A stretch of 64,000 nt of DNA from Escherichia coli. Lineage in GTDB: Bacteria > Pseudomonadota > Gammaproteobacteria > Enterobacterales > Enterobacteriaceae. Under the pieces are notes generated by a model that saw only the letters and a program-made list of their open reading frames with translations, searched no databases and was not told where the DNA came from. Positions within the stretch are counted from its first letter, which is position 1. Each line of letters opens with the position of its first letter. The translations under genes were made by a program, and so were the position numbers. This document shows positions 1-64,000 of the stretch, one piece after another. The stretch is taken from NCBI RefSeq assembly GCF_011045215.1, contig NZ_CP049201.1, one strand, 5' to 3'.

Positions 1-9065: not shown

Positions 9066-9903
9066 CAATACTTTTACCTTATGCTGTCGTAAAAAATGGA
9101 ATCTCATCCGGGACATTTTCCGGTGGATATAAGACAGCCCGGTGTCTGTATTGTTCCTGTCACTTACGATGAGTGCATTTGTAATCAATAAATATCGGGG
9201 GTGACGGTCATCCCGGAACAAATGACTGAAAACGGCGTCAAAGTTACAGGAAAACACCGTTTATCGACACCGGACAAAAGAGCGTTGTCGGTATCCGGCT
9301 CAAAAGCAGGAATAACAATCAGCGTCATGGCGTGGTGAATGCCGGTGCCAGGTAGTCAGCAGGTAATTATTGATGGCAAGACCAAAAGGTGCGTTAAACA
9401 AACGAACCCTGTCAGTGGTGAATATGGTACAGCCCGGTGAGGTAAAATATTTTTCACTTGAACAATTTTTAAAGAACCGGAAACGAACCAAAATGGGGCG
9501 TCGTTCCCGGAAGAACTCATCTCAGACAGAGGGCCAGGAACAAAAACAGTGTGACGGAGTAAAGGACCGGGAGCTTACCGGTAATTCAGCACCGGCAGAA
9601 CAATCTTTATGCCACGTATACTCCGGATGTTCACTTATCAGCGGTCATGGCTGAATACATAGTTGTGCTGGTGATATTGATGATGTTCTGTCATGGGGAT
9701 GGCTGGTGTGTTTTGATAATCCGTAACTTGTATGCCCGCACAGAGCTGTTTCATCTGGTGGATATGACAGTGATGAAATCATGTTGTACCGCTGTTAAAA
9801 ACAGTCGTTCAGTCCTTTATGTTACCCGTTTTGGTAACAATCAGTTGGTCATGGACGTGTGAACCATCTGTGCTTCCATTGAATTTTATGGACTGATAAA
9901 GTT

Positions 9904-10563
9904 TTGTCAGATGAATTTTTATACGGAATTCTTTTCAGTATGCATACACGAATTGATTATCTGGTGAATAAATACAGTTTTACAGAACTGAATGAATCTC
10001 CACGTCTTCGTCGGCAGTGGCAGGATGTTCTGGAGGAGTGCCGGCAGACAGAGGCCGGGCCAGAAGAACGGCTGCGTATTGCACTGCTGAATGTGGATTA
10101 CGTCACCAGTTTTGAGCTGCCTTTTCGCTTGCTGCTTACCCGGACACCACAACTGATTGCCGCGCTGCGTGAAGAATGGGGCATCAGCCAGAAAAATGTG
10201 GTGTTCAACGATAAACGGTTTGGCTGCGTGTACAGCCTGAAGGCCAGCCTTTCGGGTGTGCCGGATACATTCCGGTATCATCTGTCTCACCGTATTCGTC
10301 GCGTGGTTGGGAATGAAAACACATCATTGCCATATCAGCAGGTTGCCCGGGAAGTGAAAGCGTCCCGTGAACGGCTGAAGTATGCGCTGGAAGCAGGTTT
10401 ACTGGTGACCGCACTGGACGGGCTGTTCTGGTCTGGCAGTCAGCGTATTGCGGCTGATGTCCTGAGATTAAGACAGAGCGGAATGCCGGTAGTGACAACG
10501 AATGTGGAGGTGCACGATAACCTGACGGGAACAACCCGCAAAGTGCCGGCATACCATCTCTGA
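9904..10563 (+). CDS. Hypothetical protein (219 aa)
   Basis: Long ORF with host-like codon usage; no recognisable motif. Confidence 0.45.
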   Translation: MSDEFLYGILFSMHTRIDYLVNKYSFTELNESPRLRRQWQDVLEECRQTEAGPEERLRIALLNVDYVTSFELPFRLLLTRTPQLIAALREEWGISQKNVVFNDKRFGCVYSLKASLSGVPDTFRYHLSHRIRRVVGNENTSLPYQQVAREVKASRERLKYALEAGLLVTALDGLFWSGSQRIAADVLRLRQSGMPVVTTNVEVHDNLTGTTRKVPAYHL

Positions 10564-10649
10564 TACGACCATCAGGGGGGGCTCTGGCAGCAGTATGACA
10601 TTCTTTATACTTTTACCCGTGCCTGAAAACATGTGCTAAGGAAACGGGA

Positions 10650-10883
10650 ATGGCAAGGTCCGATTACGATATTATCAATCTGTCTCTGGAACATGAACTG
10701 AATGAGTGGCTGGCAGAGAGAGGTTATGCCGGACTGGCGGATAACCGGAACCGCCTGGCAGAGGTGGTGACCCGCAAATTGCAGGACAGCTTTTATATAA
10801 ACGTTTCCTGGGATGCGCTGAACACAGCATACAGTGAACACCCTGAGTGGTTTTCAGGGCTTGTCTCCGGGGATGAGAATTAA
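10650..10883 (+). CDS. Hypothetical small protein (77 aa)
   Basis: ORF only; no recognisable motif. Confidence 0.35.
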   Translation: MARSDYDIINLSLEHELNEWLAERGYAGLADNRNRLAEVVTRKLQDSFYINVSWDALNTAYSEHPEWFSGLVSGDEN

Positions 10884-10935
10884 TAAGTGGATTATGCTGC
10901 CATCAGGCAGTGTGATTGCCGGCAGGGATTTCGTT

Positions 10936-11127
10936 TTATTCTGTTTCTTCCCGGGGTTCGGGTTTGAATTTTCCCAGGAAGTTGTACATCGGTCGCATGC
11001 AGGGATGCGGATAGCCGTCCCGCATAAACACCACCCGGGTTTCCTCAACACTGGTCACGGTGACAAGCGCACCATGATCGTCTCTGTATCGCTGATTGAT
11101 TTTCGGTAATGGAATATCTTCTGACAT
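10936..11127 (-). CDS. Hypothetical small protein (63 aa)
   Basis: ORF only, convergent with the upstream genes; no recognisable motif. Confidence 0.3.
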   Translation of the reverse strand: MSEDIPLPKINQRYRDDHGALVTVTSVEETRVVFMRDGYPHPCMRPMYNFLGKFKPEPREETE

Positions 11128-11480
11128 AGATTTCAGAACGGTAACAGTTAACTAAAATTTCACGTGGTATCGCTGAATCAGGAGACGGCGTTTCCTGATT
11201 CACACTGTCAATTTACTGTTTTACGAAACATTTTCTCCTCCCTTCTTCCTGTGTGTTTTATTGCGCACTTCCTTTATGCCATTTCCATTTCCCGAAACTC
11301 GCTTAAGTGTTGCTAAAACATTGCTCATCGCAATTTTCAATGACCGAAATCAAATATCACTATTTTTTATGCTAACCAACTGTATTAAAAGCATTCGGCG
11401 GAATAATTTTCTGCGGTTTTCTATTAATCATGGTTATAAGTTTTGCATTATGCTGGTTTTACGACACGGGACAGAATAAA

Positions 11481-11552
11481 GATCTGTATATTTGCTATAT
11501 ATCGATCGATACATCTGTCATATTGAGATTTTACAGATCTTTACTCTATAAT
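11481..11552 (+). promoter_or_regulatory. Putative T6SS operon promoter region with clustered GATC sites
   Basis: AT-rich 480-bp gap before tssB; TTGAGA (11523..11528) and TATAAT (11547..11552) with 18-bp spacing; GATC at 11481, 11504 and 11536 within 60 bp. Confidence 0.35.
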
Positions 11553-11632
11553 GAGCAAAATTAAATCAGTGCACAAGGGGAGGCATCTGCGGTGATGGAC
11601 CCCCTGAGATGCAGGCTTCACAGGAGAGAGTC

Positions 11633-12130
11633 ATGAGCAGTTCGTTTCAGAATGAAATCCCGAAAGCAAGGGTAAATCTGAAATTAGACCTACATACAGG
11701 TGGTGGGCAGAAGAAAGTGGAGCTTCCGCTCAAACTGCTGGTTGCCGGTGATTTCAGTAACGGACAGGAAGAGCGTCCACTGTCAGAGCGTGTAAAAACG
11801 GATATTAATAAAAACAATTTTAATGATGTTCTGGCAGATATCTCCCCGTCTGTGCGTCTGAATGTGGAGAACACGCTTGCCGGTGATGGCTCTGAAGAGA
11901 GCATCAGCCTGACGTTCCGCAATATGAACGATTTCACGCCAGAGCAGGTCGCCCGACAGATTCCCCGTCTTAAAGCCATGCTGGCCATGCGCAGCCTTCT
12001 GCGGGACCTGAAAGCCAATCTGCTGGATAACGTGACTTTCCGTAAAGAGCTGGAAAAAATTCTGCGTGACCCGGCACTGAGCCAGACGCTGCGTGATGAA
12101 TTGCGTGCACTGGTGCCGGAAAAGGCGTGA
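11633..12130 (+). CDS. tssB: T6SS contractile sheath small subunit TssB (VipA)
   Basis: 165 aa from the ATG preceded by AGGAG (the ORF-track start at 11609 lacks an RBS); first gene of the sheath pair, directly followed by tssC. Confidence 0.88.
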   Translation: MSSSFQNEIPKARVNLKLDLHTGGGQKKVELPLKLLVAGDFSNGQEERPLSERVKTDINKNNFNDVLADISPSVRLNVENTLAGDGSEESISLTFRNMNDFTPEQVARQIPRLKAMLAMRSLLRDLKANLLDNVTFRKELEKILRDPALSQTLRDELRALVPEKA

Positions 12131-12151
12131 TTTAACGGATTACGAGAGAAA

Positions 12152-13696
12152 ATGCTGATGTCTGTACAGAAAGAAAAGAACGTCGCAGAGAGTGTGGTAT
12201 CTGAAACGCATACCGGCGACAGCGTATATGCTTCCCTGTTTGAAAAAATTAACCTGAATCCGGTATCTGCCCTGAGTGCACTGGATATTTGGCAGGATCC
12301 ACAGGCCATGTCAGAAGCGTCTGCAGATGAACGCCTGACGGCAGGGATGCAGGTGTTTATGGAGTGTCTGGCAAAAGCCGGTACGCAGGTGGAAAAACTC
12401 GATAAAGCGCTGATTGACCATCATATTGCAGAGCTTGATTATCAGATCAGCCGTCAGCTGGATGCTGTGCTTCATCATCCGGAATTTCAGAAAGTTGAAT
12501 CCCTGTGGCGGGGCGTGAAGTCTCTGGTGGATAAAACGGACTTCCGCCGTAATGTGAAAATTGAGCTGCTGGATCTGTCCAAAGACGATCTGCGTCAGGA
12601 TTTTGAGGATGCGCCGGAAATTATTCAGAGCGGTCTTTATCTGCAGACCTATGTGGCTGAGTATGACACGCCGGGTGGTGAGCCCATTGCCGCCCTGGTT
12701 TCGGCCTGGGAGTTTGATGCATCTGCACAGGACGTGGCACTGCTGAAAAATATTTCCCGGGTGGCGGCATCCGCGCATATGCCGTTTATTGGTTCAGTTG
12801 GCCCGGCGTTCTTCCAGAAAGAAACCATGGAAGAAGTGGCTGCCATCAAGGATATTGGCAACCACTTTGAACGTGCCGAGTACATCAAGTGGAATACTTT
12901 CCGTGAGACGGACGATGCCCGCTATATTGGTCTGGTGATGCCCCGTGTACTGGGACGCCTGCCGTATGGCCCGGATACCGTACCTGTCCGCAGCTTTAAC
13001 TATGTTGAAGAGGTGAAAGGACCGGATCACCATAAATATCTCTGGACGAACGCGTCTTTTGCCTTTGCCGCCAACATGGTGCGTAGTTTTGTCACCAATG
13101 GCTGGTGTGTTCAGATCCGCGGGCCTCAGGCCGGTGGTGCGGTGCAGGATTTGCCAATCCATCTGTATGATCTGGGAACCGGTAATCAGGTCAAAATACC
13201 GTCAGAGGTGATGATCCCGGAAACGCGGGAGTTTGAATTCGCTAATCTGGGCTTTATTTCTCTCTCTTACTACAAGAACCGGGATTATGCCTGCTTCTTC
13301 TCCGCCAACTCCGCCCAGAAACCGGCGCTGTACGATACGCCGGATGCGACAGCGAACAGCCGTATTAATGCCCGTCTTCCCTATATCTTCCTGCTGTCCC
13401 GCATTGCGCATTACCTGAAGATCATTCAGCGGGAAAATATCGGTACCACCAAAGATCGCCGTCTGCTTGAGCTGGAGCTGAATAACTGGATCCGGGGACT
13501 GGTGACGGAGATGACCGATCCGGGCGATGAGCTGCAGGCCTCGCATCCGCTGCGTGACGGAAAAGTGGTGGTGGAAGATATCGAAGACAATCCGGGATTC
13601 TTCCGCGTGAAACTCTACGCCGTACCGCATTTCCAGGTGGAAGGTATGGATGTCAGCCTGTCACTGGTTTCGCAGATGCCGAAGGCAAAAGCGTAA
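12152..13696 (+). CDS. tssC: T6SS contractile sheath large subunit TssC (VipB)
   Basis: 514 aa, size and position after tssB; conserved core such as FIGSVGPAFF, PRVLGRLPYG. Confidence 0.9.
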   Translation: MLMSVQKEKNVAESVVSETHTGDSVYASLFEKINLNPVSALSALDIWQDPQAMSEASADERLTAGMQVFMECLAKAGTQVEKLDKALIDHHIAELDYQISRQLDAVLHHPEFQKVESLWRGVKSLVDKTDFRRNVKIELLDLSKDDLRQDFEDAPEIIQSGLYLQTYVAEYDTPGGEPIAALVSAWEFDASAQDVALLKNISRVAASAHMPFIGSVGPAFFQKETMEEVAAIKDIGNHFERAEYIKWNTFRETDDARYIGLVMPRVLGRLPYGPDTVPVRSFNYVEEVKGPDHHKYLWTNASFAFAANMVRSFVTNGWCVQIRGPQAGGAVQDLPIHLYDLGTGNQVKIPSEVMIPETREFEFANLGFISLSYYKNRDYACFFSANSAQKPALYDTPDATANSRINARLPYIFLLSRIAHYLKIIQRENIGTTKDRRLLELELNNWIRGLVTEMTDPGDELQASHPLRDGKVVVEDIEDNPGFFRVKLYAVPHFQVEGMDVSLSLVSQMPKAKA

Positions 13697-13711
13697 GGCA
13701 GGCGTCGGGAA

Positions 13712-15049
13712 ATGAAGATTTATCGTCCACTGTGGGAAGACGGGGCTTTTCTGATGCCCCAGCAGTTTCAGCAGCAGGCTGCCTGGGATGTTCATCTGGC
13801 AGACAGCGTTGCCAGAATGGGGCTGGCGCATCCATGGGGCGTGGTGGCTGCAGAGTTTGATGACTCTCTGTTACCTCTTTCACGGTTGAATGCCACCCGT
13901 CTGATTGTTCGTTTCCCGGACGGAACGCTTATTGATACGGAACGCGCGGATAATCTGCCTCCGGTCTGTGATTTATCGACGGTTTCTGATCGTTCCCTGG
14001 TGGATATTGTGCTGGCACTACCGTTACTGAATGCTAACGGTGGCAACCTTGATAATGGCAGTGAGAGCGAGCGTCCGCGTCGCTGGAAATCAGAAAGGGT
14101 GAATGTGCAGGAGCTGGCCGGGCATGAGCAAAGCGAAGTGGCGGTATTGCGGCATAACCTGACTCTGCGCATGGCTCATCAGGAAAATGCTGCCTGGCTG
14201 ACCTGTCCCGTTACCCGTCTTGTTCGTGATGCACAGGGACAGTGGTGCAGGGACCCGCGTTTTATTCCCCCTCTGCTGACGCTGTCTGCCAGTCCTTCGC
14301 TGATGACTGAACTTGCGGAGTTGCTTCATCACCTGCAGGCGCGTCGCCAGCGACTGATGTCCATGCGTCGGGAGAACAATGCCCGTCTTGCGGATTTTGC
14401 AGTGGCGGACGTGTCGTTGTTCTGGTTGCTGAATGCCCTGAACAGTGCGGAGCCTGTTCTGAAAGAGTTGCTTGACATGCCTTACCGCCACCCGGAACTG
14501 TTGTACAGGGAGCTTGCCCGACTGGCAGGCTCCCTGCTCACATTCTCGCTTGAGCATAATGTGGATGCGGTTCCGGCATACCATCATGAAACACCTGAAA
14601 ATGTTTTCCCACCTTTGCTTTCTTTGCTGAACCAGCTGCTGGAGGCAAGCCTGCCTTCCCGTGTGGTCTTCATTGAACTGAAACAAAATGGTGTGATGTG
14701 GGAGGGGGCATTACATGATGCGCGTCTGCGCGAAGGGGCTGATTTCTGGCTTTCAGTGCGCTCTTCCATGCCCGGGCATGAACTGCAGACGAAGTTTCCG
14801 CAGCTATGCAAAGCCGGAAGCCCCGATGATGTGTCTGAGGTGGTGAATGTGGCGCTGAGCGGGGTCATTATCCGTCCGGTTACGCATGTACCGGCGGCCA
14901 TTCCACTCCGGCTGGAAAACCAGTATTTCGCGCTGGATTTAAGTACGGATGCGGCCCGGGCGATGCTGGACGCGGGGCGTTGTACTTTCTACACCCCGGC
15001 ATCGCTGGGGGATGTGAAACTGGAACTTTTTGCGGTGCTGCGGACATGA
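13712..15049 (+). CDS. tssK: T6SS baseplate protein TssK
   Basis: 445 aa; N-terminal MKIYRPLWEDGAFLMPQQFQQQ typical of TssK; position between tssC and tssL. Confidence 0.85.
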   Translation: MKIYRPLWEDGAFLMPQQFQQQAAWDVHLADSVARMGLAHPWGVVAAEFDDSLLPLSRLNATRLIVRFPDGTLIDTERADNLPPVCDLSTVSDRSLVDIVLALPLLNANGGNLDNGSESERPRRWKSERVNVQELAGHEQSEVAVLRHNLTLRMAHQENAAWLTCPVTRLVRDAQGQWCRDPRFIPPLLTLSASPSLMTELAELLHHLQARRQRLMSMRRENNARLADFAVADVSLFWLLNALNSAEPVLKELLDMPYRHPELLYRELARLAGSLLTFSLEHNVDAVPAYHHETPENVFPPLLSLLNQLLEASLPSRVVFIELKQNGVMWEGALHDARLREGADFWLSVRSSMPGHELQTKFPQLCKAGSPDDVSEVVNVALSGVIIRPVTHVPAAIPLRLENQYFALDLSTDAARAMLDAGRCTFYTPASLGDVKLELFAVLRT

Positions 15050-15699
15050 ATAAACCTGTTATCTCCCGGGCTGAACAGATTTTTTATCCCGGCTGGCTGA
15101 TGGTCAGCCAGCTGCGCAGCGGGCAACCGGTTGAGGATGGTAAGGCCCTGTATCGCCGTGCCTGTCAGCTGGTGAAACAGGCGCGTGAAGAGCTGGCCGA
15201 AGCAGGATTCAGTCAGGAAAACAGTGACACCATGTTGTATGCCTTCTGTGCCCTGCTGGACGAGAGTGTGCTGAACCGCGAAAAAACAGATGATGGCTGG
15301 CACACCTGGCAGCAGGACCCGCTGCAGGCTCATTTTTTTGGTACGCTCAATGCCGGTGAAGAGCTCTGGGAGCGTATTCGTGAGCAACTGAAATTACCAG
15401 CGCCGGATGTGGCGGTACTGACATGCCTCTGCCGTACGCTTCAGCTCGGTTTTACCGGTCAGTACCGGTCGCAGGATGATGAGCGTCGCGAAGATGTAAT
15501 ACGCGCACTGACAGCGCGTGTTCCTGCATTTACTTTCGCACAGGATGCGCCGGTGGTGGTGCGTGCACCGGGTTACCGTGCTGGCAGAACGATGTACTGG
15601 TTGTCATGGGTGGCGGGTATTGTGACGCTGGCTGGTCTCTGGTGTGTGCTTTCTTCTGTGCTTGCAGACCAGGTGGCACGGCTTACCGGACAGGGATAA
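15046..15699 (+). CDS. tssL: T6SS membrane-complex protein TssL (DotU-like)
   Basis: ATG overlaps the tssK stop (ATGA); about 217 aa with a single C-terminal TM helix, as in DotU/TssL. Confidence 0.8.
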   Translation: MNKPVISRAEQIFYPGWLMVSQLRSGQPVEDGKALYRRACQLVKQAREELAEAGFSQENSDTMLYAFCALLDESVLNREKTDDGWHTWQQDPLQAHFFGTLNAGEELWERIREQLKLPAPDVAVLTCLCRTLQLGFTGQYRSQDDERREDVIRALTARVPAFTFAQDAPVVVRAPGYRAGRTMYWLSWVAGIVTLAGLWCVLSSVLADQVARLTGQG

Positions 15700-15701
15700 C
15701 C

Positions 15702-17432
15702 ATGCACGTACGTTCCCGTCTCTGGCTGACAATACTGAGTCTGTTCCTGACACTGTGGCTGATTTCGGGATTCCTGCCGCTGTCTGTAGTAAACCAGATA
15801 ATACTGACCCTGGTTTCAGTTGTGGCGGCGGGGCTTGTGCTGTGGTACCAGTGGCGTTGTCTGTCTTCCCGTCGTGATATCCCGGAGAAGGCCGGCGATG
15901 ACGGTCTGCCGCCTGAGTATTTTCAGGGACATGTGCTGCTTGTTGCCGGAAACTCAGATGCGTGGTTCGAATCCGGTCAGGCATACCGGGAAACAGCATC
16001 GGGATGGTATCTTCGTGTGGATACGCCGGAGCAGATGAGAATACTGGCAGAACGGTTGTCGTATAACCGTCCGGCCCTGTGTGGCCAGGTCGTGGTCATG
16101 CTGGGACTTTTACCGGAGCAGCATACCTCAGATGAAGCTTTTCTGCCGTGGTTGCGGAACTGGCAGCGTGCAGTCATGCAGTGCCGGCAGTGGCTGAATA
16201 CCACGCCACCGGTGCTGGTGACATTGATGGTTTCAGAGCCGTCACCACAAAACACATCCTTAAATAAGCACTCTGCACACTGGTTTACACTGACACCGGA
16301 CCTGCCGGGAATGCATATACGCCTGACAGAAGCCGGAGCCATTCCGGCAGAGGAATGGCTGCTGGCGTGTGATGCAGCGTCCAGGCTCCGGTGCGTCAGT
16401 GAACTGTTATGGCTGAATGCCATGTTGTCCTGGTACAACAGGGTTACTGATGCCCTGACAGATATTTGCCGGCAGGAGCACTTTTATTTCCGGCCGGTTG
16501 CCGTTGGATTCTGTCTGACGTCGGTTGCGGCCCACCCCGGTAATCTCTGGCAACAACAACTGACGTCCCTCACTGCACTGCCACCGTCTGCCGGCGTGTC
16601 ATCACAGGCACTGCCGTTGCCGGATATTCTGCTGTCCGGTATCCCCCGTCATCGTGGACTCAGTCACTGGCACAGACTTTGTCGCCAGACAGGGGCGATT
16701 GTCGGTGTTTTTCTTCTGCTGGCTATACTGGCGTCTTTTATGAATAACCAGCGACTGGTTCGCAGTGTGGGGGAGCACCTGACGGCCTGGCACCGGATGA
16801 GCGGATATTCATCTGAATCGAAAACAACAGCACTGCAACGTCTTCAGGCTGACAACCAGTTACTGAACGACTGGCAGCAACGTGGTGTGCCACAGCGTTA
16901 CGGACTGGGATTGTATCAGGGAATGTGGCTGATATCGCCGGTTGAGCGAGCGATTAGTGAGCGGGTTGCACCACTGCCTCCCCGTCCGGTGATACAGAAA
17001 GTTACTCAGACGCCGAAAACGGTTCGCCTTAACAGCCTGGCGCTGTTTGATGCCGGTAAATGGACGCTGAAGCCGGGCGCCACAAAATGGCTGGTGAATG
17101 CCCTGGTGGATATTAAGGCAAAAGCAGGCTGGTTGATTGTGGTCAGTGGCCACACGGACAATACCGGTGACCCGCAGCGCAACCAGGCTCTGTCCCTGAA
17201 GCGTGCAGAGGCCGTTCGCGACTGGATGCGGGATACCGGCGATATTCCTCAAAGTTGTTTTGCCGTACAGGGATACGGTGAAAGCCGCCCTGTGGCCCCG
17301 AATGACACGGCGGAAGGCCGTGCGCGTAACCGCCGTGTTGAAATCAGTCTGGTACCGCAGGCCGATGCCTGTCGTCTGCCGGACGCTTCCCCTGCGCCGG
17401 AAGAGGGCGCATCAGAAAACATAACGGAGTAA
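15702..17432 (+). CDS. tagL: TagL-like inner-membrane protein with C-terminal OmpA-family peptidoglycan-binding domain
   Basis: N-terminal TM helices, C-terminal segment VVSGHTDNTGDPQRNQALSLKRAEAVRDWM...NRRVEI is an OmpA/MotB-type PG-binding signature; start at the ATG giving MHVRSRLWL. Confidence 0.75.
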   Translation: MHVRSRLWLTILSLFLTLWLISGFLPLSVVNQIILTLVSVVAAGLVLWYQWRCLSSRRDIPEKAGDDGLPPEYFQGHVLLVAGNSDAWFESGQAYRETASGWYLRVDTPEQMRILAERLSYNRPALCGQVVVMLGLLPEQHTSDEAFLPWLRNWQRAVMQCRQWLNTTPPVLVTLMVSEPSPQNTSLNKHSAHWFTLTPDLPGMHIRLTEAGAIPAEEWLLACDAASRLRCVSELLWLNAMLSWYNRVTDALTDICRQEHFYFRPVAVGFCLTSVAAHPGNLWQQQLTSLTALPPSAGVSSQALPLPDILLSGIPRHRGLSHWHRLCRQTGAIVGVFLLLAILASFMNNQRLVRSVGEHLTAWHRMSGYSSESKTTALQRLQADNQLLNDWQQRGVPQRYGLGLYQGMWLISPVERAISERVAPLPPRPVIQKVTQTPKTVRLNSLALFDAGKWTLKPGATKWLVNALVDIKAKAGWLIVVSGHTDNTGDPQRNQALSLKRAEAVRDWMRDTGDIPQSCFAVQGYGESRPVAPNDTAEGRARNRRVEISLVPQADACRLPDASPAPEEGASENITE

Positions 17433-17437
17433 TTTTT

Positions 17438-17929
17438 ATGGCAATTCCAGTTTATCTGTGGCTGAAAGATGATGGCGGTGCAGATATCAAAGGGTCCGTG
17501 GATGTTCAGGACCGTGAGGGCAGCATTGAGGTGGTGGCTCAGGAGCACTGCCTCTACATCCCGACGGATAACAACACCGGTAAGCTGACCGGTACCCGTA
17601 TTCACACACCGTTCCTGTTTACCAAGGAAATTGATTCTTCCAGCCCGTACCTTTACAAGGCCGTGACCACCGGGCAGACCCTGAAGTCTGCTGAATTTAA
17701 GTGGTACAAAATCAATGACGCCGGTCAGGAGGTGGAGTACTTCAATACGAAGCTTGAGAACGTGAAGGTGGTGAAGGTTAATCCGGTCATGCACGACATC
17801 AAGAATCCCACCTACGAGAAGCATAACCACCTTGAACAGGTGGAACTGCGCTACGAGAAAATCACCTGGACCTACAAGGACGGCAACATCATTCATTCCG
17901 ACGCATGGAGTGAACGTACCACCGCGTAA
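17438..17929 (+). CDS. hcp: T6SS tube protein Hcp (TssD)
   Basis: 163 aa; MAIPVYLWLKDDGGADIKGSVDV start is the classic Hcp N-terminus; GGAG RBS. Confidence 0.9.
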   Translation: MAIPVYLWLKDDGGADIKGSVDVQDREGSIEVVAQEHCLYIPTDNNTGKLTGTRIHTPFLFTKEIDSSSPYLYKAVTTGQTLKSAEFKWYKINDAGQEVEYFNTKLENVKVVKVNPVMHDIKNPTYEKHNHLEQVELRYEKITWTYKDGNIIHSDAWSERTTA

Positions 17930-17936
17930 TTCTCCC

Positions 17937-17975
17937 GGACGGGCAGGGCATCCTGTCCGTCATTTTTATTTTTTC
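17937..17975 (+). terminator. Intrinsic terminator-like hairpin plus T-run after hcp
   Basis: GGACGGGCAGG-GCAT-CCTGTCCGTC stem followed by ATTTTTATTTTTT. Confidence 0.55.
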
Positions 17976-18097
17976 TTCAGCATCTGTTGGCGGGTGCTGA
18001 AGAAAAAATTCTCAATCCTGAACACAGACCTGATGCGCCTGGGTTACGGCGAAGGGCGGTAGCGTGCCTGACGGTCTCCTGACAGTGAGTGAATAAC

Positions 18098-20785
18098 ATG
18101 GAAAATTCGGCAGCTCTGTTACGTCGTCTTAATCATTACTGTGCCCGTGCACTGGAAGGCGCAGCCTCCCTTTGCCAGACCCGGGCCCATGCAGAAATCA
18201 CCCCGGAGCACTGGTTACTGAAACTGCTGGAGCAGGGGGAAGGAGACCTTACCGTGCTGGGCCGGCGTTATGGCTGGGATATGGACGCGATATGGCAGTC
18301 GCTGCTCGGCTGGCTGGATAACCAGCCCCGTAGCGTACGCAGTCGCCCGCAGCTTGCGCCGTCCCTGAATGCCCTGCTGAAACAGGCCTGGATGGTGGCC
18401 TCATTACAGGGGGAAGAACATATCCGCAGCGTGCATCTGCTGGGTGCCCTGACGGAACATCCGCACCTGGTTCGCTGTGACGGGCTGTGGCCCCTGCTGA
18501 CACTGAGTCAGAGTCAGTTGCAGCGTCTGTCCCCGCTGCTGGATGCGCAGTCTGATGAGTGTCCGGAGAGATTACAGGATGCAGAGCCTGTGCTGCCTCA
18601 GGGAGACAATGTGACCTTTATCGGGCGCCCCGTCGGTGCGGATACGGCGGGTATACCGTCAGGTGACCTGCCGCCTGTGTTACAGAGTGCGCTGGATAAA
18701 TTCACCCGGGACATCACGGCCAGTGCGAGAGAGGGTAAAATTGACCCGGTATCGGGGCGCGATACGGAAATCCGCCAGATGGTGGATATTCTCTCCCGCC
18801 GCCGCAAGAATAACCCGATTCTGGTGGGGGACCCCGGTGTGGGGAAAACGGCTCTGGTGGAAGGGCTCGCCCTGCGTATTGTGGAAGGTAACGTACCGGA
18901 ATCACTCAGACCCGTCACCCTGCGCACCCTTGACCTCGGCCTGCTGCAGGCCGGTGCCGGCGTGAAGGGGGAATTTGAACAGCGCCTGAAAAACGTGATT
19001 GATGCCGTGCAGCAGTCACCGGCTCCTGTTCTGTTGTTTATAGATGAAGCCCATACCCTTATCGGGGCCGGTAATCAGGCTGGCGGCGCGGATGCGGCGA
19101 ACCTGCTGAAGCCTGCGCTGGCGCGGGGTGAACTGCGCACCATTGCCGCCACCACCTGGTCTGAGTACAAACAATACCTGGAACGTGACGCGGCCCTGGA
19201 GCGGCGTTTTCAGATGGTCAGAGTGGACGAGCCGGATGATGAGACGGCCTGTCTGATGCTACGCTCCCTGAAATCCCGTTATGCGGAACATCATAACGTG
19301 CATATCACCGATGAGGCGGTACGTGCTGCCGTCACACTGTCGCGCCGTTATCTGACAGAACGTCAGTTACCGGACAAGGCCGTTGACCTGCTTGATACCG
19401 CTGCTGCCCGTGTGCGTATGAGCCTCGACACGGTGCCGGAACAGCTGACCCGTATCCGTTCACAGCTCGCCTCCCTCGGTATGGAAAAACAGGCACTGCT
19501 GGAAGATATTGCCGTTGGTCATCAGAATCACGGCGAACGCCTGTCTGCCATTGAGCAGGAAGAGAATGTGCTGATGACAGCACGTGATGACCTGGAGCAG
19601 CAGTACGCCCGGGAGTGCGAACTCACCGGTGAGTTACTTGAAAGCCGCAGCGATATTTCCCGCCAGAGTGAGACACATCACCTGCAGCAGGCACTGCACG
19701 ACATTCAGCAGAATCAGCCCCTGCTCAGTGTGGATGTTGATGTACGCACCGTGGCCGGTGTGGTCGCGGACTGGACCGGGGTGCCGTTATCCTCACTGAT
19801 GAAGGACGAACAGACGGAACTGCTGCATCTGGAAAAGGATATCGGCAGACGGGTGGTCGGACAGGACGTGGCACTGGAATCCATTGCACAGCGTCTGCGT
19901 GCGGCGAAAACGGGTCTGACATCCGGTAACGGCCCCCAGGGGGTGTTCCTGCTGGTTGGCCCCAGTGGTGTGGGAAAAACTGAAACGGCACTGGCACTGG
20001 CAGACGCGATGTACGGCGGCGAAAAATCACTGATTACCATCAATCTGTCGGAATATCAGGAGCCCCATACGGTTTCCCAGCTTAAGGGCTCACCGCCCGG
20101 GTACGTGGGATACGGTCAGGGGGGGATTCTGACGGAGGCTGTGCGTAAACGCCCTTACAGCGTGGTGCTGCTGGATGAAGTGGAAAAGGCCCACCGGGAT
20201 GTGCTGAATCTGTTTTATCAGGTATTTGACCGGGGCTTTATGCGCGACGGCGAGGGGCGTGAAATTGACTTCCGTAATACGGTCATACTGATGACCTCCA
20301 ACCTGGGCAGTGACCTTCTGATGCAGCAACTGAGCGAAAAGCCGGAGACAACGGAATCGGAGCTGCATGAGCTTATCCGTCCACTGCTGCGCGACCACTT
20401 CCAGCCTGCCCTGCTGGCTCGCTTTCAGACCGTGATTTACCGTCCGCTGACACAGTCTGCCATGCGCATCATTGTGGAGATGAAGCTTGCACAGGTCTGT
20501 GAACGCCTGCACTGCCATTATGGACTGAGTACATCGGTTGATGAACGTGTGTACGATGCCCTGACATCAGCCTGCCTGCTGCCGGATACGGGCGCCCGGA
20601 ATGTGGAGAGTCTGCTGAACCAGCAACTGCTGCCGGTACTGAGCCGGCAGTTGCTCAGCTATCTTGCTGCCAGACAGCATCCGACGTACCTGTCTCTGAC
20701 GTGGAATGATGAGGATGGTATTGTGATAGCGTTTGATGGAATCAATAGCGATTATCCGCAGGAAAGCATATATGGACAGTGCTAA
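18098..20785 (+). CDS. clpV: T6SS AAA+ ATPase ClpV (TssH)
   Basis: Two AAA+ modules with Walker A GDPGVGKT and GPSGVGKT, Walker B LLFIDEAH and VVLLDEVEKA, ClpB-like N-domain. Confidence 0.93.
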   Translation: MENSAALLRRLNHYCARALEGAASLCQTRAHAEITPEHWLLKLLEQGEGDLTVLGRRYGWDMDAIWQSLLGWLDNQPRSVRSRPQLAPSLNALLKQAWMVASLQGEEHIRSVHLLGALTEHPHLVRCDGLWPLLTLSQSQLQRLSPLLDAQSDECPERLQDAEPVLPQGDNVTFIGRPVGADTAGIPSGDLPPVLQSALDKFTRDITASAREGKIDPVSGRDTEIRQMVDILSRRRKNNPILVGDPGVGKTALVEGLALRIVEGNVPESLRPVTLRTLDLGLLQAGAGVKGEFEQRLKNVIDAVQQSPAPVLLFIDEAHTLIGAGNQAGGADAANLLKPALARGELRTIAATTWSEYKQYLERDAALERRFQMVRVDEPDDETACLMLRSLKSRYAEHHNVHITDEAVRAAVTLSRRYLTERQLPDKAVDLLDTAAARVRMSLDTVPEQLTRIRSQLASLGMEKQALLEDIAVGHQNHGERLSAIEQEENVLMTARDDLEQQYARECELTGELLESRSDISRQSETHHLQQALHDIQQNQPLLSVDVDVRTVAGVVADWTGVPLSSLMKDEQTELLHLEKDIGRRVVGQDVALESIAQRLRAAKTGLTSGNGPQGVFLLVGPSGVGKTETALALADAMYGGEKSLITINLSEYQEPHTVSQLKGSPPGYVGYGQGGILTEAVRKRPYSVVLLDEVEKAHRDVLNLFYQVFDRGFMRDGEGREIDFRNTVILMTSNLGSDLLMQQLSEKPETTESELHELIRPLLRDHFQPALLARFQTVIYRPLTQSAMRIIVEMKLAQVCERLHCHYGLSTSVDERVYDALTSACLLPDTGARNVESLLNQQLLPVLSRQLLSYLAARQHPTYLSLTWNDEDGIVIAFDGINSDYPQESIYGQC

Positions 20786-21413
20786 AGAAATTGCCCGGGA
20801 TATGCTGGAGTCCGTAAATATTAATGGGGATGGGTTTCTGGGGGCCGTCGGGAAGGGGCTCATATCTTTGCCAGTCAGTCTCGGTTATATGGGATATGAT
20901 TTTACAGATACCGGGCATAGGCGGGAAAACCAGAATGACAAATTCAGAATGGCCAGACTGGTAGAAAAAGGCATTTTCAGCCGTGATATTATTGGGAAAA
21001 TTATCAGTATTTGTCTTGAAGACTTTGTATCCCGGATCAATATGGAAAAAATAGGCTCCATTGTGAAGAACGTTTCAGGAGATCTGGCAGGTAGAATGGC
21101 ATTTGCTGAATTGACCGGGGTTAAACTGGGAGAGGCTCTGGTATCCAGAGGGCTGGCTGCTTTTTTTGCAGGGAGTTTTGCCGGGTTGTTATTATCTGTT
21201 GGCGCAGAGACATCGCGTGCGATTTACACATCCCGTTTTCTGAAAGACAGAAATCCGGTGTTGCATGATAAGCTGAAAGCTCAGGGGGATTTGGATCTTT
21301 TGTACTTCCTTGTTGAAGATATTGTGCGCCCGTTTGAACGAGCCTGTATTGTCGCAGACCGAAATTCGGCTGAGTTTGACCGGATATGCGAATATTTTTT
21401 CGGTGGTTTATGA
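20774..21413 (+). CDS. Hypothetical protein with a Gly/Ala-rich hydrophobic segment (putative membrane-active effector)
   Basis: 213 aa from MDSAKEIARD; segment GLAAFFAGSFAGLLLSVGAET; located between clpV and vgrG; function not recognised. Confidence 0.45.
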
Positions 21414-21637
21414 AGATAAAAAGAACATTACTTATAATGCTTTCCCGATTTATCCGTGGCGCAGGTATGGGGTTAGGTGCGTCGGGTATTGTATTTACAG
21501 TCTGGTTCTTTTTTCTCTCATCTTCTGAATTTAAATATCTGTGGGGAGGGCTCTCTGTTGCGTTATTTTTTGTCGGTTATCTGATGTATCGATTTGCATA
21601 TGCATATATTTACGATGAATGGGATGATTATCAGTAA
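21410..21637 (+). CDS. Small two-TM membrane protein (putative cognate immunity)
   Basis: 75 aa, ATG overlaps the upstream stop (ATGA); two hydrophobic helices GMGLGASGIVFTVWFFFL and LSVALFFVGYLMY. Confidence 0.4.
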   Translation: MKIKRTLLIMLSRFIRGAGMGLGASGIVFTVWFFFLSSSEFKYLWGGLSVALFFVGYLMYRFAYAYIYDEWDDYQ

Positions 21638-21715
21638 TTCTCTCTGAAAATAAAGCTTAACGGTCATCATTATATAATTGCAGTTCAATACCGGTACAGA
21701 CATGGAGTTAACAAT

Positions 21716-24238
21716 ATGAGTCTGACAGATACACTTTCAAAAACTATCTCTGTTTCCCTGAATCGTTACCATTTAATTATTCCCTCCTGCCCGTCACCAC
21801 TGGATGTTGAGCATTTCAGCGGCAGGGAGGAGATGAGTCAGACCTATTATTACATCATCAATTTTACCAGTACTGACAACGACCTGGATGCCGGGCTGCT
21901 GCTGCGTAAATCAGCCACATTTACAATGGGTACGGGAGGGCTTAAGGAGCAGGTGAGCCAGAAAGTAGTACATGGTGTCATTACAGATTTTCGCCGTATA
22001 TCGGGCTCCGCCGACCAGGCAAAATACCAGGTGATACTGGAACCATTTATTAAACTACTGGACAGGCAGCATCGTTCTCACCGATTTTTCGTTAACAAAT
22101 CGGTGCCGGAGGTGGTGACAGAGGTTCTCCAGGAGCACGGTCTGAAAGGCTGGGAGTTTGAGTTCCGTCTCAAAAAAACGTATCCGAAGCGTGAACAGAT
22201 TAACCAGTATCAGGAAAGTGACCTGCAATTTATTCAGCGTTTGCTGGCTGAAGTGGGGATTTTTTATTTTTTCACCCTGCAACCGGACACGCAGACGGAA
22301 GTGGTGCATTTTGGTGACAGCCAGGCAGCGCTGACGTTTGATAAGACGCTGGCGATAAACAGTCCGTCCGGAATGAATGATAACAGAGCGGATTCAGTGT
22401 GGGGGCTGAATGTGACGCACAATGTGGCAGAGGCTAGTGTCACCACAAAGGCTTATAACCATCGTGAAGCACAATATCTGTTGCAGTCCGCCCCGGCAGA
22501 CATGACGCATGGTGATGGTGACGGAATTAACTATGGTGAGGTGTACCACTACCATTTCCGTCATCTGGAACGGGGGGATAAAATCGACCCGGTGCCGGAG
22601 ACGGCCAATTTTTATGCCCGCCTTGGTCATGAACGCTATCTGGCGGAGCAGGTACGGATAACCGGTAACAGTACAGACGCCACGCTGGCACCTGCTCAGG
22701 TTCTGACTATCACCGACAGTCTTCCGCCGACGTTGCCTGCGCTGCTGCGCAATCCGGTGTTGCTTACCTGTGTCGGTTTTTCTGCAAGTCGCAAGGATGC
22801 CCTGCAGGTTGTACTGAAGGGCGTTCCTTACAGTGAAGTTATCTGCTGGCGTCCTCCTTTACTGCCCCGTCCGAAAGTTACCGGTACCATGACGGCCCGT
22901 GTGACCAGTGCAAAAGAAGGGGATATCTACGCCTGGCAGGATGCATCAGGTATGTACCGGGTGAAATTTGATGCTGACCGTGATGATAAAAATCCAGGAC
23001 AGGAAAGTATGCCGGTACGTCTGGCCAAACCCTACAGTGGTGATGCTTATGGTTTTCATTTTCCGCTGATTCAGGGAACGGAAGTGGCCATTGCTTTTGA
23101 GGAAGGTGATCCGGATCGTCCCTATATTGCGCATGCCCTGCATGATTCACGTCATGTTGATCACGTTACCGATAAGAACGGTACGCGCAATGTTATCCGT
23201 ACGCCAGCAAATAACAAATTGCGAATGGAGGATAAGCGCGGCGAGGAGCATATCAAGCTCAGTACCGAGTATGGCGGTAAGACACAACTTAATCTTGGCC
23301 ATAACGTTGATGAGGAGCGGGTGGTTAGAGGAGAAGGTGCAGAGTTGCGCACTGATGATTGGGTGGCAATTCGGGGGGGGAAAGGGATTTTATTAAGTGC
23401 CGACGCTCAACCAAATGCTGATGGTGTAATGCTTGATATGCATAAAGCTATACAGCAGTTGGAACATGCTCTTGCTCTTGCAAAAAGCCTCGGCAAAGCA
23501 GCTGAGACAGCAAAAGCAACTTCGGCAGATTCAGATAGCCAGTCTATTTTGAAAAGTGCGCTGTCCGGGTTGCAAAAACCAGGGATATTAGCACATTCAC
23601 CTATGGGAATTGGTGTGGTAACTCCAGAAGCAGTACGGATTGCTTCTGGAAATCAGAGTGTAGGAATAGTTTCTGGTCGTAATACGGATATTACTGCAGC
23701 TCAGTCAGTAACTGTTGCGGCATCGAATTCTGTCAGCCTATTTGCGCAAAGTGCGGGGATGCAACTTTTTGCAGGGCAGGGCAAAGTGGATGTGCAGGCT
23801 CAGGGAGATGCGCTGAATCTCCAGGCACTAAAGGACGTCACAGTTACTAGTAATCGTGGTAGTGTAACGTTAAGCGCTAGTAAGGAGTTAACTCTTGTTT
23901 GTAATGGTGCTTACATCAAGATCAGTGGCGGAAATATCGAACTTGGATGTCCAGGTAATATTCTGCTTAAATCTGCGAATGTGCAAAAAATGAGAGCGGC
24001 AAACTTAAATCTATCTCCTCAGGTGTTGCCTAAAGGATTCAAGGGAGGATTTACAATAACTAATCAGGATACGGGGGAAGTGATGCCGTACATCCTTTAT
24101 AAGATAACTACCGCAGAAGGTGATGTTTATTCAGGTACAACAGATAAACTTGGCAATACCATGCCAATTTATACAGCGTCGCCATCATTAATGAAAATTG
24201 AGTTTCCTCTAAGCAGTGAACAAGGAGGGGCATTATGA
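21716..24238 (+). CDS. vgrG: T6SS spike protein VgrG (TssI) with C-terminal extension
   Basis: 840 aa, longer than a minimal VgrG; gp27/gp5-like N-terminal region then repeat-rich beta-prism region and an extra C-terminal tail of about 100 aa. Confidence 0.9.
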   Translation: MSLTDTLSKTISVSLNRYHLIIPSCPSPLDVEHFSGREEMSQTYYYIINFTSTDNDLDAGLLLRKSATFTMGTGGLKEQVSQKVVHGVITDFRRISGSADQAKYQVILEPFIKLLDRQHRSHRFFVNKSVPEVVTEVLQEHGLKGWEFEFRLKKTYPKREQINQYQESDLQFIQRLLAEVGIFYFFTLQPDTQTEVVHFGDSQAALTFDKTLAINSPSGMNDNRADSVWGLNVTHNVAEASVTTKAYNHREAQYLLQSAPADMTHGDGDGINYGEVYHYHFRHLERGDKIDPVPETANFYARLGHERYLAEQVRITGNSTDATLAPAQVLTITDSLPPTLPALLRNPVLLTCVGFSASRKDALQVVLKGVPYSEVICWRPPLLPRPKVTGTMTARVTSAKEGDIYAWQDASGMYRVKFDADRDDKNPGQESMPVRLAKPYSGDAYGFHFPLIQGTEVAIAFEEGDPDRPYIAHALHDSRHVDHVTDKNGTRNVIRTPANNKLRMEDKRGEEHIKLSTEYGGKTQLNLGHNVDEERVVRGEGAELRTDDWVAIRGGKGILLSADAQPNADGVMLDMHKAIQQLEHALALAKSLGKAAETAKATSADSDSQSILKSALSGLQKPGILAHSPMGIGVVTPEAVRIASGNQSVGIVSGRNTDITAAQSVTVAASNSVSLFAQSAGMQLFAGQGKVDVQAQGDALNLQALKDVTVTSNRGSVTLSASKELTLVCNGAYIKISGGNIELGCPGNILLKSANVQKMRAANLNLSPQVLPKGFKGGFTITNQDTGEVMPYILYKITTAEGDVYSGTTDKLGNTMPIYTASPSLMKIEFPLSSEQGGAL

Positions 24239-26145
24239 GTGAGTCAAAAACATCTGCTGTAGGAACATTCAGTAAAGCCCATGCTCCTGCGCAAAAGAAA
24301 TGCTGGATTGAAATTCAGCTGGTTGATGAGAATGATAACGCTGTAGCTAATATGCCATGGCGAGGGGAGAATGAAGCTACTCGTGATAAAGTTATTGAGC
24401 CTTATAGCGGAGTTACTGATTTAGATGGTATTTTGAGGATCGATGATTTGCTTCACCCAGATCTTACTCTTTTTGTTGAAGCTCAACCACTTGTTGACGA
24501 AATGGAGCATAGACCTTTAAGTATAGAGAGAACATGTTCCTATTCGATGAAAAATTCACCAGTAACTGTTGATAAGCGGACCAATAATATTTGTTATTAT
24601 GTAGTTGTCGGTCAATTGTGCGATAAAGCTCCAAGTATACCTGGTTGGAATAGTAAAGAATTACCTGCCTTTCATTTTCCCGATCGTGATTTTTCAGGAC
24701 TAACTATTTCAAATGCGTACTTTAATTCGAGAGTTATAGTAAAAGTATGTCCATTTAGAGCATGGAATTTACTTCTTCATCATGCAAAGGATTACTCTAT
24801 TGTAAATGCGTTTAATTTGGGGCTTTTAGCTGAATTTGTTTATTCTGACAAAGAAAAAATCCTGTCCTTTTTTAATGAGCAGTGTCAAGATTTATCTAAA
24901 GTTCCTAGTATGCTCTATGAAACCATTTCTGTTGATGTGCCGTTTAGAGAACGTTATGTAAATCCAGTATTTCTTGATACTACAGAAGGTGATTTTGGAG
25001 AAGGGGGGACCCAGCTTTTCTTCGTCAGCAATTTGACTAAGCTATTAGTCGGCTGGAGAGGTACTGAGCCAGATAAACTAGCAGATCTTATTACTGATGG
25101 GGCATTTAGGCCGGTGCCATGTCCAGATATAGTGCCATCAGGTCATTGTCACAAAGGTTTTTTAGATGCATTTAATTTAGTTGGAAAAAAATTCAGGGAC
25201 CAACTCAAACAAATTCAGAGTTTGTCGAGTGGCCGTGAATTATTTATTGCAGGACATAGCTTAGGCGGTGCATTAGCTCTAATTCATGCTGCTGTGTTGC
25301 GTGATTATCAACCAATAATCTATACATATGGAATGCCGCGAGTATTTACGGCATCGGCTATTAATAAAATTAAAAATATTTCTCACTATAGACACGTTAA
25401 TGATTCAGATTCAGTAACAAGCATTCCACCGGAGTTAGAGTTAGATAATAAACTCTATGATCTTTGGGGACCTTACGGTGTTGTCTATGGATTTGTTGGT
25501 TCTGTTTTGGCTATGGGAATTCAAGGCGCAGGAATAAAGTTTGGTGATCCTTATTGGCACCATGGTAGCACTGTCTGCTTTTTTAAGGTTGAGCAGTCTA
25601 TTGTTAAGCGTTTAAAAAGAATTATGCCGCTTATAGGCATGGATGTTAAAAAACCATATATATCAATAAGGGAGATCTCATTTGACAAATGTAAGCTATA
25701 TCTTGTTCCAGATCTTAATGAGAAAATGTTTTGCGCTACAGCAGAGGAGCAAAATAATTTTGTGAAAAGTTTGTCCCCTGAAAGTTTAAGATGCTATTTT
25801 CCTAAAAATAGTAATCCAGAACTTGATTCTTGGACAAATCCAATAAATCATTCCATGTCAAACAAATACATGCCTTTTATTAATAATGAGCTGATTGAGC
25901 TAACAGATCCTGAGCGACCAATGGAAAGAAAACTGAATAGGAAAAAATTTTCAATTGCTGTTGATAATGCAGCGAAGTTAACAGAAAGCACTTCGAAGCA
26001 TGAGCTGGAAAGAAATAAGAACTTTTTATTGTTGCAAGATATGTTGCCAAAAACATTAGAAATATCAAAGTCAGAAAATAACTGGGTGAATGCATTGATT
26101 AGATTTAAAAATAGTGCAAAGGAAGAGTATGAGAATATTAATTAA
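24235..26145 (+). CDS. Putative T6SS phospholipase/lipase effector (class-3 lipase-like, GHSLGG nucleophile motif)
   Basis: 636 aa; start overlaps the vgrG stop; GHSLGGALALIHAA at about 25252..25290 is a GxSxG alpha/beta-hydrolase nucleophile elbow; AT-rich relative to the core genes. Confidence 0.75.
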   Translation: MSESKTSAVGTFSKAHAPAQKKCWIEIQLVDENDNAVANMPWRGENEATRDKVIEPYSGVTDLDGILRIDDLLHPDLTLFVEAQPLVDEMEHRPLSIERTCSYSMKNSPVTVDKRTNNICYYVVVGQLCDKAPSIPGWNSKELPAFHFPDRDFSGLTISNAYFNSRVIVKVCPFRAWNLLLHHAKDYSIVNAFNLGLLAEFVYSDKEKILSFFNEQCQDLSKVPSMLYETISVDVPFRERYVNPVFLDTTEGDFGEGGTQLFFVSNLTKLLVGWRGTEPDKLADLITDGAFRPVPCPDIVPSGHCHKGFLDAFNLVGKKFRDQLKQIQSLSSGRELFIAGHSLGGALALIHAAVLRDYQPIIYTYGMPRVFTASAINKIKNISHYRHVNDSDSVTSIPPELELDNKLYDLWGPYGVVYGFVGSVLAMGIQGAGIKFGDPYWHHGSTVCFFKVEQSIVKRLKRIMPLIGMDVKKPYISIREISFDKCKLYLVPDLNEKMFCATAEEQNNFVKSLSPESLRCYFPKNSNPELDSWTNPINHSMSNKYMPFINNELIELTDPERPMERKLNRKKFSIAVDNAAKLTESTSKHELERNKNFLLLQDMLPKTLEISKSENNWVNALIRFKNSAKEEYENIN

Positions 26146-26890
26146 GAACATGATGTACATCTTTTCTTTTTTTTTGTTAGGGTGTGATAAAAATGAGTCA
26201 TTGAATCCTCCATCCAATGGTGAAATGGTTTCTGTAATTGCAAAGATGCCAGCGGGCAGTAAAATATTGCCATTGGAAATTATGTATCGTTCAACCACTT
26301 GCTTGAAGAGTCGTAAAGATTCAAATGGAGGTATAGTAAAAGAACCAGGATATTATTTTGTCAAGAAAGAATTCAATTCTGTATCAGACGATAATATATT
26401 TAATCTGAAGATTCCACGTGATGGTGGAGGGCAGTGTAACTGGGAGTTAAGCAACATAACGTTAGGGTTCTATTTAAAAGAACTTCCTTCAGGTAAAGAT
26501 GAAAAGAGTGAGAATATACCAATTAAAGAAATTATTGTGTTTGATGATAATTCACCTCAGCGGCTAAGTGGAACATACGAGATTATTAATGGAGATGTTA
26601 CACTGAAAGAGAATTACTTTCCTTTAATTACAAAGCGCAGGAATAGCAATACCTTATTGGAATATTCCATTGTCAGGTCTTCACCAGATGTGATTTATAA
26701 ATCAACATCGGCAAAAAAAGTTATTTTTGAACCAAGGATTCATTTTTCAAAAGTTTTACGCGCGACAGAACCGACAGGGCAAAAAGTCGGAGTGTATATG
26801 TCGGTGTTGTATCCTGATGGAACTATCGAGAATGGGCCATATTTCCCTAATTACAAAAAACTTCAGTTCCTTGAGAGAGGTAATGATTGA
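26129..26890 (+). CDS. Lipoprotein, putative immunity protein for the lipase effector
   Basis: Signal peptide with lipobox MRILIKNMMYIFSFFLLGC; overlaps the effector 3-prime end; same low GC. Confidence 0.6.
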   Translation: MRILIKNMMYIFSFFLLGCDKNESLNPPSNGEMVSVIAKMPAGSKILPLEIMYRSTTCLKSRKDSNGGIVKEPGYYFVKKEFNSVSDDNIFNLKIPRDGGGQCNWELSNITLGFYLKELPSGKDEKSENIPIKEIIVFDDNSPQRLSGTYEIINGDVTLKENYFPLITKRRNSNTLLEYSIVRSSPDVIYKSTSAKKVIFEPRIHFSKVLRATEPTGQKVGVYMSVLYPDGTIENGPYFPNYKKLQFLERGND

Positions 26891-27493
26891 TTATTTATAA
26901 TTAATTTCTGTATTTTTAGATTGAATGTTTTATGTATCTGTGAATGCGTGGTGTTCCGAATCGGATTTTGCGTTATTATTTCTAATGTCGTAATTAAAGA
27001 GAAAGAGTTTAGCTAAAACGATTGTTTTCATTCTAAACATAGAGTAAATATGAAGTGTTTTTTATCAAGTCTACGAACTCTCAGTATTATGTTTTTTGTG
27101 CCGATTATATTTTTCATCTTTCAGTACGAATGCTGGAGTAAGTGATAGTTTTGATTTGCTTATAATTGGGGGATTGTTTCTCATTATCTTGGTTAGCAAA
27201 TCCATTTATTATAGAAGTAATCAAGATAAATAATTTATTATATTTATAATTGTCCCTGGTGTCATTTTTATTGTTCATTTCTTTCTTAGAAGTTAAAGGC
27301 ATTATTGTGAAGGTTGGGAAGGGAAAATGTTAATAATGTTTTATGGCTTGGGATATTGGATGTGAGAGTCATGCTTCATTTAGCATGATGTTAACTCAAA
27401 ATATCGACATTCATTAGCGTAAAAATTAAAATAATGAATATCTCTGATTAATTGTTGTCTTAATTTATATCGTCTTATAAAGTTGAGGTGTGG

Positions 27494-27760
27494 ATGTCAA
27501 GTAGTTTTGTTTTGCTGGGTGATAAAACAACTCATGGTGGCGAAGTGATCTCAGCTTCTTCAACCATGATTGTCGATGGTAAAAAAGTAGCTCTTGTCGG
27601 AGATATGGTTAGTTGTCCTGTTTCCGGACATGGTACTAATCCTATTGTGGAGGGCTCTCCTGAATGGATATCTGATGGAAGAGCTGTTGTGATTGATGGA
27701 TGTAAATGTCTGTGTGGGTGTAAGGTTATATCCAGTGCACCGGAATGTGCAATAGGATAA
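27494..27760 (+). CDS. PAAR-domain spike-tip protein
   Basis: About 88 aa, Gly/Cys-rich with PAAR-like motifs (VSCPVSGHG, GCKCLCGCK); GAGG RBS before the ATG. Confidence 0.8.
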   Translation: MSSSFVLLGDKTTHGGEVISASSTMIVDGKKVALVGDMVSCPVSGHGTNPIVEGSPEWISDGRAVVIDGCKCLCGCKVISSAPECAIG

Positions 27761-27763
27761 AAC

Positions 27764-28912
27764 ATGGGATGGAGCAGAACAAAATCATTATCAACAGAAT
27801 TACCTCATAAACCATCAATGATGTTGTGGTTTATGACAGGGGCATTTATGGCTGTTGTTGGTGCTCTGTTGTTTATTATCCGGGCATCAGGATATGTGAA
27901 AGCATTAAATAATTTCAGTATCTGGTGGCTTGCATTGACTCCTCCGGGGAGCTGGTTTTTCCTGTTTTGCCTGCGACACTGGCAGTGGAGCAACCAGATG
28001 GATGAACATTTGTTTCTTAAAAAAGAGGGGGAGTATGCTCAGAAACAGTGGGAATCCTGGGCCGAAAGGTATCTTGTTATTACTGCCAGTTGTGTTTATT
28101 TGCCTGATAAAATAACGGTAGCTACTCTTTGTGATGAATTGCCTCTGCAGTATGGCCTTGTAAAGAAAATAGATTATCTTTCTGACAGTGGGCATAAGGT
28201 TGAAGCCTCTTTACGTGTCTTGCTTAGGGAGATAACGGATAAATTTTGTCAGTTACCTGCCGCTCTCCCTGTAAATGTGACGCTGATAACCGATCAGCCT
28301 GATTCTGAAATCAGATCTGCTTTTGTTTCTGCATGGGAAGCGTTATTTCCCCAACGCGTCGTTCCTGACAATATTGAGGTTACTCCCGACTTTTCCATGG
28401 GGTGGGGTGATGAGCGTCTGAAACAACCAGTGCTGACTGTGGATTTGATACTGGTAATACAGCTTAATGGGGGAAATGCATACTCTGACGGACTGGCTGC
28501 ACTTTTGTTGACCAGCGATGATGTTGCGCAAAAATATAATCTGCCGCATTCAGCCCGTCTGCTACGCCCGATGTCGCTGGATATCAACAAGTTTAATGAT
28601 GAATTCACACTTTTCCTTGAAACCCAGACAGCTGCCTGTCGTACCGCTCGTGTACTGGGGGACTGTTATCACTGGGAAAAGATTGCTGCACCGCTGATGA
28701 CTATTGGAAACCAGTATGGTGCCGGATGGGAACCGTCCGGACGTATGTTACTGGAAAAATGGTGCGGTATCCCGGGACCTGCTGCTCCGTGGCTGCTTAC
28801 TGCTCTGGCAGCCGATCTGGTCTGTCTTGGTAATGATTCTCTCCTGACTTTATTCTCATCCGGAGAAGAACATTTTATCAGTACTGTTACATCAGGAAAC
28901 CAGAATGAATAA
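27764..28912 (+). CDS. T6SS-associated inner-membrane protein of unknown function
   Basis: 382 aa with two N-terminal TM helices; 3 bp after PAAR and overlapping the tssM start. Confidence 0.55.
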   Translation: MGWSRTKSLSTELPHKPSMMLWFMTGAFMAVVGALLFIIRASGYVKALNNFSIWWLALTPPGSWFFLFCLRHWQWSNQMDEHLFLKKEGEYAQKQWESWAERYLVITASCVYLPDKITVATLCDELPLQYGLVKKIDYLSDSGHKVEASLRVLLREITDKFCQLPAALPVNVTLITDQPDSEIRSAFVSAWEALFPQRVVPDNIEVTPDFSMGWGDERLKQPVLTVDLILVIQLNGGNAYSDGLAALLLTSDDVAQKYNLPHSARLLRPMSLDINKFNDEFTLFLETQTAACRTARVLGDCYHWEKIAAPLMTIGNQYGAGWEPSGRMLLEKWCGIPGPAAPWLLTALAADLVCLGNDSLLTLFSSGEEHFISTVTSGNQNE

Positions 28913-31900
28913 ACTGGCCTGTCTGTCTGGTCGCTTTGGGCGACCGGGGATTGTATTTATTGGTGTGGCTGCGCTCTGGTGGCTGATAACCCGATATGGA
29001 GCATATCTGGGGGCAGAAACACGCCGGGATCAAATACTACTGCTGATATTGCTGAGTCTGGGGTTGCTCTTTGTCTGTTACCTGCCTGTGATGAAAAAAT
29101 ATGTTCAGGAACTGACATATCGACGCAGGGCCCGTAAGGAGCAAAGGTTACCTGACGATGAAGAGCGACTGGCTCAGACGCCACCGCGCTATGTTACTGT
29201 TCAGGATATTCGTCATACTCTGCGGCGCCAGTATGGCAGATTCTGGGGACGTAAGATACGCATTCTGTTGATAACAGGTACCGCCTCTGAGGTTGAGTTG
29301 TTGACCCCGGGCCTGACAGAACAGTTCTGGCAGGAAGAGCAGGGGACATTGCTTCTCTGGGGAGGAGACCCCTCGCAGCCGGAAAACGCAGACTGGCTGG
29401 CTGCGTTACGCCGTCTGCGTTACCGGCCTGCTGATGGCATTGTCTGGGTAACTTCCGGACTGAGTGAAACATTATCCGCACCACTTACAGAAGATGCCCT
29501 TGACAGGGTTTCCCGTGCAGTCAGTTCATGTTGTGAGCGCCTTGGCTGGCGTCTGCCGCTGTATGTCTGGTCACTGCAGGAGAGTCCGGATGAGCGTGGG
29601 CGTATTACTCAGCCCGTGGGATGCCTTCTGCCGGCAGAATGTCGTTCTGACAAACTGAAAGCACAACTACAGGCCATGCTCCCCGGGCTTGTTACTCAGG
29701 GGATACAGCAGATATGCAGTGCCCCTCGGTATTATTTTTTGTTGTCGCTGGCAGAGCGATTCAGACGAAATATTGATGCTGTGGTGGAGCCATTATCCGT
29801 ATTACTCCGTTCATACCGTCAGTTGTTGCTGGCGGGTATTGTTTTCAGTCCGGCAACTGTCGGTGGTGAACGAAGTGTCAGACATCGCTGGCGAATGGAT
29901 AACCGCTGGGAGGCGTTGCCGGAGACAGTGCAGCAATTACCTGTCCGGCTACAGCCTTCCCGCACAGGTCATAACTGGCGCAGAAGCCTGACTGTTATGG
30001 CGGTCATACTGATGATGGCTCAGGGAACAGGAATGGTGGTTTCCTTTCTGGCAAACCGGAGTCTGGTTGCTGAAGTACAGGAACAGATTCGTCCAGTTCA
30101 GAACCAGCAACAGTCTCTTACAGAACGTCTGCAGGCGTTGCTGAATCTGCAGAAATCCCTGGCCCGCCTTCAGTATCGTGAGGAGCACGAGGCGCCATGG
30201 TACCTGCGGGCCGGTATGAATCAGAATGCAGACCTGCTCGCGGTCGTAATGCCTCTTTATGCACAAAATGCACATCTTTTACTGCGTGATGCCGCTGCTG
30301 CTCATCTTGAGCAGCAGCTCAGAATATTTATTCGTCTTCCTCCGGACAGCCCGCAGCGGGGGAAAATGGCAAAAGCCGCCCGTGACCAGCTCAGACTGTA
30401 TCTGATGCTGGCGCAACCGCAACATATGGAGTCCGCCTGGTTCAGTCGTACGCTCATGCGGGAATGGCCACAGCGTGACGGTGTGAGTGCCGGTTTCTGG
30501 CAGGCTAACGGCCCGACGCTGCTGGCGTATTATGCCTCCGGGCTTATTACCCATCCTCAGTGGAAGCTGACAGTTGATGAAGAGCTGGTCAGCCAGAGCA
30601 GGACTCTGCTGCTTCGCCATATGGGAACACAGAACAGCGATGCCATGCTGTATCAGAAAATGCTGGCACGGGTGGCACATCAGTTTGCGGATATGCGTCT
30701 GACGGATATGACCGGTGATACTGATGTCTCCCGCCTCTTTTTCACCGATGAAGTGGTCCCCGGTATGTTTACCCGCCAGGCCTGGGAAGAGGCCGTATTG
30801 CCGGCCATAGATACCGTGATTAATGAGCGTCGTGAAGAAATGGACTGGGTACTGACTGATGGCAGGCAGAAGACACCGTCACCGGTATCGCCGGAAGCAC
30901 TCAGACAGCGCCTGAAAACGCGCTATTTTGCTGATTTTGGTAATGCCTGGCTGAATTTTCTGAACAGTCTGCAGTTACGCCGGGCTCAGACGCTGTCTGA
31001 TGTGACAGAGCAGCTGACGCTGATGGCTGATGTGCGCCAGTCCCCCCTGGTTGCACTGATGAATACGCTGGCGGTTCAGGGGCGTACTGGTCAGCCCCGG
31101 GAAGCAGTTACTGATTCACTGGTTAAATCTGCCAGAAACCTGCTTTCACAGGAAAAACAGCCGGTGACAGCACAGGAAAGCCGGCTTCACGGTCCTCTGG
31201 CGACGACTTTCGGGCCGGTGCTTGCACTGATGGATAATCAGAACAACAGCGCGGATATGCTGAATCTGCAGACGTATCTGATCCGGATTACACAGGTTCG
31301 TCTGCGTCTGCAACAGATTGCCGGCTCTTCTGACCCGCAGGCCATGATGCAGATGCTGGCACAGACAGTATTGCAGGGGAAATCGGTTGATTTAACTGAT
31401 ACCCGGGATTACGGCAGCCTGGCCGCTGCCGGACTCGGACAGGAGTGGTATGGCTTCGGACAGACGGTCTTTGTTCGCCCGATGGAGCAGGCGTGGCAGC
31501 AGGTTCTTACACCCGCGGCAGAAAGTCTGAATACCCGGTGGCGTACTGCGGTGGTGGATGGCTGGAATAATGCATTTTCCGGGCGTTATCCGTTTAAAAA
31601 TGTCAGCAGCGATGCTTCACTTCCCCTGCTGGCAAAATACCTGAATACGGACACGGGACGTATTGCCCGTTTTCTGCAGAATAACCTGAGTGGTGTGTTG
31701 CGCAGGGAAGGCAATCGCTGGGTACCGGATACCATTAATACCCGGGGGCTGACATTCAACCCTGCGTTTCTGAAAGCCATCAATACCCTGAGTGAAATAG
31801 CAGATGTGGCGTTCACCACAGGTAACGCGGGGCTGCATTTTGAGCTGCGACCGGGAACTGCTGCCGGTGTGATGCAGACGACGCTGATAACCGATAATCA

Positions 31901-32294
31901 GAAACTGATTTATGTTAATCAGATGCCGGTATGGAAGCGATTTACCTGGCCGGCTGATACGGAAGCACCTGGCGCCAGTTTAAGCTGGGTAAGCACTCAG
32001 GCCGGTACCCGTCAGTATGCAGACCTGCCGGGAAGCTGGGGGCTGATACGTCTGCTTGAGATGGCCCGACGGAAAGCCGCACCGGGCGTTGCCAGTGGCT
32101 GGAGCCTGAGCTGGCAGGCGCAGGACGGTCGTATGCTGAATTACACACTGCGAACTGAAGCGGGGGAAGGGCCGCTTGTATTGCTGAAACTCCGCAATTT
32201 TGTTCTGCCGGAAACGGTTTTCGAACTCTCCGGTACGTCAGCGTTTACAGGCAATGACGAAGATGCCGGGGATTCCGTGGAGGAGACTGACTGA
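28905..32294 (+). CDS. tssM: T6SS membrane-complex protein TssM (IcmF-like)
   Basis: 1129 aa with N-terminal TM helices and large periplasmic region; size and position match IcmF/TssM. Confidence 0.88.
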   Translation: MNKLACLSGRFGRPGIVFIGVAALWWLITRYGAYLGAETRRDQILLLILLSLGLLFVCYLPVMKKYVQELTYRRRARKEQRLPDDEERLAQTPPRYVTVQDIRHTLRRQYGRFWGRKIRILLITGTASEVELLTPGLTEQFWQEEQGTLLLWGGDPSQPENADWLAALRRLRYRPADGIVWVTSGLSETLSAPLTEDALDRVSRAVSSCCERLGWRLPLYVWSLQESPDERGRITQPVGCLLPAECRSDKLKAQLQAMLPGLVTQGIQQICSAPRYYFLLSLAERFRRNIDAVVEPLSVLLRSYRQLLLAGIVFSPATVGGERSVRHRWRMDNRWEALPETVQQLPVRLQPSRTGHNWRRSLTVMAVILMMAQGTGMVVSFLANRSLVAEVQEQIRPVQNQQQSLTERLQALLNLQKSLARLQYREEHEAPWYLRAGMNQNADLLAVVMPLYAQNAHLLLRDAAAAHLEQQLRIFIRLPPDSPQRGKMAKAARDQLRLYLMLAQPQHMESAWFSRTLMREWPQRDGVSAGFWQANGPTLLAYYASGLITHPQWKLTVDEELVSQSRTLLLRHMGTQNSDAMLYQKMLARVAHQFADMRLTDMTGDTDVSRLFFTDEVVPGMFTRQAWEEAVLPAIDTVINERREEMDWVLTDGRQKTPSPVSPEALRQRLKTRYFADFGNAWLNFLNSLQLRRAQTLSDVTEQLTLMADVRQSPLVALMNTLAVQGRTGQPREAVTDSLVKSARNLLSQEKQPVTAQESRLHGPLATTFGPVLALMDNQNNSADMLNLQTYLIRITQVRLRLQQIAGSSDPQAMMQMLAQTVLQGKSVDLTDTRDYGSLAAAGLGQEWYGFGQTVFVRPMEQAWQQVLTPAAESLNTRWRTAVVDGWNNAFSGRYPFKNVSSDASLPLLAKYLNTDTGRIARFLQNNLSGVLRREGNRWVPDTINTRGLTFNPAFLKAINTLSEIADVAFTTGNAGLHFELRPGTAAGVMQTTLITDNQKLIYVNQMPVWKRFTWPADTEAPGASLSWVSTQAGTRQYADLPGSWGLIRLLEMARRKAAPGVASGWSLSWQAQDGRMLNYTLRTEAGEGPLVLLKLRNFVLPETVFELSGTSAFTGNDEDAGDSVEETD

Positions 32295-33892
32295 TGGCTT
32301 CCATTCATTCGCTCCTCAGTGCATGCCAGACGACACCCCGGGATGTGGCTGAACCGGCTCAGGTGCGTATTGTGCTGTGGGATAAATGGCTTGCTCCCGT
32401 GACGCCAGATAATCCCGCAGGTGATGATGCGGGGTACGATGATGATTTTCAGCAGATGCGTGAAGAGGTCAATAAATTCTCCGGAGCCGATGCCGGAATA
32501 GTCAGCCAGCTTGCAGAAAAATTACTGACCACCAGAACCAAAGATATCCGGGTGGCGACCTGGTATATCTGGGCCCGTCTGCGGCAGGATGGTGAAAAAG
32601 GTCTGGCCGACGGTCTGGAGCTGCTGACCGGTTTGTTGCAGCGTTTTGGAGAGCACCTGCATCCACAACGGTCACGGGCCAGGAAGGCGGCGCTGGAGTG
32701 GTTATGCAGCGCCCGCATACTGGACAGTCTGTCTCTGTATCCGGAGGTGGTGAAGGCGGATACCCTGCGCATTGCCGGGGCGCTGTGGCTGGCAGAACAG
32801 ACCTTTACGGATGAGGCTTCCGCCCCGGTGCTGAACGGGTTATATCAGGCACTTGAAAATCGCCTGATGAAGGCCGGTGGTGTTGATGCAGTGGTGCCTC
32901 AGGAGGCTGCCGCGCCGGCACCGACGGTAACATCCGGCAGCGTCACGGCACTATCTGCCATCACCTCCGGACAGGAACTGCTGTCACAGGCTCGTGTTCT
33001 GGCAAAATATCTGCGTGACCAGCCTGAGGGCTGGCTGGCGGCTCATCGGCTGATGAAAAGCGTCCGGCATGACACGCTGCATCAGTTACCGCCGTTATCT
33101 GCTGATGGACGGACCCGTATTGCCCCACCGGGGCCGGACCGGCGTGCGTCACTGAAACGGTTGTATCTGCAGCAGAACTGGTTGTCACTACTTGAGCAGT
33201 GTGACGATATGTTTGCCCGGGGAGCCAGTCATCTGTGGCTGGACCTGCAGTGGTATATTCATCAGGCGCTGTTGCAGACCGGAAAAGAAAATTATGCTGC
33301 CATTATTCAGTATGACCTGAAAGGATTGCTTCTGCGCCTGCCGGGGCTTGAGACACTGGCTTTTAACGACGGCATGCCGTTTGCCGATGACGTGACGCTG
33401 AGCTGGATACAGCAGCAGGTGATGGAGTGTGGTGAACGCTGGGCGGAAGAACTTTCTGTAACGATAACGGCAGCTCCCGGAGATAACGACATTTTATCTC
33501 TTGAGCCGGAAGCCCTGCAGATTGCGGATAATGAAGGAACAGAAGCCGCTTTAAGCTGGTTACAGGCACGTCCCGGTATTCAGTCTGACCGCAGCAACTG
33601 GCTACTGCGCCTGTTGATGGCCCGTGTTGCCGAACAGACTGGAAAAAATGACCTTGCCCTGCATCTGCTTGCGGAGCTGGATGAACGTGCAACCCGGCTG
33701 ACCCTGTCACAATGGGAACCTGAACTGGTATTTGAAGTAAAAGCCCGCCGCCTGAAACTGTTGCGTATGAAGTCCGCAAAAACTGAAAGTGACAGAGTGC
33801 GTCTGCAACCTGATATGGAACATCTTCTTGCCGGGCTTATTGCTATTGATGCTGCCAGAGCTGCTGTGTTGTGCAATCCGGGAAGTTCATGA
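32294..33892 (+). CDS. tssA: T6SS protein TssA (ImpA N-terminal domain)
   Basis: 532 aa; N-terminal VTPDNPAGDDAGYDDDFQQMREEVNK is the ImpA_N signature. Confidence 0.8.
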   Translation: MASIHSLLSACQTTPRDVAEPAQVRIVLWDKWLAPVTPDNPAGDDAGYDDDFQQMREEVNKFSGADAGIVSQLAEKLLTTRTKDIRVATWYIWARLRQDGEKGLADGLELLTGLLQRFGEHLHPQRSRARKAALEWLCSARILDSLSLYPEVVKADTLRIAGALWLAEQTFTDEASAPVLNGLYQALENRLMKAGGVDAVVPQEAAAPAPTVTSGSVTALSAITSGQELLSQARVLAKYLRDQPEGWLAAHRLMKSVRHDTLHQLPPLSADGRTRIAPPGPDRRASLKRLYLQQNWLSLLEQCDDMFARGASHLWLDLQWYIHQALLQTGKENYAAIIQYDLKGLLLRLPGLETLAFNDGMPFADDVTLSWIQQQVMECGERWAEELSVTITAAPGDNDILSLEPEALQIADNEGTEAALSWLQARPGIQSDRSNWLLRLLMARVAEQTGKNDLALHLLAELDERATRLTLSQWEPELVFEVKARRLKLLRMKSAKTESDRVRLQPDMEHLLAGLIAIDAARAAVLCNPGSS

Positions 33893-34025
33893 GATGTCTG
33901 AATTATATTCATGTGTAATCTGATTAATGAAATCCGGCCTGCAGTTCAGTTCGGACGATTGTTTGAAGTATGGTTGAAGTCAGAGCGCGAGTCTCCGGAA
34001 CAGTTAGCTTTATTCTGAGAAGATA

Positions 34026-35789
34026 ATGGACGATTTAACCCTGCGTTATTTTGACGCTGAAATGCGTTATCTGCGTGAAGCCGGAAAGGCGTTTGCACAG
34101 GCTCATCCCGATCGGGCGGCGATGCTGGATCTCGATAAAGCGGGTACGCCTGATCCCTGCGTGGAGCGCCTGTTTGAAGGTTTCGCCTTTTCCATGGGAC
34201 GACTGCGCCAGAAAATCGACGATGATTTGCCGGAGCTTACTGAAAGTCTGGTCAGTATGCTCTGGCCTCATTACCTGCGTACTATCCCGTCCCTGTCGGT
34301 GGTGGCACTGACTCCCCGGTTATCCGTCATGAAAATGGCTGAAACCGTACCAGCCGGACTGGAAGTGACTTCCCGCCCTGTTGGCCCCGGAAATACAGTC
34401 TGTCGTTACCGTACCACCCGGGCCATACCACTGAATCCACTGGCAGTGGAGAAGGTTGTTATGACGACGGAGCCGGACGGGCGTTCAGTGTTGAAAATAG
34501 GTTTTGCCTGCAGTGAACTGGCTGACTGGTCTCAGGTCGATTTGCATCGTCTGAGCCTGTATCTGGCAGCAGAAGCCCCGGTCAGCAGCACCCTTCATCT
34601 GATGATGACAAAGCGTCTGGCTGCGCTGTATCTGAGGCTGCCGGGAAATGATGAGCGGATCCGCATTGACGGATGGTTTTCTCCCGGTGGTTTTGCAGAA
34701 GAAGATCGGCTGTGGCCGAAAGGTGACAGTGCTTTCAGTGGGTATCAGTTATTGCTGGAATATTTCACCTTTCGGGAAAAGTTTATGTTTGTTCATCTGA
34801 ACGGACTGGAGAATGTTTCTCTGCCGGCAGGTATTTCCGGATTTGATCTTGAGGTGGTGCTGAGTCAGCCCTGGCCGGCAGATTTACCTGTGACAGACGA
34901 TGCCCTGTGTCTGCATTGTGTGCCGGTGATTAACCTTTTTACGCTTGAAGCCGATCCACTCATCATCAATGGGCTGGAGAGCGAATACCTGCTGCGCCCG
35001 AAGCGTCTGCAGGATGGGTATACGGAGATATATTCCGTGGATGCGGTGACGGGCTCCGGGCGAACCGGCAGTGCAGAGTACGTGCCTTTTACCAGCTTCC
35101 GTCACCGTGGGGGAATGCTGCGCCATGATGCACCCGAACGTTATTATCATACCCGGGTGAAGCGGGGTGTCACGGGGATGTATGACACATGGCTTATCCT
35201 TGGCGGTCAGCGGTGGGAGGCGGATCGGATGCCGGAGCGGGAAACGCTTTCATTACGTATTACAGGTACCAATGGTCAGCTTCCCCGTCGTGCGTTGCAG
35301 AGTACGCTGCTTGATCGGTGTGAACAGGTACTGCAGACCCCGGTCAGTGTACGTAATCTTTGTAAACCCACGCTACCGGTTTATCCGCCGACAGAAGATC
35401 GTTTTCACTGGCGGGTGATGAGTCATCTGGGGACAGGATTTCTTAACATGCTGAGCAGTGCGGAAGTGCTGCGTGGCACGCTGGCGCTTTATAACTGGCG
35501 GGACGATGAACTTAATCACCGTCGGCTTGATGCCATTCTGGCTGTACAGCATCATCGTATTCAGCGTTTTGAAAAGGGTTTTCTGCTCCGGGGGCTTGAT
35601 GTGGAGGTAACTCTTGATGGCAACGGGTTTGCCGGAGAGGGAGATATTCACCTGTTTGGCGAAATGCTCAACCGTTTCCTGGCCCTGTACGCCGATATGA
35701 ATCAGTTCAATCAGCTCACACTGATTGTTCAGCCTGAAGGAAAATGCATCCGGTGGAAAGAAAATCACAATCCGCGCCTGCCCGGTTAA
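34026..35789 (+). CDS. tssF: T6SS baseplate protein TssF
   Basis: 587 aa; MDDLTLRYFDAEMRYLREAGKAFAQAHPDRAAMLDL start typical of TssF. Confidence 0.85.
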   Translation: MDDLTLRYFDAEMRYLREAGKAFAQAHPDRAAMLDLDKAGTPDPCVERLFEGFAFSMGRLRQKIDDDLPELTESLVSMLWPHYLRTIPSLSVVALTPRLSVMKMAETVPAGLEVTSRPVGPGNTVCRYRTTRAIPLNPLAVEKVVMTTEPDGRSVLKIGFACSELADWSQVDLHRLSLYLAAEAPVSSTLHLMMTKRLAALYLRLPGNDERIRIDGWFSPGGFAEEDRLWPKGDSAFSGYQLLLEYFTFREKFMFVHLNGLENVSLPAGISGFDLEVVLSQPWPADLPVTDDALCLHCVPVINLFTLEADPLIINGLESEYLLRPKRLQDGYTEIYSVDAVTGSGRTGSAEYVPFTSFRHRGGMLRHDAPERYYHTRVKRGVTGMYDTWLILGGQRWEADRMPERETLSLRITGTNGQLPRRALQSTLLDRCEQVLQTPVSVRNLCKPTLPVYPPTEDRFHWRVMSHLGTGFLNMLSSAEVLRGTLALYNWRDDELNHRRLDAILAVQHHRIQRFEKGFLLRGLDVEVTLDGNGFAGEGDIHLFGEMLNRFLALYADMNQFNQLTLIVQPEGKCIRWKENHNPRLPG

Positions 35790-36844
35790 TTACCCGTTAC
35801 CGGAAACAGCTTCCGTATATTAATTTTTACCGCTTCTGTCAGTTACTGGAACAAAGCCAGCCAGACCAGCCTCCCATTGGCAGTGGCTGGCAGGCCCGTC
35901 AGGAAGCGGTTCGCTTTTGTCCATACCCGGGAATGGGGTTTCCTGCGAGTGAAATAAAAGACGCTGTAATTCCTGAAGAATCCCATCTGCCACCCACTGT
36001 ACATGTGACGTTTATGGGACTTTACGGGGTCACGTCTCCGTTGCCGGCACACTATATCAGTGATATTGCACAGCAGCGGGAAGGCCATGAGGCGGCAGCG
36101 GATTTTCTCGATATATTCAGTCATCGTCTGATCACCCAGTATTACCGTATCTGGCGCAAATATTCGTACCCGGCCACCTTTGAGGCGGGAGGGCAGGATA
36201 AAACGTCTCAGTATCTGCTCGGTCTGGCTAGGCTGGGGATCCCCGGATGTGCACAGAATATTGCCACGCCGGTATCGCGTTTTCTGGCGTTATTGCCCCT
36301 GATGTTGTTACCCGGAAGAACAGCTGAAGGGCTGACATCACTGGTAACGCTACTAGCTCCCGGAACACAGGCCCGTGTCTGGCATCATGACCGACGACGG
36401 ATCCCGCTGAAAACACCGCTGACCATGCGTGTTCATCATCCGGTCAGTCTGAAGAGTCGCCCGGTGATGGGCGATCATGCCACGGATGTGAACGGACAGG
36501 TGTTATTACAGCTTTCAACACAGACGGGCAGCGAGGTACAGGGCTGGTTACCGGGCGGGCAGCTGTATTCTGATTTGCTGGCGTTGTTGCACGTTTATCT
36601 GGGAAGCCGTCTGGATGTACGTCTGCAACTTTGTGTTGAGCGTTCACTGTTACCAGATGCCCGGCTCAGTTGCCGGCCGGCAGCCGGTAGTCCGCAACTG
36701 GGGCGCACGGCAGTAATGAGAACACAGGCAAAGATAACGAATTCAGCGGCACGCGTCATGACCATCAGTCTGGGGCGTTATCAGCGGGTTCAGGAACATT
36801 ATCAACGTAAGGAGACTCAGGAAAATGGCGATTATCGCTGGTAA
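35744..36844 (+). CDS. tssG: T6SS baseplate protein TssG
   Basis: 366 aa immediately after tssF with overlap; start codon uncertain. Confidence 0.78.
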   Translation: MHPVERKSQSAPARLITRYRKQLPYINFYRFCQLLEQSQPDQPPIGSGWQARQEAVRFCPYPGMGFPASEIKDAVIPEESHLPPTVHVTFMGLYGVTSPLPAHYISDIAQQREGHEAAADFLDIFSHRLITQYYRIWRKYSYPATFEAGGQDKTSQYLLGLARLGIPGCAQNIATPVSRFLALLPLMLLPGRTAEGLTSLVTLLAPGTQARVWHHDRRRIPLKTPLTMRVHHPVSLKSRPVMGDHATDVNGQVLLQLSTQTGSEVQGWLPGGQLYSDLLALLHVYLGSRLDVRLQLCVERSLLPDARLSCRPAAGSPQLGRTAVMRTQAKITNSAARVMTISLGRYQRVQEHYQRKETQENGDYRW

Positions 36845-37361
36845 GGCTGGTTACGGTCTGATTATTGCGTTGTTTTCCCTGTCGTTATCAGGGTGCGGTC
36901 TGACGCAAAGAGTGGCAGACGGTACGGTATCTGCCACGAAATCCCTGTTTTACCGACAGATAAAAACACTTCACCTGGATATTCGTGCAAGGGAGGCCAT
37001 TAACACCAGTGCTGCCGGTATTCCCCTGTCGGTTGTGGTGCGGATTTATCAGCTTAAAGACAACCGGAATTTTGACAGTGCGGATTATCAGGCGCTTTTT
37101 ACGGGGGACAATGAAATTCTGGCAGGCGATATCATTGCACAGAAAGATGTATGGCTGCAGCCAGGAGGTTCAGTAGCCGTGGATATGCCCCTGGATGATG
37201 CGGCGAAATTTACCGGTGTGGCAGCAATGTTTCTGGAGCCTGACCGGAAGAAAAATACCTGGCGGGTGGTGCTGAGCCGGGATGAGCTTGAGCCGGACAC
37301 GCCCCGTCTTATTGAAGTATCCGGTAACACCCTGACGCTGTTACCGGTGAAGGATAAATAG
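36825..37361 (+). CDS. tssJ: T6SS outer-membrane lipoprotein TssJ
   Basis: 178 aa with lipobox LSLSGCGL; position before tssE. Confidence 0.72.
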   Translation: MAIIAGKAGYGLIIALFSLSLSGCGLTQRVADGTVSATKSLFYRQIKTLHLDIRAREAINTSAAGIPLSVVVRIYQLKDNRNFDSADYQALFTGDNEILAGDIIAQKDVWLQPGGSVAVDMPLDDAAKFTGVAAMFLEPDRKKNTWRVVLSRDELEPDTPRLIEVSGNTLTLLPVKDK

Positions 37362-37363
37362 CG

Positions 37364-37795
37364 ATGCCGCGTCCTTCCCTTTATGAAATTCTCTATGGCA
37401 ATTTCGCTGGCGGGCTGGAGTTAAATCAGGTCGGTGAGGAAGAGCAGGTTATTCTTTCGGTGCTCGATAACATGCAGCGTATTCTGAATACCCGGGCCGG
37501 AAGCCTTAAACATCTGCCGGATTATGGTCTGCCGGATATAACAACCATTCTGCAGGGAATGCCGGGGACGGCGCATCAACTGATGCGCGTGCTTTCAGAT
37601 GTTCTGCTGAAGTATGAGCCACGTATTAAGCGTGTCGACGTGACGATGCAGGAACAGACTCAGCCAGGTGAGTTGCATTATGTCATTGATGCAGAACTTA
37701 AAGATGCAGGGCTGGTTCGCTACGGAACAACATTTATGCCGGAGGGCAGGGTGTTGTTGCGCCATCTGAAACAGCAGCGGTACGTTCAGACGTGA
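37364..37795 (+). CDS. tssE: T6SS baseplate protein TssE (gp25-like)
   Basis: 143 aa; SLYEILYGNF...ILSVLDNMQRILNTRAGS... matches the gp25/TssE family pattern. Confidence 0.8.
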   Translation: MPRPSLYEILYGNFAGGLELNQVGEEEQVILSVLDNMQRILNTRAGSLKHLPDYGLPDITTILQGMPGTAHQLMRVLSDVLLKYEPRIKRVDVTMQEQTQPGELHYVIDAELKDAGLVRYGTTFMPEGRVLLRHLKQQRYVQT

Positions 37796-37951
37796 GCCGG
37801 AGCAGGGAGGGCAAAACAGAAATTAATAAACAGTGATGGATATATGTCAGGTGTGAATGTGACATTATACTGGCTTATGACAACACTGGCTGAATGTTTC
37901 ATCATCCTGATAACTCTGGCATATCAACAATAACAATGTATGAGTTTTTAA

Positions 37952-38353
37952 ATGAAGAAAATTATCTGTTTTCTGTTCGTGGGGCTTTTATTTTCGGTTC
38001 AGGCAGATGCTGCGCGGGGAAGAAAACCCTGCTCGGGTGCTAAAGGTGGTATTTCACACTGCACGTCAGACGGACGTTTTGTCTGCAATGACGGAAGTCT
38101 GAGTCAGTCGAAGCGCTTTTGTTCCGGTTATGGCGTGGCACCCGACAAACGTCAGGTGGAATCACCGGTCACCACGAAGCCGGTTCAGAAGAAAAAATCA
38201 GCGGCTGTCCGGAAGGTGTCACAACCGTCGGTGGCCGGGAAAAATGAGGTTGTACCGGTCACTGAACCCCGTAAACCCACCTGTGCGCCGCTTTATATGG
38301 CCAGCAAACCTGGATTTACACATCTGCCCATTTGTTCCGGTAATCAGTATTAA
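37952..38353 (+). CDS. Secreted Cys-containing small protein (signal peptide)
   Basis: 133 aa; signal peptide MKKIICFLFVGLLFSVQADA; mature part has Cys-containing Gly-rich N-terminal segment and Lys-rich middle. Confidence 0.5.
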   Translation: MKKIICFLFVGLLFSVQADAARGRKPCSGAKGGISHCTSDGRFVCNDGSLSQSKRFCSGYGVAPDKRQVESPVTTKPVQKKKSAAVRKVSQPSVAGKNEVVPVTEPRKPTCAPLYMASKPGFTHLPICSGNQY

Positions 38354-38508
38354 TCTGACACTGAAATAGCAGAGAAATCTGTGCTCAGCCTGCAGTTAAT
38401 TCTGTACTGGTGGGCATCATAAAGCCGGACAGCCTTCCGGGTATAAATATTTCCGGAGGGCGTTAATCAAAGATATTCAGTTACTGAGAAGGAAAATAAA
38501 GGAAAGTC

Positions 38509-39752
38509 ATGGCAGGAAGAAAAAAAGATGATAATGCAGCGGGATTTGTTCTGATTTTAGTTTGCGTTATTCTCTGGGGGATTTATGTGGCGGTCAGGGC
38601 GCTGATAAATCTTAATGAGCGCTTTATTGATGCAGTATCGAATCCGGCAGGTATTATTGGTTTGTTTTTGGGTTTGCTTACTGTATTTGCAATTTTACTT
38701 CGTTTTTTTATTTACCGGAGACTCAGAAAGAAAACAGCAGCCTTTGAGCAGGCCGTTTCAGAGCTGGTTCAGAGAGAACGGGGTTTTAATGAAACTGTCA
38801 ATGCCGCGATAGCCCGGGGAATACGACAGGAAAAGGAGCAACTAGCCAGACGTCGTGAGGATTTCATACCGCCAGACAGAAGGCCAGCCGTGCAATGCAA
38901 CGGATTGTTGATTCCGCTTGGAAATTTAAGGCGAAGACTCTGCTGGCTGGTGTAACGATTAATAACTGGCAAAGCAAATATGACCAGCTTCGTAAGGAAA
39001 GAGAGGCTTACGCTGCTGTCAGTGAGAAAATTGCCTTTCTTAACCTGGAAGATAATTCTGACTGGGAGAGTGTCAGGCAACAGTTTCTGGACAAAGTGGC
39101 GTTGCTGGAAAAAGCGCAGGAAGAAAAGGAATATCAGGCAGAGCTTAAGCGTCAGATGCGTGAAGAAAAAGAGCGTCAGGATGAACTTGACCGGCGCCAG
39201 CGGGAAGCGGAAGAGGAAGAGCGGCGTCTTGCCGAGCAGCAGAAACTGATTGAAGAGGCGCTGCGTGCCGCAGAAGGGGCTCACAGGGAGGAGCTGGAGA
39301 AACAACGCCTGGCGCTGGAACAGAAAATTCAGGAAGCGCATGCGCAGTACGAACGTGCTAAATCCATGGCTCAGCTTACGAAACAGGGGCATGTTTATAT
39401 CATTTCGAATATTGGTTCGTTTGGTGAGGATGTCTTTAAAATTGGCATGACCCGACGGCTGGAACCCATGGACAGGGTCAAAGAGTTAAGTGGTGCTTCT
39501 GTTCCGTTTGATTTTGATGTTCACGCCATGATTTCCTGTGATGATGCGCCTGCGCTGGAAAAAACACTTCATGACAGTCTGGAAAAATACCGCATTAACA
39601 GGATTAACCTGCGTAAAGAATTTTTCCGCGTGAAGCTTGAGAAAATCATTAATGAAGTGGAGCGTCACCACGGGCAGGTGGAATATGTGGCTGACCCGGC
39701 GGCGCTGCAGTACCTGCAGAGTCTGGAGTGCGCGGAAAATGAAGCTGCCTGA
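38509..39752 (+). pseudogene. Membrane-anchored coiled-coil protein with C-terminal T5orf172/GIY-YIG-like domain (DUF4041-type), frameshifted as given
   Basis: ORF 38509..38955 (two TM helices then helical region) and ORF 38895..39752 (coiled coil then GHVYIISNIGSFGEDVFKIGMTRRLEPMDRVKEL...FDFDVHAMI) are adjacent, overlap, and lie in different frames; both frames read as natural protein up to the 38860..38900 interval. Confidence 0.6.
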
Positions 39753-39944
39753 CAATCAGTGTTCTGATTTTATTCCGGCCGGATATAACAGAAGGGATAT
39801 CTGCACATATCCTGCAGCATGGTTCACGGTATTCCGGTCATGTTAATGATTCTGTTTTTTATTTCTGAATAAAACGACACCCACGATATAACGTCGTGGG
39901 TGTCGGTGGTGATTATTTTTTTGTTCACAGATTAAGGTGCGTTT

Positions 39945-41732
<1,788 letters not shown>

Positions 41733-41797
41733 TACCGGATTATTTCTTTATTCCGGGCTTTCACCATACTGTTATTATCAGGTTTATTTAATTCGCC

Positions 41798-42103
41798 ATG
41801 AACCCGTTATTTAACGATATTCAGATGCGTCTTTTTTATCTGAACCACTCTCCGTACTCCTGGCACTGGAATGTCAGATTCAGACCTCAGGAAGCCGTAT
41901 ATATTGGCAACGATACCTGTCATATCACCATTACCTGTAATCAGTCAGGTTTTCATTTAACCCGGGACGGACAACGGCTGTTCACTGAGCGTTATATCAG
42001 AAACCTTAATGAGCTGTTACCGGTTCTGAAACGGCGGTGGGATGTGACACCGGCAATCATCCGTGCAGTGGAATACCTTTCCCGGGTCCCGGTATCACAC
42101 TGA
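41798..42103 (+). CDS. Hypothetical protein (101 aa)
   Basis: ORF only; no recognisable motif. Confidence 0.3.
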   Translation: MNPLFNDIQMRLFYLNHSPYSWHWNVRFRPQEAVYIGNDTCHITITCNQSGFHLTRDGQRLFTERYIRNLNELLPVLKRRWDVTPAIIRAVEYLSRVPVSH

Positions 42104-42157
42104 CATTCTTTCCGTAACTGTTAATCATGATTTAATACAGCAACACTGAATCTGCCG

Positions 42158-43522
42158 ATGACTTCTGAAGTGAAACTGAAAACCGGTGGTGACCCCCGGT
42201 CATTACCGGATTATACTGCCCTACGTGATGAAATCAGCAAACTGACCCACCCGGCACGCCCGGATGTGGACTGGCGTTATGTGGAAACACTCTGCCTGCG
42301 TCTGTATGAACACAATGGCGTGGAATTACAGACGGCATCCTGGTACACCATCGCCCGGATGCATACAGCAGGGTTAAGTGGCCTGAATGAAGGGCTGGCT
42401 CTGATTGTGGCGCTGACCCGGCATCACTGGTCAGTGATGTGGCCGCTGAATACCCACGCCCGGCTGGAAATTATTACCGGTCTGTTCAACCGTCTGCAAA
42501 AAACGCTCCGGGCCATGCCACCGGATAACCGTGACAACCTGCCTCAGCTGTATCAGACCGAAACATTCCTGAAGGTACTGAGTGACATATTTATCCGACA
42601 TGAGCTGAAGCAAAACAGCCGGCTGGTGTTACTGGAAAACATGGTGAAGGGATATATCATTCGTCTGGAGAATCAGCCTTTACAGGGGGATGATTCGTCC
42701 CCGGTAACGCTTCCTGCTCAGGCACTCCGGTCTGATGCACCGGATGTGCAGGAACATCAGACCCTGCCGCACTCCCGTCTGGTGTATATTGTTTCTGAAA
42801 CAAAAGCAGAACCCTCCCCCTCCCTTCAAAAGTCTTCACCCACGTTTCTGAAACCGTTTGTGGCTGGTGTCTGTGCGGCATTGCTGGCTGTCAGCATGGC
42901 CATTCCGGGATGGCAGTTTCTGACACAGCCATCACCGGCGGAGCAGCAACTCAGGGCGCTGCTGACCCCCCCACCGGATGTGCTTTCAGCAGACCAGATG
43001 ACACAGCTCAGCAGAATACCCTCACTGTTAAATCATGTGTCAGAGTGGATACCCCTTTCCGGTCAGCAGATAACGCGACTGACAGAACTACCGCCGGCAT
43101 ACAACCTGCAACGCAGTGCGCAGCTGCTGCAGCAACTGATGGTGCTTTTTCCCGATAATCCCCGTGTCCAGGAAATGGTGGATAACTGGCAGAAGAGTGT
43201 AATGAGCCGTGCGCTCCCGGAAGAGGCGATGACGGGCTGGAACGAAGGTATGACCCGCTTACAGCAGCTGGCTGAGCGCCTGAACCGTCTGGATGAACAG
43301 CGGGGAAAATACATAACGGTCAGTGAACTGAAAACGGAGGTGTTTGGCATCATGCAGGCTTTTAACCGGCATATCCCGGCAGAAGAGCAGTTACGTCGCT
43401 ATGGCGAAGCCCGCAACCAGAATGGCAGTGAACAGCAGCAAAAACAGGCTGAAATGGCGCTGAATCAGTTGATTAACCGTTATCAGATGGAACACACAGG
43501 CAATCAGGAGGGGCAGCCATAA
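42158..43522 (+). CDS. ImpA_N-domain protein (TssA-related, TagA/VasL-like) with internal TM helix
   Basis: 454 aa; N-terminal GGDPRSLPDYTALRDEISKL...PDVDWRYVETLCLRLYEHNGVELQTASWYTIARMHTAGLSGLNEGL matches the ImpA-related N-terminal domain; hydrophobic segment FVAGVCAALLAVSMAIPGW mid-protein. Confidence 0.65.
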   Translation: MTSEVKLKTGGDPRSLPDYTALRDEISKLTHPARPDVDWRYVETLCLRLYEHNGVELQTASWYTIARMHTAGLSGLNEGLALIVALTRHHWSVMWPLNTHARLEIITGLFNRLQKTLRAMPPDNRDNLPQLYQTETFLKVLSDIFIRHELKQNSRLVLLENMVKGYIIRLENQPLQGDDSSPVTLPAQALRSDAPDVQEHQTLPHSRLVYIVSETKAEPSPSLQKSSPTFLKPFVAGVCAALLAVSMAIPGWQFLTQPSPAEQQLRALLTPPPDVLSADQMTQLSRIPSLLNHVSEWIPLSGQQITRLTELPPAYNLQRSAQLLQQLMVLFPDNPRVQEMVDNWQKSVMSRALPEEAMTGWNEGMTRLQQLAERLNRLDEQRGKYITVSELKTEVFGIMQAFNRHIPAEEQLRRYGEARNQNGSEQQQKQAEMALNQLINRYQMEHTGNQEGQP

Positions 43523-43846
43523 TGGCTGATTAGATAGGGTAATGTAAAATAATGCAACAATAACGTTTACACAATAAGGTGTAAGCTGAAATTAACTCGT
43601 TCGTGGAATAACCTAATGAGTAAGGTTCTGCTACTTTGAGTTGGATAAGTTATATAGAACAGCAGTCCTGATAGTCAGAAAGAGTTTTTTCTGGGGTGTA
43701 TTTTTATAGGGTGTTAATCTGGTATTTAATTAAAAGACGGAGTTATTTATACTGACATATCAAATAAATAATTTTTAACGACTTTTCTATTTGGCTGATT
43801 GTTTTGCGTTCTTTTTATAAGGTGTTTTATTTTTAAAGGTTTTTTG

Positions 43847-45662
43847 ATGAGATTACATAGTCTTAAAATAAAAGGATTTAAACGTATCCAAACTGCAAGA
43901 GATAATATTTGGTGATACCACGTTTCTCATTGGTGCTAATAATGCCGGTAAAAGTTCTGTTCTGAAGGCCGTTGAATGGCTGCTTTCAGATAAAAAGAAG
44001 ATGGATATTGACTTTTTTTATTGTGAATCTGATGAATCACGTGAAAATAAAATAGCAACTGAGTCAATTGTACTCGAGGCTGAATTCAGAAATGTACCGG
44101 AAGAGGCATTGCAATGGAGAGGTTTTAGGGGGAGGATATTTGAATATAATGCTGGAAATAGTGGGGAAACGGGAAAGTCTCTGATTTACAGGAAAACATA
44201 TGAACCGGGGAATGATGTTGTTATTGAATTGAAATCTTTTTCAAGAAAATTGAATACACGATTTGAAACCGCAGTCAGAGCATCTGACTTGGTAGAAGCT
44301 GGTGCTGATGCCGAAATCATCACTGAGTATTTTCCAGATCAAGCTAAAAGATTTAATGCAGCTGACAAAGAAAAATTAAAACTCATTGATGAATTATGGG
44401 ATATTTCTGATGATGAAGAAGTTTGGGATAAAAACCCGGGGGGAATTGCAGGTGTTGTGTTATCCCGATTACCTGCTTTTCTATTAATACCAGCAGAATC
44501 AGCTTCTCATGAAATTGACACAAAAGCGGGAGCTTTGCAGAAAACGCTGAATGAACTATTCAAAGATGTTCGTGGCAATTCAGAAAATTATAGAAAGGCC
44601 CAGGAGTCTCTGAATGCGCTTGCGAAGGAATTAGATCCTGCAGATGAAACGTCAGAATTTGGTGTGATGATGGGAGAACTTAACAGTGTATTAAGCGGAG
44701 TTTTTCCAGAGTCAAAGATATATGCTACGGCTGATTTATCTGATCCTGATAATGTTCTCCTACCTTCATTTTCGGTTGAAATGTCGAGTAACATTAAAAC
44801 ATGTGTATCGAATCAAGGAACCGGAATGATTCGAGCAGCTGTATTTGGATTGTTGAGATTTCGGCAGCAATGGCTGAGAAAAAAAGGTAAGGATGATGCT
44901 GCTACCAGAAGTCTTATTATTGGATTTGAAGAACCAGAAATTTATTTACACCCTAGTGCAGCAAACCAGATGAGAGATTTGATTTATGAATTATCAGATG
45001 GACAGTCACAAATAATAGCGACAACACATTCACCTTATTTGATTGATTTGTCGAGAAAACCCCGACAGGTACTTAACCGATTCCATTATGATAATTCACA
45101 TACGACAGTCTACCCGCTCTCAGTGACAGAGAAATTTCTGGCCTTGCAGGATAATGATAAAGATCAGATAAAAATGCTGATTAAGCTGGATGATCATGTA
45201 TCAAGGATCTTTTTTACCCGAAAAGTTGTTGTTGTCGAGGGAGATACAGAGGAAGTCATTATCAAAGAAGCTATCCGCAGAATGCCAAAAGCAATGCGAA
45301 ATAAGTTGCTTGCATCAACAGAGCTGGTTAAAGCACGTGGCAAGGCTGCGATTATCGGCCTGGTGAAGTATCTTAGCGCGCTGGATGTTGATTTTTTTGT
45401 TATCCATGATCGTGATGGCGGAACTCCCGGTGCGGAGATCTTTAATGCGCCGATTGCTGCTGCTGTTGGGGATGCCAGCAAAGTTATCATGCTGGAAGAG
45501 TGTATTGAGGATCTGCTGGGGTACCCAGCTCCAAGTGGTGAAAAACCGTTTAAGGCGTATCAGGAAGCACAGCGCTGGGGAGATAACTGGAATGACGTGC
45601 CTGAACCATTAAGGAGAATACTGACTAGAGCTTTTTCCCCATTTATCGATTTGGCTGAATGA
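43847..45662 (+). pseudogene. OLD-family ATP-dependent endonuclease (ABC-type ATPase plus Toprim), N-terminal frameshift as given
   Basis: ATG at 43847 encodes MRLHSLKIKGFKRIQTARDNI then TGA at 43913; shifting frame at 43908..43913 gives FGDTTFLIGANNAGKSSVLKAVEWLL (Walker A) continuous with the 44001..45662 ORF; downstream TTHSPYLIDLS and Toprim-like VVVVEGDTEE...FFVIHDRDGG. Confidence 0.75.
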
Positions 45663-46077
45663 GCAAAAGGGAAAAACTCTGATAAGTAGAGAGTTGAAGA
45701 TGAGCGCTTGGTGCATTGCCAGCACTCTTTTGATTGAAGATCTTTATTTCAGTGAAAGTGGTGCCTGGTTTGCCTTGCCTAAACGTATCATAAAGTCGGC
45801 ACACCATACCTGATGCTGCTATGCGATGTTCCTGCTGGATGTGATGTCGGAAAGAAAGGCGGAATATTACTGCAATAAGGTAGCAGTCCATATCAGACGC
45901 GGGCCTTTCATGATGAACAGGAGAATAACTTGAGTTGCCGGGAATTGCCGCGGCCATACGACATAATCGGGCCAGAGGAAAACACCAGATGGCCTCAATA
46001 TCTGACATTGTCAGAGACCTTTCGCGGCTCGGCTGGACGGATGAACGCATTGGCACTGAGCGGGGCAAGTGCTAAGG

Positions 46078-46135
46078 CTGAAACAGATTAGCGGGCTGAC
46101 GGGCCTGTTTCAGGAAGAGGATTTCAGCCCGGCAT
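46078..46135 (+). repeat. Diverged copy of the gene tail seen at 1..74 (26-codon fragment)
   Basis: CTGAAACAGATTAGCGGGCTGACGG-CTGTTTCAGGAAGA--ATTTCAG shared with 3..53; reads ...LKQISGLTGLFQEEDFSPA then TAG; in-frame TGA just upstream, so not an intact gene. Confidence 0.5.
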
Positions 46136-46181
46136 AGACGCTTCGCTGATACTGTTATTGTTATTTCAGTGAGTTGATGTT

Positions 46182-46511
46182 TTGAGCAGGAAAAAGAGTA
46201 CCCTGGAAGTTGTGGAAGACAAGGTTGCACAGAAACTGGAGGCTGCAGGTTACTGGCGCAGAGCTTCTGCCCGCTGGTTATTTGTTATGGGCAATTTTGA
46301 ATGTACAGAAGCACAAGGGGAGTGGTTGTTGTTACGCAGGAATTATTGCCTGACGCAGATATCGTCCCCGCCGCTACCTGAAAAGCTGGATATCAGCGAA
46401 GTGGTAAAAGCTGCAGATGCCACGCTGAGGCGAATGGGGATTGCCAGCCCGTCCGGAGAGGTATTCAGAAAAGGTATATTGACCTGTAGATATTCAGATA
46501 ACAGGTATTGA
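46182..46511 (+). CDS. Small regulator-like protein, possibly PerC-family
   Basis: 109 aa; KLEAAGYWRRASARWLFVM...RRNYCL resembles the PerC-family pattern (from recall; low certainty). Confidence 0.4.
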   Translation: MSRKKSTLEVVEDKVAQKLEAAGYWRRASARWLFVMGNFECTEAQGEWLLLRRNYCLTQISSPPLPEKLDISEVVKAADATLRRMGIASPSGEVFRKGILTCRYSDNRY

Positions 46512-47128
46512 TGATGAATAAAGGAAGTATATCAATGACATGGCAGCTTTTATGCGATGAACATGGTTTTACCCGGGAACATTACAGTGAACTGAAGAAA
46601 TTCAGTCCGGAGGTATTACATGAAATTATTGTTGAAATGGCCTGCTGCCATCCATCAACCAGTGTATTGCTCAGGAATAAGTGGCTGACACCGCCGGAGG
46701 ATATTCTGGGGCAGGTTACCCGTGAATACGAACGAAGAATACAGAACTGTCCATCTTTCAGGAGCGAGAAGGAGGTGGAGTCCTGGTTAAATGAACTGTT
46801 TTTTGCTGTGATTGCTCCGCTATACCGTGTTGCTCCCGGACAAACAGAACAGGCTGAATCCTTTATTCTGCAGCTTATTGCGGAGCAGGTTTGGGGACTT
46901 ATTTTAACCAATGATGGTTATTCATGGCATTGTGCCCTTTATGACATGTTATTCTGTCTTGTTTTACGAAACACGAAAGGCCAGCCTGAATATCTGAGAA
47001 AACGAATAACGGAAATAATTAATGAATCTGATATAAGACTGACTGTAGACGAAATTGAATGCCAGATTCAGTATGTTCAGGATAATGAACAAAAGGTGGT
47101 TTTACGTGAGTTGATAAATAATTTGTAA
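46508..47128 (+). CDS. Hypothetical protein (206 aa)
   Basis: ORF overlapping the upstream stop; no recognisable motif. Confidence 0.4.
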   Translation: MMMNKGSISMTWQLLCDEHGFTREHYSELKKFSPEVLHEIIVEMACCHPSTSVLLRNKWLTPPEDILGQVTREYERRIQNCPSFRSEKEVESWLNELFFAVIAPLYRVAPGQTEQAESFILQLIAEQVWGLILTNDGYSWHCALYDMLFCLVLRNTKGQPEYLRKRITEIINESDIRLTVDEIECQIQYVQDNEQKVVLRELINNL

Positions 47129-47168
47129 TGGACGGGGCATACAATAATTCATGTAAGACCATGGAGAA

Positions 47169-47417
47169 ATGAAAGTGAATATGTTCCTTAAGTATCATGA
47201 TGTAATGTCCACCCTGAAAGGCCGACACCAACATTTTGACAGATTATACAGTCAGTATTGTTCGCTTGAACGCCAGATAGCCAGACTTGAAACTGATTTT
47301 GGAGGAGGATATTCCATGAAAGTCGTGATACTCAAACTTGAGAGACTTGATGTGAAACGGGAGTTACAGACGCTTCTTGAAGAAGAAGCAAAACACTTAA
47401 GGCAGGGACTTAAATAA
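47169..47417 (+). CDS. Hypothetical small protein (82 aa)
   Basis: ORF only. Confidence 0.3.
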   Translation: MKVNMFLKYHDVMSTLKGRHQHFDRLYSQYCSLERQIARLETDFGGGYSMKVVILKLERLDVKRELQTLLEEEAKHLRQGLK

Positions 47418-47450
47418 CGTTTTCTTAACAGGAAAAGCGAACTGTTCTTA

Positions 47451-48086
47451 TTGTCGGAGAATGTTATGCGTATTCCATCTTGCAAAGAACCCGGTGAAGG
47501 ACATGTAATACAGGCACTGCGTCAGGCGTATGCCGATAATCCCCGGATATTACCGGGAGACTTATGTGCAAAATTCGACGTATCTGTGTCAACAATGAAA
47601 CGCTGGCTGGCCATGCCAGAGAATGACGTTCAGGCGCTCGTTAATGAAGAAGTGCGGGATATGGCTACTGTTGATGAGGTTATTGAACATTTCTGTCCGA
47701 ACGGACGGGATATACCAGACACGCAGCGTAGATGGCGGCTGTATCAGATTATGCGTGCACTGGAGGACAAGGGCTGGAACAGGATAAAAATTGCCCGTTA
47801 TCTCGGGCTGAATCGGGGGACAGCCCGGTATTATCTTTCAATGTCCGAAGATGAAGTGCAGCGCATCCGGGATATTGCTGAAGGGCGACTGATTATCAAC
47901 GTACGGCGGACAAAAAAACCACTGAAGAAATCAGAACTTCTGGAAATTATTGATGCGCAGAACAAGCTACCAACAATAACACGACCACAGATTTGCGAAG
48001 TTACGGGCCTGAGTATGTCCCGGCTCATGCGGTATCTGGCGTTAAGTCCTGCAGACCGTGAGGCCCTGCTTACTGGTAATAAGTAG
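47451..48086 (+). CDS. Hypothetical DNA-binding protein (HTH-like segments)
   Basis: 211 aa; putative HTH segments CAKFDVSVSTMKRWL and IARYLGLNRGTARYYL. Confidence 0.4.
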   Translation: MSENVMRIPSCKEPGEGHVIQALRQAYADNPRILPGDLCAKFDVSVSTMKRWLAMPENDVQALVNEEVRDMATVDEVIEHFCPNGRDIPDTQRRWRLYQIMRALEDKGWNRIKIARYLGLNRGTARYYLSMSEDEVQRIRDIAEGRLIINVRRTKKPLKKSELLEIIDAQNKLPTITRPQICEVTGLSMSRLMRYLALSPADREALLTGNK

Positions 48087-48306
48087 CCCACAGATGACAA
48101 CCAGTACATTTACAATGTGTGGCGTTTCCGGAGGGTAATGATAAACCGCTTAATCTCCGGAGCGAGAAAACATCACGCTGACCATCTGATATTCATGGGG
48201 TGGGGAAAATCGTGCATTTTGGTTTTGTTAATTTCCGGGAGACAGGGCATTGATTTCCGGGGGAGATTAAACAAATCTTAATCAAAGAAACAGTTGGAGA
48301 TATGTC

Positions 48307-48555
48307 GTGATTTTTTTCATCAAGCTTTTAGTATGTTCCTGTATTTTTTGTGTATCTGCTTATTTTCTTGTCGGTGGAATGGTGTCGTTTATCATATGCA
48401 TTACGACAGGGAATTTTTTAATTCCGGACGGGCAGGTGGTGAGAAGTATTATATGGGGGTGTATTACGGGGGCGGTAATTACATTTATTGTAATGTTTTT
48501 TAATCTGATGGACAGACTCAGTTCCCGTAAAAAAACACGGTCAGATTATGAGTGA
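48307..48555 (+). CDS. Hypothetical small membrane protein
   Basis: 82 aa with two hydrophobic helices; AT-rich. Confidence 0.3.
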   Translation: MIFFIKLLVCSCIFCVSAYFLVGGMVSFIICITTGNFLIPDGQVVRSIIWGCITGAVITFIVMFFNLMDRLSSRKKTRSDYE

Positions 48556-48816
48556 AATTTCCGCTGGTATAACAAACAGGGTTATGGATATTCTCGTTTA
48601 TGTGGAACATTCAGTTTGTATCGGAACTGGTAAGAACCTGACAGTTACATTCCCAATGTTTTATGGGGCTTCGGGGATATATATAATAGTTTATTGATAC
48701 ATGTTCTGTAGTTATACTGCGTATTCCGCTCTATTCGATCACGGATTTGCATCGAAGTCCGATCAGCGATTCGCATACTTTCGATCAACCGGGAACTTAA
48801 CTTTTTCTACCGCTTT

Positions 48817-49572
48817 TTAACTCGTTTTTTCGATGCTTTCCACTACCGGGGGGTTTTTCCTCAGGGACTCTCCCTGAAGGACCAGTCTGTGTGAGTTATG
48901 TACCAGTCTGTCCAGGATGGCATCTGCTGTTGTTGGGTTCTCCATCAGACCATGCCATTTATCTACCGGGAACTGGCTTACCACTATCGTGCTGCTTTGA
49001 CCGTAACGATCTTCTATGAGCTCCAGAAGGTCATTACACTGGGCGTTACTTAACTGTTCCAGCCCCAGATCGTCCAGGATTAGAACCTGTATTTTTTGCA
49101 ACTGTTTCAGATATTTCAGCCAGCTGCCATCAACACGTCCCTGAGCCAGTTGTTCCAGTAATCGCCCGGTTCTACAGTACCGGACGCTGTGTTTCTGTCG
49201 ACATGCCTGTTCGCCCAGCGCATTGGCTATCCAGCTCTTGCCACATCCTGTCGGACCGGTTATCAGCAGGTTTTTCCTGTGGGTTATGTAGTGGCCGTTC
49301 AGCAGTTCCCTCATCTGTTCAGCCCGCAGACCTCTTGAGGCCGGATAGCGCAGCCCTTCCGGTGTTGCCTGATATTTCAGGCCGGCATTTTTTCTCAACC
49401 GTGCCACACGGCTGTTTTCCCTGCTCAGAAGCTCGTCATCAACCAGCAGCGTCAGCCTTTCCTCGAACGACAGTTCGTCGTAGGTCTGAGGCGTTTCCCG
49501 CTGCCGTATCAGGCTCCCGGCCATCGCCGGGAGTTTCAGTTGGGTCAGTTTGTTTAACAGATTATCACTCAT
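48817..49572 (-). CDS. istB: IS21 helper ATPase IstB
   Basis: Start at ATG giving MSDNLLNKLTQ; Walker A GPTGCGKS and Walker B VLILDDLG; the ORF-track N-terminal extension is judged spurious. Confidence 0.85.
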   Translation of the reverse strand: MSDNLLNKLTQLKLPAMAGSLIRQRETPQTYDELSFEERLTLLVDDELLSRENSRVARLRKNAGLKYQATPEGLRYPASRGLRAEQMRELLNGHYITHRKNLLITGPTGCGKSWIANALGEQACRQKHSVRYCRTGRLLEQLAQGRVDGSWLKYLKQLQKIQVLILDDLGLEQLSNAQCNDLLELIEDRYGQSSTIVVSQFPVDKWHGLMENPTTADAILDRLVHNSHRLVLQGESLRKNPPVVESIEKTS

Positions 49573-49588
49573 TCGGTTGTTCCTTCTG

Positions 49589-51235
49589 TCAGTGGTAGTA
49601 GCCAGGACCACGCAGGTTTTCATGCTCTGAAGCATATGCCGGATGTTGTTCGCCCTGGCGGGATAACGGAAGCTCAACGTTATCCCGATGATGACGCAGC
49701 AGATTGTCGATAAAGCGTCTGTCCGGGGCGTTATAGTGCAGGGCAACGTAACAGGCCTTTTCCAGCCGTTCCGGGCCGTATTTTTTCTGAAGTGCCAGCA
49801 GACCCAGGACTGCACGGTAAGCCAGCTCCGGATGGGGTTTGGCTTTCAGCATGGATTCAACCACCCGGCCTGTGGACGGACCTGTACGGTTTCCCTGCTC
49901 GATAAGGCGTTCCGGTGTCCATGTCCCATGCCGCCGGTGGCGTTCTGGCATGTGAAGCGGATTGGTTGTGTGTTTATATTCATGTGTGCTGCGCGGATGT
50001 TGCGCCACACACTGCCCCTTGTGCCAGAGTTGTACCACCGACTGCCCCGCCTTCAGTGACAGACGCTGACCGACCAGTTCGTGTGGAACGGAGTACCAGT
50101 GACGGGCATATTCAACGTGATAGTCAGGGCCAACCTTCACGGCTTTGTATTCCGTGTATTCATAAGGTGCCAGAGGCAGCGGAGAGAGTGCTGGCGCATC
50201 CAGTATGCGGAAGCGTTCTGCACGGGTTTGATTGCCGTACCCCTTCATTGGCCGGTTATTCATGTCTGTCAGTAACTCCCGAAGGCGCGCATTCAGCGCC
50301 CTGAGCGTGTGGAAGGTTTCATTACGGATGCGGGCAAGAAGCCATCGTTCGACGATGAGGACGCCGTTTTCTGCTTTTGGTTTATCTTTAGGTTTGCGTG
50401 GTCGGGCCGGGATAATAACCGTGCCATAGTGCTCAGCCAGCGCCTGATAACTGTCGTTGATGACAGGCTCATAGCGATCGGCTTTTTTCACTGCGCTTCT
50501 GAGGTTATCGGGGATGAGCAGCTTCGGTACGCCGCCCAGGAAGGTCAGGCAACGGCTGTGGGCATTTAACCATGACATCATGTCCTGACCTTCGCACGCT
50601 TCAACATAGGTATAGTTGGACGCCCCCATTACAGCCACGAAGATTGCCACGCGGCGTATCTCTCCGGTGTCCGGATTAATAACAGGGACCGTAGGACCAC
50701 AGAAGTCGATAAAGAGCTTTTCGCCAGCACGATGCTCCTGTCGCATGGAGAGGCGTCGCGTTTTTTTCCACTTCCGGTAGCAACGGCAGAAGTGTGAGTA
50801 TCCCATCGCTTTGTCACCCGCCTGTGCCTTGTATTCCATCCACAACAGTTGGCGCGTCACGCCAGGTTTTCTCATTTCCGTATCGAAGTACAGCATGTCA
50901 GGCATAACAAGCTCCGACGCAGAGGTGTCTTTGGGCGGGTAAATGAGTTTCTCCAGCGTGTCATGGGATATATCAGCAGGTAATGGCCATGACAGAGAAG
51001 AGGCTTTGAAGCGTGCAAGAACCTCAAAAACGGTTGAGGCGCTGATGTGTAATGTCAGCCCGATACAACGGTTAGTCAGCTTCTGGTCGAACTTGAGCTG
51101 AAGGATCTTAAAACAGGTTTCCATAGTGCTCCTGGATTTTCTCTTTCTGGACATTGCCGTCTCCATTGGTTTAAACACGGCAATGAAGACTGTGGCGAAA
51201 AGAGTTAATTCCCGGAGTGACTGGCAGGATGCCAA
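49589..51235 (-). CDS. istA: IS21 transposase IstA
   Basis: 548-aa ORF upstream of and adjacent to istB; start codon uncertain within the first 40 codons. Confidence 0.85.
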   Translation of the reverse strand: MASCQSLRELTLFATVFIAVFKPMETAMSRKRKSRSTMETCFKILQLKFDQKLTNRCIGLTLHISASTVFEVLARFKASSLSWPLPADISHDTLEKLIYPPKDTSASELVMPDMLYFDTEMRKPGVTRQLLWMEYKAQAGDKAMGYSHFCRCYRKWKKTRRLSMRQEHRAGEKLFIDFCGPTVPVINPDTGEIRRVAIFVAVMGASNYTYVEACEGQDMMSWLNAHSRCLTFLGGVPKLLIPDNLRSAVKKADRYEPVINDSYQALAEHYGTVIIPARPRKPKDKPKAENGVLIVERWLLARIRNETFHTLRALNARLRELLTDMNNRPMKGYGNQTRAERFRILDAPALSPLPLAPYEYTEYKAVKVGPDYHVEYARHWYSVPHELVGQRLSLKAGQSVVQLWHKGQCVAQHPRSTHEYKHTTNPLHMPERHRRHGTWTPERLIEQGNRTGPSTGRVVESMLKAKPHPELAYRAVLGLLALQKKYGPERLEKACYVALHYNAPDRRFIDNLLRHHRDNVELPLSRQGEQHPAYASEHENLRGPGYYH

Positions 51236-51327
51236 TCAATGATCGGAAGCGTGCCAAATCGTGATCGATTGTGATGCCAAACTGTGATCGGAGATGGATG
51301 CCAAATCATGATCGATTCGAATGCCAA

Positions 51328-52817
51328 CATACCCTTACCCACAAGTTTTCTGGGCTATTTCTATGGCATTAATTGACAGCATTAATTGTGTTAATCCTGA
51401 CCATATAGTCTTAGGGCCTGGAGGCGAATCATTTTTTCTTGCCAGATATCCTCCTAATCTTGCAAGCATTAAAACCGCCGTTCTTATATTCGGTATGTTT
51501 TCAGGTGGAGGCGTATTCTCTACCAATATCCAGAGATACTCATATTCTTTCTTTTCGAAAATTAAATCACAGGGTTCCTCCGGAACCATTTTATACAATG
51601 AGCTAAGATAAAGTATTCTCCATGAGATTATAAGGTATAAGGCCAGACAGTTCCTTGTGCGTTCAAATGTCTCAAGTTGTAATTTCTCAACCTGACATCC
51701 GCTTTTTAATACCTTAAAGAAAACTTCAATCTGCCAGCGTAATAAATACCATTGAATAAGCTGTGCGGGTTCCGTCAGCTTTTCTGGAGGTACACTACTC
51801 ATTAGCCACCATACTAATGGCTGGACACTTTCTGGAGCATTTATTTCCTTTGCAAGTAATACAGTTACCGTTACCGGAGAACAACGTAACTTTCCTCTTC
51901 GACCGGTGGGTGGATGTAGCGTCAACCTTGCTAAGCGTAGCTCCTGCTGGACTTTGCGGGAAGGTTGTCCTCGTCCTTCCGGAAGGGTAAACTCAATTAT
52001 CTGCTGTGGCAAAATCTGCATCATTTTTTCATTCAGGAGTAATGAGTCTCTTTTTCCTGATGAATTCAGTATAGCCCGGTTAATGCTCTTCATTCTTACG
52101 AGCCAGTCAGCCTTTATCCCACTTTCATTTTCTGCACTCTCAAAGAGGTCGTAAATATCACCTTCACGGTCTGAAACAGAAATTATCTGGGTATCAGGAC
52201 AGGACCTAGCCAGTTCTGTTGCTTTTTTATATCCTTCTATCCACCGTCCTGTTTCTTTCTCACTGATATGTTTCCTGTGAAGTGAATCATTAGTTATTTC
52301 TTTACGACTTTGTTTCTGAGTTTTGAGTTCTTTTCTGAACCATTGATAATCATCATAAACCCCTAAGCAAATACCTGAATCACTTATAACCAATTGAGGG
52401 TGAATAAACAAATCTCGCTCATTTTCATGTCGTCTGGGACCGACGCCCTGTTTCTTTTTTTGACCAGAATAATTTAGTTCAGTCGTATCCTGTAAAACCA
52501 GAGCCCGTTTAAACTGTTTAGTCCTTTCGATGATATTTTTCTTATGGGGAGCCATGATTTTATCGGCTGAAATTTTATCACTGGAAAAGCAACGATAAGC
52601 AGCTTTTGTCTCACTCCAGGTACGGCAGGATACGGGAATACTTTCCTTTGGTGAACGGCTAAGCACACTGAGAACGTGCTTTATTCGCTTTTCGAGCCTG
52701 ATATCACCAACATTCAGAGATTCCAGCTCCTTAATAACCCAGTTTTCCATAGTTCCTCTAAATTATGGTTAATTTATCAACAGAATAACATCACTCGGAT
52801 TTATGGGTAAGGATATG
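51328..52817 (-). mobile_element. IS4-family (IS50-like) insertion sequence, copy B
   Basis: Inverted duplicate of 440..1929 with the same 14-bp terminal repeats and the same 9-bp flanking repeat (GAATGCCAA on this strand at 51319..51327 and 52818..52826). Confidence 0.75.
51335..52750 (-). CDS. IS4-family transposase (identical to 507..1922)
   Basis: Identical 471-aa translation to the copy at 507..1922. Confidence 0.85.
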   Translation of the reverse strand: MENWVIKELESLNVGDIRLEKRIKHVLSVLSRSPKESIPVSCRTWSETKAAYRCFSSDKISADKIMAPHKKNIIERTKQFKRALVLQDTTELNYSGQKKKQGVGPRRHENERDLFIHPQLVISDSGICLGVYDDYQWFRKELKTQKQSRKEITNDSLHRKHISEKETGRWIEGYKKATELARSCPDTQIISVSDREGDIYDLFESAENESGIKADWLVRMKSINRAILNSSGKRDSLLLNEKMMQILPQQIIEFTLPEGRGQPSRKVQQELRLARLTLHPPTGRRGKLRCSPVTVTVLLAKEINAPESVQPLVWWLMSSVPPEKLTEPAQLIQWYLLRWQIEVFFKVLKSGCQVEKLQLETFERTRNCLALYLIISWRILYLSSLYKMVPEEPCDLIFEKKEYEYLWILVENTPPPENIPNIRTAVLMLARLGGYLARKNDSPPGPKTIWSGLTQLMLSINAIEIAQKTCG

Positions 52818-53658
52818 GAATGCCAAACCGTGATCGATTCAGATGCCATTTTGCAGTTATACACTATTGAGTATTATATTGTTATGAAAATATCTGTACT
52901 TATGGAATATTTAATTCTGATGATGGGGCTCTGGTTTGTTGTATGGTTAATTACGGACTGGTTACCTCATATCTGACGGAAAGTGGTATCAGTGTGTATT
53001 CGCATTGACCGGACATCGACATATAACGAATTACGTTCCGGACAAAACTCTCCTGCAGGAAAGGGTAACATTGTATTTTAAACATATTATTCAACCAGTC
53101 ATAAGCATAAACCGACCGCCGTATGTAGCCATTAAGCCAGTATTGGTAACGAAGATACCCACCTTTTCAAAAAGGAAGTGGATAAAAGATAACGAAAATG
53201 CGAAGAGTTGATTAATACATTGAAACAAAATTCATTAATGATGAACTTGGAGAAAAGCTCCATCAAAATACGACACGACCTGTCGTAATTTGTGTTAGCC
53301 AGGAAAGAATATCTACTACTCACTAAAATGATTTAGTGCTGAAAATATTTACAAGCCAATAAATTGACTGGTATTACGGAGTAACGCCCAGGCTATGTTA
53401 ACGAACCCGCTGTTTTATTGGCTCAAAAAACATATCCCAGAGATGTTCAGCCATACCCTCGTTAGTGAGCAAGGTATCCCCTTAGTAGCCAGGGCTGAAG
53501 ATGCCCATTGATGGGCGAAAACCAAGGATCTGGCCGTTAGAACAGTTATGTCGTTAAACACATCACCACCATATGCCATCCGGTTCACTTCGTCGGCCAA
53601 ATTAGTGTGATATTCTTTCCAGAAATGCTGTTGTATCCACGACATAAGGCGATGATTG

Positions 53659-56600
53659 ATGGAGCAGTCTCTCAATTTTGAAATGTTGCGCAGCCAGTGG
53701 CCGGAACTGGCTGAACTCGCGTGTATGGCGGAACGCTATGTTCACTCCGATCCGGAAAGCTGTCTGGTCAAGCTGCGCAACTACACCGAATTGATGGTGC
53801 GCTGGTTGTATCGTCAGGAGCGGTTGCCGGAAGGTATTAAGGCTAATCTTTACGATTTAATGAATGCTGATGTCTTTACCAGCATGATGCCGGAAGCCAT
53901 CATCATGAAAATGGATGCGCTGCGTATCCATGGCAACCGTGCCGCGCACGGCGGACATATCAAAGCTAAAGATACTTACTGGCTGCTCAAAGAAGCGTAT
54001 TTGTTGGGAATTTGGCTGTATGTTCGCTACGCCCACGGTAATGTTGATGACTGCCCCAAATTTACACTCCCTCCATTAACACAATCTTCAGGTCGTGCAG
54101 ATGAAAAACGTCTGGAAGATGCAATCAGGGCTCAGGATGAAAGCCGTGAGCGCGAACTGGCGCTGCAACGCGCACTACAGCAAGAACAGGAAAAGGCCGA
54201 ACACCTCACTCAACGCCTGAATGAAGCCAGAGCGCGTAACCAGCATGTTGCCGATATTCTCTCTATTGATGAAGCGGAAACCCGCCGTCGCCTGATTGAC
54301 TCTCGCCTGCTTGCTGCTGACTGGAATGTAGGCGAAGACCTTAAAAATACCGATCAGGTTACGCAGGAACATCCCGTTAAAGAACAACCTACCGCGACCG
54401 GAGACGGTTATGCGGACTATGTCTTGTGGGATGAGGCACACAAACCGCTGGCGGTGGTGGAAGCAAAAAAAACCAGCGTCAATGCCGAGCAAGGACGAAT
54501 TCAGGCCCGGCTGTATGCAGACTGGCTGGAAAAAGAATACGGCCAGCGTCCGATCATCTTCTACACCAACGGCTATGATATCTGGCTGTGGGATGACCAT
54601 AAAACTCATGGTTATCCCCCGCGTCGGGTGTTTGGCTTCTACAGCAAGGAAAGCCTGCAATATCTTATTCAACAGCGTGAAACCCGTCTGCCGCTGAACA
54701 ATGTGCTGCACGTAAAGGATAACGAAGGTAAGGCCGTTGCCGGACGTTTGTACCAGCTTGAAACCATTGCTCGTGTCAGCGAACGGTTTACCAATAAATA
54801 TCGTCAGTCATTAATCGTTCAGGCCACCGGCACCGGTAAAACCCGTGTAGCGATTACACTGAGCAAACTGATGATAGATGCCCGCTGGGTAAAACGCGTC
54901 CTGTTTCTTTGTGACCGCAAGGAATTACGTAAACAGGCGGCGAATGCCTTTAATCAATTCACCAATGAGCCGCTGTATGTAGTTGGAAAATCGAAAAAAG
55001 CAGACAGGCAGAACGCCAGGATCTACATCGCCACCTATCCAGGCATGATGAAAATCATGGACCATTTCGATGTCGGTTATTTCGATTTGATCATCGCCGA
55101 TGAATCCCACCGCTCTATCTACAACGTCTACGGCGATCTGTTTAAGTATTTTGATGCCCTCCAGATTGGCCTGACGGCCACGCCGATTGACATGGTAAGT
55201 AAAACCACTTTCGGCCTGTTTGGTTGTGAAGGACGTATTCCTACCGCCAACTACAGCCTGGAAGATGCCATCGCCGATAACAATCTGGTTCCCTATGAGG
55301 TTGTCACGCACACCACAGAATTCCTGCGGGAAGGCATCAAACGGGAGAAATTAAGCGACGCACAAATCCGCGAGCTGGAAGAACAAGGCATAGATCCCAA
55401 TACGCTGGAGTTTGATGGCAAGGTGCTGGATGAGGCGATCTACAACAAAGACACCAACCGCTATATCCTGCGTAACCTGATGGAAAATGGCCTGAAAGAT
55501 CGGGACGGCCAGTTGCCAGGTAAAACCATCATTTTCGCCCGTAACCACAAACACGCGCTGCTGTTGAATGAATTGTTCGACGATATGTACCCACAGTTTG
55601 CCGGGCGCTTCTGCTAGGTCATCGACAATTACGATCCCCGTGCCGAGCAACTGATTGATGATTTTAAAGGGCTGGATGAAAGCACCAACAAAGAGCTGAC
55701 CATCGCTATCTCCGTTGACATGCTCGATACCGGTATTGATGTCCCGGAAATTGTGAATCTGGTCTTTGCCAAACCGGTCAAATCAAAAGTGAAGTTCTGG
55801 CAGATGATTGGCCGTGGTACGCGCCTCTGTCCGGGGTTGTACGGTTACGACGATAACGGCAAGCCGCTGGATAAACAGAAATTCCGCATTTTCGATCACT
55901 GGGGCAATTTTGAGTATCACGAACTGCATACCGAAGAGGCCGAAGTCACAGCGACAAAATCGCTTGCACAAAAACGCTTCGAAGCGTGGGTTATGCTGGG
56001 GGCCGCTGCGCAACGTAAATTCGACAAACAGGCGGTGGATTTAGTTGCTCACCAGCTTCGCGAGCAAATCAACGCACTGGATGAAAAGTCGATTGCCGTA
56101 CAGGAAAAGTGGCAGCAAAAAGCGCAGTACAGTGATGCAAAGGTGCTGCGCCAGCTTTCTCCGAAAACACAGCAGGATCTGCTATCTGTTCTGGCCCCGC
56201 TGATGCAGTGGCTGGACGTACGCGGGCAAAGCGATGCCATACGCTTTGATATGGATATTCTGGCGGCGCAAACTGCCCGTTATACCAACCCGGAAGAGCT
56301 GGATGTGCTCTGGCCGGTCATCGTCGAAAAAGTGGAGCGCCTGCCGTCGCATTTGGCGCAGGTGCAACAGCAGGGACAGCGAATCAATCAGCTTCGTGAT
56401 TTGGGCTGGTGGAAGCAAGCCAGTCTGGAAGAGCTGGAGGATATCCGCATTCATTTGCGCGGTATCATGCACCTGATGGAAAAAGACGCGACGCCGAAAT
56501 TTGGTTCTATACAGGTGGATATTACCGAAGATGCGAACCTGATCCAGACGGAAACCCGCAAAACCAACATTCGCTCGATTGATTTCAAACTCTATCGCCA

Positions 56601-57072
56601 GCAGGTTCAGGGGGCACTGGAGCCGCTGTTCCAGCAAAATCCGGTGCTGAAGAAAATCCGCAACGGCGAGCCAGTCACGCAAAACGAGCTGGATGAACTG
56701 GCGAAGCTGGTGCTGATCCAGAACCCCAACGTTGATATCCGGGCACTGAAAGAGTTCTATCCGCAGGCAACCGCCAGCCTGGATAAACTTTTGCGTACCA
56801 TCATCGGGATGGACAGCGACGCGGTGGAAGTGCGCTTTGCTCAGTTCGCCGCTGATAACAGTCTGACCAGCCAACAACTGCGCTTCCTGTCATTGCTGAA
56901 AAACCACATTCGCGATTACGGCACCATTGAAATGCGGCAGCTCTTTGAACAGCCTTTTACGCATATCCACAACGAAGGCGTTACCGGTGTGTTCCCTGAT
57001 ATAGAGCAGATCGCCCGCCTGCAAAAGATAGTCGAAGAGCTGGGTGTTGTGACCGACGTAGCGACGGTATAA
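53659..57072 (+). pseudogene. hsdR: Type I restriction enzyme R subunit HsdR, interrupted by an in-frame TAG at 55615..55617
   Basis: ORFs 53656..55617 and 55720..57072 are in the same frame and the codons between them read on as HsdR (VIDNYDPRAEQLIDDFKGLDE...); helicase motifs QATGTGKT (Walker A), DESH, FWQMIGRGTRL present; likely a CAG to TAG change. Confidence 0.8.
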
Positions 57073-57135
57073 TACGCACATGACAAGCCCCGGCAGCGGG
57101 GCTTTTGTATTTAAAACAGGATATAAAAGCTAACA

Positions 57136-58770
57136 ATGATCACTGGTGACTTAAAAAGTAAAATCAACGGCCTGTGGGAAGATTTCTGGGTGGGTGGTAT
57201 CACCAACCCGCTGACCGTAATCGAACAGATCACCTATCTGATGTATTCCCGGATGCTGGATACCCAGGAACAACGCGACGAGAAGCGTAAACAAATCGCG
57301 GGAATTGATTTTAAACCGCGTTTTGCGCCAGAACAGCAGGAGTTCCGTTTCAGTCACTATAGCAATCTTGGCTCGGATGAGATGATGGAAGTGGTGCGCG
57401 ATGGCGTATTCCAGCATTTTCGTCAGCTCGGCCAGGCCGATGCGTCGAAGGTGACGCTGCTGGGCAACTTTATGAAAGATGCTCGTCTGGAGATTGTTAA
57501 GCCGTCATTACTGACCAAAGCGGTTGAGGTGATCAAAAACCTGCCGCTGGATCGTGGCGACACCAAAGGCGACCTTTACGAATACCTGTTAAGCAAGCTG
57601 ACCACTGCCGGAATCAACGGTCAGTTCCGCACGCCGCGCCACATTATCCGCACGATGGTTGAAATGATGGAGCCGAACCCGGCCCGCGGCGAGACGATTT
57701 GTGATCCCGCCTGTGGCACCGGTGGTTTTCTGGCAACCAGCTATGAATATCTTCTGGAGAAGTACAGCTCGCTGGAATCCATCCATACTGAGATTGGCAC
57801 CAACGAACGTGGCGAGCTGGAAGAGCAAAAAATCTTTACCGGCGATCTGCTGACACCGTGGCGTAACCATGTAGATAACAATATGTTCCACGGTTACGAT
57901 TTTGATACCACCATGCTGCGTATCGCCGCCATGAACCTGATTATGCACGGTGTGGAAGCGCCGGATATTCACTATCAGGACACCATGAGCCAGAGCTTCA
58001 GCACTAACTTCCCTCAGGCCAGTAAAAACGCTTTCAATCTGATTCTGGCGAACCCGCCTTTTACCGGTTCACTGGACGAGGAAGATATCGACTCCACGCT
58101 GTCGGCAATGGTGAAAACCAAAAAAACCGAACTGCTGTTCCTGGCGCGTATTCTGCAAATGCTGAAAGTGGGCGGGCGCAGTGCCACTATCGTGCCGCAG
58201 GGCGTGCTGTTTGGCTCCAGCAAGGCGCACCAGTTACTTCGCAAAACGCTGGTGGAAGATAACCAACTGGAAGCGGTGATCAATCTGCCTTCTGGTGTAT
58301 TTAAACCTTACGCTGGCGTGGCGACGGCGATCCTGATCTTTACCAAAGGCGGTCAAACGGATGAGGTCTGGTTCTACGATCTACAAAATGACGGCTACAG
58401 CCTGGATGATAAGCGCAACCCGATAAAAGACAACGATCTGCCGCATCTGCTGGCAAGCTGGAAGCATTACCGTACTTTACGCGGGCTACCGGTTGATAAC
58501 TTTATGGGTGAGAAGTTAGCCTCGTTGCTTAAACAGCAGTACCCGGAAGGGATTGATGCTGGCGTTGATTTTAAAGATCGCACGCAGGCGGCGTTTGTTG
58601 TACCGAAAGCGGATATTGCTGCGCAGAAATACGATCTCTCTATCAATCGTTATAAAGAGGTGGTGTATCAGGCGGAGGAATATGAAGATCCGAAGGTGAT
58701 ACTAAAGCGCTTAAAAGATTTGGAAAAAGAAATTCTGGCGGATCTGGATGAGCTGGAGGGGATGCTGTGA
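57136..58770 (+). CDS. hsdM: Type I R-M N6-adenine DNA methyltransferase HsdM
   Basis: 544 aa; catalytic NPPF motif ([11 protein letters not shown]), AdoMet-binding region [11 protein letters not shown]. Confidence 0.9.
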
Positions 58771-59894
58771 GTTCGGCGATGGTGAAGTTAGGGGATGTTA
58801 TTAATGTTCACTACGGAAAAGCATTAAAAGCTGATCAGCGAGTATCGAATGGAAGTGTCCATGTTTTTGGTAGTTCAGGAATTGTCGGCAACCACGATAA
58901 AACGCTTTGCAGCTATCCCACGATAATTATTGGCCGCAAAGGCAGCGTTGGTGCTATTACCTGGGCTCCTGACGGAGGTTGGATCATTGATACTGCTTAT
59001 TACGTTGAGATCAAAGATAATAATAAGTTAGATCTCCGATACTTGTTTTATATTCTGAGCGGAATTGATCTCACTAAGAAAACGATTACCACAAGTATTC
59101 CTGGATTAAATAGAGACGATCTCTATGATACATTTATTAAATTACCACCTTTTGAAGAGCAGAAACGAATTGTGGATCTTCTCGATAAAGCTGAGGGTAT
59201 ACGCCAAAAACGTGAGCAATCCATCAAACTGGCTGATGATTTTTTGCGTGCTACGTTTTTAGAGATGTTTGGTGACCCTGTTGAAAATCCCAAAAAATTA
59301 AAAAAATCCCCCATTACTGAATTGGCAGATGTCATTACAGGTTTTGCATTCAAAAGTAATGAGTACATTAATGATTCGTCTGAAGCGGTACGGCTTTGCA
59401 GAGGGGCAAATACGCTTACGGGATATTTAGATTGGGCTGATACAAAATTCTGGACAAAAAACAAACTGGAAAAACTAGATAATTATTTAATTAAGGCAGG
59501 TGATATTATCCTCGCTATGGACCGTCCGTGGATATCAAGCGGGTTAAAAGTATGCATATTCCCTGAAAATCAGCGAGAAACGTACTTAGTTCAGCGAGTA
59601 GCTAGGTTACGACCTCGTTGCGAATCTTACACAAACTATATTTACAGTTGTATTAAATCGCCAGCTTTCGAAAAGCATTGCTGCCCAACAGAAACAACGG
59701 TGCCACATATATCTCCTGTTGAACTTAAAAATTTTGAAGTTCTAATTCCGCCCGACGAACTTATGGTTAATTTTCATTCGATTGTATCAATAATCAACAA
59801 TAGCTTAAATAAAATGGCATCAGGCGATATTGATAGCGACGCCCTCTTCTCTAAGTTAAGTCAGCAGGCTTTTTCAGGACATCTTAAGAGGTAA
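58767..59894 (+). CDS. hsdS: Type I R-M specificity subunit HsdS
   Basis: 375 aa, GTG start overlapping the hsdM stop; two target-recognition halves separated by conserved central helix (LPPFEEQKRIVDLLDKA) and C-terminal conserved LSQQAFSGHL; AT-rich. Confidence 0.85.
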   Translation: MSSAMVKLGDVINVHYGKALKADQRVSNGSVHVFGSSGIVGNHDKTLCSYPTIIIGRKGSVGAITWAPDGGWIIDTAYYVEIKDNNKLDLRYLFYILSGIDLTKKTITTSIPGLNRDDLYDTFIKLPPFEEQKRIVDLLDKAEGIRQKREQSIKLADDFLRATFLEMFGDPVENPKKLKKSPITELADVITGFAFKSNEYINDSSEAVRLCRGANTLTGYLDWADTKFWTKNKLEKLDNYLIKAGDIILAMDRPWISSGLKVCIFPENQRETYLVQRVARLRPRCESYTNYIYSCIKSPAFEKHCCPTETTVPHISPVELKNFEVLIPPDELMVNFHSIVSIINNSLNKMASGDIDSDALFSKLSQQAFSGHLKR

Positions 59895-59900
59895 GTACAT

Positions 59901-64000: not shown

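Follow-up and report, generated by a model that had tools for sequence, protein, structure and literature searches.

The region studied here lies in a 64-kb stretch of E. coli DNA (64,000 nucleotides, hereafter the window), which is mosaic island DNA containing IS elements, a type VI secretion system (T6SS) and a type I restriction-modification system, and whose nearest genome is that of E. coli C5. Neither tRNA genes nor core genes were found in the 64-kb window, and the host dam and fur genes lie outside it. The region is framed by the following features.

10936..11127, minus strand: DUF4222 gene, divergent from tssB (Pfam PF13973, E 5e-23)
11128..11632: divergent intergenic region of 505 bp with 38.2% GC, orthologue of the EAEC sci1 (Psci1) promoter by alignment
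11633..12130, plus strand: tssB (sciH), first gene of the sci1-type T6SS operon (TIGR03358, E 2e-49)

The AT-rich gap before tssB that had been described in the first-pass annotation was confirmed, with a GC content of 33-39% in 200-nt windows of the intergenic region compared to about 50-55% in its flanks. The tssB annotation is also found in C5, O104:H4 and other genomes, and TssB, TssC and TssK are supported by NCBIfam equivalogs. The downstream gene order is tssB-tssC-tssK-tssL-tagL-hcp-clpV, and the T6SS genes 3' of the promoter appear intact.

The published primer Prom sci1-5 matches window positions 11068-11092 exactly. Since the O104:H4 locus L003 carries all four EAEC 17-2 promoter and box oligonucleotide sequences exactly, it was used as a stand-in for the published fragment, and a three-way alignment including the window and L003 was colinear over about 600 columns. 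In this alignment the stretch from ATCGATCGAT to the ATG was almost invariant, and the upstream 350 bp were ~75-80% identical. Based on the exact primer match and the colinear alignment, region 11128-11632 of the window can be assigned as the main promoter of a sci1-type (E. coli T6SS-1) cluster, orthologous to EAEC Psci1, with which it shares its location between the DUF4222 gene and tssB. A GATC at 11076-79, inside the DUF4222 gene, corresponds to the 'distal' GATC of the published 596-bp fragment, which is drawn as GATC-dis in Figure S1 of the EAEC sci1 promoter paper (PMC3145626). Among complete E. coli genomes, the 503-bp region matched 163 of 5426, the best match being the cow isolate C5 (97.3%) and the rest reaching at most 86%; in the matching E. 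coli genomes it always lies between the DUF4222 gene and tssB. An exact 22-mer of the conserved leader had no match among the GTDB species representatives, which indicates that the sci1 promoter occurs only in some E. coli strains.

The core promoter and leader comprise the elements listed below.

11523..11528, plus strand: -35 hexamer TTGAGA (promoter scan; column conservation 0.98)
11547..11552, plus strand: -10 hexamer TATAAT (promoter scan; column conservation 0.99)
11557..11632, plus strand: predicted 5' UTR, nearly invariant between lineages, with the transcription start inferred
11592..11636, plus strand: candidate leader ORF, translated as (V)MDPLRCRLHRRES and stop, with AAGGGGAGG just before it
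11622-30, plus strand: tssB Shine-Dalgarno sequence AGGAGAGAG, ahead of the ATG at 11633

As the first-pass annotation had proposed, a sigma-70-like promoter is present: TTGAGA-18-TATAAT was the sole such site reported by the promoter scan in 10900-11700, and it matches the consensus at 11/12 positions. The -35 and -10 of Psci1 were BProm predictions (PMC3145626), and the window -35 is the same element; TTGAGA, the 18-nt spacer and TATAAT are identical in EAEC and the window. The leader, which is roughly 80 nt long and has three positions that differ from EAEC, showed a mean column conservation of 0.98 against 0.89 for the other promoter columns in a survey of 44 sequences (described below). 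A structured leader RNA was considered and dropped, as the Rfam search of the leader gave no family above threshold and the single-sequence fold had nothing unusual (z-score 0.47). The TGA of the candidate leader ORF overlaps the tssB ATG (ATGA), and its frame is open in 44/44 sequences.

The region contains three GATC sites near this promoter, and their coordinates, like those of the promoter hexamers, held on re-reading of the sequence. They are named here after their published counterparts, together with the position at which a further site occurs in EAEC.

11481..11484: G4, GATC in AGATCT (11480-85), AGTCCT in the EAEC reference, corresponding to the putative ancestral position 'P1'
11504..11507: G3, GATC within ATCGATCGAT, the PvuI/BspDI site of the 2011 paper, in 43/44 sequences
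11536..11539: G2, GATC in AGATCT in the spacer, 7 nt away from both the -35 and the -10, in 42/44 sequences
11553..11556: GAGC at the G1 (GATC-I) position, where a T-to-G change at 11555 has removed the Dam site within the Fur box

Figure S1 places GATC-III at 451 (PvuI/BspDI, ATCGATCG), GATC-II at 483 (BglII) and GATC-I at 500 (BclI, TGATCA) of the 596-bp fragment (PMC3145626). In the window, 32 bp separate 11504 (ATCGATCGAT) from 11536 (AGATCT), as in the published spacing between III and II, and since the restriction-site contexts are also the same, 11504 is assigned as G3 and 11536 as G2. The two sites thus agree with EAEC Psci1 in both sequence context and spacing. In contrast, 17 bp past G2, the fur1 box oligonucleotide sequence TATAATGATCAAAATTAAATC of EAEC is replaced by TATAATGAGCAAAATTAAATC in the window, by which TGATCA becomes TGAGCA (11552-57), and an extra upstream GATC (G4) is found where EAEC reads AGTCCT. 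The alignments thus identify the window trio as G4, G3 and G2, while the published trio is G3, G2 and G1. The first-pass annotation had likened the three sites to the EAEC Dam/Fur switch promoter; the system was named correctly, as the orthology and the exact primer match show, but the three GATC that it listed are not the published ones. We also considered 11481 as a site newly gained in the window lineage and rejected this, as the alignments point to an ancestral site that was lost in EAEC.

We surveyed 44 sci1-type promoters (27 distinct alleles), consisting of the window, 17 E. coli genomes picked across identity strata out of about 163 that carry the region, and 26 metagenome contigs. The search pattern for the contigs accepted both G and T at the critical position and required exact flanks; one incomplete metagenome contig (L119) was left out of the survey. 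Scored as presence (1) or absence (0) in the order G4G3G2G1, the promoters gave five patterns.

1111: 31/44, most lineages
0111: 9/44, EAEC / O104:H4 type
1110: 2/44, the window and E. coli C5
1001: 1/44, a plasmid copy with a pseudogenised tssB
0101: 1/44, strain SW070919

G4 is therefore present in 34/44 sci1-type promoters, and G1 reads GATC in all of the metagenome contigs (26/26, with G1-less 0/26). When a 39-nt query over the proximal box was searched against the 5426 genomes, C5 was the only perfect match and 146 genomes were one base off; 429 more genomes matched at ~92% identity (O157:H7-type, with gapped 36-nt matches near 95 kb) and were set aside as presumably unrelated. By these comparisons, the four-GATC architecture is the common, and probably the ancestral, E. 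coli state; by the same survey, the published EAEC strain is a minority three-site allele and the window a rare derived allele without G1. The GATC columns are conserved at 0.975-0.98 between alleles versus 0.89 for other promoter columns, and the -35, -10 and leader columns at 0.98-0.99, and the sites are kept across lineages with about 20% difference in the surrounding DNA.

This conservation bears on the possibility that the cluster arose by chance in AT-rich intergenic DNA. When the 503-bp region was simulated under a first-order Markov model, 3.3% of the simulations had three GATC within 59 bp (P=0.033), so that the GATC count alone is only mildly unusual and weak evidence, and the 64-kb window holds 12 such GATC triplets, mostly in IS repeats. 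However, the sites are conserved across lineages, their offsets from the -10 are fixed across genera (see below), mutation of the EAEC sites affects expression (PMC13262931), and the cluster is an enrichment against a GATC-depleted operon. Whereas the whole window has 142 GATC versus about 253 in shuffles, and the T6SS operon 49 observed versus 101 expected (~two-fold depleted) with a 7.0-kb stretch without any GATC, the 160 bp before tssB hold 3 GATC versus 0.7 expected. For the GATC-free stretches, STEC409 served as the second full cluster, as O104:H4 was unsuitable, its sci1 cluster being truncated after tssC. We give the chance explanation next to no credence, and the observed conservation, as read from the alignments, excludes it.

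The regulator reported for Psci1 is Fur, and the two Fur boxes of EAEC have the following equivalents in the window.

11483..11501: putative, diverged distal Fur box F2 (fur2) equivalent, 14/19 identical to EAEC CCTGATTATTTGCATTATA
11547..11565: putative proximal Fur box F1 (fur1) equivalent TATAATGAGCAAAATTAAA, overlapping the -10 and 18/19 identical to EAEC fur1 TATAATGATCAAAATTAAA

Against the Fur consensus, the proximal box scores 12/19 in the window and 13/19 in EAEC, 12/19 being the chance level here. The distal box, which differs from EAEC at 5/19 positions, scores 7/19 (hand count in the same register) compared to 11-12/19 for EAEC F2, and thus falls below the reporting threshold of our scan (11/19 for the 19-bp consensus). 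It contains a vestigial -35-like TTGCTA (11492-97) and is bracketed by GATC sites, overlapping G4 by 2 nt and stopping 2 nt before G3. A 12/19 match was reached in 66% of shuffles of the AT-rich region, and 138 sites with at least 12/19 were found in the window-wide scan. The 19-bp Fur consensus is therefore without discriminating power here, and the sequence gives Fur no independent support.

Of the type VI secretion systems under epigenetic control, the one governed by the Psci1 Fur/Dam switch is the best understood. In EAEC, Fur binds both boxes and competes with RNA polymerase, and purified Fur shifted the fur2 fragment (PMC3145626). G1 is the TGATCA directly 3' of the -10, inside the Fur box fur1; G1, but neither G2 nor G3, is protected from Dam by Fur in vitro and in vivo, its methylation lowers the affinity of Fur for fur1, and according to the authors the thymine adjoining the methylated adenine contacts Fur (PMC3145626). 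G2 and G3 were methylated under all conditions tested in 2011 (PMC3145626). In the 2026 study, chromosomal mutations in the GATC sites were A-to-G; the G3 and G123 mutants gave populations that were homogeneously OFF, while the G1 and G2 mutants were still heterogeneous, with shifted ratios and impaired killing, the G1 mutant (GGTC) having fewer ON cells (PMC13262931). The F2 mutant had more ON cells even in rich medium, and one of the figure titles singles out F2 and G3 as what controls heterogeneity; the switch is described as setting the ON/OFF ratio, balancing killing against retaliation (PMC13262931).

Measured against this, a complete EAEC-type switch in the window, with the three GATC of the first-pass annotation as the switch sites and Fur/Dam mutual exclusion at the -10, is very improbable. 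The locus is orthologous, the -35, -10, G2 and G3 are identical, and the proximal box differs by one base from the box that is bound in EAEC. However, the 2011 model is defined by a GATC that overlaps the Fur box at the -10; this overlap was looked for, and the only such site known from EAEC reads GAGC here, which contradicts a complete switch directly. Moreover, none of the three GATC near the promoter overlaps the proximal box, and 11481 is absent from the strain in which the switch was defined. What survives of the switch is G2 in the spacer and G3 beside the distal box, with G1 absent.

Another reading is that the loss of G1 and a weakened proximal Fur box have uncoupled the promoter from Dam. 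It would then be a sigma-70 promoter that simply responds to iron or is largely derepressed, and the remaining GATC would be inherited passengers, always methylated and of no effect. This reading is consistent with the constant methylation of G2 and G3 in the 2011 conditions and their lack of protection by Fur, with the description of the changed T as a Fur contact (PMC3145626), and with the rare and recent nature of the allele, which is common only to the window and C5. We nevertheless regard it as unlikely, as the homogeneously OFF phenotype of the EAEC G3 mutant means that G3 is no passenger in EAEC (PMC13262931), and as G3, G2 and G4 are conserved above background at positions that are fixed across genera.

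The reading that we favor, and consider probable, is a Fur-repressed sigma-70 promoter in which the G1/Fur-box arm is inoperative and Dam acts solely through the distal G4/G3 module. By homology with EAEC, Fur-Fe on the proximal box over the -10 would block RNA polymerase under iron-replete conditions, Dam would methylate G4, G3 and G2, and methylation at the distal module (G3, together with G4 across the F2-equivalent) would favor the ON state. Since the proximal box has no adenine to methylate, methylation cannot keep Fur away from the -10 in the window allele, and with the G1 arm impossible, the distal G4/G3 module must be the source of any epigenetic memory. Two opposing effects make the net output uncertain: the EAEC G1 mutant suggests fewer ON cells, but the T-to-G change at the reported Fur contact may weaken Fur binding and hence repression.

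Dam-dependent phase variation is known for agn43 (OxyR), pap (Lrp), Salmonella gtr and opvAB (OxyR), and std (HdfR). In such promoters the GATC sites are clustered, and occupancy by the regulator and methylation are mutually exclusive, resulting in heritable ON/OFF states. The sci1 promoter differs from the agn43/pap type in that its reported regulator is Fur and its trigger is iron rather than a stochastic event, and the window allele differs further in that no recognisable regulator box at its core promoter contains a GATC.

We also considered whether the distal GATC cluster is read, in a methylation-modulated manner, by a protein other than Fur, such as H-NS (with nucleation on the AT-rich region), SeqA (at hemimethylated sites) or a regulator that recognises AAGATCTGTA. 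The reverse complement of 11496-11505, TCGATATATA, which overlaps G3, is a 9/10 match to TCGATATATT, the high-affinity H-NS site of proV (PMC2094087), although by our own estimate such a match is expected by chance about once per seven such regions and is not compelling. G4 and G2 share a 16-nt motif, AGA(A/G)TAAAGATCTGTA, in inverted orientation with 15/16 positions identical. This motif is part of a 28-nt inverted repeat (11473-11500 versus 11520-11547), which could be the mark of a symmetric binding protein or mere duplication history. Further points that agree with a non-Fur reader are the poor match of the F2-equivalent to the Fur consensus in the window and the occurrence of the AAAGATCTGTA motif, which marks position P1 in other genera, in promoters without a detectable conserved Fur box. 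Against it, purified Fur shifts EAEC fur2 (PMC3145626) and mutation of F2 derepresses the promoter (PMC13262931), and we consider a non-Fur reader doubtful.

The relation of the sci1 promoter to those of other genera was evaluated with 80 loci (L004-L083) from GTDB species representatives that encode TssB relatives of 71-83% identity. At 36 of the 80 loci, from at least 10 genera, an ungapped promoter of the form TTGNNN-18-TAnnAT was found 62-66 nt before the ATG; related tssB promoters came from Enterobacter, Citrobacter, Leclercia, Lelliottia, Cedecea, Kosakonia, Mixta, Serratia and Salmonella enterica subsp. arizonae, among others. All 60 GATC between -60 and +30 of the 36 promoters fall at four offsets from the -10 start.

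Offset -42: 9 promoters of 36
Offset -35: 21 promoters of 36
Offset -22, inside a TTGATC -35: 19 promoters of 36
Offset -11: 11 promoters of 36, the position also of the window G2

At least one positionally fixed GATC is present in 28/36 of these cross-genus promoters. A conserved Fur-box position was looked for in them and none was detected, and among the papers searched there was neither experimental work on these tssB promoters nor a description of the conservation of their GATC sites. Their spacer geometry (7 + GATC + 7) is equivalent to that of the window G2, which at offset -11 has the geometry of the ancestral position 'P3'. In contrast to the sci1 promoter, which has two modules and a -10 ~86 nt from the ATG, they have a single module with the -10 62-66 nt from the ATG; they often carry a GATC in the -35 (TTGATC) and have none after the -10, and some 70 nt before the -10 they have a conserved GAAAATTCTTAAGAA palindrome, which is absent from sci1. 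With a -10 that starts 86 nt before the ATG, and without the palindrome, sci1 is a derived relative of this family rather than a typical member.

At the family offsets, the window core promoter has GATC at -11 (G2), CATC at -35 and GAGA at -22, and in the module upstream of it, G4 occupies the P1 offset and G3 the P3 offset less 1 nt. The 14-nt run GATCTGTATATTTG at G4 is identical to the tssB promoters of Salmonella arizonae and Serratia, and the motif found at offset -35 in Salmonella arizonae, Serratia and Leclercia recurs without mismatch at window 11478-11494 (AAAGATCTGTATATTTG). When aligned with the family module, G4..G3 of the window scored 18 (P<0.0005) and CATC(11512)..G2 scored 12 (P=0.001), while a direct alignment of these two window modules, which lie 31-32 bp apart, was not significant (P=0.13). 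The case for a duplication thus rests on the alignment of each window module with the cross-genus module, and on that basis the sci1 promoter looks like an about 31-32-bp tandem duplication of an ancestral tssB promoter module. We infer that G4, G3 and G2 descend from positionally fixed GATC of an older Enterobacterales tssB promoter. The distal copy would have kept both GATC and lost its -10. In the proximal copy, the -35, the -10 and the GATC between them would have survived, and TATAATGATC, that is, G1 within the Fur box, would have been gained later as a feature specific to sci1.

The full scenario, in which fixed Dam sites are ancestral across Enterobacterales tssB promoters, sci1 is a duplicated module, and the Fur box and G1 were added later, is put forward tentatively, as possible rather than probable. 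If true, Dam-dependent ON/OFF heterogeneity of T6SS expression would occur in many genera, among them Enterobacter, Citrobacter, Salmonella arizonae and Leclercia, and would predate its coupling to Fur. EAEC would represent an atypical three-site allele of a four-site promoter, and the G1-less allele of the window would amount to a natural experiment with a switch driven by nothing but the distal G4/G3 module.

The window therefore presents a known regulatory switch in a rare natural variant, to which our analysis adds the four-site, probably ancestral architecture, the G1-less allele and the cross-genus conservation of Dam sites. Since the reference strain is without G4, which most natural alleles carry, the mutational dissection of the switch was made on a minority architecture. 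The allele of the window and C5, in which the site of the 2011 model is gone and the T6SS genes look intact, offers a ready test of G1 versus G3 dependence. With fixed GATC in genera that have no recognisable Fur box, the conservation of T6SS heterogeneity, a question raised in PMC13262931, becomes testable.

An internal sci1 promoter, P4532 (Brunet, Bernard and Cascales 2020, as cited in PMC13262931), was sought in the window and was not located. The first GATC past the 7-kb GATC-free stretch of the T6SS operon are at 21035, 21081 and 21294, in what would be the putative P4532 neighbourhood.

In the window's sci1-type T6SS promoter, which has GATC sites at G4 (11481), G3 (11504) and G2 (11536), we found a 28-nt inverted repeat (window positions 11473-11500 against 11520-11547; 79% complementary) centred near G3. 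The repeat places G4 and G2 within one 16-nt motif, AGA(A/G)TAAAGATCTGTA, in opposite orientations and with 15 of 16 positions identical, and it is also found in other lineages, but in a weaker form. The sequence TCGATATATA on the minus strand at 11496-11505 matches the proV high-affinity H-NS site TCGATATATT at 9 of 10 positions, and this H-NS-like match covers the G and the A of G3.

Downstream of the promoter, the predicted 5' leader contains one further candidate feature.

11592-11636: small candidate open reading frame, (V)MDPLRCRLHRRES, with a strong AAGGGGAGG in front

The TGA stop codon of this reading frame shares bases with the ATG of tssB (ATGA). All 44 sci1-type sequences keep this frame open, among them a lineage in which the ATG is replaced and the GTG is kept; since the whole leader is so conserved, coding is not separable here from other constraint.

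In the O104:H4 outbreak lineage (L126, strain 2009EL-2050; locus 2005-3768), the sci1 cluster ends after a partial tssC, and despite this shortening both tssB and the Psci1 promoter have stayed intact and match the EAEC 17-2 oligonucleotides exactly. A plasmid copy of the promoter (L090, pEC012-3 of E. coli C012) stands ahead of a tssB that carries a frameshift; in this copy G3 and G2 are lost and the -10 element is degraded to TAAGAT, changes that are consistent with decay after loss of gene function. A 39-mer spanning the proximal Fur box and the leader gave a gapped 36-nt match of about 92% identity in about 429 E. coli O157:H7-type genomes (hits H128-H153). These matches lie near 95 kb at a locus taken to be unrelated to T6SS, and may be due to chance or represent a relic.

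In the tssB promoters of many other Enterobacterales genera, a palindromic element, GAAAATTCTTAAGAA, is conserved roughly 70 nt ahead of the -10 element, on the upstream side of the GATC cluster (loci L009, L025, L027, L030, L034, L040, L044, L056, L058, L060, L067, L070 and L074, among others). This palindrome, which is absent from the sci1 promoters, may be the site at which a regulator binds.

Elsewhere in the window, several GATC triplets arise from the repeats at the ends of an IS21-family element, which form direct-repeat arrays of 3 or 4 copies of about 23 bp (TTGGCAT...cGATCA) with one GATC in each copy.

1925-2035, 48720-48800 and 51225-51330: arrays of ~23-bp direct repeats at IS21-family ends
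48817-49815, minus strand: IstB of the IS21-family element
49589-51235, minus strand: IstA of the same element

Two long stretches were free of GATC, namely 13988-21035 (7.0 kb) and 36473-44337 (7.9 kb), for which the dinucleotide content predicts 25 and 28 sites, respectively (P about 1e-11). TCGA was likewise very rare, with 3 and 6 occurrences, respectively. The first stretch includes tssL, tagL, hcp, clpV and the 3' end of tssK, and the diverged sci1 lineage L127 (STEC409) also lacks GATC over the corresponding stretch, from +2355 to +9260 relative to tssB.

20980-21300: first GATC sites past the 7-kb GATC-free stretch (21035, 21081 and 21294), in the gene after clpV

The published P4532, an internal promoter under Fur/Dam control (Brunet, Bernard and Cascales 2020, cited in PMC13262931), would be expected in approximately the region of these sites.

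The entire T6SS cluster falls within the 48.6 kb between the arms of a perfect 1,943-bp inverted repeat (400-2342 and 50915-52857), each arm carrying a Tn5/IS4-type transposase gene (471 aa) and an IS21 end. This repeat could permit inversion or mobilisation of the island, or could instead be an artefact of the assembly. In matching E. coli genomes, a further system is annotated downstream of the island.

About 53600-63200: genes for a type I restriction-modification system and for DEAD/DEAH helicases

This restriction-modification system provides adenine methylation from a second source, other than Dam, within the same island.

Follow-up and report, generated by a model that had tools for sequence, protein, structure and literature searches.

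The T6SS genes on the plus strand at 11633-37795 of the window, by which is meant the whole 64-kb stretch of DNA analysed here, raise the question of whether they specify a complete machine, what toxin it would deliver, and how it would be controlled. The answer which, taken jointly with all its parts, we regard as very probable is that positions 11504-43522 constitute a coding-intact Escherichia coli T6SS-1 (EAEC Sci-1-type) antibacterial system. The T6SS is of a known kind, an ordinary system with a few unusual details.

Table 1. Positions of genes and sequence elements of the T6SS locus in the window
Feature	Position	Strand	Description
Psci1-type promoter	11504-11565	+	promoter scan 11/12; alignment with loci L001, L002 and L004
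G3 GATC	11504-11507	+	Psci1-type promoter element
-35 TTGAGA	11523-11528	+	Psci1-type promoter element
G2 GATC	11536-11539	+	Psci1-type promoter element
-10 TATAAT	11547-11552	+	Psci1-type promoter element
Fur box F1	11547-11565	+	GATC-I/G1 inside reads GAGC (11553-11556; T to G at 11555)
tssB	11633-12130	+	sheath small subunit, 165 aa; PF05591 (VipA), E 6e-52; 99.4% aa to L002, gapless
tssC	12152-13696	+	sheath large subunit, 514 aa; PF05943 + PF18945 (VipB); 99.0% aa
tssK	13712-15049	+	baseplate, 445 aa; PF05936 (VasE), E 5e-124; 98.4% aa
tssL	15046-15699	+	short form, 217 aa; PF09850 (DotU); 97.7% aa
tagL	15702-17432	+	576 aa; PF00691, TIGR03350-like OmpA domain; 97.4% aa
hcp	17438-17929	+	tube, 163 aa; PF05638, TIGR03344; 100% aa to L002
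Two strong hairpins after hcp	17938-18009	+	terminator scan; conserved in L001, L002 and L004
RfaH ops element ops1	18055-18066	+	GGCGGTAGCGTG; perfect match
clpV/tssH	18098-20785	+	sheath-recycling AAA+ ATPase, 895 aa; 97.9% aa
hyp213	20772-21413	+	conserved all-alpha protein; candidate second cargo
orf83	21386-21637	+	unannotated, 83 aa, two hydrophobic stretches; candidate immunity partner of hyp213
vgrG	21716-24238	+	spike, 840 aa; Phage_GPD, Phage_base_V, T6SS_Vgr, DUF2345
Class-3 lipase effector (Tle2-like)	24235-26145	+	636 aa; PF01764 (Lipase_3), E 8e-21; 36% GC
Immunity lipoprotein (Tli-like)	26129-26890	+	253 aa; signal peptide ends in lipobox FLLGC
AT-rich spacer	26891-27493		28% GC, end of cargo cassette; no gene recognised
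PAAR	27494-27760	+	spike tip, 88 aa; PF05488, E 2e-24
x (hyp382)	27764-28912	+	N-terminal TM helices, non-catalytic thiolase-like domain resembling T6SS adaptor Tla3
tssM	28905-32294	+	membrane complex, 1129 aa; IcmF-related, IcmF_helical, IcmF_C; 96.8% aa, gapless
tssA	32294-33892	+	cap protein, 532 aa; ImpA_N, T6SS_VasJ; 97.4% aa
Remnant of deleted 230-aa membrane-protein gene	33894-34018	+	first few bases and last ~38 codons left
tssF	34026-35789	+	baseplate, 587 aa; PF05947, E 1e-166; 99.8% aa
tssG	35744-36844	+	baseplate, 366 aa; PF06996; 98.6% aa
tssJ	36825-37361	+	outer-membrane lipoprotein, 178 aa; PF12790; lipobox LSGC, Cys24
tssE	37364-37795	+	gp25-like baseplate, 143 aa; PF04965, TIGR03357
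YdcA-like gene	37952-38353	+	accessory operon between tssE and tagA
GIY-YIG/T5orf172 gene	38509-39752	+	accessory operon; frameshifted near 38862
NERD-UvrD helicase	39987-41732	+	accessory operon
hyp101	41798-42103	+	accessory operon
tagA	42158-43522	+	454 aa, intact; PF06812 (ImpA_N), hydrophobic segment, PF12486 (VasL)

The 13 T6SS core proteins, TagL and PAAR are all encoded on the plus strand and recognised by Pfam (E-values 1e-16 to 1e-166), as the sequence-only reading had claimed in listing every core component with a TagL-like anchor and PAAR; the cluster begins exactly at the tssB ATG and ends exactly at the tssE stop codon. No ORF of the cluster contains an internal stop, and comparison with the annotated proteins at two reference loci of E. 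coli gave full-length alignments with 0 gaps for the ORFs. The core proteins are 95-100% identical in amino acid sequence, gap-free, to those of L001 and L002, the latter bearing tle1/tli1 genes labelled 'EAEC'; the cluster is collinear with that of E. coli strain 504239 (96.5-97.7% nucleotide identity and 95-100% amino acid identity per core protein), which bears genes named by NCBI 'Tle1-EAEC/Tli1-EAEC'. These open frames and gap-free alignments reveal no frameshift in the core genes, hidden or otherwise, in agreement with the earlier statement. The gene order tssB-C-K-L-tagL-hcp-clpV-hyp213-vgrG-cargo-PAAR-x-tssM-tssA-tssF-G-J-E, followed by an accessory operon running to tagA, is that of EAEC Sci-1 (strains 17-2/042 and relatives such as 504239), and all shared proteins are 95-100% identical. 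The 'Sci-1-like order' given by the sequence-only reading was therefore right as far as it went, but an accessory gene is missing between tssA and tssF, and the functional unit runs beyond 37795, as far as tagA.

Judged by its homology with the characterised system of EAEC, the machine should assemble. TssJ, TssL (C-terminal TM helix at residues 184-208) and TssM, which has TM segments, would form the envelope complex, with TagL (three TM segments followed by an OmpA-type peptidoglycan-binding domain) anchoring it to peptidoglycan. TssE, of canonical length and equal to that of L002, would build the baseplate and spike with TssF, TssG, TssK and VgrG-PAAR. TssA would prime both the Hcp tube and the TssBC sheath for polymerisation, with TagA capturing the distal end, and the contracted sheath would be recycled by ClpV, whose AAA_2, AAA_lid_9, AAA and ClpB_D2-small domains include Walker A and B motifs in both AAA domains. 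TagA itself has an open frame, is 86-90% identical in amino acids to its counterparts at three other E. coli loci, and has a TM-like segment at residues 229-253.

The cargo differs from that of EAEC Sci-1: in place of Tle1 and two copies of Tli1 there is a class-3 serine-hydrolase lipase with a 253-aa lipoprotein, and the C-terminal third of VgrG was exchanged along with them. The breakpoints of the swap lie at 23312 and 27504, so that the C-terminal ~300 aa of VgrG (from nt 23312) fall inside the swapped cassette and differ from their EAEC counterpart, identity to EAEC-type VgrG dropping from ~100% to ~50% past residue ~530; the GC content of the cassette is 35-36%, against 53-55% for the core. 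The nucleophile elbow of the lipase is GHSLG (GxSxG motif, residues 340-344), its best PDB sequence matches are fungal class-3 lipases, and NCBI already contains a protein 100% identical to it. The lipase appears to be Tle2-like, a class set by domain and motif criteria. Like members of the Tle2 family (V. cholerae TseL/VC1418 and the predicted Tle2/Tli2 of the P. aeruginosa PAK vgrG7 island), it is encoded beside vgrG, has a central PF01764 class-3 lipase domain in a protein of ~640-700 aa, has a GxSxG nucleophile and its nearest solved structures among fungal lipases, and is accompanied by a secreted or lipoprotein immunity partner (~255-300 aa in the family, sometimes duplicated). It differs in lying inside the main T6SS-1 cluster rather than in an orphan vgrG island, and in having no adjoining DUF4123 adaptor gene, a Tla3-like protein being encoded after PAAR instead.

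The adjacent lipoprotein is homologous to the immunity protein of strain C5 (28% identity) and to the two lipoproteins flanking a lipase of P. citronellolis (E 1e-32 to 1e-38). In Enterobacter and Cronobacter, the gene context is of homologous lipases followed by a similarly placed ~256-aa protein with no Pfam match, and the Cronobacter architecture is identical (clpV..vgrG-lipase-immunity-PAAR-381aa-tssM). The earlier reading of this region as vgrG-effector-immunity is thus upheld: the effector is a Lipase_3/GxSxG lipase, and the lipoprotein encoded after it has homologues beside homologous lipases. Neither a tli1 remnant nor a second immunity copy was found in the spacer at 26891-27493. Enterobacter cloacae (Tle-ECL/Tli) and Serratia (Slp) have fungal-lipase-like effectors whose immunity proteins carry ankyrin repeats. 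They resemble the present pair in having a GxSxG alpha/beta-hydrolase similar to fungal neutral lipases, in belonging to an enterobacterial T6SS-1, and in the lipoprotein immunity partner. The immunity protein here, and its homologues in Enterobacter, Cronobacter and Pseudomonas, have no ankyrin repeats and no Pfam match; the effector/immunity family is a different one.

A second variable slot, upstream of vgrG, is taken up by hyp213 and the two-TM orf83, whose products may form an effector/immunity pair. Hyp213 has 186 homologues in Enterobacterales and no Pfam or NCBIfam match; its AF2 model (all-alpha, pLDDT 77) gave no convincing fold match. Strains A30 and C5 have other sequence in place of the hyp213 cassette; orf83 is kept at 98.8% amino acid identity in L001 and L002 and is missing wherever hyp213 is missing. 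Protein x remains 97.6% identical across the change of cargo from Tle1 to lipase, and so is not obviously cargo-specific. It shares with Tla3 (PA0259, the DUF2875 adaptor of Tle3 in the P. aeruginosa H2-T6SS; PDB 8yz3) a non-catalytic thiolase-like fold and a gene adjoining tle/tli/vgrG/PAAR genes; Tla3 is cytoplasmic and soluble, whereas x has N-terminal membrane helices. The resemblance is at the level of fold only, x having no Pfam DUF2875 match and no detectable sequence similarity to Tla3. Membrane-anchored and encoded next to PAAR, x may aid loading of the spike.

Gene junctions overlap by 4, 14, 28, 4, 17, 8, 1 (tssM/tssA), 46 (tssF/tssG) and 20 nt, exactly the range of 1 to 46 nt reported earlier. 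The tight operon coupling deduced from these overlaps is nevertheless interrupted after hcp, where two strong hairpins are followed by an RfaH ops site. The first hairpin, with a U-run after it, resembles an intrinsic terminator or attenuator, and the hcp-clpV intergenic RNA folds at -69.7 kcal/mol (z = -4.8). The ops1 match is the sole one in the window (0.02 expected by chance), and the functional ops1 of EAEC occupies the same intergenic position (bioRxiv 10.1101/2025.02.08.637259); the second, weaker EAEC element was not found, as GGTAGNNT, in the corresponding intergenic region. In EAEC the genes between tssE and tagA form with tagA an RfaH-dependent accessory operon (bioRxiv 10.1101/2025.02.08.637259). 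Here tagA lies 4.4 kb downstream of the main cluster, and the GIY-YIG gene, unlike that of EAEC Sci-1, is frameshifted, which by polarity could reduce the expression of tagA.

The promoter has the layout published for Psci1 (-35/-10, F1, G2 and G3; Brunet 2011, PMC3145626; PMC13262931), with one difference: GATC-I reads GAGC. The earlier judgement that the locus appears functional accordingly holds for the coding sequence, but a regulatory SNP abolishes the GATC-I methylation site. Of 149 comparable complete genomes 1 carries the GAGC allele, and of 26 metagenome contigs 0 do; since the window shares it with strain C5, the allele is inherited rather than an artefact of sequencing. The second departure from canonical Sci-1 is the deletion, between tssA and tssF, of the gene for a 230-aa membrane protein; in strains A30 and C5 PGAP calls the identical remnant a pseudogene. 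This short form is a common polymorphism, and the complete genomes that have it, at least 25, differ in cargo.

It is possible, though we doubt it, that the SNP and the missing gene are phenotypically neutral, so that the system behaves as EAEC Sci-1 in everything except its toxin. EAEC G1 mutants stay heterogeneous, F2 and G3 being the key determinants (PMC13262931), and both are retained here; the frequency of the short tssA-tssF form also fits. Against this, an engineered EAEC G1 mutant (GATC to GGTC) had fewer sheaths and was significantly impaired in killing (PMC13262931), and the G allele is as rare as one would expect if it were mildly deleterious or had arisen recently. The same mutant phenotype implies that the present locus may be weakly expressed, and lends some weight to an unlikely alternative: a T6SS intact on paper, yet down-tuned or silenced and heading for decay, with loss of GATC-I leaving Fur free to re-bind and most cells OFF. 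The tssA-tssF gene loss and the accessory-operon frameshift would then be further steps of erosion in an island ringed by IS4-family, IS110, IS66 and IS21 elements, and experimental evolution readily loses T6SS activity by promoter and structural mutations. However, the 13 core genes, tagL, PAAR, x and tagA are intact, with 95-100% amino acid identity and no indels, which argues for continuing purifying selection; the short tssA-tssF allele, common across cargos, fits dispensability better than decay; and loss of a thymine described as in direct contact with Fur (Brunet 2011, PMC3145626), with the F1 consensus match falling from 13/19 to 12/19, could equally weaken repression. That the SNP might weaken Fur at F1 more than methylation matters, giving a partly de-repressed, more uniformly ON, inherited 'tuned-up' allele, seems improbable: the substituted T is a consensus position and Fur-box mutants of Psci1 push the population towards ON (PMC13262931), but only a single base is changed in a 19-bp site already just 13/19 consensus, and F2, on which bistability in EAEC chiefly depends (PMC13262931), is kept although polymorphic.

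In the preferred reading, that of a coding-intact antibacterial T6SS-1, transcription would start at a Fur-repressed, Dam-modulated sigma70 promoter and be attenuated at the hairpins after hcp, and RfaH loaded at ops1 would carry it across the ~25 kb downstream. The lipase would probably ride on the co-swapped VgrG C-terminal extension and, freed into the prey periplasm, attack membrane lipids, while the adjoining lipoprotein would guard sister cells against it. With the Dam site of the proximal Fur box lost, the gene for a small membrane protein deleted and the accessory nuclease frameshifted, the ON/OFF behaviour of the system probably differs from that of EAEC.

All 13 core components of a type VI secretion system (T6SS), TssA to TssM with Hcp, VgrG and ClpV among them, are encoded on one strand of the window, each with a Pfam match above its gathering score, and they make up the full set that defines a canonical (T6SSi) system. 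The ORF listing and Pfam assignments run TssB, TssC, TssK, TssL, the OmpA-domain protein TagL, Hcp and ClpV, followed on the same strand by VgrG, a Lipase_3 protein, PAAR, TssM, TssA, TssF, TssG, TssJ and TssE, in exact agreement with the order proposed in a sequence-only reading of this DNA and with matches far above family thresholds. The limits set in that reading proved to be the tssB ATG and the tssE stop, and the gene overlaps of 1 to 46 nt that it reported were measured at the junctions as 4, 14, 28, 4, 17, 8, 1, 46 and 20 nt. It had also seen no frameshift in the core genes: a scripted check found every gene to be an uninterrupted ORF, and tblastn of the proteins of two annotated loci, L001 (strain CFIAFB20180511) and L002 (strain 504239, the tle1-EAEC locus), against the window gave full-length alignments with zero gaps and 95–100% identity for the core proteins, TagL, PAAR, hyp213 and hyp382. 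Hidden frameshifts, named beforehand as fatal to the claim, are therefore excluded. Walker A and B motifs are present in both AAA domains of ClpV, TssJ has a lipobox (LSGC, Cys24), and the expected membrane segments are found in TssL, TagL and TssM. An apparent truncation of tssE through loss of 10 codons (143 aa, against 153 aa in L001) was rejected because the canonical EAEC-type gene likewise specifies 143 aa.

The short-form TssL, the separate TagL and the high EAEC-type identity show the synteny of E. coli T6SS-1, the Sci-1 system of EAEC. Both annotated loci are collinear with the window, L002 at 96.5–97.7% nucleotide and 95–100% amino acid identity. Megablast against 5,426 complete E. 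coli genomes showed the region to be present on many chromosomes. CFIAFB20180511, STEC313 and others gave the closest matches over the full length, at about 98% identity; commoner relatives house Tle1-EAEC/Tli1-EAEC where the window has the lipase. The locus is a mosaic of a C5-like core and CFIAFB20180511-like cargo: its core halves are closest to the bovine strain C5 (98.1–98.6%) and its cargo region to the L001 group. The original finding was real and correctly interpreted, and what it adds is a new, mosaic example of a system already known in detail; the promoter allele, the fold of hyp382 and the possible second cargo cassette discussed below leave this classification unchanged.

Positions of the features discussed in the text (window coordinates; strand where recorded)
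Feature	Position	Strand	Remarks
171-bp direct repeat	74-244 and 2339-2508		99.4% identity; flanks left IS copy
Left IS copy	400-2342	+	1943 bp
Left-flank genes	2658-5365 and 6141-9257		IS110-family and IS66-family transposase genes, then yfdX, porin, ProQ/FinO-family genes
Left flank common to window and C5	5726 onward		yfdX, truncated porin, ProQ
Porin gene	7281-7919		5'-truncated
G1 site	11553-11556		GAGC; T->G at 11555
T6SS cluster	11633-37795	+	tssB to tssE
ops	18055-18066	+	exact 12-nt consensus
hyp213	20772-21413		all-alpha, pLDDT 77
orf83			unannotated 83-aa ORF, two hydrophobic stretches, overlaps hyp213
Cassette variable relative to Tle1 type	23312-27504		last ~300 aa of VgrG, lipase, immunity gene, 28%-GC spacer
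hyp382	27764-28912	+	between PAAR and tssM
tssA-tssF remnant	33894-34018		~125 bp
GIY-YIG/T5orf172 nuclease gene	38509-39752		frameshift near 38862
Interval searched for ops2 core	39753-39986
Intergenic hairpin	39873-39925		followed by T-run
tagA	42158-43522		intact 454-aa ORF
OLD-family AAA + TOPRIM nuclease gene	44001-45662		directly downstream of tagA
PerC-family regulator gene	46182-46511
Right IS copy	50915-52857	-	1943 bp
Type I restriction-modification locus	53656-63182
hsdR, first ORF	53656-55617		DUF4145, HSDR_N, ResIII
hsdR, second ORF	55720-57072		EcoEI_R_C

The cargo slot downstream of vgrG holds no Tle1/Tli1 pair: tblastn with these proteins gave nothing significant, and the slot is filled instead by the Lipase_3 protein. 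Published criteria for Tle2 comprise a class-3 lipase domain, a GxSxG motif, linkage to vgrG and a secreted immunity protein of ~260–300 aa (PMC9846239). The 636-aa effector matches PF01764 over residues 272–400 (E 7.7e-21) and has GHSLG at 340–344; its alignment to fungal class-3 lipases spans the conserved Asp region, and a PDB sequence search returned fungal lipases and esterases only, the fungal class-3 lipases being its nearest solved relatives. There is a 4-nt overlap between its gene and the vgrG stop, and the next gene encodes a 253-aa lipobox protein with the lipoprotein signal …FLLGC, so that the effector is linked on one side to vgrG and on the other to a periplasm-targeted immunity candidate. 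By the domain, motif and linkage criteria of PMC9846239, the two are a predicted Tle2-like effector/immunity pair (founding Tle2 members: V. cholerae VC1418/TseL; Russell 2013 set). Membership of the Tle-ECL/Slp lipase family, in which the cognate immunity protein is built of ankyrin repeats, was rejected, the immunity protein here having none.

Public databases already contain a "lipase family protein [E. coli]" that matches the effector at 100% identity, and full-length homologues of 38–88% identity occur across Enterobacterales and Pseudomonas. The immunity candidate is 28% identical to that of the related lipase of C5; the P. citronellolis lipase homologue is flanked by two lipoproteins to which the candidate shows 27–31% identity (E 1e-32 to 1e-38). 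In Enterobacter and Cronobacter the lipase homologues are followed by proteins of ~256 aa with neither a Pfam match nor ankyrin repeats, and in Cronobacter turicensis the cluster has the same architecture as in the window. The immunity protein gave no Pfam match even at E <= 5, and the neighbours of the lipase homologues have none either; the immunity protein gave no sequence relatives in the PDB, and the AT-rich spacer contained no second, degenerate immunity copy. Published reviews list Tle1, Tle3 and Tle4 as E. coli T6SS-1 cargo (PMC6730261). A class-3 lipase as T6SS-1 cargo has been documented less often, yet the variant is not rare: in the megablast search of complete E. coli genomes, 29 covered at least 80% of the query.

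The gap between clpV and vgrG is occupied by hyp213 and orf83, which occur as a pair in the window and in both L001 and L002. In their place, C5 and another comparator strain, A30, encode a different small protein and a "putative T6SS immunity periplasmic lipoprotein", which makes the gap a second slot for variable cargo. Ssp6 of Serratia is a pore-forming effector with a two-TM immunity partner, a pattern that the size of hyp213 (213 aa) and its downstream two-TM ORF fit. A link to Ssp6-type pore formers is not supported by the published HMMER census of Ssp6 homologues in complete genomes, which lists no E. coli, or by a fold search, which gave hyp213 no convincing match. The two genes may constitute an uncharacterised toxin/immunity pair.

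The hyp382 product conforms to the Tla3-like thiolase fold of the DUF2875/Tla3 adaptors. It lacks their other hallmarks, a DUF2875 signature and a soluble cytoplasmic character: there is no Pfam DUF2875 match, and its family profile gives no sequence match to the Tla3 structure (PDB 8yz3). Tla3 is soluble and cytoplasmic and binds both the effector and the VgrG C-terminus, whereas hyp382 has predicted N-terminal membrane helices. Its product may serve E. coli T6SS-1 generally as a loading factor of Tla3 type, anchored in the membrane.

A further difference from canonical Sci-1 lies between tssA and tssF. A multi-TM protein of 230 aa is encoded there in the canonical cluster by a gene of 693 bp, of which the window retains only the first few bases and the last ~38 codons. 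The same remnant is annotated by NCBI as a pseudogene in A30 and C5. At least 25 complete E. coli genomes have the short form, counted as a 601-bp tssA-tssF junction in a single piece, and 42 have the long form; the deletion is a polymorphism and not a private lesion. Identification of the deleted gene as tagJ was rejected, the missing protein being AT-rich and multi-TM with no Pfam or NCBIfam match. No publication on EC042_4541, EC042_4532 or EC042_4538 came up in the literature searched. Megablast and junction matches also revealed two or three Sci-1-like places in some E. coli genomes; STEC313 (NZ_CP041433.1) has the long tssA-tssF form in one and the short form in another, so that one chromosome carries duplicate T6SS-1 clusters with different cargo.

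Expression of EAEC Sci-1 is governed at its promoter, Psci1, by a switch comprising sigma70 -35 and -10 elements, a Fur box F1 over the -10, and the Dam sites (GATC) G1, inside F1, G2 and G3. The published layout is found upstream of tssB, with -35 TTGAGA and -10 TATAAT (11/12 match), G3 and G2 as GATC, and F1 over the -10, but the full switch is not, G1 being GAGC. In L001 and L002, F1 reads TATAATGATCAAAATTAAA, a 13/19 match to the Fur consensus, the figure also of Brunet et al. (PMC3145626). In the window (12/19) and in C5 it reads TATAATGAGC…, and G1 is therefore destroyed. The T-allele form of a 33-mer was counted in 148 complete genomes and 26 metagenome contigs; the corresponding G-allele 33-mer was found in C5 only, one of 149 comparable complete genomes, and in none of the 26 contigs. 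A promoter 27-mer had no match in GTDB species representatives.

In EAEC, methylation of G1 reduces the affinity of Fur and makes the ON state more stable (PMC3145626), and engineered G1 mutants (GATC to GGTC) show fewer sheaths, altered ON/OFF ratios and poor killing (PMC13262931). Loss of G1 would abolish Dam methylation within the proximal Fur box, and the T->G change would alter a Fur-contact base; together these would reset the ON/OFF ratio of T6SS-expressing cells. We tentatively propose, with rather less than even confidence, that the substitution is a natural "G1-null" Psci1 allele with this consequence. According to Brunet et al. the thymine next to the base altered in those mutants contacts Fur (PMC3145626), and since this is the base changed here, the effect may go in either direction.

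Further control is suggested downstream of hcp, where two strong hairpins, the first with a U-run (fold z = -4.8), are followed by the exact 12-nt consensus of ops, the recruitment element of RfaH, GGCGGTAGCGTG. This is the sole perfect ops in 64 kb (0.02 expected by chance), coincides in position with ops1 of EAEC, which is functional, and marks a predicted RfaH-dependent operon; mutation of ops1 abolishes assembly in EAEC (bioRxiv 10.1101/2025.02.08.637259). The degenerate ops2 reported in EAEC was not found here, its core GGTAGNNT being absent from the interval searched and from four comparators. A strong hairpin (CGACACCCACG…CGTGGGTGTCG) between the GIY-YIG and helicase genes sits in the intergenic region of the reported ops2, and the adjoining GGTGGTGAT resembles the GGTAGNNT core without matching it.

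In EAEC, tssE is followed by further genes that make up an accessory operon dependent on RfaH (bioRxiv 10.1101/2025.02.08.637259). The window has this operon too, with genes for a YdcA-like protein, a frameshifted GIY-YIG nuclease, a NERD-UvrD helicase, hyp101 and finally TagA, recognised by PF06812 (ImpA_N; residues 8–109), a hydrophobic segment (229–253) and PF12486 (VasL; 302–443). TagA raises EAEC T6SS efficiency about eight-fold. With the operon present and tagA intact, the functional locus therefore reaches past the end first assigned to it: the core was delimited exactly, and the functional unit goes on to tagA. The PGAP annotation of tagA as a pseudogene in four genomes was rejected, the ORF being open in the window and in L001. 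PGAP gives three fragments (ImpA_N partial, hypothetical, VasL) at L001 43727-45091 and also in L002, L003 and L004 (the C5 locus), probably a systematic annotation artefact for EAEC-type tagA. The GIY-YIG gene is intact (414 aa) in L001, L002, A30 and C5; its untranslated stretch in the window could be polar on the helicase gene and tagA. In C5 an IS110 element is inserted behind the helicase gene, and the segment from hyp101 to tagA is duplicated in tandem (L004 41951-48295), so that the window aligns to it twice.

The region directly beyond tagA, which in the window has the OLD-family nuclease and PerC-family regulator genes, varies by strain, with Zorya II in L001 and PAPS reductase/IbrB in A30. 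Two inverted IS copies, 99.7% identical and each with a Tn5-like (IS4-family) 471-aa transposase, bracket ~48.5 kb that includes the whole T6SS, tagA and several defence genes, a geometry in which the island could invert or move in the manner of a composite transposon. The IS repeat takes in ~320 bp of the 5' end of a neighbouring IS21 istA, and the direct repeat around the left copy is far longer than a normal target-site duplication. From 5726 onward the left flank is shared with C5, where fragments of IS66 are present as well; this fits the setting of a degraded pathogenicity island. Damage to neighbouring defence genes was hinted at earlier, and hsdR of the restriction-modification locus, seemingly split into two ORFs, is probably a pseudogene; it is followed by hsdM, hsdS and a gene for a 1093-aa SNF2/DEAD helicase. 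Neither Rfam (at the gathering threshold) nor a tRNA scan gave any match across the whole window.

As a T6SS the locus adds little: few secretion systems have been studied as thoroughly as Sci-1/T6SS-1, and NCBI already lists the identical lipase protein. What it offers is a set of natural variants. It displays modular exchange of a unit of VgrG C-terminus, lipase and immunity gene within an otherwise constant machine, with the same cassette and architecture in Cronobacter; it draws attention to the clpV-vgrG gap as the site of a possible second cargo cassette; and it allows a fold, and hence a testable role, to be assigned to the conserved gene between PAAR and tssM. The promoter provides a rare natural loss of a Dam site that helps to hold the EAEC system ON, and a ready-made test of tuning by promoter polymorphism in the wild. 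Tuning of T6SS heterogeneity through promoter architecture was proposed, not demonstrated, in a 2026 EAEC study (PMC13262931); if the reading of the G1 allele is true, this locus would be a natural example of it.

Follow-up and report, generated by a model that had tools for sequence, protein, structure and literature searches.

A terminator-like hairpin, a conserved RNA helix and an internal ops element in the hcp-clpV spacer of Enterobacterales type VI secretion clusters

At the ops element, RNA polymerase pauses and is joined by RfaH, a paralogue of NusG. In the sci1 type VI secretion system (T6SS) cluster of EAEC, an ops element between hcp and clpV, named ops1, was identified by Taillefer, Desjardins and Cascales (bioRxiv 10.1101/2025.02.08.637259). 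Mutation of ops1 or of rfaH left a tssC-tssK reporter unchanged and drastically lowered a reporter placed after clpV, and sheath assembly was abolished by the ops1 mutation; the same authors noted that the placement of ops is conserved across enterobacteria, with E. amylovora among those listed (10.1101/2025.02.08.637259). An RfaH ChIP signal was observed at the tssH ops in UPEC CFT073 by Hustmyer et al. (2022, PMC9765446), who refer to "potential promoter regions of tssH". Both the ops element and the dependence on RfaH are already known at the EAEC locus, and the locus described here is the same one, with an identical GGCGGTAGCGTG between hcp and clpV. It differs in what has been described around that element: in the EAEC preprint the word terminator has 0 occurrences, the three RNA helices P1, P2 and P3 set out below are not described, and neither the passage of unmodified polymerase past hcp nor an internal promoter is addressed (10.1101/2025.02.08.637259).

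The classical ops/JUMPstart leaders (rfa, rfb, hly, kps and tra; RF01707) share with this locus the exact 12-nt ops, its position on the non-template strand and in untranslated RNA, and its location ahead of a lengthy operon, gained by horizontal transfer, for envelope or secretion functions. Most orthologues have CAGCGA immediately 5' of GGGCGGTAGCGTG, which recalls the JUMPstart 5' block CAGCGcA. In contrast to the classical leaders, ops here is operon-internal and lies 3' of a predicted intrinsic terminator, and the 18-nt centre of JUMPstart is absent. Two other T6SS loci resemble this one at the 3' end of hcp. In the hcp3-vgrG3 region of EHEC (h3R), a hairpin/terminator ~8 nt past the hcp stop stabilises hcp mRNA and limits the next T6SS gene; however, the T6SS is of another type, the next gene is vgrG, a promoter is predicted within the region, and RfaH and ops have 0 occurrences in the report (PMC13141884). 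In the polycistronic T6SS4 operon of Yersinia pseudotuberculosis, a GC-rich stem directly follows hcp and the hcp transcript is in large excess, but the stem was shown there to be a 3' protective loop after processing and no terminator, and RfaH again has 0 occurrences (PMC12503267).

That a highly expressed gene should end in an intrinsic terminator is in itself ordinary. The rpsO-t1-pnp junction has a highly expressed gene, a leaky terminator behind it and then a long conserved RNase III hairpin in the leader of the next gene, an arrangement that the hcp-clpV spacer resembles in having a candidate leaky terminator and then a long conserved hairpin before the next gene. Ratio-setting intercistronic terminators of this type are not known to have a dedicated elongation-factor loading step downstream of the terminator. 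Our literature search found no described hcp-clpV terminator for this cluster type, and a covariation-backed terminator that always lies upstream of an internal ops, together with conserved P2 and P3, appears not to have been described in the literature searched.

We analysed a 64-kb stretch of E. coli DNA (64,000 nucleotides, hereafter the window) with a type VI secretion cluster of the Sci-1 type. Strain F2_407_2_2 matches the region at 100% identity and E. coli 042 (EAEC), which has the same P1, P2 and ops, at 97.8%. The cluster begins with tssB and tssC, upstream of tssK (13712-15049), which is followed by tssL, by TagL with an OmpA domain (end 17432) and by hcp, encoding the tube protein, on the plus strand at 17438..17929 (TAA stop 17927-17929), as supported by the ORF list, a Pfam T6SS_HCP match (E 1.9e-35) and the RefSeq annotation of the identical sequence. 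A spacer of 168 nt, which holds the hairpins and ops, separates hcp from clpV/tssH (18098-20785, plus strand), whose start is annotated in a record identical here and whose ORF continues to 20785. The unit 3' of ops spans 18098..37795 on the plus strand, ~19.7 kb according to the ORF lists, Pfam and the RefSeq annotation of the closest record, and comprises in order clpV/tssH, a hypothetical gene, vgrG, tle1, tli1, PAAR, tssM, tssA, tssF, tssG, tssJ and tssE. Colinearity does not hold between the window and NZ_CP074756.1 (F2_407_2_2), the record that matches it best: the tssA-tssF spacer measures 133 nt in the window (33893-34025) and 700 nt in F2_407_2_2 (145409-146108), and the tle1 ORF lengths differ too. 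Coordinates carried over from NZ_CP074756.1 are therefore unreliable past ~24 kb.

Other features of the window lie outside the T6SS genes. A 12-bp GC-rich hairpin at 39875-39905, with AATAAAA before it and TTATTTTTTT a few bases after, occupies a spacer ahead of an ORF beginning at 39945; it resembles a bidirectional terminator, and no other site of this kind in the window is as strong. Past the T6SS, at approximately 44,000-61,000 by the annotation of a near-identical record, are genes for a GIY-YIG nuclease and a 3'-5' exonuclease, fragments of a second T6SS (ImpA and VasL pseudogenes) and a complete DNA phosphorothioation defence system (dptFGH, dndBCDE), followed by tia and leoCB.

The first element of the hcp-clpV spacer, P1 (17938..17961, plus strand), begins 8 nt past the hcp TAA and consists of a 10-bp stem, GACGGGCAGG (17938-17947) paired with CCTGTCCGTC (17952-17961), closed by the loop GCAU; it contains 7 G-C pairs and one G.U pair. 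Folded alone it reaches -19.1 kcal/mol (z = -7.5), and 0 of 200 shuffled sequences were equally stable. Directly 3' of the stem, on the sense strand, lies a U-rich tract, AUUUUUAUUUUUU, of the ~7-9 nt length expected of an intrinsic terminator; it belongs to the T-tract ATTTTTATTTTTT (A-T5-A-T6, 17962..17974, plus strand), the putative terminator U-tract, whose distal part doubles as the 5' strand of P2. P1 thus combines a stable GC-rich stem-loop, a sense U-tract and, as described below, compensatory changes, as intrinsic terminators do. An earlier note on this DNA had placed a GC-rich hairpin and T-run directly after hcp, and fold energy, shuffles and a strict terminator scan all bear this out; the stem it had drawn also stands, except that its 5' arm included one extra G. 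Judged by sequence, this hairpin with its T-run appears to be a genuine and conserved transcription terminator.

Under strict terminator criteria (a stem of 8 bp or more with 5 or more GC pairs, and 6 or more T within 8 nt), the 64-kb window contains 5 distinct terminator-like sites, whereas shuffled windows average 0.13, and P1 with its T-tract is the strongest such site within the T6SS cluster. A view of the hairpins as inverted repeats that arose by chance, or as a dispersed repeat (REP, ERIC or MITE), with no role here could draw on a loose terminator scan of the window, in which the 14 sites found are close to the 10.5 seen in shuffles, but this explanation is very improbable in view of the strict scan, the fold z of -7.5, the compensatory changes across genera, the single copy of the P2 core in the window and the median of one occurrence of the region in E. 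coli genomes. A regulated attenuator or riboswitch-type terminator was considered as well. No antiterminator overlapping the 5' arm of P1 was found, the fold of 17840-17976 keeping P1 in both the MFE and centroid structures, and no competing helix was found by RNAalifold across orthologous spacers; with no alternative structure seen and no Rfam leader match, this candidate was rejected. On the minus strand P1 is weaker (-14.0 kcal/mol) and no T-run follows it, and an upstream A-tract of the kind that would make P1 a bidirectional terminator is absent.

The second hairpin, P2 (17968..18009, plus strand), is a 19-bp helix of the form AUUUUUUCUUCAGCAUCUG-UUGG-CGGGUGCUGAAGAAAAAAU, in which 17968-17986 pairs with 17991-18009. 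Its core, CTTCAGCA (17975-17982) with TGCTGAAG (17995-18002), is lengthened to 19 bp by pairing of the flanking T6 and A6 runs; the earlier note had recognised the T and A flanks of this hairpin, and its true end lies 7 nt past the coordinate given there. P2 folded alone reaches -24.6 kcal/mol (z = -7.5), compared with -17.2 kcal/mol for the minus strand. Since an A-run follows the stem in both orientations, P2 is not a terminator on either strand; its flanks, T's upstream and A's downstream, are opposite to those of a bidirectional terminator. The reading of the spacer as terminator sequence put forward in the earlier note therefore keeps its force for the first hairpin and T-run, which have every sequence feature of an intrinsic terminator, but does not extend to the second. 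The P2 core occurs once in the window, and a dispersed repeat (REP/BIME, ERIC or MITE) was rejected as its origin, there being one window copy and a median of one place in each E. coli genome that has the region. A CsrA-type GGA loop motif in P2 is not conserved on inspection of the alignment A1 described below, and a function of the minus strand was likewise rejected: its folds are weaker, no T-run follows, and an antisense ORF at 17249-17896 is without support.

For P2, a decay barrier, the masking of an AU-rich RNase E target and an RNase III site may each be proposed as roles. The last of these would have RNase III split the hcp message from the clpV message in read-through RNA, in the manner of rpsO-pnp; it concerns P2 only and is compatible with the explanation that we favour for the spacer as a whole. 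The helix is uninterrupted over its 19 bp in the window, it is kept as RNA to judge from covariation and G.U pairs, and it lies directly after the putative terminator, like the RNase III hairpin behind the rpsO terminator. Against this, RNase III hairpins comprise ~20 bp or more of near-continuous pairing, 19 bp is at the lower size limit, and many orthologues have internal mismatches. RNase III and PNPase do affect the Yersinia T6SS4 (PMC12503267). Taken together, we regard processing at P2 as rather improbable.

Between P2 and the next helix lies a linker (18010..18035, plus strand) that is predicted to be unpaired and is C-rich and G-poor, with the orthologue consensus cACAAtCT...gACCtgATG. 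Over the ~30 aligned nt of this stretch, which include the last bases of P2, mean composition is 31% C and 16% G, and C exceeds G in 61/61 spacers. A Rho-loading site was considered here and set aside: the composition bias is real, but ~30 nt is too short to argue from. The third helix, P3 (18036..18051, plus strand), pairs CGCC (18036-18039) with GGCG (18048-18051) and ends 3 nt ahead of ops. By folding energy in the window alone P3 is not significant; in orthologues it encloses a variable insert, shows CG, GC and GU at one pair and UA and CG at another, and has 96.7% of cells paired (RNAalifold, pair counts). P3 ends 14 nt ahead of the pause position in ops (U11 = 18065), and as a speculation a nascent hairpin there could affect pausing or backtracking. 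For P2 and P3 together, our best guess is a decay barrier for the mRNA that also masks the AU-rich tract and influences the pause at ops.

The ops element itself, GGCGGTAGCGTG ("ops1" of EAEC sci1), is at 18055..18066 on the plus strand, which is the non-template strand for clpV, and serves as RfaH loading/pause site 31 nt before clpV. It had been overlooked in the earlier note and came to light through a weak JUMPstart match at 18047-18066 in a permissive Rfam scan. It is the sole exact match in the 64 kb to the 12-nt consensus GGCGGTAGnnTG, in the orientation of the downstream genes. Located ~80 nt past the T-tract, within the untranslated 168-nt spacer, it is followed by 19.7 kb of co-oriented genes, as expected for a long RfaH-controlled operon; its position, after six translated genes and the putative intrinsic terminator, is not that of a promoter-proximal 5' leader. 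No other ops was found upstream of tssB in the window. By analogy, the dependence of downstream expression on RfaH and ops, shown at the 97.8%-identical EAEC locus, would be expected here too.

At the gathering threshold, Rfam identified no family in the whole window or in 20 orthologous loci. Permissive scans gave only generic hairpin look-alikes (microRNA precursors, the terminator portion of the L20 leader) and the sub-threshold JUMPstart (RF01707) match, which scored 19.8 bits against a gathering threshold of 35 with 18 central model positions deleted, and so falls outside the family; the match is due to ops itself.

To elucidate how widely this arrangement is kept, loci were collected by a scan with the Hcp protein, one genome per species, which returned 80 loci from many genera, including Enterobacter, Klebsiella, Citrobacter, Kluyvera, Lelliottia, Pantoea, Erwinia, Serratia, Edwardsiella and Buttiauxella. 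Four E. coli loci were added, one with an Hcp 97% identical to that of the window and three of a second E. coli type, in which Hcp is ~82% identical and which is found in ~1,280 of 5,426 genomes, including UTI89, 536 and ATCC 25922. The ops element was present in 85/85 hcp loci including the window (80 hcp-clpV spacers and 5 further loci), ~120-320 nt past hcp. Its distance to the clpV start is 18-54 nt with a mode of 26-27, the exception being one locus with a gene inserted after ops; these ops-to-start-codon distances are the only use made of a second hairpin-scoring script, which often chose P2 over P1. By a simple scan, a hairpin with T-run was present in 73/80 hcp-clpV spacers, although some of the hits in long spacers with inserts do not represent P1 cleanly; in spacers of ordinary length the hairpin starts 3-16 nt past the stop.

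An alignment of 61 distinct orthologous spacers, each of at most 200 nt (A1), was folded with RNAalifold, which recovered P1, P2 as two segments, and P3 as a short third helix. Across the alignment 94.9% of cells are paired, as against 83.6% with partners shuffled and 36-49% with partners slid, and compensatory changes are seen in 18/25 pairs; 0 of 500 shuffles attained any of the observed measures. P1 shows changes on both sides in 6/10 pairs with 96.2% of cells paired, and the two segments of P2 covary, with both-side changes in 10/11 pairs, many of them involving G.U. Stem sequences differ by lineage while pairing is kept, as in GCGGACAG/CTGTCCGC, GCAGACGG/CCGTCTGC and GGCAGGCGG/CCGCCTGCC. 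Because G.U pairs are frequent and the minus-strand folds weaker, the structure is assigned to the sense RNA. At least 5 T among the first 8 nt after P1, including T's outside P2, are found in 58/61 orthologues, and in 58/61 the stem starts 5-9 nt past the stop codon; T-tracts are degraded in a few orthologues (L018, L026, L061 and L051). Dozens of genera preserve the stem, the T-tract and the 5-9 nt distance from the stop, which makes it very likely that these elements serve a function at the 3' end of hcp. Positions 1-9 and 11 of ops are invariant in all 61 aligned spacers; the variation seen is confined to position 12 (G to A or C) and, in a few loci, position 10 (CG to CA). The variant loci are L004:880-891 (E. 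coli O45:H2), L010, L054, L059, L065, L068, L076, L081 and L085.

Given these features, we proposed that P1 is an intrinsic (Rho-independent) terminator and the first element of a conserved ~165-nt leader consisting of P1, P2, the C-rich linker, P3 and ops, that it is leaky and boosts hcp, and that RfaH loads on the polymerases that read through; this explanation is probably correct. According to this mechanism, RNA polymerase would start at the single known promoter upstream of tssB without RfaH, and it should be RfaH-free on arrival at P1 because no ops lies upstream of tssB. A large fraction would stop at P1, where the hairpin would guard the 3' end, so that the tssB-to-hcp message would exceed the downstream message. 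The stem lies so near the stop, at 5-9 nt, that a close-following ribosome may hinder hairpin formation and help to set the read-through fraction. A ribosome terminating this near to the stem would cover the stem's first bases and could couple read-through to translation. Read-through polymerases would then cross ~90 nt of untranslated, mostly paired RNA, with P2 sequestering the U-tract, pause at ops and acquire RfaH, gaining resistance to pausing and Rho and the recruitment of ribosomes over the 19.7 kb from clpV to tssE. The RfaH step of this scheme was shown experimentally for the orthologous EAEC locus (10.1101/2025.02.08.637259).

We infer that termination at P1 is partial, and the conservation of P1 is most simply read as that of a device for making hcp in excess. 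Hcp is spent at each type VI firing and is needed far above ClpV, baseplate and membrane-complex proteins. Several points sit uneasily with the leaky-terminator explanation, however. The terminator looks strong in this lineage, which is at odds with a dependence on read-through, and TssK, TssL and TagL, none of them a high-copy component, are encoded upstream of it, so that stoichiometry is not a complete rationale. Moreover, characterised RfaH operons have ops in a 5' leader behind the promoter (PMC9765446), and in Yersinia T6SS4 mutation of the post-hcp stem altered hcp mRNA alone, with downstream transcripts unchanged (PMC12503267).

The Yersinia result is also the precedent for a different explanation, in which P1, perhaps with P2, is mainly a 3' stabiliser: the cluster would be transcribed as a single unit, an endonuclease would cut downstream, and 3'-to-5' exonucleases would stall at the hairpins, leaving a long-lived message that ends with hcp. 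There, what mutation of the GC-rich stem after hcp4 did was to lower hcp4 mRNA (PMC12503267), and deletion of the terminator region of EHEC h3R lowered hcp3 mRNA too (PMC13141884). Adjacent hairpins of -19 and -25 kcal/mol would block an exonuclease well, and P2 is conserved although it has no terminator features. A pure stabiliser needs no T-tract, however, yet one is kept after P1 in 58/61 orthologues, including T's that are not part of P2. The conservation of the T-tract after P1 indicates that termination is selected as well, and stabilisation as the main role of P1 is unlikely, if somewhat less so than processing by RNase III; the stabiliser and terminator roles do not exclude each other.

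Two natural variants of the tract were noted. In Rouxiella aceris (L051), the first 50 nt past the hcp stop keep a P1-like hairpin, GGGCGGGCC...GGGCCGCCC, but have lost the T-tract (TCATGTTCAG), while ops is kept; this natural hairpin without a terminator tail could separate a stabiliser from a terminator role. In E. coli 04-00955 (L087:328-494), a 7-nt deletion equivalent to window positions 17963-17969 takes away the T-tract's proximal half, so that CATTTTTC remains, a natural variant in which termination efficiency might be altered.

If P1 were instead a full terminator, clpV-tssE would be driven by a promoter of their own within the spacer, and ops would lie in a true 5' leader in the classical style. 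The well-studied RfaH targets all have a promoter-proximal ops, and RfaH was not loaded at ops-like sites inside translated operons (PMC9765446); the EHEC hcp3-vgrG3 region has been reported as a terminator plus promoter (PMC13141884), and P1 looks efficient. The space available is short, however, with only ~80 nt from the T-tract to ops, half of it the P2 helix. A sigma-70 consensus scan of the window found no match between the T-tract and ops, and the sole match in the window lies downstream of ops, over the clpV start. Among the 61 orthologous spacers no conserved sigma-70-like promoter (at least 8 of 12 matches) was found, the 7 weak, scattered matches having no common position. The hexamer CACAAT resembles a -10 element by eye, but without a -35 at 16-18 nt, and no sigma-54 pattern was seen by eye. 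In CFT073, sigma-70 ChIP reports peaks at three other new loci and none for tssH (PMC9765446). An activator-dependent or alternative-sigma promoter may still be present in the spacer; overall, we consider a separate promoter for clpV-tssE a poor candidate, about on a par with RNase III processing of P2.

Building on the leaky-terminator explanation, we advance a broader and more tentative proposal, less likely than that explanation itself: the hcp-clpV spacer would be a dedicated "terminate, then re-license" module across Enterobacterales, with P2, linker and P3 as functional parts and not as passive spacer. These would uncouple ribosome and NusG from the read-through polymerase, mask the U-tract and set a hairpin 14 nt behind the ops pause, so that RfaH loads inside the operon. 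If true, RfaH targets would gain a new architectural class, and the spacer would be a new type of structured RNA motif, not represented in Rfam.

A conserved terminator combined with an RfaH-loading site would explain how one promoter gives an excess of hcp as well as transcription of the full 20-kb horizontally acquired block, and it would show RfaH recruitment mid-operon past a terminator, extending the picture of promoter-proximal leaders. It makes 17930-18097 a stretch in which single mutations should retune T6SS stoichiometry, in E. coli as in Enterobacter, Klebsiella, Citrobacter, Pantoea, Erwinia, Serratia and Edwardsiella.

The internal ops is present in each of the Erwinia hcp-clpV spacers L040, L058, L059, L079, L080, L083 and L084. 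In a study of E. amylovora only 5' UTRs were searched, no ops was reported for T6SS-1, and a strong effect of rfaH on T6SS-1 was called indirect (PMC9562583); the internal ops offers a direct explanation for this effect.

In spacers of ~300 nt, an inserted sequence of ~120-130 nt lies between hcp and P1, with the terminator, P2 and ops kept downstream. Comparison with the ERIC1R and ERIC2 primer sequences, allowing at most 5 mismatches, placed an ERIC core in the insert of 11/15 long spacers (L016, L063, L009, L031, L047, L048, L055, L058, L027, L079 and L080), with the match ~40-85 nt past the hcp stop (locus positions ~3533-3580). Two loci have a small ORF between ops and clpV, at L088:1664-1999 in E. 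coli TUM1881 and at ~3727-4008 of L030 in Pantoea dispersa. RefSeq annotates it as a YoeB-family toxin, and the two proteins are 56% identical (E 9e-35) in these two distant lineages; the ORF would be cargo directly under RfaH-modified transcription.

Follow-up and report, generated by a model that had tools for sequence, protein, structure and literature searches.

Two overlapping genes of the T6SS-1 cluster of Escherichia coli very probably encode an effector-immunity pair of the Ssp6/Sip6 type, which the cluster carries as cargo. They lie within the window, the whole stretch of DNA that was analysed (64,000 nucleotides of contig NZ_CP049201.1), and are called here ORF-A (the effector) and ORF-B (the immunity protein). 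The original prediction of a toxin-immunity pair, with a membrane-targeting effector encoded in a cargo slot, is supported by homology and by the comparison of loci, but its description of the pair as uncharacterised is not. The family is already known from the Ssp6/Sip6 proteins of Serratia marcescens Db10 (Mariano et al., 2019, Nat Commun 10:5484; PMC6889166), and ORF-A and ORF-B are not of an uncharacterised kind.

Coordinates and annotation of the gene pair

The features concerned are all on the + strand:
17438..17929 (+): hcp, likely effector carrier; protein 100% identical to that of the hcp annotated by RefSeq in locus L001
18089..20785 (+): tssH/clpV, upstream boundary of the cargo slot; RefSeq annotation of matching DNA
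20760..20766 (+): Shine-Dalgarno-like AGGAAAG; read from the sequence, with a putative function
20772..21413 (+): predicted ssp6-like effector gene (ORF-A), 213 aa plus stop; ORF call, conserved N-terminus and homology
21150..21206 (+): codons of ORF-A residues 127-145, the most hydrophobic segment; Kyte-Doolittle
21410..21413 (+): ATGA start/stop overlap of ORF-A and ORF-B (translational coupling); sequence
21410..21637 (+): predicted sip6-like immunity gene (ORF-B), 75 aa plus stop; ORF call, hydropathy and 19-partner alignment
21716..24238 (+): vgrG, downstream boundary of the cargo slot; RefSeq annotation of matching DNA

The ORF-A frame is open from 20733, and its conserved ATG is at 20772. 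A 213-aa ORF had been placed at 20774, two bases after this ATG. The tssH/clpV stop codon (20783-20785) falls inside ORF-A, creating a 14-nt overlap with its start, and the AGGA core of the Shine-Dalgarno-like sequence ends 8 nt before the ATG, within the 3' end of tssH. Both start codons are supported because the N-termini are conserved among homologues: MDSAK is nearly invariant in an alignment of 35 ORF-A homologues, and M-x-I/V-K/R-R is kept in 19 partner proteins of the ORF-B type. The predicted ATGA overlap with a 75-aa two-TM protein is exact, and overlaps of the same 4-nt type are found in Enterobacter (L002), S. marcescens (L049) and a distant member (L044). The location between clpV and vgrG is likewise confirmed by the RefSeq annotation of 98-100% identical DNA, with hcp 2.8 kb upstream of the pair. 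GC content is 0.55-0.58 in the core genes, 0.45 in ORF-A and 0.37 in ORF-B.

The Gly/Ala-rich hydrophobic segment that first drew attention to ORF-A (GLAAFF...GAET) is covered by residues 127-145, the protein's one strongly hydrophobic 19-mer (Kyte-Doolittle mean 1.77; family average 1.63). A second, weaker hydrophobic stretch is present at residues 22-40. Hydropathy gives ORF-B two hydrophobic segments (about residues 18-36 and 41-62), which follow an N-terminus with a charge of +5 and precede an acidic C-terminal tail conserved as Y-D-E-W-D-D-Y in the 19-partner alignment.

Many ORF-A homologues exist (186 word-indexed; 154 representative clusters), and a partner ORF adjoins the homologue in 27 of 29 genomic loci; ORF-A and ORF-B are therefore real genes rather than chance ORFs. 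The pair is carried by about 0.6% of complete E. coli genomes (35/5,426). Many of these come from STEC or animal isolates, and all 35 have uninterrupted copies of both ORFs, with identity of 98.4% or more. It had been called unannotated, which is true of ORF-B in 21 of the 35 E. coli RefSeq genomes (it is annotated in 14, and GenBank start positions are inconsistent), but not of ORF-A, annotated in all 35 as “hypothetical protein” and once as “Ssp6 family T6SS pore-forming effector.” Since ORF-B-type genes are so often missing and their starts disagree, annotation pipelines could improve. Scanning ORF-A, ORF-B and 78 relatives against Pfam-A and NCBIfam (release 20) gave no model matches.

Relationship to Ssp6 and Sip6

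ORF-A is 45% identical over 208 aa (E 5e-62) to P0356, an S. marcescens Ssp6-type protein. P0356 fits all the published Ssp6 identifiers: its gene is 648 nt long, lies apart from T6SS genes and overlaps a 204-bp ORF by 4 nt. It is equated with Ssp6 by organism, gene lengths, overlap and context rather than by accession match. ORF-B aligns with the 67-aa ORF downstream of this gene, both by BLASTP (35% identity over 54 aa, E 2e-9) and by hhalign (probability 96.7%, E 3e-10); these are short hydrophobic proteins, so composition adds to the scores. Judged by these alignments, ORF-B is related to Sip6. In Yersinia aleksiciae 159, a gene in the clpV-vgrG slot (NZ_CP011975.1 1174387-1175025, locus L024) is 56% identical to ORF-A over 213 aa, and a gene with the same coordinates appears with 314.6 bits in Supplementary Data 1 of Mariano et al. 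(2019) (PMC6889166). Another entry there fits P0012 of Serratia PRI-2C, which is 71% identical to ORF-A, in strain name and 612-nt length. The complete-genome homologue table of that study holds no E. coli entry, and E. coli homologues are mentioned in its Discussion (PMC6889166). The RefSeq product name “Ssp6 family” belongs to a 98.4%-identical gene of E. coli MEW, with no match to a model of NCBIfam release 20 or Pfam-A. In the published definition, a family member scores at least 20 bits in HMMER against a curated alignment of Ssp6, whereas membership was judged here by identity, table entry and RefSeq name. In addition to effector homology and the relation to Sip6, the pair has the family's downstream two-TM ORF, all-helical prediction and T6SS/hcp linkage.

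The two systems are also alike in size (213 aa for ORF-A and 215 for Ssp6; 75 aa for ORF-B and 67 for Sip6), in the 4-nt start/stop overlap, in an effector predicted to be helical, and in an immunity ORF that annotators often miss. ORF-B differs from Sip6 by an extra conserved acidic/aromatic C-terminal tail, IYDEWDDY. Ssp6 family members are known both inside T6SS clusters and beside orphan hcp genes (PMC6889166). The Ssp6 gene itself lies away from T6SS genes and next to an integrase, whereas the E. coli copy is between clpV and vgrG of T6SS-1; in E. cloacae EcWSU1, an in-cluster example is found between tssC and hcp (PMC6889166). Ssp4/Sip4 of S. marcescens (bioRxiv 10.1101/2024.11.27.625605), VasX, Tse4 and Tme1 are, like the Ssp6 family, helical depolarising T6SS toxins with integral-membrane immunity proteins. 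However, according to the authors they are unrelated in sequence, and Ssp4 has a broader target range and distribution (bioRxiv 10.1101/2024.11.27.625605).

In S. marcescens, Ssp6 is secreted in a T6SS-dependent manner, its toxicity depends on the periplasm, and it is neutralised by Sip6, which binds it directly; part of this has also been shown for SMDB11_0810/0809 (PMC6889166). It depolarises the inner membrane and forms cation-selective pores in bilayers (PMC6889166). Ssp6 alone kills E. coli, and it is inactive against Pseudomonas fluorescens (bioRxiv 2024.11.27.625605). From homology with these proteins we infer the secretion, pore formation, depolarisation, toxicity and immunity of the E. 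coli pair. The AF2 model of ORF-A is all-alpha, with about 11 helices and no strands (pLDDT 75, pTM 0.75). The hydrophobic segment 127-145 lies across the boundary between predicted helices 119-135 and 140-160, whose loop (136-142) has low confidence, and is a candidate membrane-inserting hairpin in this model.

A working model can be proposed by comparison with Serratia. ORF-A is probably a small, Hcp-loaded T6SS effector, and we infer its Hcp dependence from the Ssp6 literature and from a plasmid module that joins hcp to an ssp6-like gene. The 23-kDa all-helical protein would travel inside the Hcp tube, and the T6SS would deliver it to the periplasm of nearby Enterobacterales. There the hydrophobic helix pair at about residues 119-160 would probably carry it into the inner membrane, where it would oligomerise into a cation-selective pore. 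Membrane potential would collapse, and growth would stop without gross lysis. ORF-B would be made whenever the toxin is, by translational coupling, and as a two-TM membrane protein it would bind the toxin directly, shielding the producer and its kin. The two TM segments of the “inner-membrane immunity partner” first predicted are borne out; the inner membrane is a presumed location, and the homologue Sip6 fractionated with the outer membrane (PMC6889166). At 45% identity to Ssp6, the ion selectivity, potency and target range of the E. coli protein could differ.

An exchangeable cargo slot between clpV and vgrG

Comparative evidence that is independent of the family assignment marks the pair as cargo rather than T6SS machinery. 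In E. coli SW070919 nothing occupies the slot, and tssH adjoins vgrG; 35 genomes, EAEC 042 and 55989 among them, instead encode a 188-aa protein and a T6SS immunity lipoprotein (NF045617) there. The identity of the pair with EC042_4531/4532 of EAEC 042 was also considered (a preprint places EC042_4531 after clpV), and is ruled out by this other module in the 042 slot. Elsewhere, pairs are found away from T6SS genes (L028, L031, L033 and L035), and in Klebsiella pneumoniae ATCC 13883 the toxin is truncated while the immunity gene is intact. The Ssp6-like family is the cargo of pEP2.6, a 2.6-kb ColE1-type plasmid, and on pJSRIV004_2, a 5.4-kb mobilisable Serratia plasmid, an Ssp6-like gene immediately follows a genuine hcp (TIGR03344, 177 bits). 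Tandem Sip6-like paralogues, in two or three copies, occur in eight loci. Where homologues of ORF-A share 49-64% identity, those of ORF-B share 30-47%; the Sip6-like genes evolve faster than the toxin genes. The lower GC content of ORF-A and ORF-B relative to the core genes also fits cargo. The clpV-vgrG slot is thus a site of exchangeable cargo, and the model strain EAEC 042 has a different module there. Papers on EAEC attribute the antibacterial activity of its T6SS-1 to Tle1, which has no bearing on the ORF-A/ORF-B pair, since EAEC 042 is without it.

Two readings in which the pair would not be an active weapon can be weighed against these data. It might be a structural or accessory (Tag-type) component of a T6SS subtype, as the order tssK-tssL-tagL-hcp-clpV-A-B-vgrG recurs in about 20 species-level loci (Enterobacter, Yersinia, Erwinia, Pantoea, Citrobacter and others), though the cargo after vgrG varies. 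However, sister E. coli clusters with flanks about 90% identical lack the pair (L040) or have it swapped for another module (L041); it is found far from T6SS genes and on the 2.6-kb plasmid, and contigs that lack T6SS genes carry the domain as an eCIS_core fusion. The partner gene is also tandemly duplicated and fast-diverging, and the Serratia homologue is a secreted toxin. A Tss or Tag component would be present in all clusters of its subtype and absent outside T6SS loci, which is not the distribution of this pair, and the accessory role is scarcely credible. Homologues known only as structural accessories, with no paired small membrane gene, would also have told against the original prediction; instead the partner is nearly always there and the slot is variable. 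The pair might otherwise be intact but silent or weak, kept mainly for immunity against Ssp6-armed neighbours and adding little to killing. The “silent” Ssp6 paralogue of Serratia is a precedent: SMDB11_0810/0809 is not detectably expressed or delivered, SMDB11_0810 has residual activity only, and its partner is a working immunity protein (PMC6889166). Immunity-only remnants are also known, in K. pneumoniae (L032) and in plasmid and chromosome matches that retain only toxin residues 143-213. Against this stand the conservation of both ORFs in 35/35 carrier genomes, their translational coupling inside the tssH-vgrG operon with a good Shine-Dalgarno sequence, and the presence in ORF-A of all family-invariant residues, which holds by definition for the first row of the 35-sequence alignment. 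A silent or weak pair is unlikely.

Colicins, DUF4225 toxins and the wider family

Pore-forming colicins (A, E1, Ia and others) resemble the pair in having a helical channel domain of about 200 aa that acts in the inner membrane, and a small membrane immunity protein. Immunity genes of pore-forming colicins are arranged convergent to the toxin gene. A small two-TM gene convergent with the toxin gene is likewise found in some plasmid and orphan Ssp6-like copies (pEP2.6, the Serratia plasmid, and loci L031 and L033). With its similar size, all-helical prediction and central hydrophobic helix pair, ORF-A might therefore be a structural relative of the colicin pore-forming domain, in which 10 helices bundle around a buried hydrophobic hairpin. 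However, no fold similarity to colicin channel domains, including the ten-helix globin-like bundle of colicins A, E1 and Ia, was detected with the predicted all-alpha model, and no sequence similarity to them was detected either. It also differs in lacking receptor-binding and translocation domains and a lysis gene, and in its T6SS delivery. Such kinship is most improbable. The DUF4225 toxins are another candidate, with an effector that follows hcp in Vibrio parahaemolyticus (Jana et al., 2022, mSystems; PMC9765294). ORF-A would then act by periplasmic lysis rather than through ion-selective pores, and this would be compatible with membership of the Ssp6 family if the two families are related. 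Three Ssp6-family entries bear the UniProt name “DUF4225 domain-containing protein,” and the Vibrio module has the same architecture: hcp, a small effector (about 240 aa) toxic only in the periplasm, and a protective, small multi-TM immunity gene in an unannotated downstream ORF (PMC9765294). This architecture, with its frequent hcp linkage, is also that of the Ssp6 family and does not discriminate. On the other side, Pfam DUF4225 (PF13988) matches none of 59 family members scanned singly (0/35 close and 0/24 distant at E<=0.1), and ORF-A, P0075 and the hcp-linked plasmid protein have no match even at E<=10. PGAP gives the name to 0/33 plasmid-borne members, and its use in UniProt may come from machine prediction. 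In the DUF4225 paper, the Ssp6 study is cited only among general examples of effector types, and no link between the families is drawn (PMC9765294). The Vibrio toxin lyses cells, whereas Ssp6 depolarises without permeabilising (PMC9765294; PMC6889166); Imm4225 has 89 aa and three predicted TM helices, compared with 75 aa and two for ORF-B, and polymorphic toxins of several secretion systems also contain DUF4225 (PMC9765294). A DUF4225-type toxin is very unlikely.

The Ssp6/Sip6 assignment also opens onto a wider distribution. Distant relatives are significant (hhalign 99.4%, E 1.7e-21) and carry the Ssp6-like domain behind eCIS_core (ex-DUF4157), with LysM or PG_binding_1 modules. They are on metagenomic contigs of 59-75% GC that look non-enterobacterial and have no T6SS genes, with a small two-TM ORF beside each; no eCIS structural genes were found near them on these short contigs. 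In Enterobacterales, the domain rides on ColE1-type plasmids. Chances are even that the Ssp6-like pore domain and its adjacent two-TM protector are a mobile toxin cassette extending beyond Enterobacterales and the T6SS, a reading at odds with the published restriction of Ssp6 homologues to Enterobacterales. Should DUF4225 turn out to be related, the DUF4225 toxins would gain a mechanism as well.

By transfer from the Serratia pair, two “hypothetical” genes of the E. coli T6SS-1 cluster receive a function. By this analogy, the 35 E. coli carriers would have two weapons, the phospholipase-type cargo encoded after vgrG and a membrane-depolarising one, which may bear on the competition among Enterobacterales in the gut.

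The gene pair at the tssH-vgrG junction

The window of E. coli DNA contains a T6SS-1 cluster resembling Sci-1 of EAEC. On DNA that is 98-100% identical, the RefSeq labels are tssB, tssC, tssK, tssL, OmpA-family tagL, hcp, tssH/clpV, two hypothetical genes, and vgrG. The junction is organised as follows:

18089-20785, tssH, the upstream flank of the pair
20772-21413 (+), ORF-A, 213 aa
21410-21637 (+), ORF-B, 75 aa
21716-24238, vgrG, the downstream flank of the pair

ORF-A shares 14 nt with the end of tssH, stop codon included, and its own stop overlaps the ATG of ORF-B in an ATGA. Both start codons are fixed by the conserved N-termini of the homologues. The overlap is as originally predicted, but the ATG of ORF-A lies two bases upstream of the position proposed there. 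GenBank and RefSeq starts disagree for the protein of 21410-21637, making it 56, 61, 66 or 75 aa long; the ATGA overlap and a conserved M-x-I-K-R N-terminus favour the 75-aa form. Residues 127-145 of ORF-A form its single strongly hydrophobic 19-mer (Kyte-Doolittle 1.77), which is the Gly/Ala-rich segment noticed earlier and on which hydropathy agrees; residues 22-40 are a second, weaker hydrophobic segment. In ORF-B there are two such segments, an N-terminus of charge +5, and an acidic tail. As the two ORFs, their overlap and their hydropathy are as described, the initial observation is confirmed. The pair had also been called unannotated, which does not hold for ORF-A: all 35 E. coli RefSeq genomes carrying it have an annotation for it, and 14 of these also have one for ORF-B.

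Pfam-A and NCBIfam scans gave no family model for either protein. The homologues of ORF-A form a compact Enterobacterales family of roughly 210-215 aa (186 matches at 50-98% identity), and an exhaustive search of 1.84 billion proteins with the family HMM yielded only 154 representative clusters. In a 35-sequence alignment 31 positions are invariant, falling partly in the motifs GAExSRAIYTSR and DLDLLYFLVED. From this alignment AlphaFold2 gives a wholly helical model of 11 helices (pLDDT 75, pTM 0.75), in which both hydrophobic regions have low confidence. Foldseek against AFDB50 matched it to uncharacterised family members only, and no solved structure was found among the relatives.

Kinship with Ssp6 and Sip6

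In E. coli MEW, the latest annotated of the 35 pair-carrying genomes, the ORF-A gene is called “Ssp6 family T6SS pore-forming effector.” Ssp6 and Sip6 are a pore-forming T6SS effector and its immunity protein from S. marcescens (Mariano et al., 2019; PMC6889166). The label was checked by three independent routes: the table of the founding paper, comparison with Ssp6, and the immunity protein. Supplementary Data 1 of that paper includes Yersinia aleksiciae 159 (NZ_CP011975.1 1174387-1175025, 314.6 bits), and our locus L024, in record coordinates, is precisely this entry when the stop codon is counted. Its gene occupies the clpV-vgrG slot, and its product and ORF-A share 56% identity over 213 aa. 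The strain name and a gene length of 612 nt link the entry for Serratia PRI-2c to homologue P0012, which is 71% identical to ORF-A. The 215-aa S. marcescens protein P0356 matches all ssp6/sip6 identifiers in the paper; its gene has 648 nt and a 4-nt overlap with a 204-bp ORF, and there are no T6SS genes in the neighbourhood. ORF-A is 45% identical to P0356 (E 5e-62), and ORF-B aligns with the 67-aa ORF at that locus over both TM helices (BLASTP, 35% identity, E 2e-9; hhalign probability 96.7%).

Judged by sequence, the pair is an E. coli representative of the characterised Ssp6/Sip6 family, a label already present in one RefSeq annotation. The original prediction was thus right about the kind of system, a toxin-immunity pair, but not about its novelty, since Ssp6/Sip6 had already been characterised. 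Family members inside T6SS clusters and beside orphan hcp genes are already described in the founding paper, which also notes homologues in E. coli draft assemblies; E. coli is absent from its table (Mariano et al., 2019).

An exchangeable cargo

A genome scan with one genome per species gave 29 loci, onto all of which the window proteins were mapped. An ORF-B homologue adjoins the ORF-A homologue in 27 of them, and the order tssK-tssL-tagL-hcp-clpV-A-B-vgrG is intact in about 20, with variable cargo beyond vgrG. Two or three tandem ORF-B paralogues occur in eight loci, whereas the Ssp6 paper has a single small downstream ORF at each locus and no mention of arrays:

L004/L005, 6636-7105, tandem Sip6-like copies
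L016, 819-1610, tandem Sip6-like copies
L013, L014, L015, L018 and L024, tandem Sip6-like copies

The genera with diverged tandem Sip6-like genes behind one ssp6-like gene are Yersinia, Enterobacter, Erwinia and Chimaeribacter; the first of the Y. aleksiciae copies (L024) carries a frameshift. ORF-B diverges faster than ORF-A, their homologues being 30-47% and 49-64% identical, respectively. Pairs are found far from any T6SS gene (L028, L031, L033, L035), and at L009 the pair adjoins a clpV remnant. In K. pneumoniae ATCC 13883 (L032 6294-6796) the toxin is cut to its last 93 residues beside an intact ORF-B homologue (75 aa, 73% identity) with a tRNA-like sequence alongside. This orphan-immunity arrangement, with the toxin reduced to its last ~70-93 codons, recurs across several K. 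pneumoniae records, including the plasmid/chromosome matches H22-H25. GC content is 0.55-0.58 in the core genes versus 0.45 in ORF-A and 0.37 in ORF-B.

Ssp6-like family members are also present on 33 plasmid records. In pEP2.6 of Erwinia pyrifoliae (ColE1-type, 2,590 bp), the cargo consists solely of the toxin gene and a convergent 2-TM ORF, and in the mobilisable Serratia plasmid pJSRIV004_2 (5,384 bp) hcp precedes the Ssp6-like gene and a convergent 2-TM ORF:

pEP2.6 (L037), 3-644, toxin gene
pEP2.6 (L037), 680-886 (-), 2-TM ORF
pJSRIV004_2 (L038), hcp ending at 347
pJSRIV004_2 (L038), 349-1020, effector gene
pJSRIV004_2 (L038), 1017-1265 (-), 2-TM ORF

This hcp is bona fide (TIGR03344, 177 bits, cut-off 58.9). 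It is complete, spans the record origin, stops 2 nt ahead of the effector gene, and is absent from the PLSDB table annotation. In small ColE1-type/MOBP plasmids (L037, L038, and L039 at 6149-6799) the Ssp6-like gene is the main cargo.

The slot itself varies within E. coli. It is empty in SW070919, where vgrG directly follows tssH, and in 35 genomes, EAEC 042 and 55989 among them, it holds a 188-aa protein and an NF045617 lipoprotein, a model named “(putative) T6SS immunity periplasmic lipoprotein”:

L041 (E. coli BEC1-S17-ESBL-09), 6315-7417, 188-aa/lipoprotein module
NC_017626.1 (EAEC 042), 4862009-4863079, 188-aa/lipoprotein module

The 188-aa protein has no NCBIfam match, and some genomes give its gene the label “type IV secretion protein Rhs.” The module looks like an uncharacterised effector-immunity pair, and in EAEC 042 it is presumably EC042_4531/4532. 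Equating the latter with ORF-A/ORF-B was rejected, as the EAEC 042 slot has the 188-aa/lipoprotein module. E. coli STEC313 (NZ_CP041433.1) has the Ssp6-like pair at 2242146-2242996 and the other module at 828499-829569, two chromosomal sites, and therefore two T6SS-1-type clusters. In Enterobacteriaceae bacterium 89 (L019 3388-7785), a 4.5-kb insertion separates clpV from the ssp6-like gene. It encodes a ~197-aa protein twice, with small lipobox-containing proteins after each copy, as well as an N-terminal vgrG fragment of 238 aa, and looks like additional effector-immunity modules stacked in the slot. Behind vgrG in the window (24235-26890), the genes are unlike Tle1/Tli1 of EAEC. They encode proteins of 636 aa (annotated by RefSeq as “lipase family protein” in an identical genome) and 258 aa, both without an NCBIfam match, and have a very low GC of 0.35-0.36 (GC3 0.27-0.32) versus 0.55-0.58 for the core T6SS genes.

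Synteny, tandem copies, divergence, non-T6SS and plasmid contexts, the variable slot and GC are together typical of an exchangeable effector-immunity module.

Fused relatives, competing assignments and probable mode of action

The exhaustive HMM search also gave longer proteins with a C-terminal Ssp6-like region. Two have an N-terminal eCIS_core domain (ex-DUF4157), one of these also a C-terminal LysM, and another has an N-terminal PG_binding_1:

P0288, L006 1822-3195
P0294, L043 6001-7752
P0271, L044 6001-7035
P0274, L045 6001-7047

All are on metagenomic contigs of 59-75% GC without T6SS genes, and one adjoins PSCyt2/PSD1-domain genes. Three of the four (P0294, P0271, P0274) adjoin a small ORF whose product has two strongly hydrophobic stretches; no adjacent small 2-TM ORF was called for P0288. 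Profile-profile comparison with the enterobacterial family gave 99.4% probability (E 1.7e-21, 186 columns), a test that is not fully independent because the same family's HMM had picked the group. Ssp6 homologues are limited to Enterobacterales according to the literature (bioRxiv 2024.11.27.625605). If the fused relatives are real, the family would, contrary to this, be confined neither to Enterobacterales nor to T6SS delivery.

A structural or accessory role for the pair in the T6SS is contradicted by the empty or replaced slot in other E. coli clusters, by the occurrence of family members on plasmids and outside T6SS loci, and by the fusion of the domain to other modules. Membership of ORF-A in the DUF4225 family is suggested by the UniProt name “DUF4225 domain-containing protein” on three family entries (P0075, A0A6M8UIW0; P0327, A0ABD6MFF1; and the Foldseek target A0AAW6X4A6), and by the strikingly similar genetics of the Vibrio DUF4225/Imm4225 effector and immunity (PMC9765294). 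However, this assignment failed every HMM test run: 0 of 59 Ssp6-family members match, and the Pfam-A profile misses P0075 even at E<=10.

As members of the Ssp6/Sip6 family, ORF-A and ORF-B would act as their Serratia homologues do, as a T6SS-delivered pore toxin and its neutralising partner. In Serratia, Ssp6 secretion is T6SS-dependent, and earlier data are consistent with Hcp-dependent delivery. Its toxicity is exerted from the periplasm, with only a mild effect from the cytoplasm. Ssp6 depolarises the inner membrane while propidium iodide is kept out, increases outer-membrane permeability, and forms oligomers and, in planar bilayers, cation-selective pores. Sip6 neutralises Ssp6 and co-immunoprecipitates with it (Mariano et al., 2019). 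As the lone delivered effector, Ssp6 kills E. coli but not Pseudomonas fluorescens (bioRxiv 2024.11.27.625605). The candidate membrane-inserting element of ORF-A is the pair of hydrophobic helices at about residues 119-160. The two hydrophobic segments proposed for ORF-B are there, but its inner-membrane placing is not safe, as Sip6 was in the outer membrane fraction, unexpectedly for the authors. That a copy is intact does not guarantee its activity as a weapon, as a “silent” Serratia paralogue shows (Mariano et al., 2019). The main value of these data lies in the annotation of the immunity ORF, in the clpV-vgrG interval as an exchangeable cargo slot, and in a possibly wider distribution of the toxin domain.

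Follow-up and report, generated by a model that had tools for sequence, protein, structure and literature searches.

In the T6SS-1 clusters of Escherichia coli, the slot between vgrG and the PAAR gene is known to hold a phospholipase of the Tle1, Tle3 or Tle4 family, and in EAEC the C-terminal TTR domain of VgrG1 binds and carries Tle1 (PMC9860674). Tle2 is the class-3-lipase family (PMC9846239), of which Vibrio cholerae TseL comes with the adaptor Tap-1 and with TsiV1. Enterobacter cloacae Tle/Tli (Tle6, 9CYS) and Serratia Slp place a fungal-lipase-like alpha/beta hydrolase in Enterobacteriaceae T6SS-1, and the ankyrin-repeat immunity protein of Tle6 is required for a lipase-activating methylglyoxal crosslink. 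The Photorhabdus protein Pdl1 has lipase and haemolytic activity, which Orf54/Orf53, signal-peptide proteins encoded next to it, repress; when expressed in E. coli it raised Tc toxin release and protein leakage, again repressed by Orf54/Orf53 (PMC3355079). Pdl1 acted from inside the producing cell in that work (PMC3355079), a poor fit with a strictly periplasm-only toxin. Here we describe a further cargo type at the E. coli vgrG-PAAR slot, a predicted class-3 (Pdl/Tle2-type) lipase accompanied by a lipoprotein from an immunity family with no Pfam entry.

Layout of the locus

The window, a 64,000-nucleotide stretch of an E. coli genome, contains a T6SS-1 cluster of the EAEC Sci-1 type with all core genes in the same orientation. 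The features of the vgrG-PAAR slot are:

21716-24238, + strand: vgrG, an open-reading frame of 840 aa encoding the T6SS spike (gp27/gp5 core, DUF2345 and a predicted C-terminal TTR-like tail)
23216-24238, + strand: swapped 3' part of vgrG (aa ~501-840), putative cargo-specific adaptor region
23558-23989, + strand: DUF2345, within the swapped part
23990-24235, + strand: predicted TTR-like tail, within the swapped part
24235-26145, + strand: effector gene, 636 aa, predicted class-3 lipase of the Pdl/Tle2 type
26129-26890, + strand: immunity candidate gene, 253-aa lipoprotein, with signal and lipobox at 26129-26185
26891-27487, no strand: non-coding spacer, AT-rich (28% GC), the right-hand part of the cassette
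27494-27760, + strand: PAAR gene, 88 aa (NF033420 PAAR domain and RefSeq annotation), the conserved right flank

The initial annotation described vgrG as ending within the start of the 636-aa gene, which in turn overlaps a lipobox gene, and both junctions are as described: the vgrG stop TGA and the effector ATG share the letters ATGA at 24235-24238 (a 4-nt overlap), with GGAGGGG 6-12 nt upstream of this ATG, and the effector and immunity genes overlap by 17 nt counted from the ATG at 26129. The longest open-reading frame of the immunity gene would start at a GTG at 26114 (258 aa, 32-nt overlap), while homologues and RefSeq back the ATG at 26129 (253 aa), which has AGGA upstream. The two cargo genes were also correctly called more AT-rich than the T6SS core, with 36.3% GC in the effector gene and 34.9% in the immunity gene against 55.4% and 53.6% in the core flanking either side. 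No terminator-like site was found on the + strand anywhere from vgrG to PAAR.

Synteny was assessed by seven single-protein genomic-context look-ups, and other genera were found to have the genes in the identical order, overlapping likewise by 4 nt and 17 nt. Because E-values are 1e-20 or better and both order and overlaps recur across genera, the three-gene observation is not a matter of chance. There is no DUF4123-type adaptor among the unassigned open-reading frames of the T6SS cluster, and the two open-reading frames upstream of vgrG have no match in NCBIfam, PHROGs or PADLOC. A 693-bp accessory T6SS gene is present in the closest genome and absent from the window, where it is missing between tssA and tssF; the cluster may therefore not be able to fire, which we counted against reading the locus as an antibacterial cassette.

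A chimeric VgrG

The protein scores 331 bits with TIGR01646 and has the gp27-like and gp5-like spike core, with Pfam matches to Phage_GPD (aa 37-335, E 6e-52), Phage_base_V (aa 403-475, E 8e-7) and T6SS_Vgr (aa 495-596). The C-terminal extension noted in the initial annotation is accounted for by a DUF2345 at aa 615-758 (Pfam, E 6e-45) followed by a tail of ~80 aa. The alignment to EAEC VgrG1 (PDB 6SJL) is continuous, end to end, over aa 1-831, from which the tail is probably a TTR-like domain.

VgrG is a chimera, and its C-terminal part goes with the cargo from genus to genus. Residues 1-500 share 99% identity with a Tle1-carrying E. coli allele, whereas residues 501-840 share just 38-85% with it; at nucleotide level, the match to this allele drops from ~100% identity to 83% over 23216-23365 and after that to 53-66%. 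The same residues 501-840 share 81-97% identity with VgrGs from Klebsiella aerogenes and Cedecea which carry the same lipase, and the tail in isolation is 87% identical to these VgrGs, versus 38% to the Tle1 allele. This pattern indirectly supports the idea that the downstream lipase may bind the VgrG C-terminal extension directly.

The effector is a predicted class-3 lipase

The effector is, judged by its sequence, a class-3 lipase with an intact predicted catalytic triad. Pfam Lipase_3 (PF01764) matches aa 272-400 (E 1.4e-20), and within this match lies the GHSLGG nucleophile elbow named in the initial annotation, containing the only GxSxG of the protein (GHSLG, aa 340-344). The predicted active-site codons are:

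25063-25065, + strand: Thr277, oxyanion region
25258-25260, + strand: Ser342, predicted nucleophile (GHSLGG)
25408-25410, + strand: Asp392, triad
25558-25560, + strand: His442, triad

G340-G345, D392 and H442 are invariant across 30 homologues of 39-88% identity, and D392 lines up where fungal lipases have their catalytic Asp. Full-length homologues span the Enterobacterales and Pseudomonas. In an AF2 model (pLDDT 79, pTM 0.82) a disordered, conserved N-terminus, which carries no Sec signal, is followed by a beta-sandwich (aa ~22-81), an alpha/beta-hydrolase core (aa ~185-445) and a C-terminal domain of beta-hairpin and helices (aa 445-627). The best PDB matches, by sequence as well as by fold, are fungal class-3 lipases, with plant PLA1 also found.

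The initial annotation left the Tle family to HMM classification. With its Lipase_3 match the effector belongs, in a broad sense, to Tle2, the group of class-3 lipases, and within it to the subfamily of the Photorhabdus Pdl proteins; it is not Tle1, 3, 4 or 5, and probably not Tle6. A generic esterase/lipase family of PHROGs was its only match across NCBIfam, PHROGs and PADLOC. For Tle1, there was no DUF2235 at E up to 10 in Pfam and nothing in NCBIfam with E of 0.01 or lower, and direct BLASTP found no similarity of effector or immunity protein to E. coli Tle1 and Tli1. For Tle3 and Tle4, Pfam gave no DUF3274 and no Tle3 or Tle4 chain occurs among the listed profile matches or the top 50 fold matches. 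The HxKxxxxD motif and PLD domain of Tle5 (phospholipase D) are absent from the effector, and the Tle6 structure 9CYS is absent among the 60 profile matches listed (E up to 10) and the top 50 Foldseek matches.

A T6SS-delivered esterase might be aimed at something other than membrane phospholipid, for instance lipoprotein or lipid A acyl chains, di- or triacylglycerol, or another envelope ester. PLA1 is indeed joined among the best structural relatives by feruloyl esterases and by mono- and diacylglycerol lipases, and the stretch from Asp392 to His442, modelled with low confidence, is a hydrophobic insertion peculiar to the family. We nonetheless consider such a target unlikely, as the characterised members of Tle1-4, Tle2 (TseL) included, have PLA1 and/or PLA2 activity (PMC9860674) and a membrane-lipid target suits a periplasmic lipoprotein as immunity.

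The candidate immunity lipoprotein

The N-terminus of the downstream protein, MRILIKNMMYIFSFFLLG-C19, reads as a lipoprotein signal with the lipobox LLGC and Cys19, and a lipobox is found in 35 of 38 family members. Its model (pLDDT 86) is all-beta save one short C-terminal helix, with a fold unlike any solved chain in a fold search, and the sequence has no match in Pfam, NCBIfam, PHROGs or PADLOC. Cys58 and Cys103 form an invariant pair, and family alignments show C58, GGGxCxW and YPxG to be invariant; the conserved Cys pair and the predicted lipoprotein signal together fit a periplasmic protein. By the lipoprotein +2 rule, Asp at +2 directs anchoring to the inner membrane, and the Asp at this position suggests an inner-membrane location for the protein. 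The protein belongs to a large all-beta lipoprotein family, constant companion of these lipases. The Tle2 placement holds for the class-3 lipase domain and fails for the immunity family, unrelated to the Vibrio type: an hhalign comparison of the immunity profile with the 232-aa protein encoded beside the Vibrio lipase, tried as a TsiV1/Tli2-type immunity, gave 0.9% probability.

The lipase might instead follow the Tle6-like logic of Enterobacter cloacae Tle/Tli: translation from a start codon inside the immunity gene would yield a cytosolic immunity protein, and the lipase would have no activity before this form chaperones or activates it. The locus is of the same type (Enterobacteriaceae T6SS-1), the catalytic Ser lies at nearly the same position (342 vs 341; PMC11470151), and the immunity protein has Met33 and Met40 after its lipobox Cys. 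Against this, the immunity protein is all-beta with no ankyrin repeat (no Ank match in Pfam, as compared with the ankyrin-repeat Tle6 immunity), 9CYS is missing from both the family-profile and the fold matches given above, and Pdl1 was active without its partner (PMC3355079), which together make activation of this kind scarcely credible here.

Mobility, distribution and pairing of the cassette

Identity with other E. coli T6SS-1 alleles returns only from position 27504 on, where the flank is 98% identical to Tle1-type alleles, placing the right recombination boundary ~10 nt into the PAAR gene. The cassette thus entered E. coli by recombination within vgrG and at the start of PAAR, and the swappable cargo module proposed in the initial annotation has breakpoints at both ends. 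Because VgrG residues 501-840 resemble same-lipase VgrGs and not the Tle1 allele, the ~4.3 kb that hold the VgrG tail, the lipase and immunity genes and the spacer move as a single unit. The spacer shares 69% nucleotide identity with the K. aerogenes spacer. Within 26891-27487 we found no open-reading frame with family similarity, no relic of an immunity gene (tblastn with four immunity proteins) and no Rfam match, a sub-threshold P10 match falling inside the PAAR gene; promoter-like sites are no commoner in the spacer than in shuffled sequence.

Among 5,426 complete genomes of E. coli only six carry the cassette, five of these six being named STEC strains, and a second lipase allele, 42% identical, is present in three further E. 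coli genomes. A sensitive blastn search of all complete E. coli genomes gave no diverged or orphan effector or immunity copies outside the six carriers. If the lipase is antibacterial, nearly all E. coli are expected to be susceptible, as the cassette is rare and no orphan immunity copy was detectable at DNA level.

The lipase-lipoprotein pair is kept in Klebsiella, Cedecea, Enterobacter, Citrobacter, Pseudomonas and Photorhabdus, and with the second E. coli allele. The immunity protein evolves apart more quickly than the lipase, sharing 79%, 42% and 36% identity in compared pairs whose lipases share 88%, 62% and 42%, respectively. Several members of the lipase family are orphans or adjoin a DUF4123 gene or a vgrG of another kind, and direct loading on a TTR domain is therefore not universal in the family.

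The STEC carriers also bear on a different function, in which a Pdl1-like lipase mainly remodels or permeabilises the envelope of its own producer, so that large proteins or toxins are released more readily, with the lipoprotein as a dose-dependent brake and the T6SS linkage regulatory. The effector is in the same family as the Photorhabdus Pdl proteins, Pdl1 boosted Tc toxin release and leakage and Orf54/Orf53 countered this (PMC3355079), and STEC strains predominate among the carriers. However, the ATGA junction joins the lipase gene to a vgrG with a co-varying tail, the signature of loaded cargo; over-expression produced the Pdl1 phenotypes, which are those expected of a toxic phospholipase; and no large-toxin locus is linked here, so we regard a role in the producer's own envelope as very unlikely.

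Discussion

The arrangement of VgrG cargo, lipase and lipoprotein put forward in the initial annotation is supported by the EAEC VgrG1 alignment, the class-3 lipase domain and the conserved lipoprotein partner, whose positional counterparts in Photorhabdus counteract the lipase in experiments (PMC3355079). We hold it highly probable that the locus is an antibacterial effector-immunity cassette of E. coli T6SS-1, with a VgrG-carried lipase and a lipoprotein that protects sister cells. The three genes would be co-transcribed and are probably translationally coupled. A VgrG trimer would bear the 636-aa lipase directly on its DUF2345 and TTR-like extension, without a separate adaptor, the likely docking surface being the disordered N-terminus and beta-sandwich domain of the lipase. 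Sheath contraction would then drive the loaded spike into the periplasm of a neighbouring Gram-negative cell, where the predicted Ser342-Asp392-His442 lipase would cleave the glycerophospholipids of the membrane, its activity most likely being that of a phospholipase A1, and permeabilise the cell, whilst in sister cells the 253-aa periplasmic lipoprotein would bind and block the incoming lipase. The physical binding of lipase to VgrG, the periplasmic site of action, the phospholipid substrate and the protection by the lipoprotein are inferred, and the substrate may be another ester, as diacylglycerol lipases and feruloyl esterases also belong to class 3.

A broader idea, which we think rather doubtful, is that the N-terminal module of the lipase superfamily (disordered tip and beta-sandwich, aa ~1-180) is a universal loading handle. 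If so, it would dock on the matched VgrG TTR tail in Enterobacteriaceae T6SS-1 whereas in Vibrio and Pseudomonas, and perhaps in Photorhabdus, DUF4123 adaptors would recognise it, and one toxin family would have switched between adaptor-dependent and adaptor-free loading via recombination that exchanges VgrG tail and cargo together. More remotely, the lipase may also act on its producer like Pdl1 and aid toxin release in STEC hosts.

The VgrG-lipase-lipoprotein design is already known, and the present pair is uncharacterised for E. coli; we found no description of an E. coli class-3 lipase/lipoprotein pair at T6SS-1 in the literature searched. The chimeric VgrG provides unusually clean natural evidence that the C-terminal ~340 residues determine cargo specificity and that cargo exchange occurs through recombination inside vgrG.

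Among the closest known systems are EAEC Sci-1 VgrG1-Tle1-Tli1 (6SJL) and AIEC VgrG-Tle3-Tli3 (8BOZ), which occupy the vgrG-PAAR slot of the same cluster type and resemble this locus in VgrG length and architecture, in lipoprotein immunity and in the lack of a separate adaptor. The effector and immunity sequences are nevertheless unrelated to EAEC Tle1/Tli1, with a VgrG tail 38% identical, and the Asp at +2 of the immunity protein predicts anchoring in the inner rather than the outer membrane. V. cholerae TseL (Tle2) and PAK Tle2 are class-3 lipases of similar length with GHSLG, compared here through a Vibrio sinensis relative, a TseL-type lipase in a DUF4123-lipase-PAAR context which aligns to effector aa 24-444 (N-terminal domain and core) at 23% identity (E 3e-27). 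Effector D392 aligns with Vibrio D427, the catalytic Asp lies in a shared HYRHVN-x-x-D-x-V motif and a histidine pair (HHG) is found at the His442 position, yet the TseL type is without the C-terminal ~190 aa of the effector, and the Vibrio and PAK Tle2 proteins are loaded via a DUF4123 adaptor (PMC9846239) whereas here VgrG has a matched TTR tail. The Tle6 systems share a similar domain layout and likewise have lipoprotein immunity, but with an ankyrin-repeat protein in place of the all-beta one found here.

The effector belongs over its full length to the family of the Photorhabdus Pdl lipases: a P. khanii lipase aligns over aa 22-635 at 34% identity (E 2e-111), the lipoprotein downstream of the Photorhabdus lipase matches the immunity profile with 99.3% probability, and the effector model has a TM of 0.78-0.80 to AlphaFold 'Pdl protein' entries and a P. 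asymbiotica entry, the comparison with Pdl1 being made through the P. khanii member and these AlphaFold entries. The 2012 observations on Photorhabdus Pdl1/Orf54 are now tied to a T6SS effector-immunity framework: Pdl1 lies in a Tc toxin island and was read as a secretion enhancer, whereas its relative here is vgrG-coupled cargo in a core T6SS cluster.

A lipase cassette in the T6SS-1 cargo slot

The cluster in the window is of the T6SS-1 (EAEC Sci-1) type, its long open-reading frames are intact, and six complete E. coli chromosomes match the segment at 99.5% identity (STEC313, STEC306, STEC307, STEC308, STEC719 and one Canadian food isolate). In STEC313, the closest complete genome, with which the window is collinear only within 9708-43552, the order is tssB, tssC, tssK, tssL, an OmpA-family gene, hcp, tssH (clpV), hypothetical, vgrG, lipase, hypothetical, PAAR, hypothetical, tssM, tssA, tssF, tssG, tssJ, tssE. 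The tssA-tssF gap in the window is just 133 nt (33893-34025), and the 693-bp 'type VI secretion protein' gene found there in STEC313 is absent. The vgrG-PAAR slot of T6SS-1 holds varied phospholipase/immunity pairs: Tle1 in EAEC, Tle3 in AIEC/UPEC and Tle4 in APEC (PMC9860674). Here it contains:

21716-24238, + strand, vgrG (840 aa)
24235-26145, + strand, lipase gene (636 aa; Pfam Lipase_3 at aa 272-400, E 1.4e-20)
26129-26890, + strand, candidate immunity gene (253 aa; 17-nt overlap with the lipase gene)
26891-27487, spacer between the immunity gene and PAAR (600 nt, 28% GC)

All three open-reading frames are present as initially annotated. The vgrG gene does end inside the start of the 636-aa gene, its TGA stop and the next ATG sharing ATGA at 24235-24238 with GGAGGGG close upstream, and the proposed nucleophile elbow is the single GxSxG of the lipase (GHSLG, aa 340-344), within the Lipase_3 match. 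The claimed overlap with a lipoprotein gene also holds, with its start moved from GTG 26114, where the longest open-reading frame begins, to ATG 26129, a start that homologues favour, as does RefSeq in annotating a 99.5%-identical genome; the encoded protein opens with MRILIKNMMYIFSFFLLG-C19, a lipoprotein signal whose lipobox is LLGC. Effector and immunity genes are, as described, far more AT-rich than the T6SS core (36.3% and 34.9% GC, spacer 28.0%, vs. 55.4% and 53.6% in the core genes on either side).

The clpV-vgrG interval (20772-21637, 43% GC) contains two overlapping open-reading frames, one of 213 aa that includes a hydrophobic stretch rich in glycine, and one of 83 aa that lacks RefSeq annotation and by eye resembles a two-TM protein; neither matched Pfam, NCBIfam, PHROG, PADLOC or PDB. 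The equivalent slot holds a Tlde1-domain protein and a 75-aa open-reading frame in K. aerogenes, whereas two further alleles from E. coli have a small 'Rhs'-named protein there, next to a 'T6SS immunity periplasmic lipoprotein', so the two frames may be a second, uncharacterised effector-immunity pair.

The VgrG C-terminus is exchanged together with its cargo

VgrG comprises Phage_GPD, Phage_base_V, T6SS_Vgr and DUF2345 (aa 615-758) domains followed by ~80 more residues, and aligns without a break over aa 1-831 with EAEC VgrG1 (PDB 6SJL, 841 aa), whose C-terminal transthyretin-like (TTR) domain, aided by the beta-helix, directly binds Tle1 (PMC9860674). We mapped the cassette boundaries against an E. 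coli locus with the same cluster and tle1-tli1-tli1 as cargo. Nucleotide identity is ~100% as far as ~23215, 83% at 23216-23365 and 53-66% thence to the vgrG end; similarity is lost across the cargo genes and spacer, and resumes at 27504 (98%), ~10 nt into the PAAR gene. By its sequence the VgrG protein is a chimera:

Identity of VgrG segments to the E. coli Tle1 allele and to K. aerogenes/Cedecea VgrG (same lipase)
Segment: Tle1 allele; K. aerogenes/Cedecea
aa 1-500: 99%; 69%
aa 501-560: 85%; 97%
aa 561-614: 56%; 81-83%
aa 615-758: 58%; 89-92%
aa 759-840: 38%; 87%

These segment-wise identities point to the C-terminal ~340 residues of VgrG, the lipase, the lipoprotein gene and the spacer as a single exchangeable unit of ~4.3 kb, bearing out the swappable cargo module first proposed and placing its breaks inside vgrG (~23216) and in the PAAR start (27504). 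K. aerogenes and Cedecea neteri have this unit as well, in clusters of T6SS-1-like type and with identical 4-nt and 17-nt overlaps. Since the ~9-kb tract around the cassette (20708-29707) is closer to STEC313 (99.0-100%) than the rest of the cluster (mostly 96-98.6%), it has the look of a recent import, by recombination, of the cassette plus some flanking sequence, which suggests that homologous recombination via conserved flanks has spread the cassette recently among E. coli strains. The spacer (26891-27487) yielded no convincing open-reading frame, RNA family or immunity-gene relic; it is 69% conserved relative to the K. aerogenes spacer, and one possibility is that PAAR-tssM has its promoter or regulatory region there.

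Among 5,426 complete genomes of E. coli only 6 have the pair, and no diverged or orphan copies were detectable across this set at the DNA level. A second E. coli allele (strain 33F4, locus positions 6447-11616) comprises vgrG (848 aa), lipase (624 aa), lipoprotein (251 aa) and PAAR, beyond which lie more small genes and another PAAR; its lipase is 42% and its immunity protein 36% identical to those of the window. Three near-identical, apparently clonal calf/farm isolates have this allele, in a T6SS-1 cluster that is more divergent. In another T6SS-1 allele (APEC20/16, 6433-13758) vgrG is frameshifted and the cargo slot holds no lipase, instead a 775-aa 'ATPase' and two formylglycine-generating-enzyme-family genes; genes with an FGE-sulfatase domain are likewise found after the lipase module in Citrobacter and before a PAAR in Cedecea. 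Two Enterobacter loci (6001-8827) carry lipase-lipoprotein pairs as orphans far from any vgrG, and in Pseudomonas citronellolis (1436-5365) immunity homologues flank the lipase on both sides.

The lipase and its immunity candidate

The only solved relatives of the lipase by sequence are fungal class-3 lipases, feruloyl esterases and plant PLA1 (E 6e-9 with the single sequence, 3e-20 with the family profile). Foldseek with the AF2 model (pLDDT 79, pTM 0.82) agrees, returning fungal lipase-like relatives and no T6SS Tle1, Tle3, Tle4 or Tle6 structure among the best 50 matches. Across 30 aligned homologues (39-88% identity) G340-H-S342-L-G-G, D392 and H442 are invariant, T277 of the WRGT oxyanion region is nearly so, and D392 lines up with the position that the catalytic Asp has in fungal lipases. 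No Sec signal was found in the N-terminal sequence. In the model the N-terminus is disordered yet conserved; next come a beta-sandwich modelled with confidence (aa ~22-81), the hydrolase core with a low-confidence hydrophobic insertion (aa 393-436) between Asp392 and His442, a long beta-hairpin and a helical C-terminal domain.

The immunity candidate matched nothing in Pfam, NCBIfam, PHROG or PADLOC, and a single-sequence search returned just 19 relatives. In Enterobacter, Citrobacter and Pseudomonas, the genes beside more remote homologues of the lipase specify 250-260-aa lipoproteins 27-29% identical to it, and a family profile reached >269 members, with Cys58, GGGxCxW (Cys103) and YPxG invariant in the alignment and a lipobox in 35 of 38 sampled. 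A 75%-identical Erwinia sp. homologue has its lipobox Cys replaced by Tyr (LFLGYD) and may not be lipidated. Immunity proteins diverge faster than lipases in matched pairs (79% vs. 88%, 42% vs. 62% and 36% vs. 42% identity), as is usual in effector-immunity pairs. In the window protein's subclade Asp follows the lipid-modified Cys, from which the +2 rule predicts inner-membrane retention. The neighbour of the Photorhabdus lipase matches the immunity profile at 99.3% probability. Photorhabdus Pdl1 has lipase/haemolytic activity, and its linked signal-peptide proteins Orf54/Orf53 repress its effects dose-dependently (PMC3355079), the sole experimental support for antagonism in this family.

Proposed mechanism

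With no terminator-like site found on the + strand between them, vgrG, lipase and immunity genes would be co-transcribed, and their translation is probably coupled. With no adaptor protein in between, the lipase would dock on the VgrG trimer at its matched C-terminal extension, and the loaded spike would be fired into the periplasm of a neighbouring cell; a Pdl1-like role in which the lipase acts on its producer is less likely, being weakened by the coupling to vgrG. In the target periplasm the lipase would hydrolyse membrane phospholipid, another substrate being less likely, and the periplasmic lipoprotein would neutralise lipase arriving from sister cells. We infer binding, site of action, substrate and protection from homology and context, and consider this account, taken whole, to be likely.

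Comparison with known effector families

The vgrG-cargo architecture and the effector family are already known, and RefSeq names the gene 'lipase family protein'; no paper in the literature searched describes an E. coli T6SS-1 with cargo of the Tle2 or Pdl type, and what is most useful here is that VgrG is chimeric and that the immunity family lacks annotation. The Tle family, thought undecidable by eye in the initial annotation, can be narrowed. Tle1 is ruled out (no DUF2235, no NCBIfam match, no BLASTP similarity to E. coli Tle1), as are Tle3 and Tle4 (no DUF3274, no effector chain of either among the matches listed) and Tle5 (no HxKxxxxD motif in the lipase sequence). Ankyrin-repeat immunity proteins are the defining feature of the E. 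cloacae Tle6 group (PMC11470151), whereas the immunity candidate is modelled as all-beta, and the E. cloacae Tle/Tli structure 9CYS is absent among the matches listed. A Tle6-like need for the immunity protein to activate the lipase is likewise less likely, given this non-ankyrin partner and a Pdl1 that is active alone.

Tle2 is the class-3-lipase family, with V. cholerae TseL as type member (PMC9846239). The comparison was made through a 646-aa Vibrio sinensis lipase from an exhaustive profile search, standing in for TseL, whose published Asp425 is in keeping with its Ser373, Asp427 and His472. Its gene follows a DUF4123 adaptor gene and precedes a 232-aa gene, with no detectable relation to the immunity family, and a PAAR gene, a layout we take to resemble V. 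cholerae tap-1/tseL/tsiV1. It aligns with aa 24-444 of the window lipase (23% identity, E 3e-27), so that the N-terminal domain and entire catalytic core are common to both but the C-terminal ~190 residues are unmatched. The relatives that match over the full length (TM ~0.8) comprise 'lipase family proteins' from enterobacteria and Pseudomonas together with entries bearing the name 'Pdl protein', and a Photorhabdus khanii member is 34% identical end to end. Because it is a class-3 lipase with this V. sinensis alignment and these full-length Pdl-type relatives, our best label is Tle2 class in the broad sense, Pdl subfamily, as judged against the V. sinensis relative. The immunity lipoprotein, predicted to stay on the inner membrane, would differ from Tli1 and Tli3, which are outer-membrane proteins (PMC9860674).

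Follow-up and report, generated by a model that had tools for sequence, protein, structure and literature searches.

A conserved gene of T6SS clusters, here called X, encodes a membrane protein whose soluble domain has a thiolase fold in the structural model, and which we tentatively read as an accessory scaffold, lineage-specific and non-catalytic, that would be tethered where the membrane complex has its base and would aid the docking or loading of the PAAR-capped spike. The gene lies between the genes for PAAR and TssM in a stretch of 64,000 nucleotides from Escherichia coli (GCF_011045215.1 NZ_CP049201.1), referred to as the window. X is confirmed as a genuine conserved gene and no chance ORF, because a word-index search returned 251 relatives of 380-386 aa across Enterobacterales, an exhaustive profile search returned 224 cluster representatives at 50% identity, and the median dN/dS is 0.21.

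Features of the X locus in the window, with positions counted from its first nucleotide (res = residues of X)
Feature	Position	Strand	Basis and remarks
vgrG	21716-24238	+	ORF calling and Pfam; variable cassette part travelling with X
Lipase_3-family effector, 636 aa	24235-26145	+	ORF calling and Pfam; variable cassette part
Lipoprotein, immunity candidate	26114-26890	+	ORF calling and Pfam; variable cassette part
Variable cassette part as a whole (vgrG, effector, immunity candidate)	21716..26890	+	
PAAR, usual gene 5' of X, 88 aa, EC042_4537 orthologue	27494..27760	+	PF05488, E 2e-24
X, 382-aa ORF	27764..28912	+	ORF call (ATG at 27764, stop codon ends at 28912); orthologue of EC042_4538 / KPHS_23130
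TM hairpin of X: TM1 (res ~19-42), short low-charge loop, TM2 (res ~53-72)	27818..27979	+	Hydropathy, AlphaFold
Juxtamembrane cytoplasmic helix of X, res 73-100 (predicted)	27980..28063	+	Continuous helix H53-100 in the model; conserved F84, E88, W96, W99, R102
Thiolase/ketosynthase-like alpha/beta domain of X, res ~101-377, predicted non-catalytic and cytoplasmic	28064..28894	+	
Core motif of X, YSDGLAALLLTSDDVAxKYxLPHSARLLRPM, res 240-270, best conserved	28481..28573	+	A1 alignment
tssM, gene 3' of X, 1129 aa, 8-nt overlap	28905..32294	+	PF06761, PF21070, PF06744

ORF calling bears out the coordinates that the preliminary description had given for the 382-aa frame, and both of its junctions are exact: the PAAR stop codon TAA (27758-27760) and a 3-nt spacer, AAC, precede the ATG of X, and the ATG of tssM falls within the last 8 nt of X (ATGAATAA). 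From this overlap, co-translation of X with the membrane complex may reasonably be supposed. For PAAR itself, the ATG at 27494 is most likely the start, in preference to the GTG at 27488 picked by the ORF lister, because the resulting 88 aa is the published length of EC042_4537 (PMC10715212). A promoter scan of the AT-rich gap 5' of PAAR returned one 10/12 site, and the site count of the gap matches what chance predicts. At the DNA level, X is 99.1% identical to EC042_RS24240 of E. coli 042, annotated as 'hypothetical protein'; since that gene lies between PAAR (EC042_4537) and TssM (EC042_4539), it is EC042_4538 of the EAEC Sci-1 T6SS, with which X shares 98.7% aa identity. The host cluster is of the Sci-1/T6SS-1 type. 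The Klebsiella orthologue is KPHS_23130, found in K. pneumoniae HS11286 between KPHS_23120 (PAAR) and KPHS_23140 (tssM) (PMC6580597).

X is catalogued but uncharacterised, because RefSeq names the family and the literature carries only the locus tag. The name 'KPHS_23130 family T6SS system protein' is attached to a 99.1% identical gene in NZ_OZ547038.1 and likewise to an APEC-type relative in NZ_CM194011.1. Searches of Pfam, NCBIfam release 20, PADLOC and the PDB sequences, with the single sequence and with a profile, gave no match, in keeping with the earlier impression that X is no named Tss or Tag component; NCBIfam release 20 has no model matching X despite the RefSeq family name. A full-text literature search for EC042_4538, the RefSeq tags, the accessions and the family name turned up neither a paper on the X protein nor a description of an X mutant. 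The sole mentions of KPHS_23130 are as a tag in lists of virulence genes (PMC12997785), and X goes unmentioned in the 2023 study of the PAAR gene beside it (PMC10715212).

The family extends over Enterobacterales, Pseudomonas, Orbaceae and Caballeronia, with divergent members in Gilliamella, Orbus and the betaproteobacterium Caballeronia arvi. Full-length relatives from the profile search are nearly all 370-400 aa long, apart from a subgroup of 460-496 aa that carries an additional C-terminal TM hairpin; no protein of TssM length occurs among the 150 matches listed of 224. Because the exhaustive search yielded only these 224 representatives among 1.84 billion proteins, the family is confined to one T6SS lineage. 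A scan with one genome per species gave 79 X loci, from about 48 enterobacterial and about 30 Pseudomonas genomes. X is kept in the T6SS clusters of one subset and matches no Tss model – the pattern of a Tag-type accessory protein. On sequence grounds, a 404-aa 'hypothetical protein' directly 5' of tssM in the APEC/ExPEC variant of T6SS-1 is a bona fide family member (E 8e-46 against the divergent-subgroup HMM; full-length hhalign match to A1). Among 5,426 complete E. coli genomes, 996 carry this APEC-type member; the window-type allele is found in 54-57. With the divergent type included, the share of complete E. coli genomes that have the family comes to about 19%.

X is under purifying selection, roughly twofold more relaxed than PAAR and TssM, whose median dN/dS is 0.10. 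Between Pseudomonas and the window, identity amounts to about 33% for X, as against 41% for TssM, 48% for VgrG, 50% for TssG, 53% for TssA, 65% for TssF and 68% for PAAR. X follows the phylogeny of the cluster, yet it diverges faster than all core proteins.

Gene neighbourhoods were compared by calling ORFs in all loci, labelling them with the T6SS proteins of the window and rescuing truncated genes by tblastn; all loci were retrieved by the search for X, and the following counts carry no information on whether every cluster of the subtype contains it. PAAR lies directly 5' of X in 79 of 84 assessable loci, and exactly 3 nt separate the PAAR stop from the X start in 61 of these 79. On the 3' side, tssM follows directly in 71 of the 73 assessable Enterobacterales and Pseudomonas loci, where the two genes overlap or stand no more than about 76 nt apart. 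Both remaining loci are relics: in L042, a 20-residue C-terminal remnant of TssM stands straight after X (tblastn), and in L044 the vgrG...PAAR-X module is tandemly duplicated and X is frameshifted. Gilliamella (L010) likewise has tssM directly 3' of X, and the main cluster of L097, with a 478-aa member of four TM helices, reads TssBC-VgrG-Tle3-Tli3-PAAR-X-TssM-TssA-TssF. Intact X-tssM pairs without an adjoining PAAR gene occur in five loci (L004, L005, L022, L016, L067). The same arrangement is seen in the APEC variant (L095), where a PAAR-toxin fusion is placed after tssA. Together with the 71 of 73 loci, this variant substantiates the early link of X to a membrane-complex gene.

The Caballeronia orphan island L009 is the only convincing PAAR-X pair without tssM; in L014, a degenerate copy of X stands alone among housekeeping genes. 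We considered whether PAAR is the sole conserved partner, as the orphan islands L009, L042, L044 and L054 seemed to indicate. This idea was weakened: L054 has tssM by tblastn, L042 retains the tssM remnant, L044 is the duplication, and the APEC variant keeps X-tssM with no PAAR adjoining.

What travels with X is a variable cargo region. Compared with 042, the window encodes a Lipase_3 protein (636 aa) and a lipoprotein in place of Tle1/Tli1, and its VgrG is 70% identical, whereas identity is 95% for PAAR, 98.7% for X and 97% for TssM. When the genes between vgrG and PAAR were clustered, single X clades were found with several unrelated cargo families, one clade with three to four of them. X is kept across at least five such families: Lipase_3, which is the cargo in most loci; Tle1; a protein with a Pyocin_S domain, accompanied by DUF6392 partner genes; a protein that contains LysM; and an unknown protein of 761 aa, accompanied by FGE-sulfatase-like partner genes. 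Furthermore, Rouxiella clusters possess X with zero cargo genes between vgrG and X. The mixed cargo within clades, the Rouxiella clusters and the comparison of the window with 042 all but exclude a cargo-specific adaptor of the Tla3 type.

The evolutionary coupling of X to its neighbours was examined by partial Mantel tests (2,000 permutations) of the X soluble domain against its partners, with the TssM periplasmic domain controlled. The mirror-tree signal is significant (p ~0.0005). Partial r reaches 0.70 for PAAR; it is 0.59 for the C-terminal part of VgrG as against 0.05 for the N-terminal part, 0.58 for TssM residues 1-65 as against 0.21 for the TssM cytoplasmic domain, and 0.24 for TssA; a further run gave similar values. 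TssM residues 1-65 correlate at 0.03 with the rest of TssM, at 0.37 with PAAR and at 0.32 with the C-terminal part of VgrG. Because the correlations fall with DNA distance and TssM residues 1-65 are decoupled from the rest of the protein, the simplest reading is a recombining cassette that includes X and runs from the C-terminal part of VgrG through cargo, immunity, PAAR and X to the 5' end of tssM. On the same grounds – a signal that declines with distance, and a TssM segment that tracks X and not its own protein – we rejected the mirror-tree result as proof of physical contact; the co-variation is compatible with both linkage and physical co-evolution and cannot separate the two.

The two N-terminal TM helices that had been proposed for X are recovered. 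TM1 is strongly hydrophobic (KD up to 2.3); TM2, which is rich in Trp/Phe and has PPG at its centre, scores lower in hydropathy (about 1.3, calculated by hand, below the cut-off of 1.4) but is a helix in the AlphaFold model, which has helices H19-42 and H53-100. The large soluble domain also stands, folding confidently in the model (pLDDT 84, pTM 0.76; 37-sequence alignment). Because mean K+R counts across the family are 2.2 in the N-terminal tail, 0.8 in the loop and 2.5 after TM2, following the positive-inside pattern, and the soluble domain holds 2-9 Cys across the family, an N-in/C-in topology with the soluble domain in the cytoplasm is strongly predicted.

The conserved residues at the juxtamembrane helix (F84 to R102) are invariant or near-invariant, and W96/W99 are near-invariant in the divergent subgroup too. 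Within the core motif of the A1 alignment, S241, D242, S251, D252, D253, R265, R268, P269 and M270 are invariant. The motif YSDGLAALLLTSDDV...ARLLRPM is lost in the APEC, Caballeronia and L012 subgroups, where only its R-P pair remains; all that these three have in common is W3, W96/W99, the R-P pair and GxPGP..PWL. No Cys or His is invariant in 37 sequences, and H262, the only near-invariant His/Cys, is lost in divergent members. The conserved Cys with His/His or His/Asn that marks a catalytic thiolase is missing from X. Since there is no invariant Cys/His and the TSDD motif is lost in divergent subgroups, these sequences make a conserved catalytic site unlikely.

A Foldseek search with the X model returned 569 chains at E<=1e-3, and the best 50 of the 569 are all of thiolase-type fold. 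Tla3 (PDB 8yz3) has the top query TM-score among the matches listed (0.52), yet ranks only 24th by E-value. Given that all listed matches share the fold and that Tla3 stands at rank 24, the thiolase fold of the modelled domain is firm, and a specific relationship between X and Tla3 is only suggested. As far as our searches show, the link of this fold to known T6SS adaptors is unreported for X.

In the H2-T6SS of P. aeruginosa, the DUF2875 protein Tla3 (PA0259), a 'type VI lipase adaptor', is soluble in the cytoplasm and binds two partners there, the lipase Tle3 and VgrG2b, the latter at the TTR domain (PMC6560169). The crystal-structure fold of Tla3 (PDB 8yz3; Berni et al. 2019) resembles the modelled soluble domain of X. 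Unlike Tla3, X carries an N-terminal TM hairpin, to which some relatives add a second, C-terminal one, sits in the core cluster beside tssM and is tied to no single cargo family; with its hairpin it departs from the soluble cytoplasmic proteins of DUF2875 (PF11394). Membership of X in DUF2875 was ruled out at the sequence level by Pfam and profile searches: X has no Pfam match at E<=0.1, 38 divergent members have no DUF2875 match at E<=10, and the A1 profile does not match the 8yz3 sequence at E<=10.

A second thiolase-fold protein encoded next to a T6SS spike-tip gene is the 'thiolase-like' IPR040771 protein. Its gene adjoins that of the DUF4150/PIPY tip in clusters of DUF2169 synteny type A, for example P. 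mirabilis pef and the P. aeruginosa PA0097 locus; according to transposon data, each gene of these clusters is required for effector delivery (PMC11883445). X is set apart from it by cluster descriptions and not by sequence: in those clusters the tip is PAAR-like (DUF4150/PIPY) and its partners are DUF2169, DUF6484 and armadillo-like proteins, whereas the X locus has a canonical PAAR and none of these, and no DUF2169 or DUF4150 is reported for the called genes in X loci that have precomputed Pfam matches. Beta-ketoacyl synthases, chain-length factors and thiolases possess catalytic Cys/His, which X lacks; with about 280 aa, its domain is also far smaller than ketosynthases and thiolases, and it is membrane-anchored in a T6SS context.

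The neighbouring protein offers a parallel in layout. The N-terminal part of TssM, like X, places a cytoplasmic domain of about 300 aa behind two TM helices, and the two genes adjoin and overlap. The TssM cytoplasmic domain has an NTPase-like fold, in contrast to the thiolase-like fold of X. We therefore discarded the possibility that X is a split or paralogous TssM N-domain: the two show no sequence similarity (BLASTP E 0.14), the folds differ, tssM is full length with 1129 aa, and the 150 of 224 profile matches listed include nothing as long as TssM.

A direct complex of PAAR and X was modelled with AlphaFold as a fusion of PAAR, a (GGGGS)6 linker and X on 36 locus-paired rows (monomer model, shallow alignment, without PAE). 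Beforehand, pTM had been estimated at about 0.62 if PAAR and X were left unplaced and about 0.73 if they were docked. The fusion gave 0.62, with each part confident alone, hence no docking signal for this monomer model with its shallow alignment; as the value equals the undocked estimate, it offers no support for a direct binary PAAR-X complex. This result bears on the earlier proposal that X might be an adaptor for PAAR-linked cargo, which is further undermined by the three to four unrelated cargo families of one X clade, by the 98.7% identity of X between the window (Lipase_3) and 042 (Tle1), and by the description of EAEC PAAR as uncoupled from toxin loading (PMC10715212).

We picture the action of X as follows. 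As strongly predicted, the TM hairpin anchors the protein in the inner membrane, the two termini lie on the cytoplasmic side, and the thiolase-fold domain, its catalytic residues lost, faces the cytoplasm; there it would act as a protein-binding scaffold, by analogy with Tla3. Being membrane-tethered and presumably made together with TssM, X would be placed at the base of the TssJLM complex, on its cytoplasmic side, where it may aid the docking or loading of the PAAR-capped VgrG spike, whatever cargo is aboard. This docking step would be the one at which EAEC PAAR is required, namely baseplate recruitment: PAAR is essential in EAEC and is needed for the recruitment of TssK, not for TssM foci (PMC10715212). 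Upon firing, X would remain in the membrane. Both the binding partners of X and its step of action are what we infer here. The synteny with tssM and PAAR, the purifying selection, the retention with several cargo families and the co-variation with PAAR and the C-terminal part of VgrG point in this direction, and so does L097: its cargo is Tle3/Tli3, a pair that uses Tla3 in P. aeruginosa (PMC6560169), X ends the cassette, and no DUF2875 gene is present in the cluster. By analogy, thiolase-like proteins recur as spike-tip accessories, and X looks like a further, membrane-anchored variant. Against a scaffold for the spike stand the undocked pTM of the fusion, the lack of a sequence link to DUF2875, the partial r of 0.21 with the TssM cytoplasmic domain, a co-variation that is more simply explained by shared recombination, and the five X-tssM loci without an adjoining PAAR.

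A somewhat less probable explanation is that X is a membrane-complex factor dedicated to the unusual TssM found in this subtype – a subunit, or a partner in insertion or stabilisation – with no direct role at the spike. Adjacency to tssM is the most universal feature of X (71 of 73 loci, plus L010, L095 and L097), and the pairing is kept where PAAR does not adjoin (L004, L016, L067, L095). Moreover, the TssM proteins adjoining X have no recognisable N-terminal cytoplasmic Pfam domain, the TssM of the window matches TIGR03348 only from profile position 429 on, and in both proteins a TM hairpin comes first and a cytoplasmic domain next. However, X shows little excess co-variation with either the cytoplasmic (partial r=0.21) or the periplasmic domain of TssM, evolves with the swappable cassette and not with the tssM-tssA-tssF block, is paired with PAAR in the absence of tssM on the Caballeronia island, and has a fold like that of an adaptor and unlike the known parts of the membrane complex. 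In the work of Durand et al. 2015, TssJLM was reportedly assembled from tssJ, tssL and tssM alone, so that X would not be needed to build the membrane complex, a point that weighs on this explanation and on the scaffold alike.

The remaining alternatives carry little weight. That X loads one cognate effector onto VgrG as a chaperone or adaptor in the manner of Tla3 is very improbable: its Tla3-like fold, its terminal place in the vgrG-effector-immunity cassette, the prevalence of Lipase_3 cargo together with Tle3/Tli3 in L097, and the co-variation with the C-terminal part of VgrG (r=0.59, confounded by linkage) would fit, but the same X clade accompanies Lipase_3, Tle1, Pyocin_S-domain, LysM and the 761-aa unknown proteins, X is nearly unchanged between the window and 042 though both the cargo and the C-terminal part of VgrG differ, the Rouxiella clusters have no cargo gene, and EAEC Tle1 binds VgrG directly according to work cited in PMC6560169. 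We give similarly little credence to an active thiolase-superfamily enzyme working on an acyl or lipid substrate at the membrane. It would account for the thiolase/ketosynthase fold with its membrane anchor and for the invariant Ser/Asp/Arg cluster of the enterobacterial and Pseudomonas group; yet the conserved Cys-His-His/Asn set is missing, divergent members no longer have the Ser/Asp motif though they retain the synteny, and no acyl-carrier or CoA-related gene lies near X. It is scarcely credible that X is itself secreted, as an effector whose helices insert into membranes, or that it confers immunity, even though X stands beside PAAR in a variable cassette, carries TM helices at its N-terminus and diverges more rapidly than core proteins do. 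No Eag/DUF1795 chaperone gene is found and no immunity gene 3' of X – a partner gene directly 3' is precluded by the overlapping tssM – and X is kept whatever the cargo, with an orthology traceable from E. coli to Pseudomonas and a dN/dS of 0.21 without a diversifying pattern; it is not strain-variable and exchanged with a cognate partner, as effector and immunity pairs are.

EAEC Sci-1 is the reference for the assembly of the T6SS membrane complex and baseplate, and X is wedged there between two essential genes. The stronger claim that X is an overlooked, required component of Sci-1/T6SS-1, a membrane-tethered docking protein forming a physical link between the PAAR/VgrG tip and the side of TssM that faces the cytoplasm, we regard as unlikely. 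If it were true, X would represent a third, membrane-anchored class of thiolase-fold T6SS accessories beside DUF2875/Tla3 and IPR040771, the published EAEC assembly model would miss a player, and the ΔPAARΩKan phenotype, with its cassette retained just 5' of X, would possibly miss X too. The family is present in ST131 and APEC lineages, Klebsiella, Enterobacter, Salmonella, Yersinia, Pantoea and many Pseudomonas, and the Klebsiella gene is counted as a 'virulence gene' by its locus tag only. Should X prove dispensable, an annotation gap in a model system is closed. Should it be required, it would be a new component of a poorly understood assembly step, the encounter of TssJLM with the PAAR-capped spike and the baseplate, and inactive thiolase-fold proteins would be a recurrent solution for the handling of the T6SS spike tip.

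The window and E. coli 042 differ in the cargo module, which in the window consists of a 636-aa Lipase_3-family effector followed by a 258-aa lipoprotein; at the same place, E. coli 042 encodes Tle1 and two copies of Tli1. The VgrG proteins of the two strains are only 70% identical, whereas identity reaches 95-100% in the genes flanking the cargo module. This arrangement looks like a cassette swap whose breakpoints would lie inside vgrG and between the immunity gene and PAAR. The second of these positions is occupied in the window by an AT-rich gap, which contains neither an ORF nor a remnant of the lipoprotein gene and does not resemble the equivalent stretch of E. coli 042. A sigma-70-like site lies at its PAAR-proximal end, and the count of such sites in the gap region upstream of PAAR equals the chance expectation. 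Tandem arrays of three to six copies are common for the lipoprotein gene after the Lipase_3 effector (loci L016, L029, L080, L082, L086 and L091, from Pseudomonas and enterobacterial genomes); in these loci, the presumed immunity gene has expanded into an array.

Coordinates of the features discussed in the text (L-numbers denote homologous loci from other genomes; L001 is E. coli 042, L095 is APEC O2-211)
Feature	Location	Details
Cargo module, window	21716-26890	
Cargo module, E. coli 042	L001 13977-19699	
Gap between lipoprotein gene and PAAR	window 26891-27487	597 nt, GC only 28%
Sigma-70-like site	window 27404-27432	10/12 matches, ~55 nt upstream of PAAR
TssM residues 1-65	window 28905-29100	TM1-TM2 hairpin
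N-terminal part of TssM	window 28905-30000	residues 1-~360
tssA-tssF gap	window 33892-34026	133 nt
Hypothetical gene between tssA and tssF	L001 26131-26823	230 aa
Gene with ImpA_N and VasL domains	L001 34964-36331	downstream of Sci-1 cluster
PAAR-domain protein gene, then 110-aa gene	L095 11620-13351	after tssA
X followed by small ORF	L042 9164-9808; L044 9271-10307	rearranged islands
460-496-aa X subgroup	L009 8001-9419; L013 218-1624; L097 8001-9437	extra C-terminal TM hairpin
Divergent 391-aa X family member	L014 8001-9176 (also L015)	AT-rich genome

Gene content also varies elsewhere in the T6SS-1 clusters. The hypothetical gene between tssA and tssF of E. coli 042 has no counterpart in the window, where only a short gap is found, and a Pantoea locus (L002) carries a 236-aa gene with a precomputed YidX_N match at this position. 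The ImpA_N and VasL-domain gene of E. coli 042, annotated by RefSeq as three pseudogene fragments, lies in what we take to be the region of the published TagA. In the common APEC/ExPEC variant of T6SS-1 (L095), PAAR is absent upstream of X, the ORF that directly precedes tssM; here, PAAR is a 468-aa PAAR-domain protein encoded after tssA, and together with the product of the 110-aa gene that follows it looks like a PAAR-toxin/immunity pair.

Divergent members of the X family occur in various settings. In the 460-496-aa subgroup, four TM helices flank the central thiolase-like domain, and its genes reside in an orphan vgrG island of Caballeronia that lacks tssM, as well as in a full cluster with Tle3/Tli3 cargo. 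The 391-aa relative, whose core motifs are degenerate, is solitary: an acyltransferase/acyl-ACP synthetase-like gene lies on one side and glnD on the other, with no T6SS genes within 8 kb. In two rearranged islands (L042 and L044), the small ORFs after X share the motif LTSGE.(A/E)LAKSVFG; the one in L042 is fused to a 20-residue remnant of the TssM C-terminus, and the one in L044 is followed by a lipoprotein-like ORF. This arrangement may represent a toxin/immunity pair that has escaped annotation and was inserted where X meets tssM.

TssM itself is unusual in its N-terminal part. Pfam gives no match in the N-terminal cytoplasmic part of the window protein. The alignment of this TssM to TIGR03348 begins only at profile position 429, and its score of 254 bits is under the curated cut-off of 388 bits; RefSeq names TssM of this subtype 'ImcF-related family protein'. 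The same N-terminal pattern is seen in all X-adjacent TssM proteins among those with precomputed Pfam hits. Across 66 loci, partial Mantel correlations controlled for the TssM periplasmic domain give r = 0.58 between TssM residues 1-65 and X, r = 0.37 between these residues and PAAR, and r = 0.03, i.e. no co-variation, between them and the remaining TssM. Because the N-terminal hairpin tracks X and PAAR, but not the rest of its own protein, the data suggest that recombination has repeatedly had a breakpoint within tssM, very close to its 5' end.
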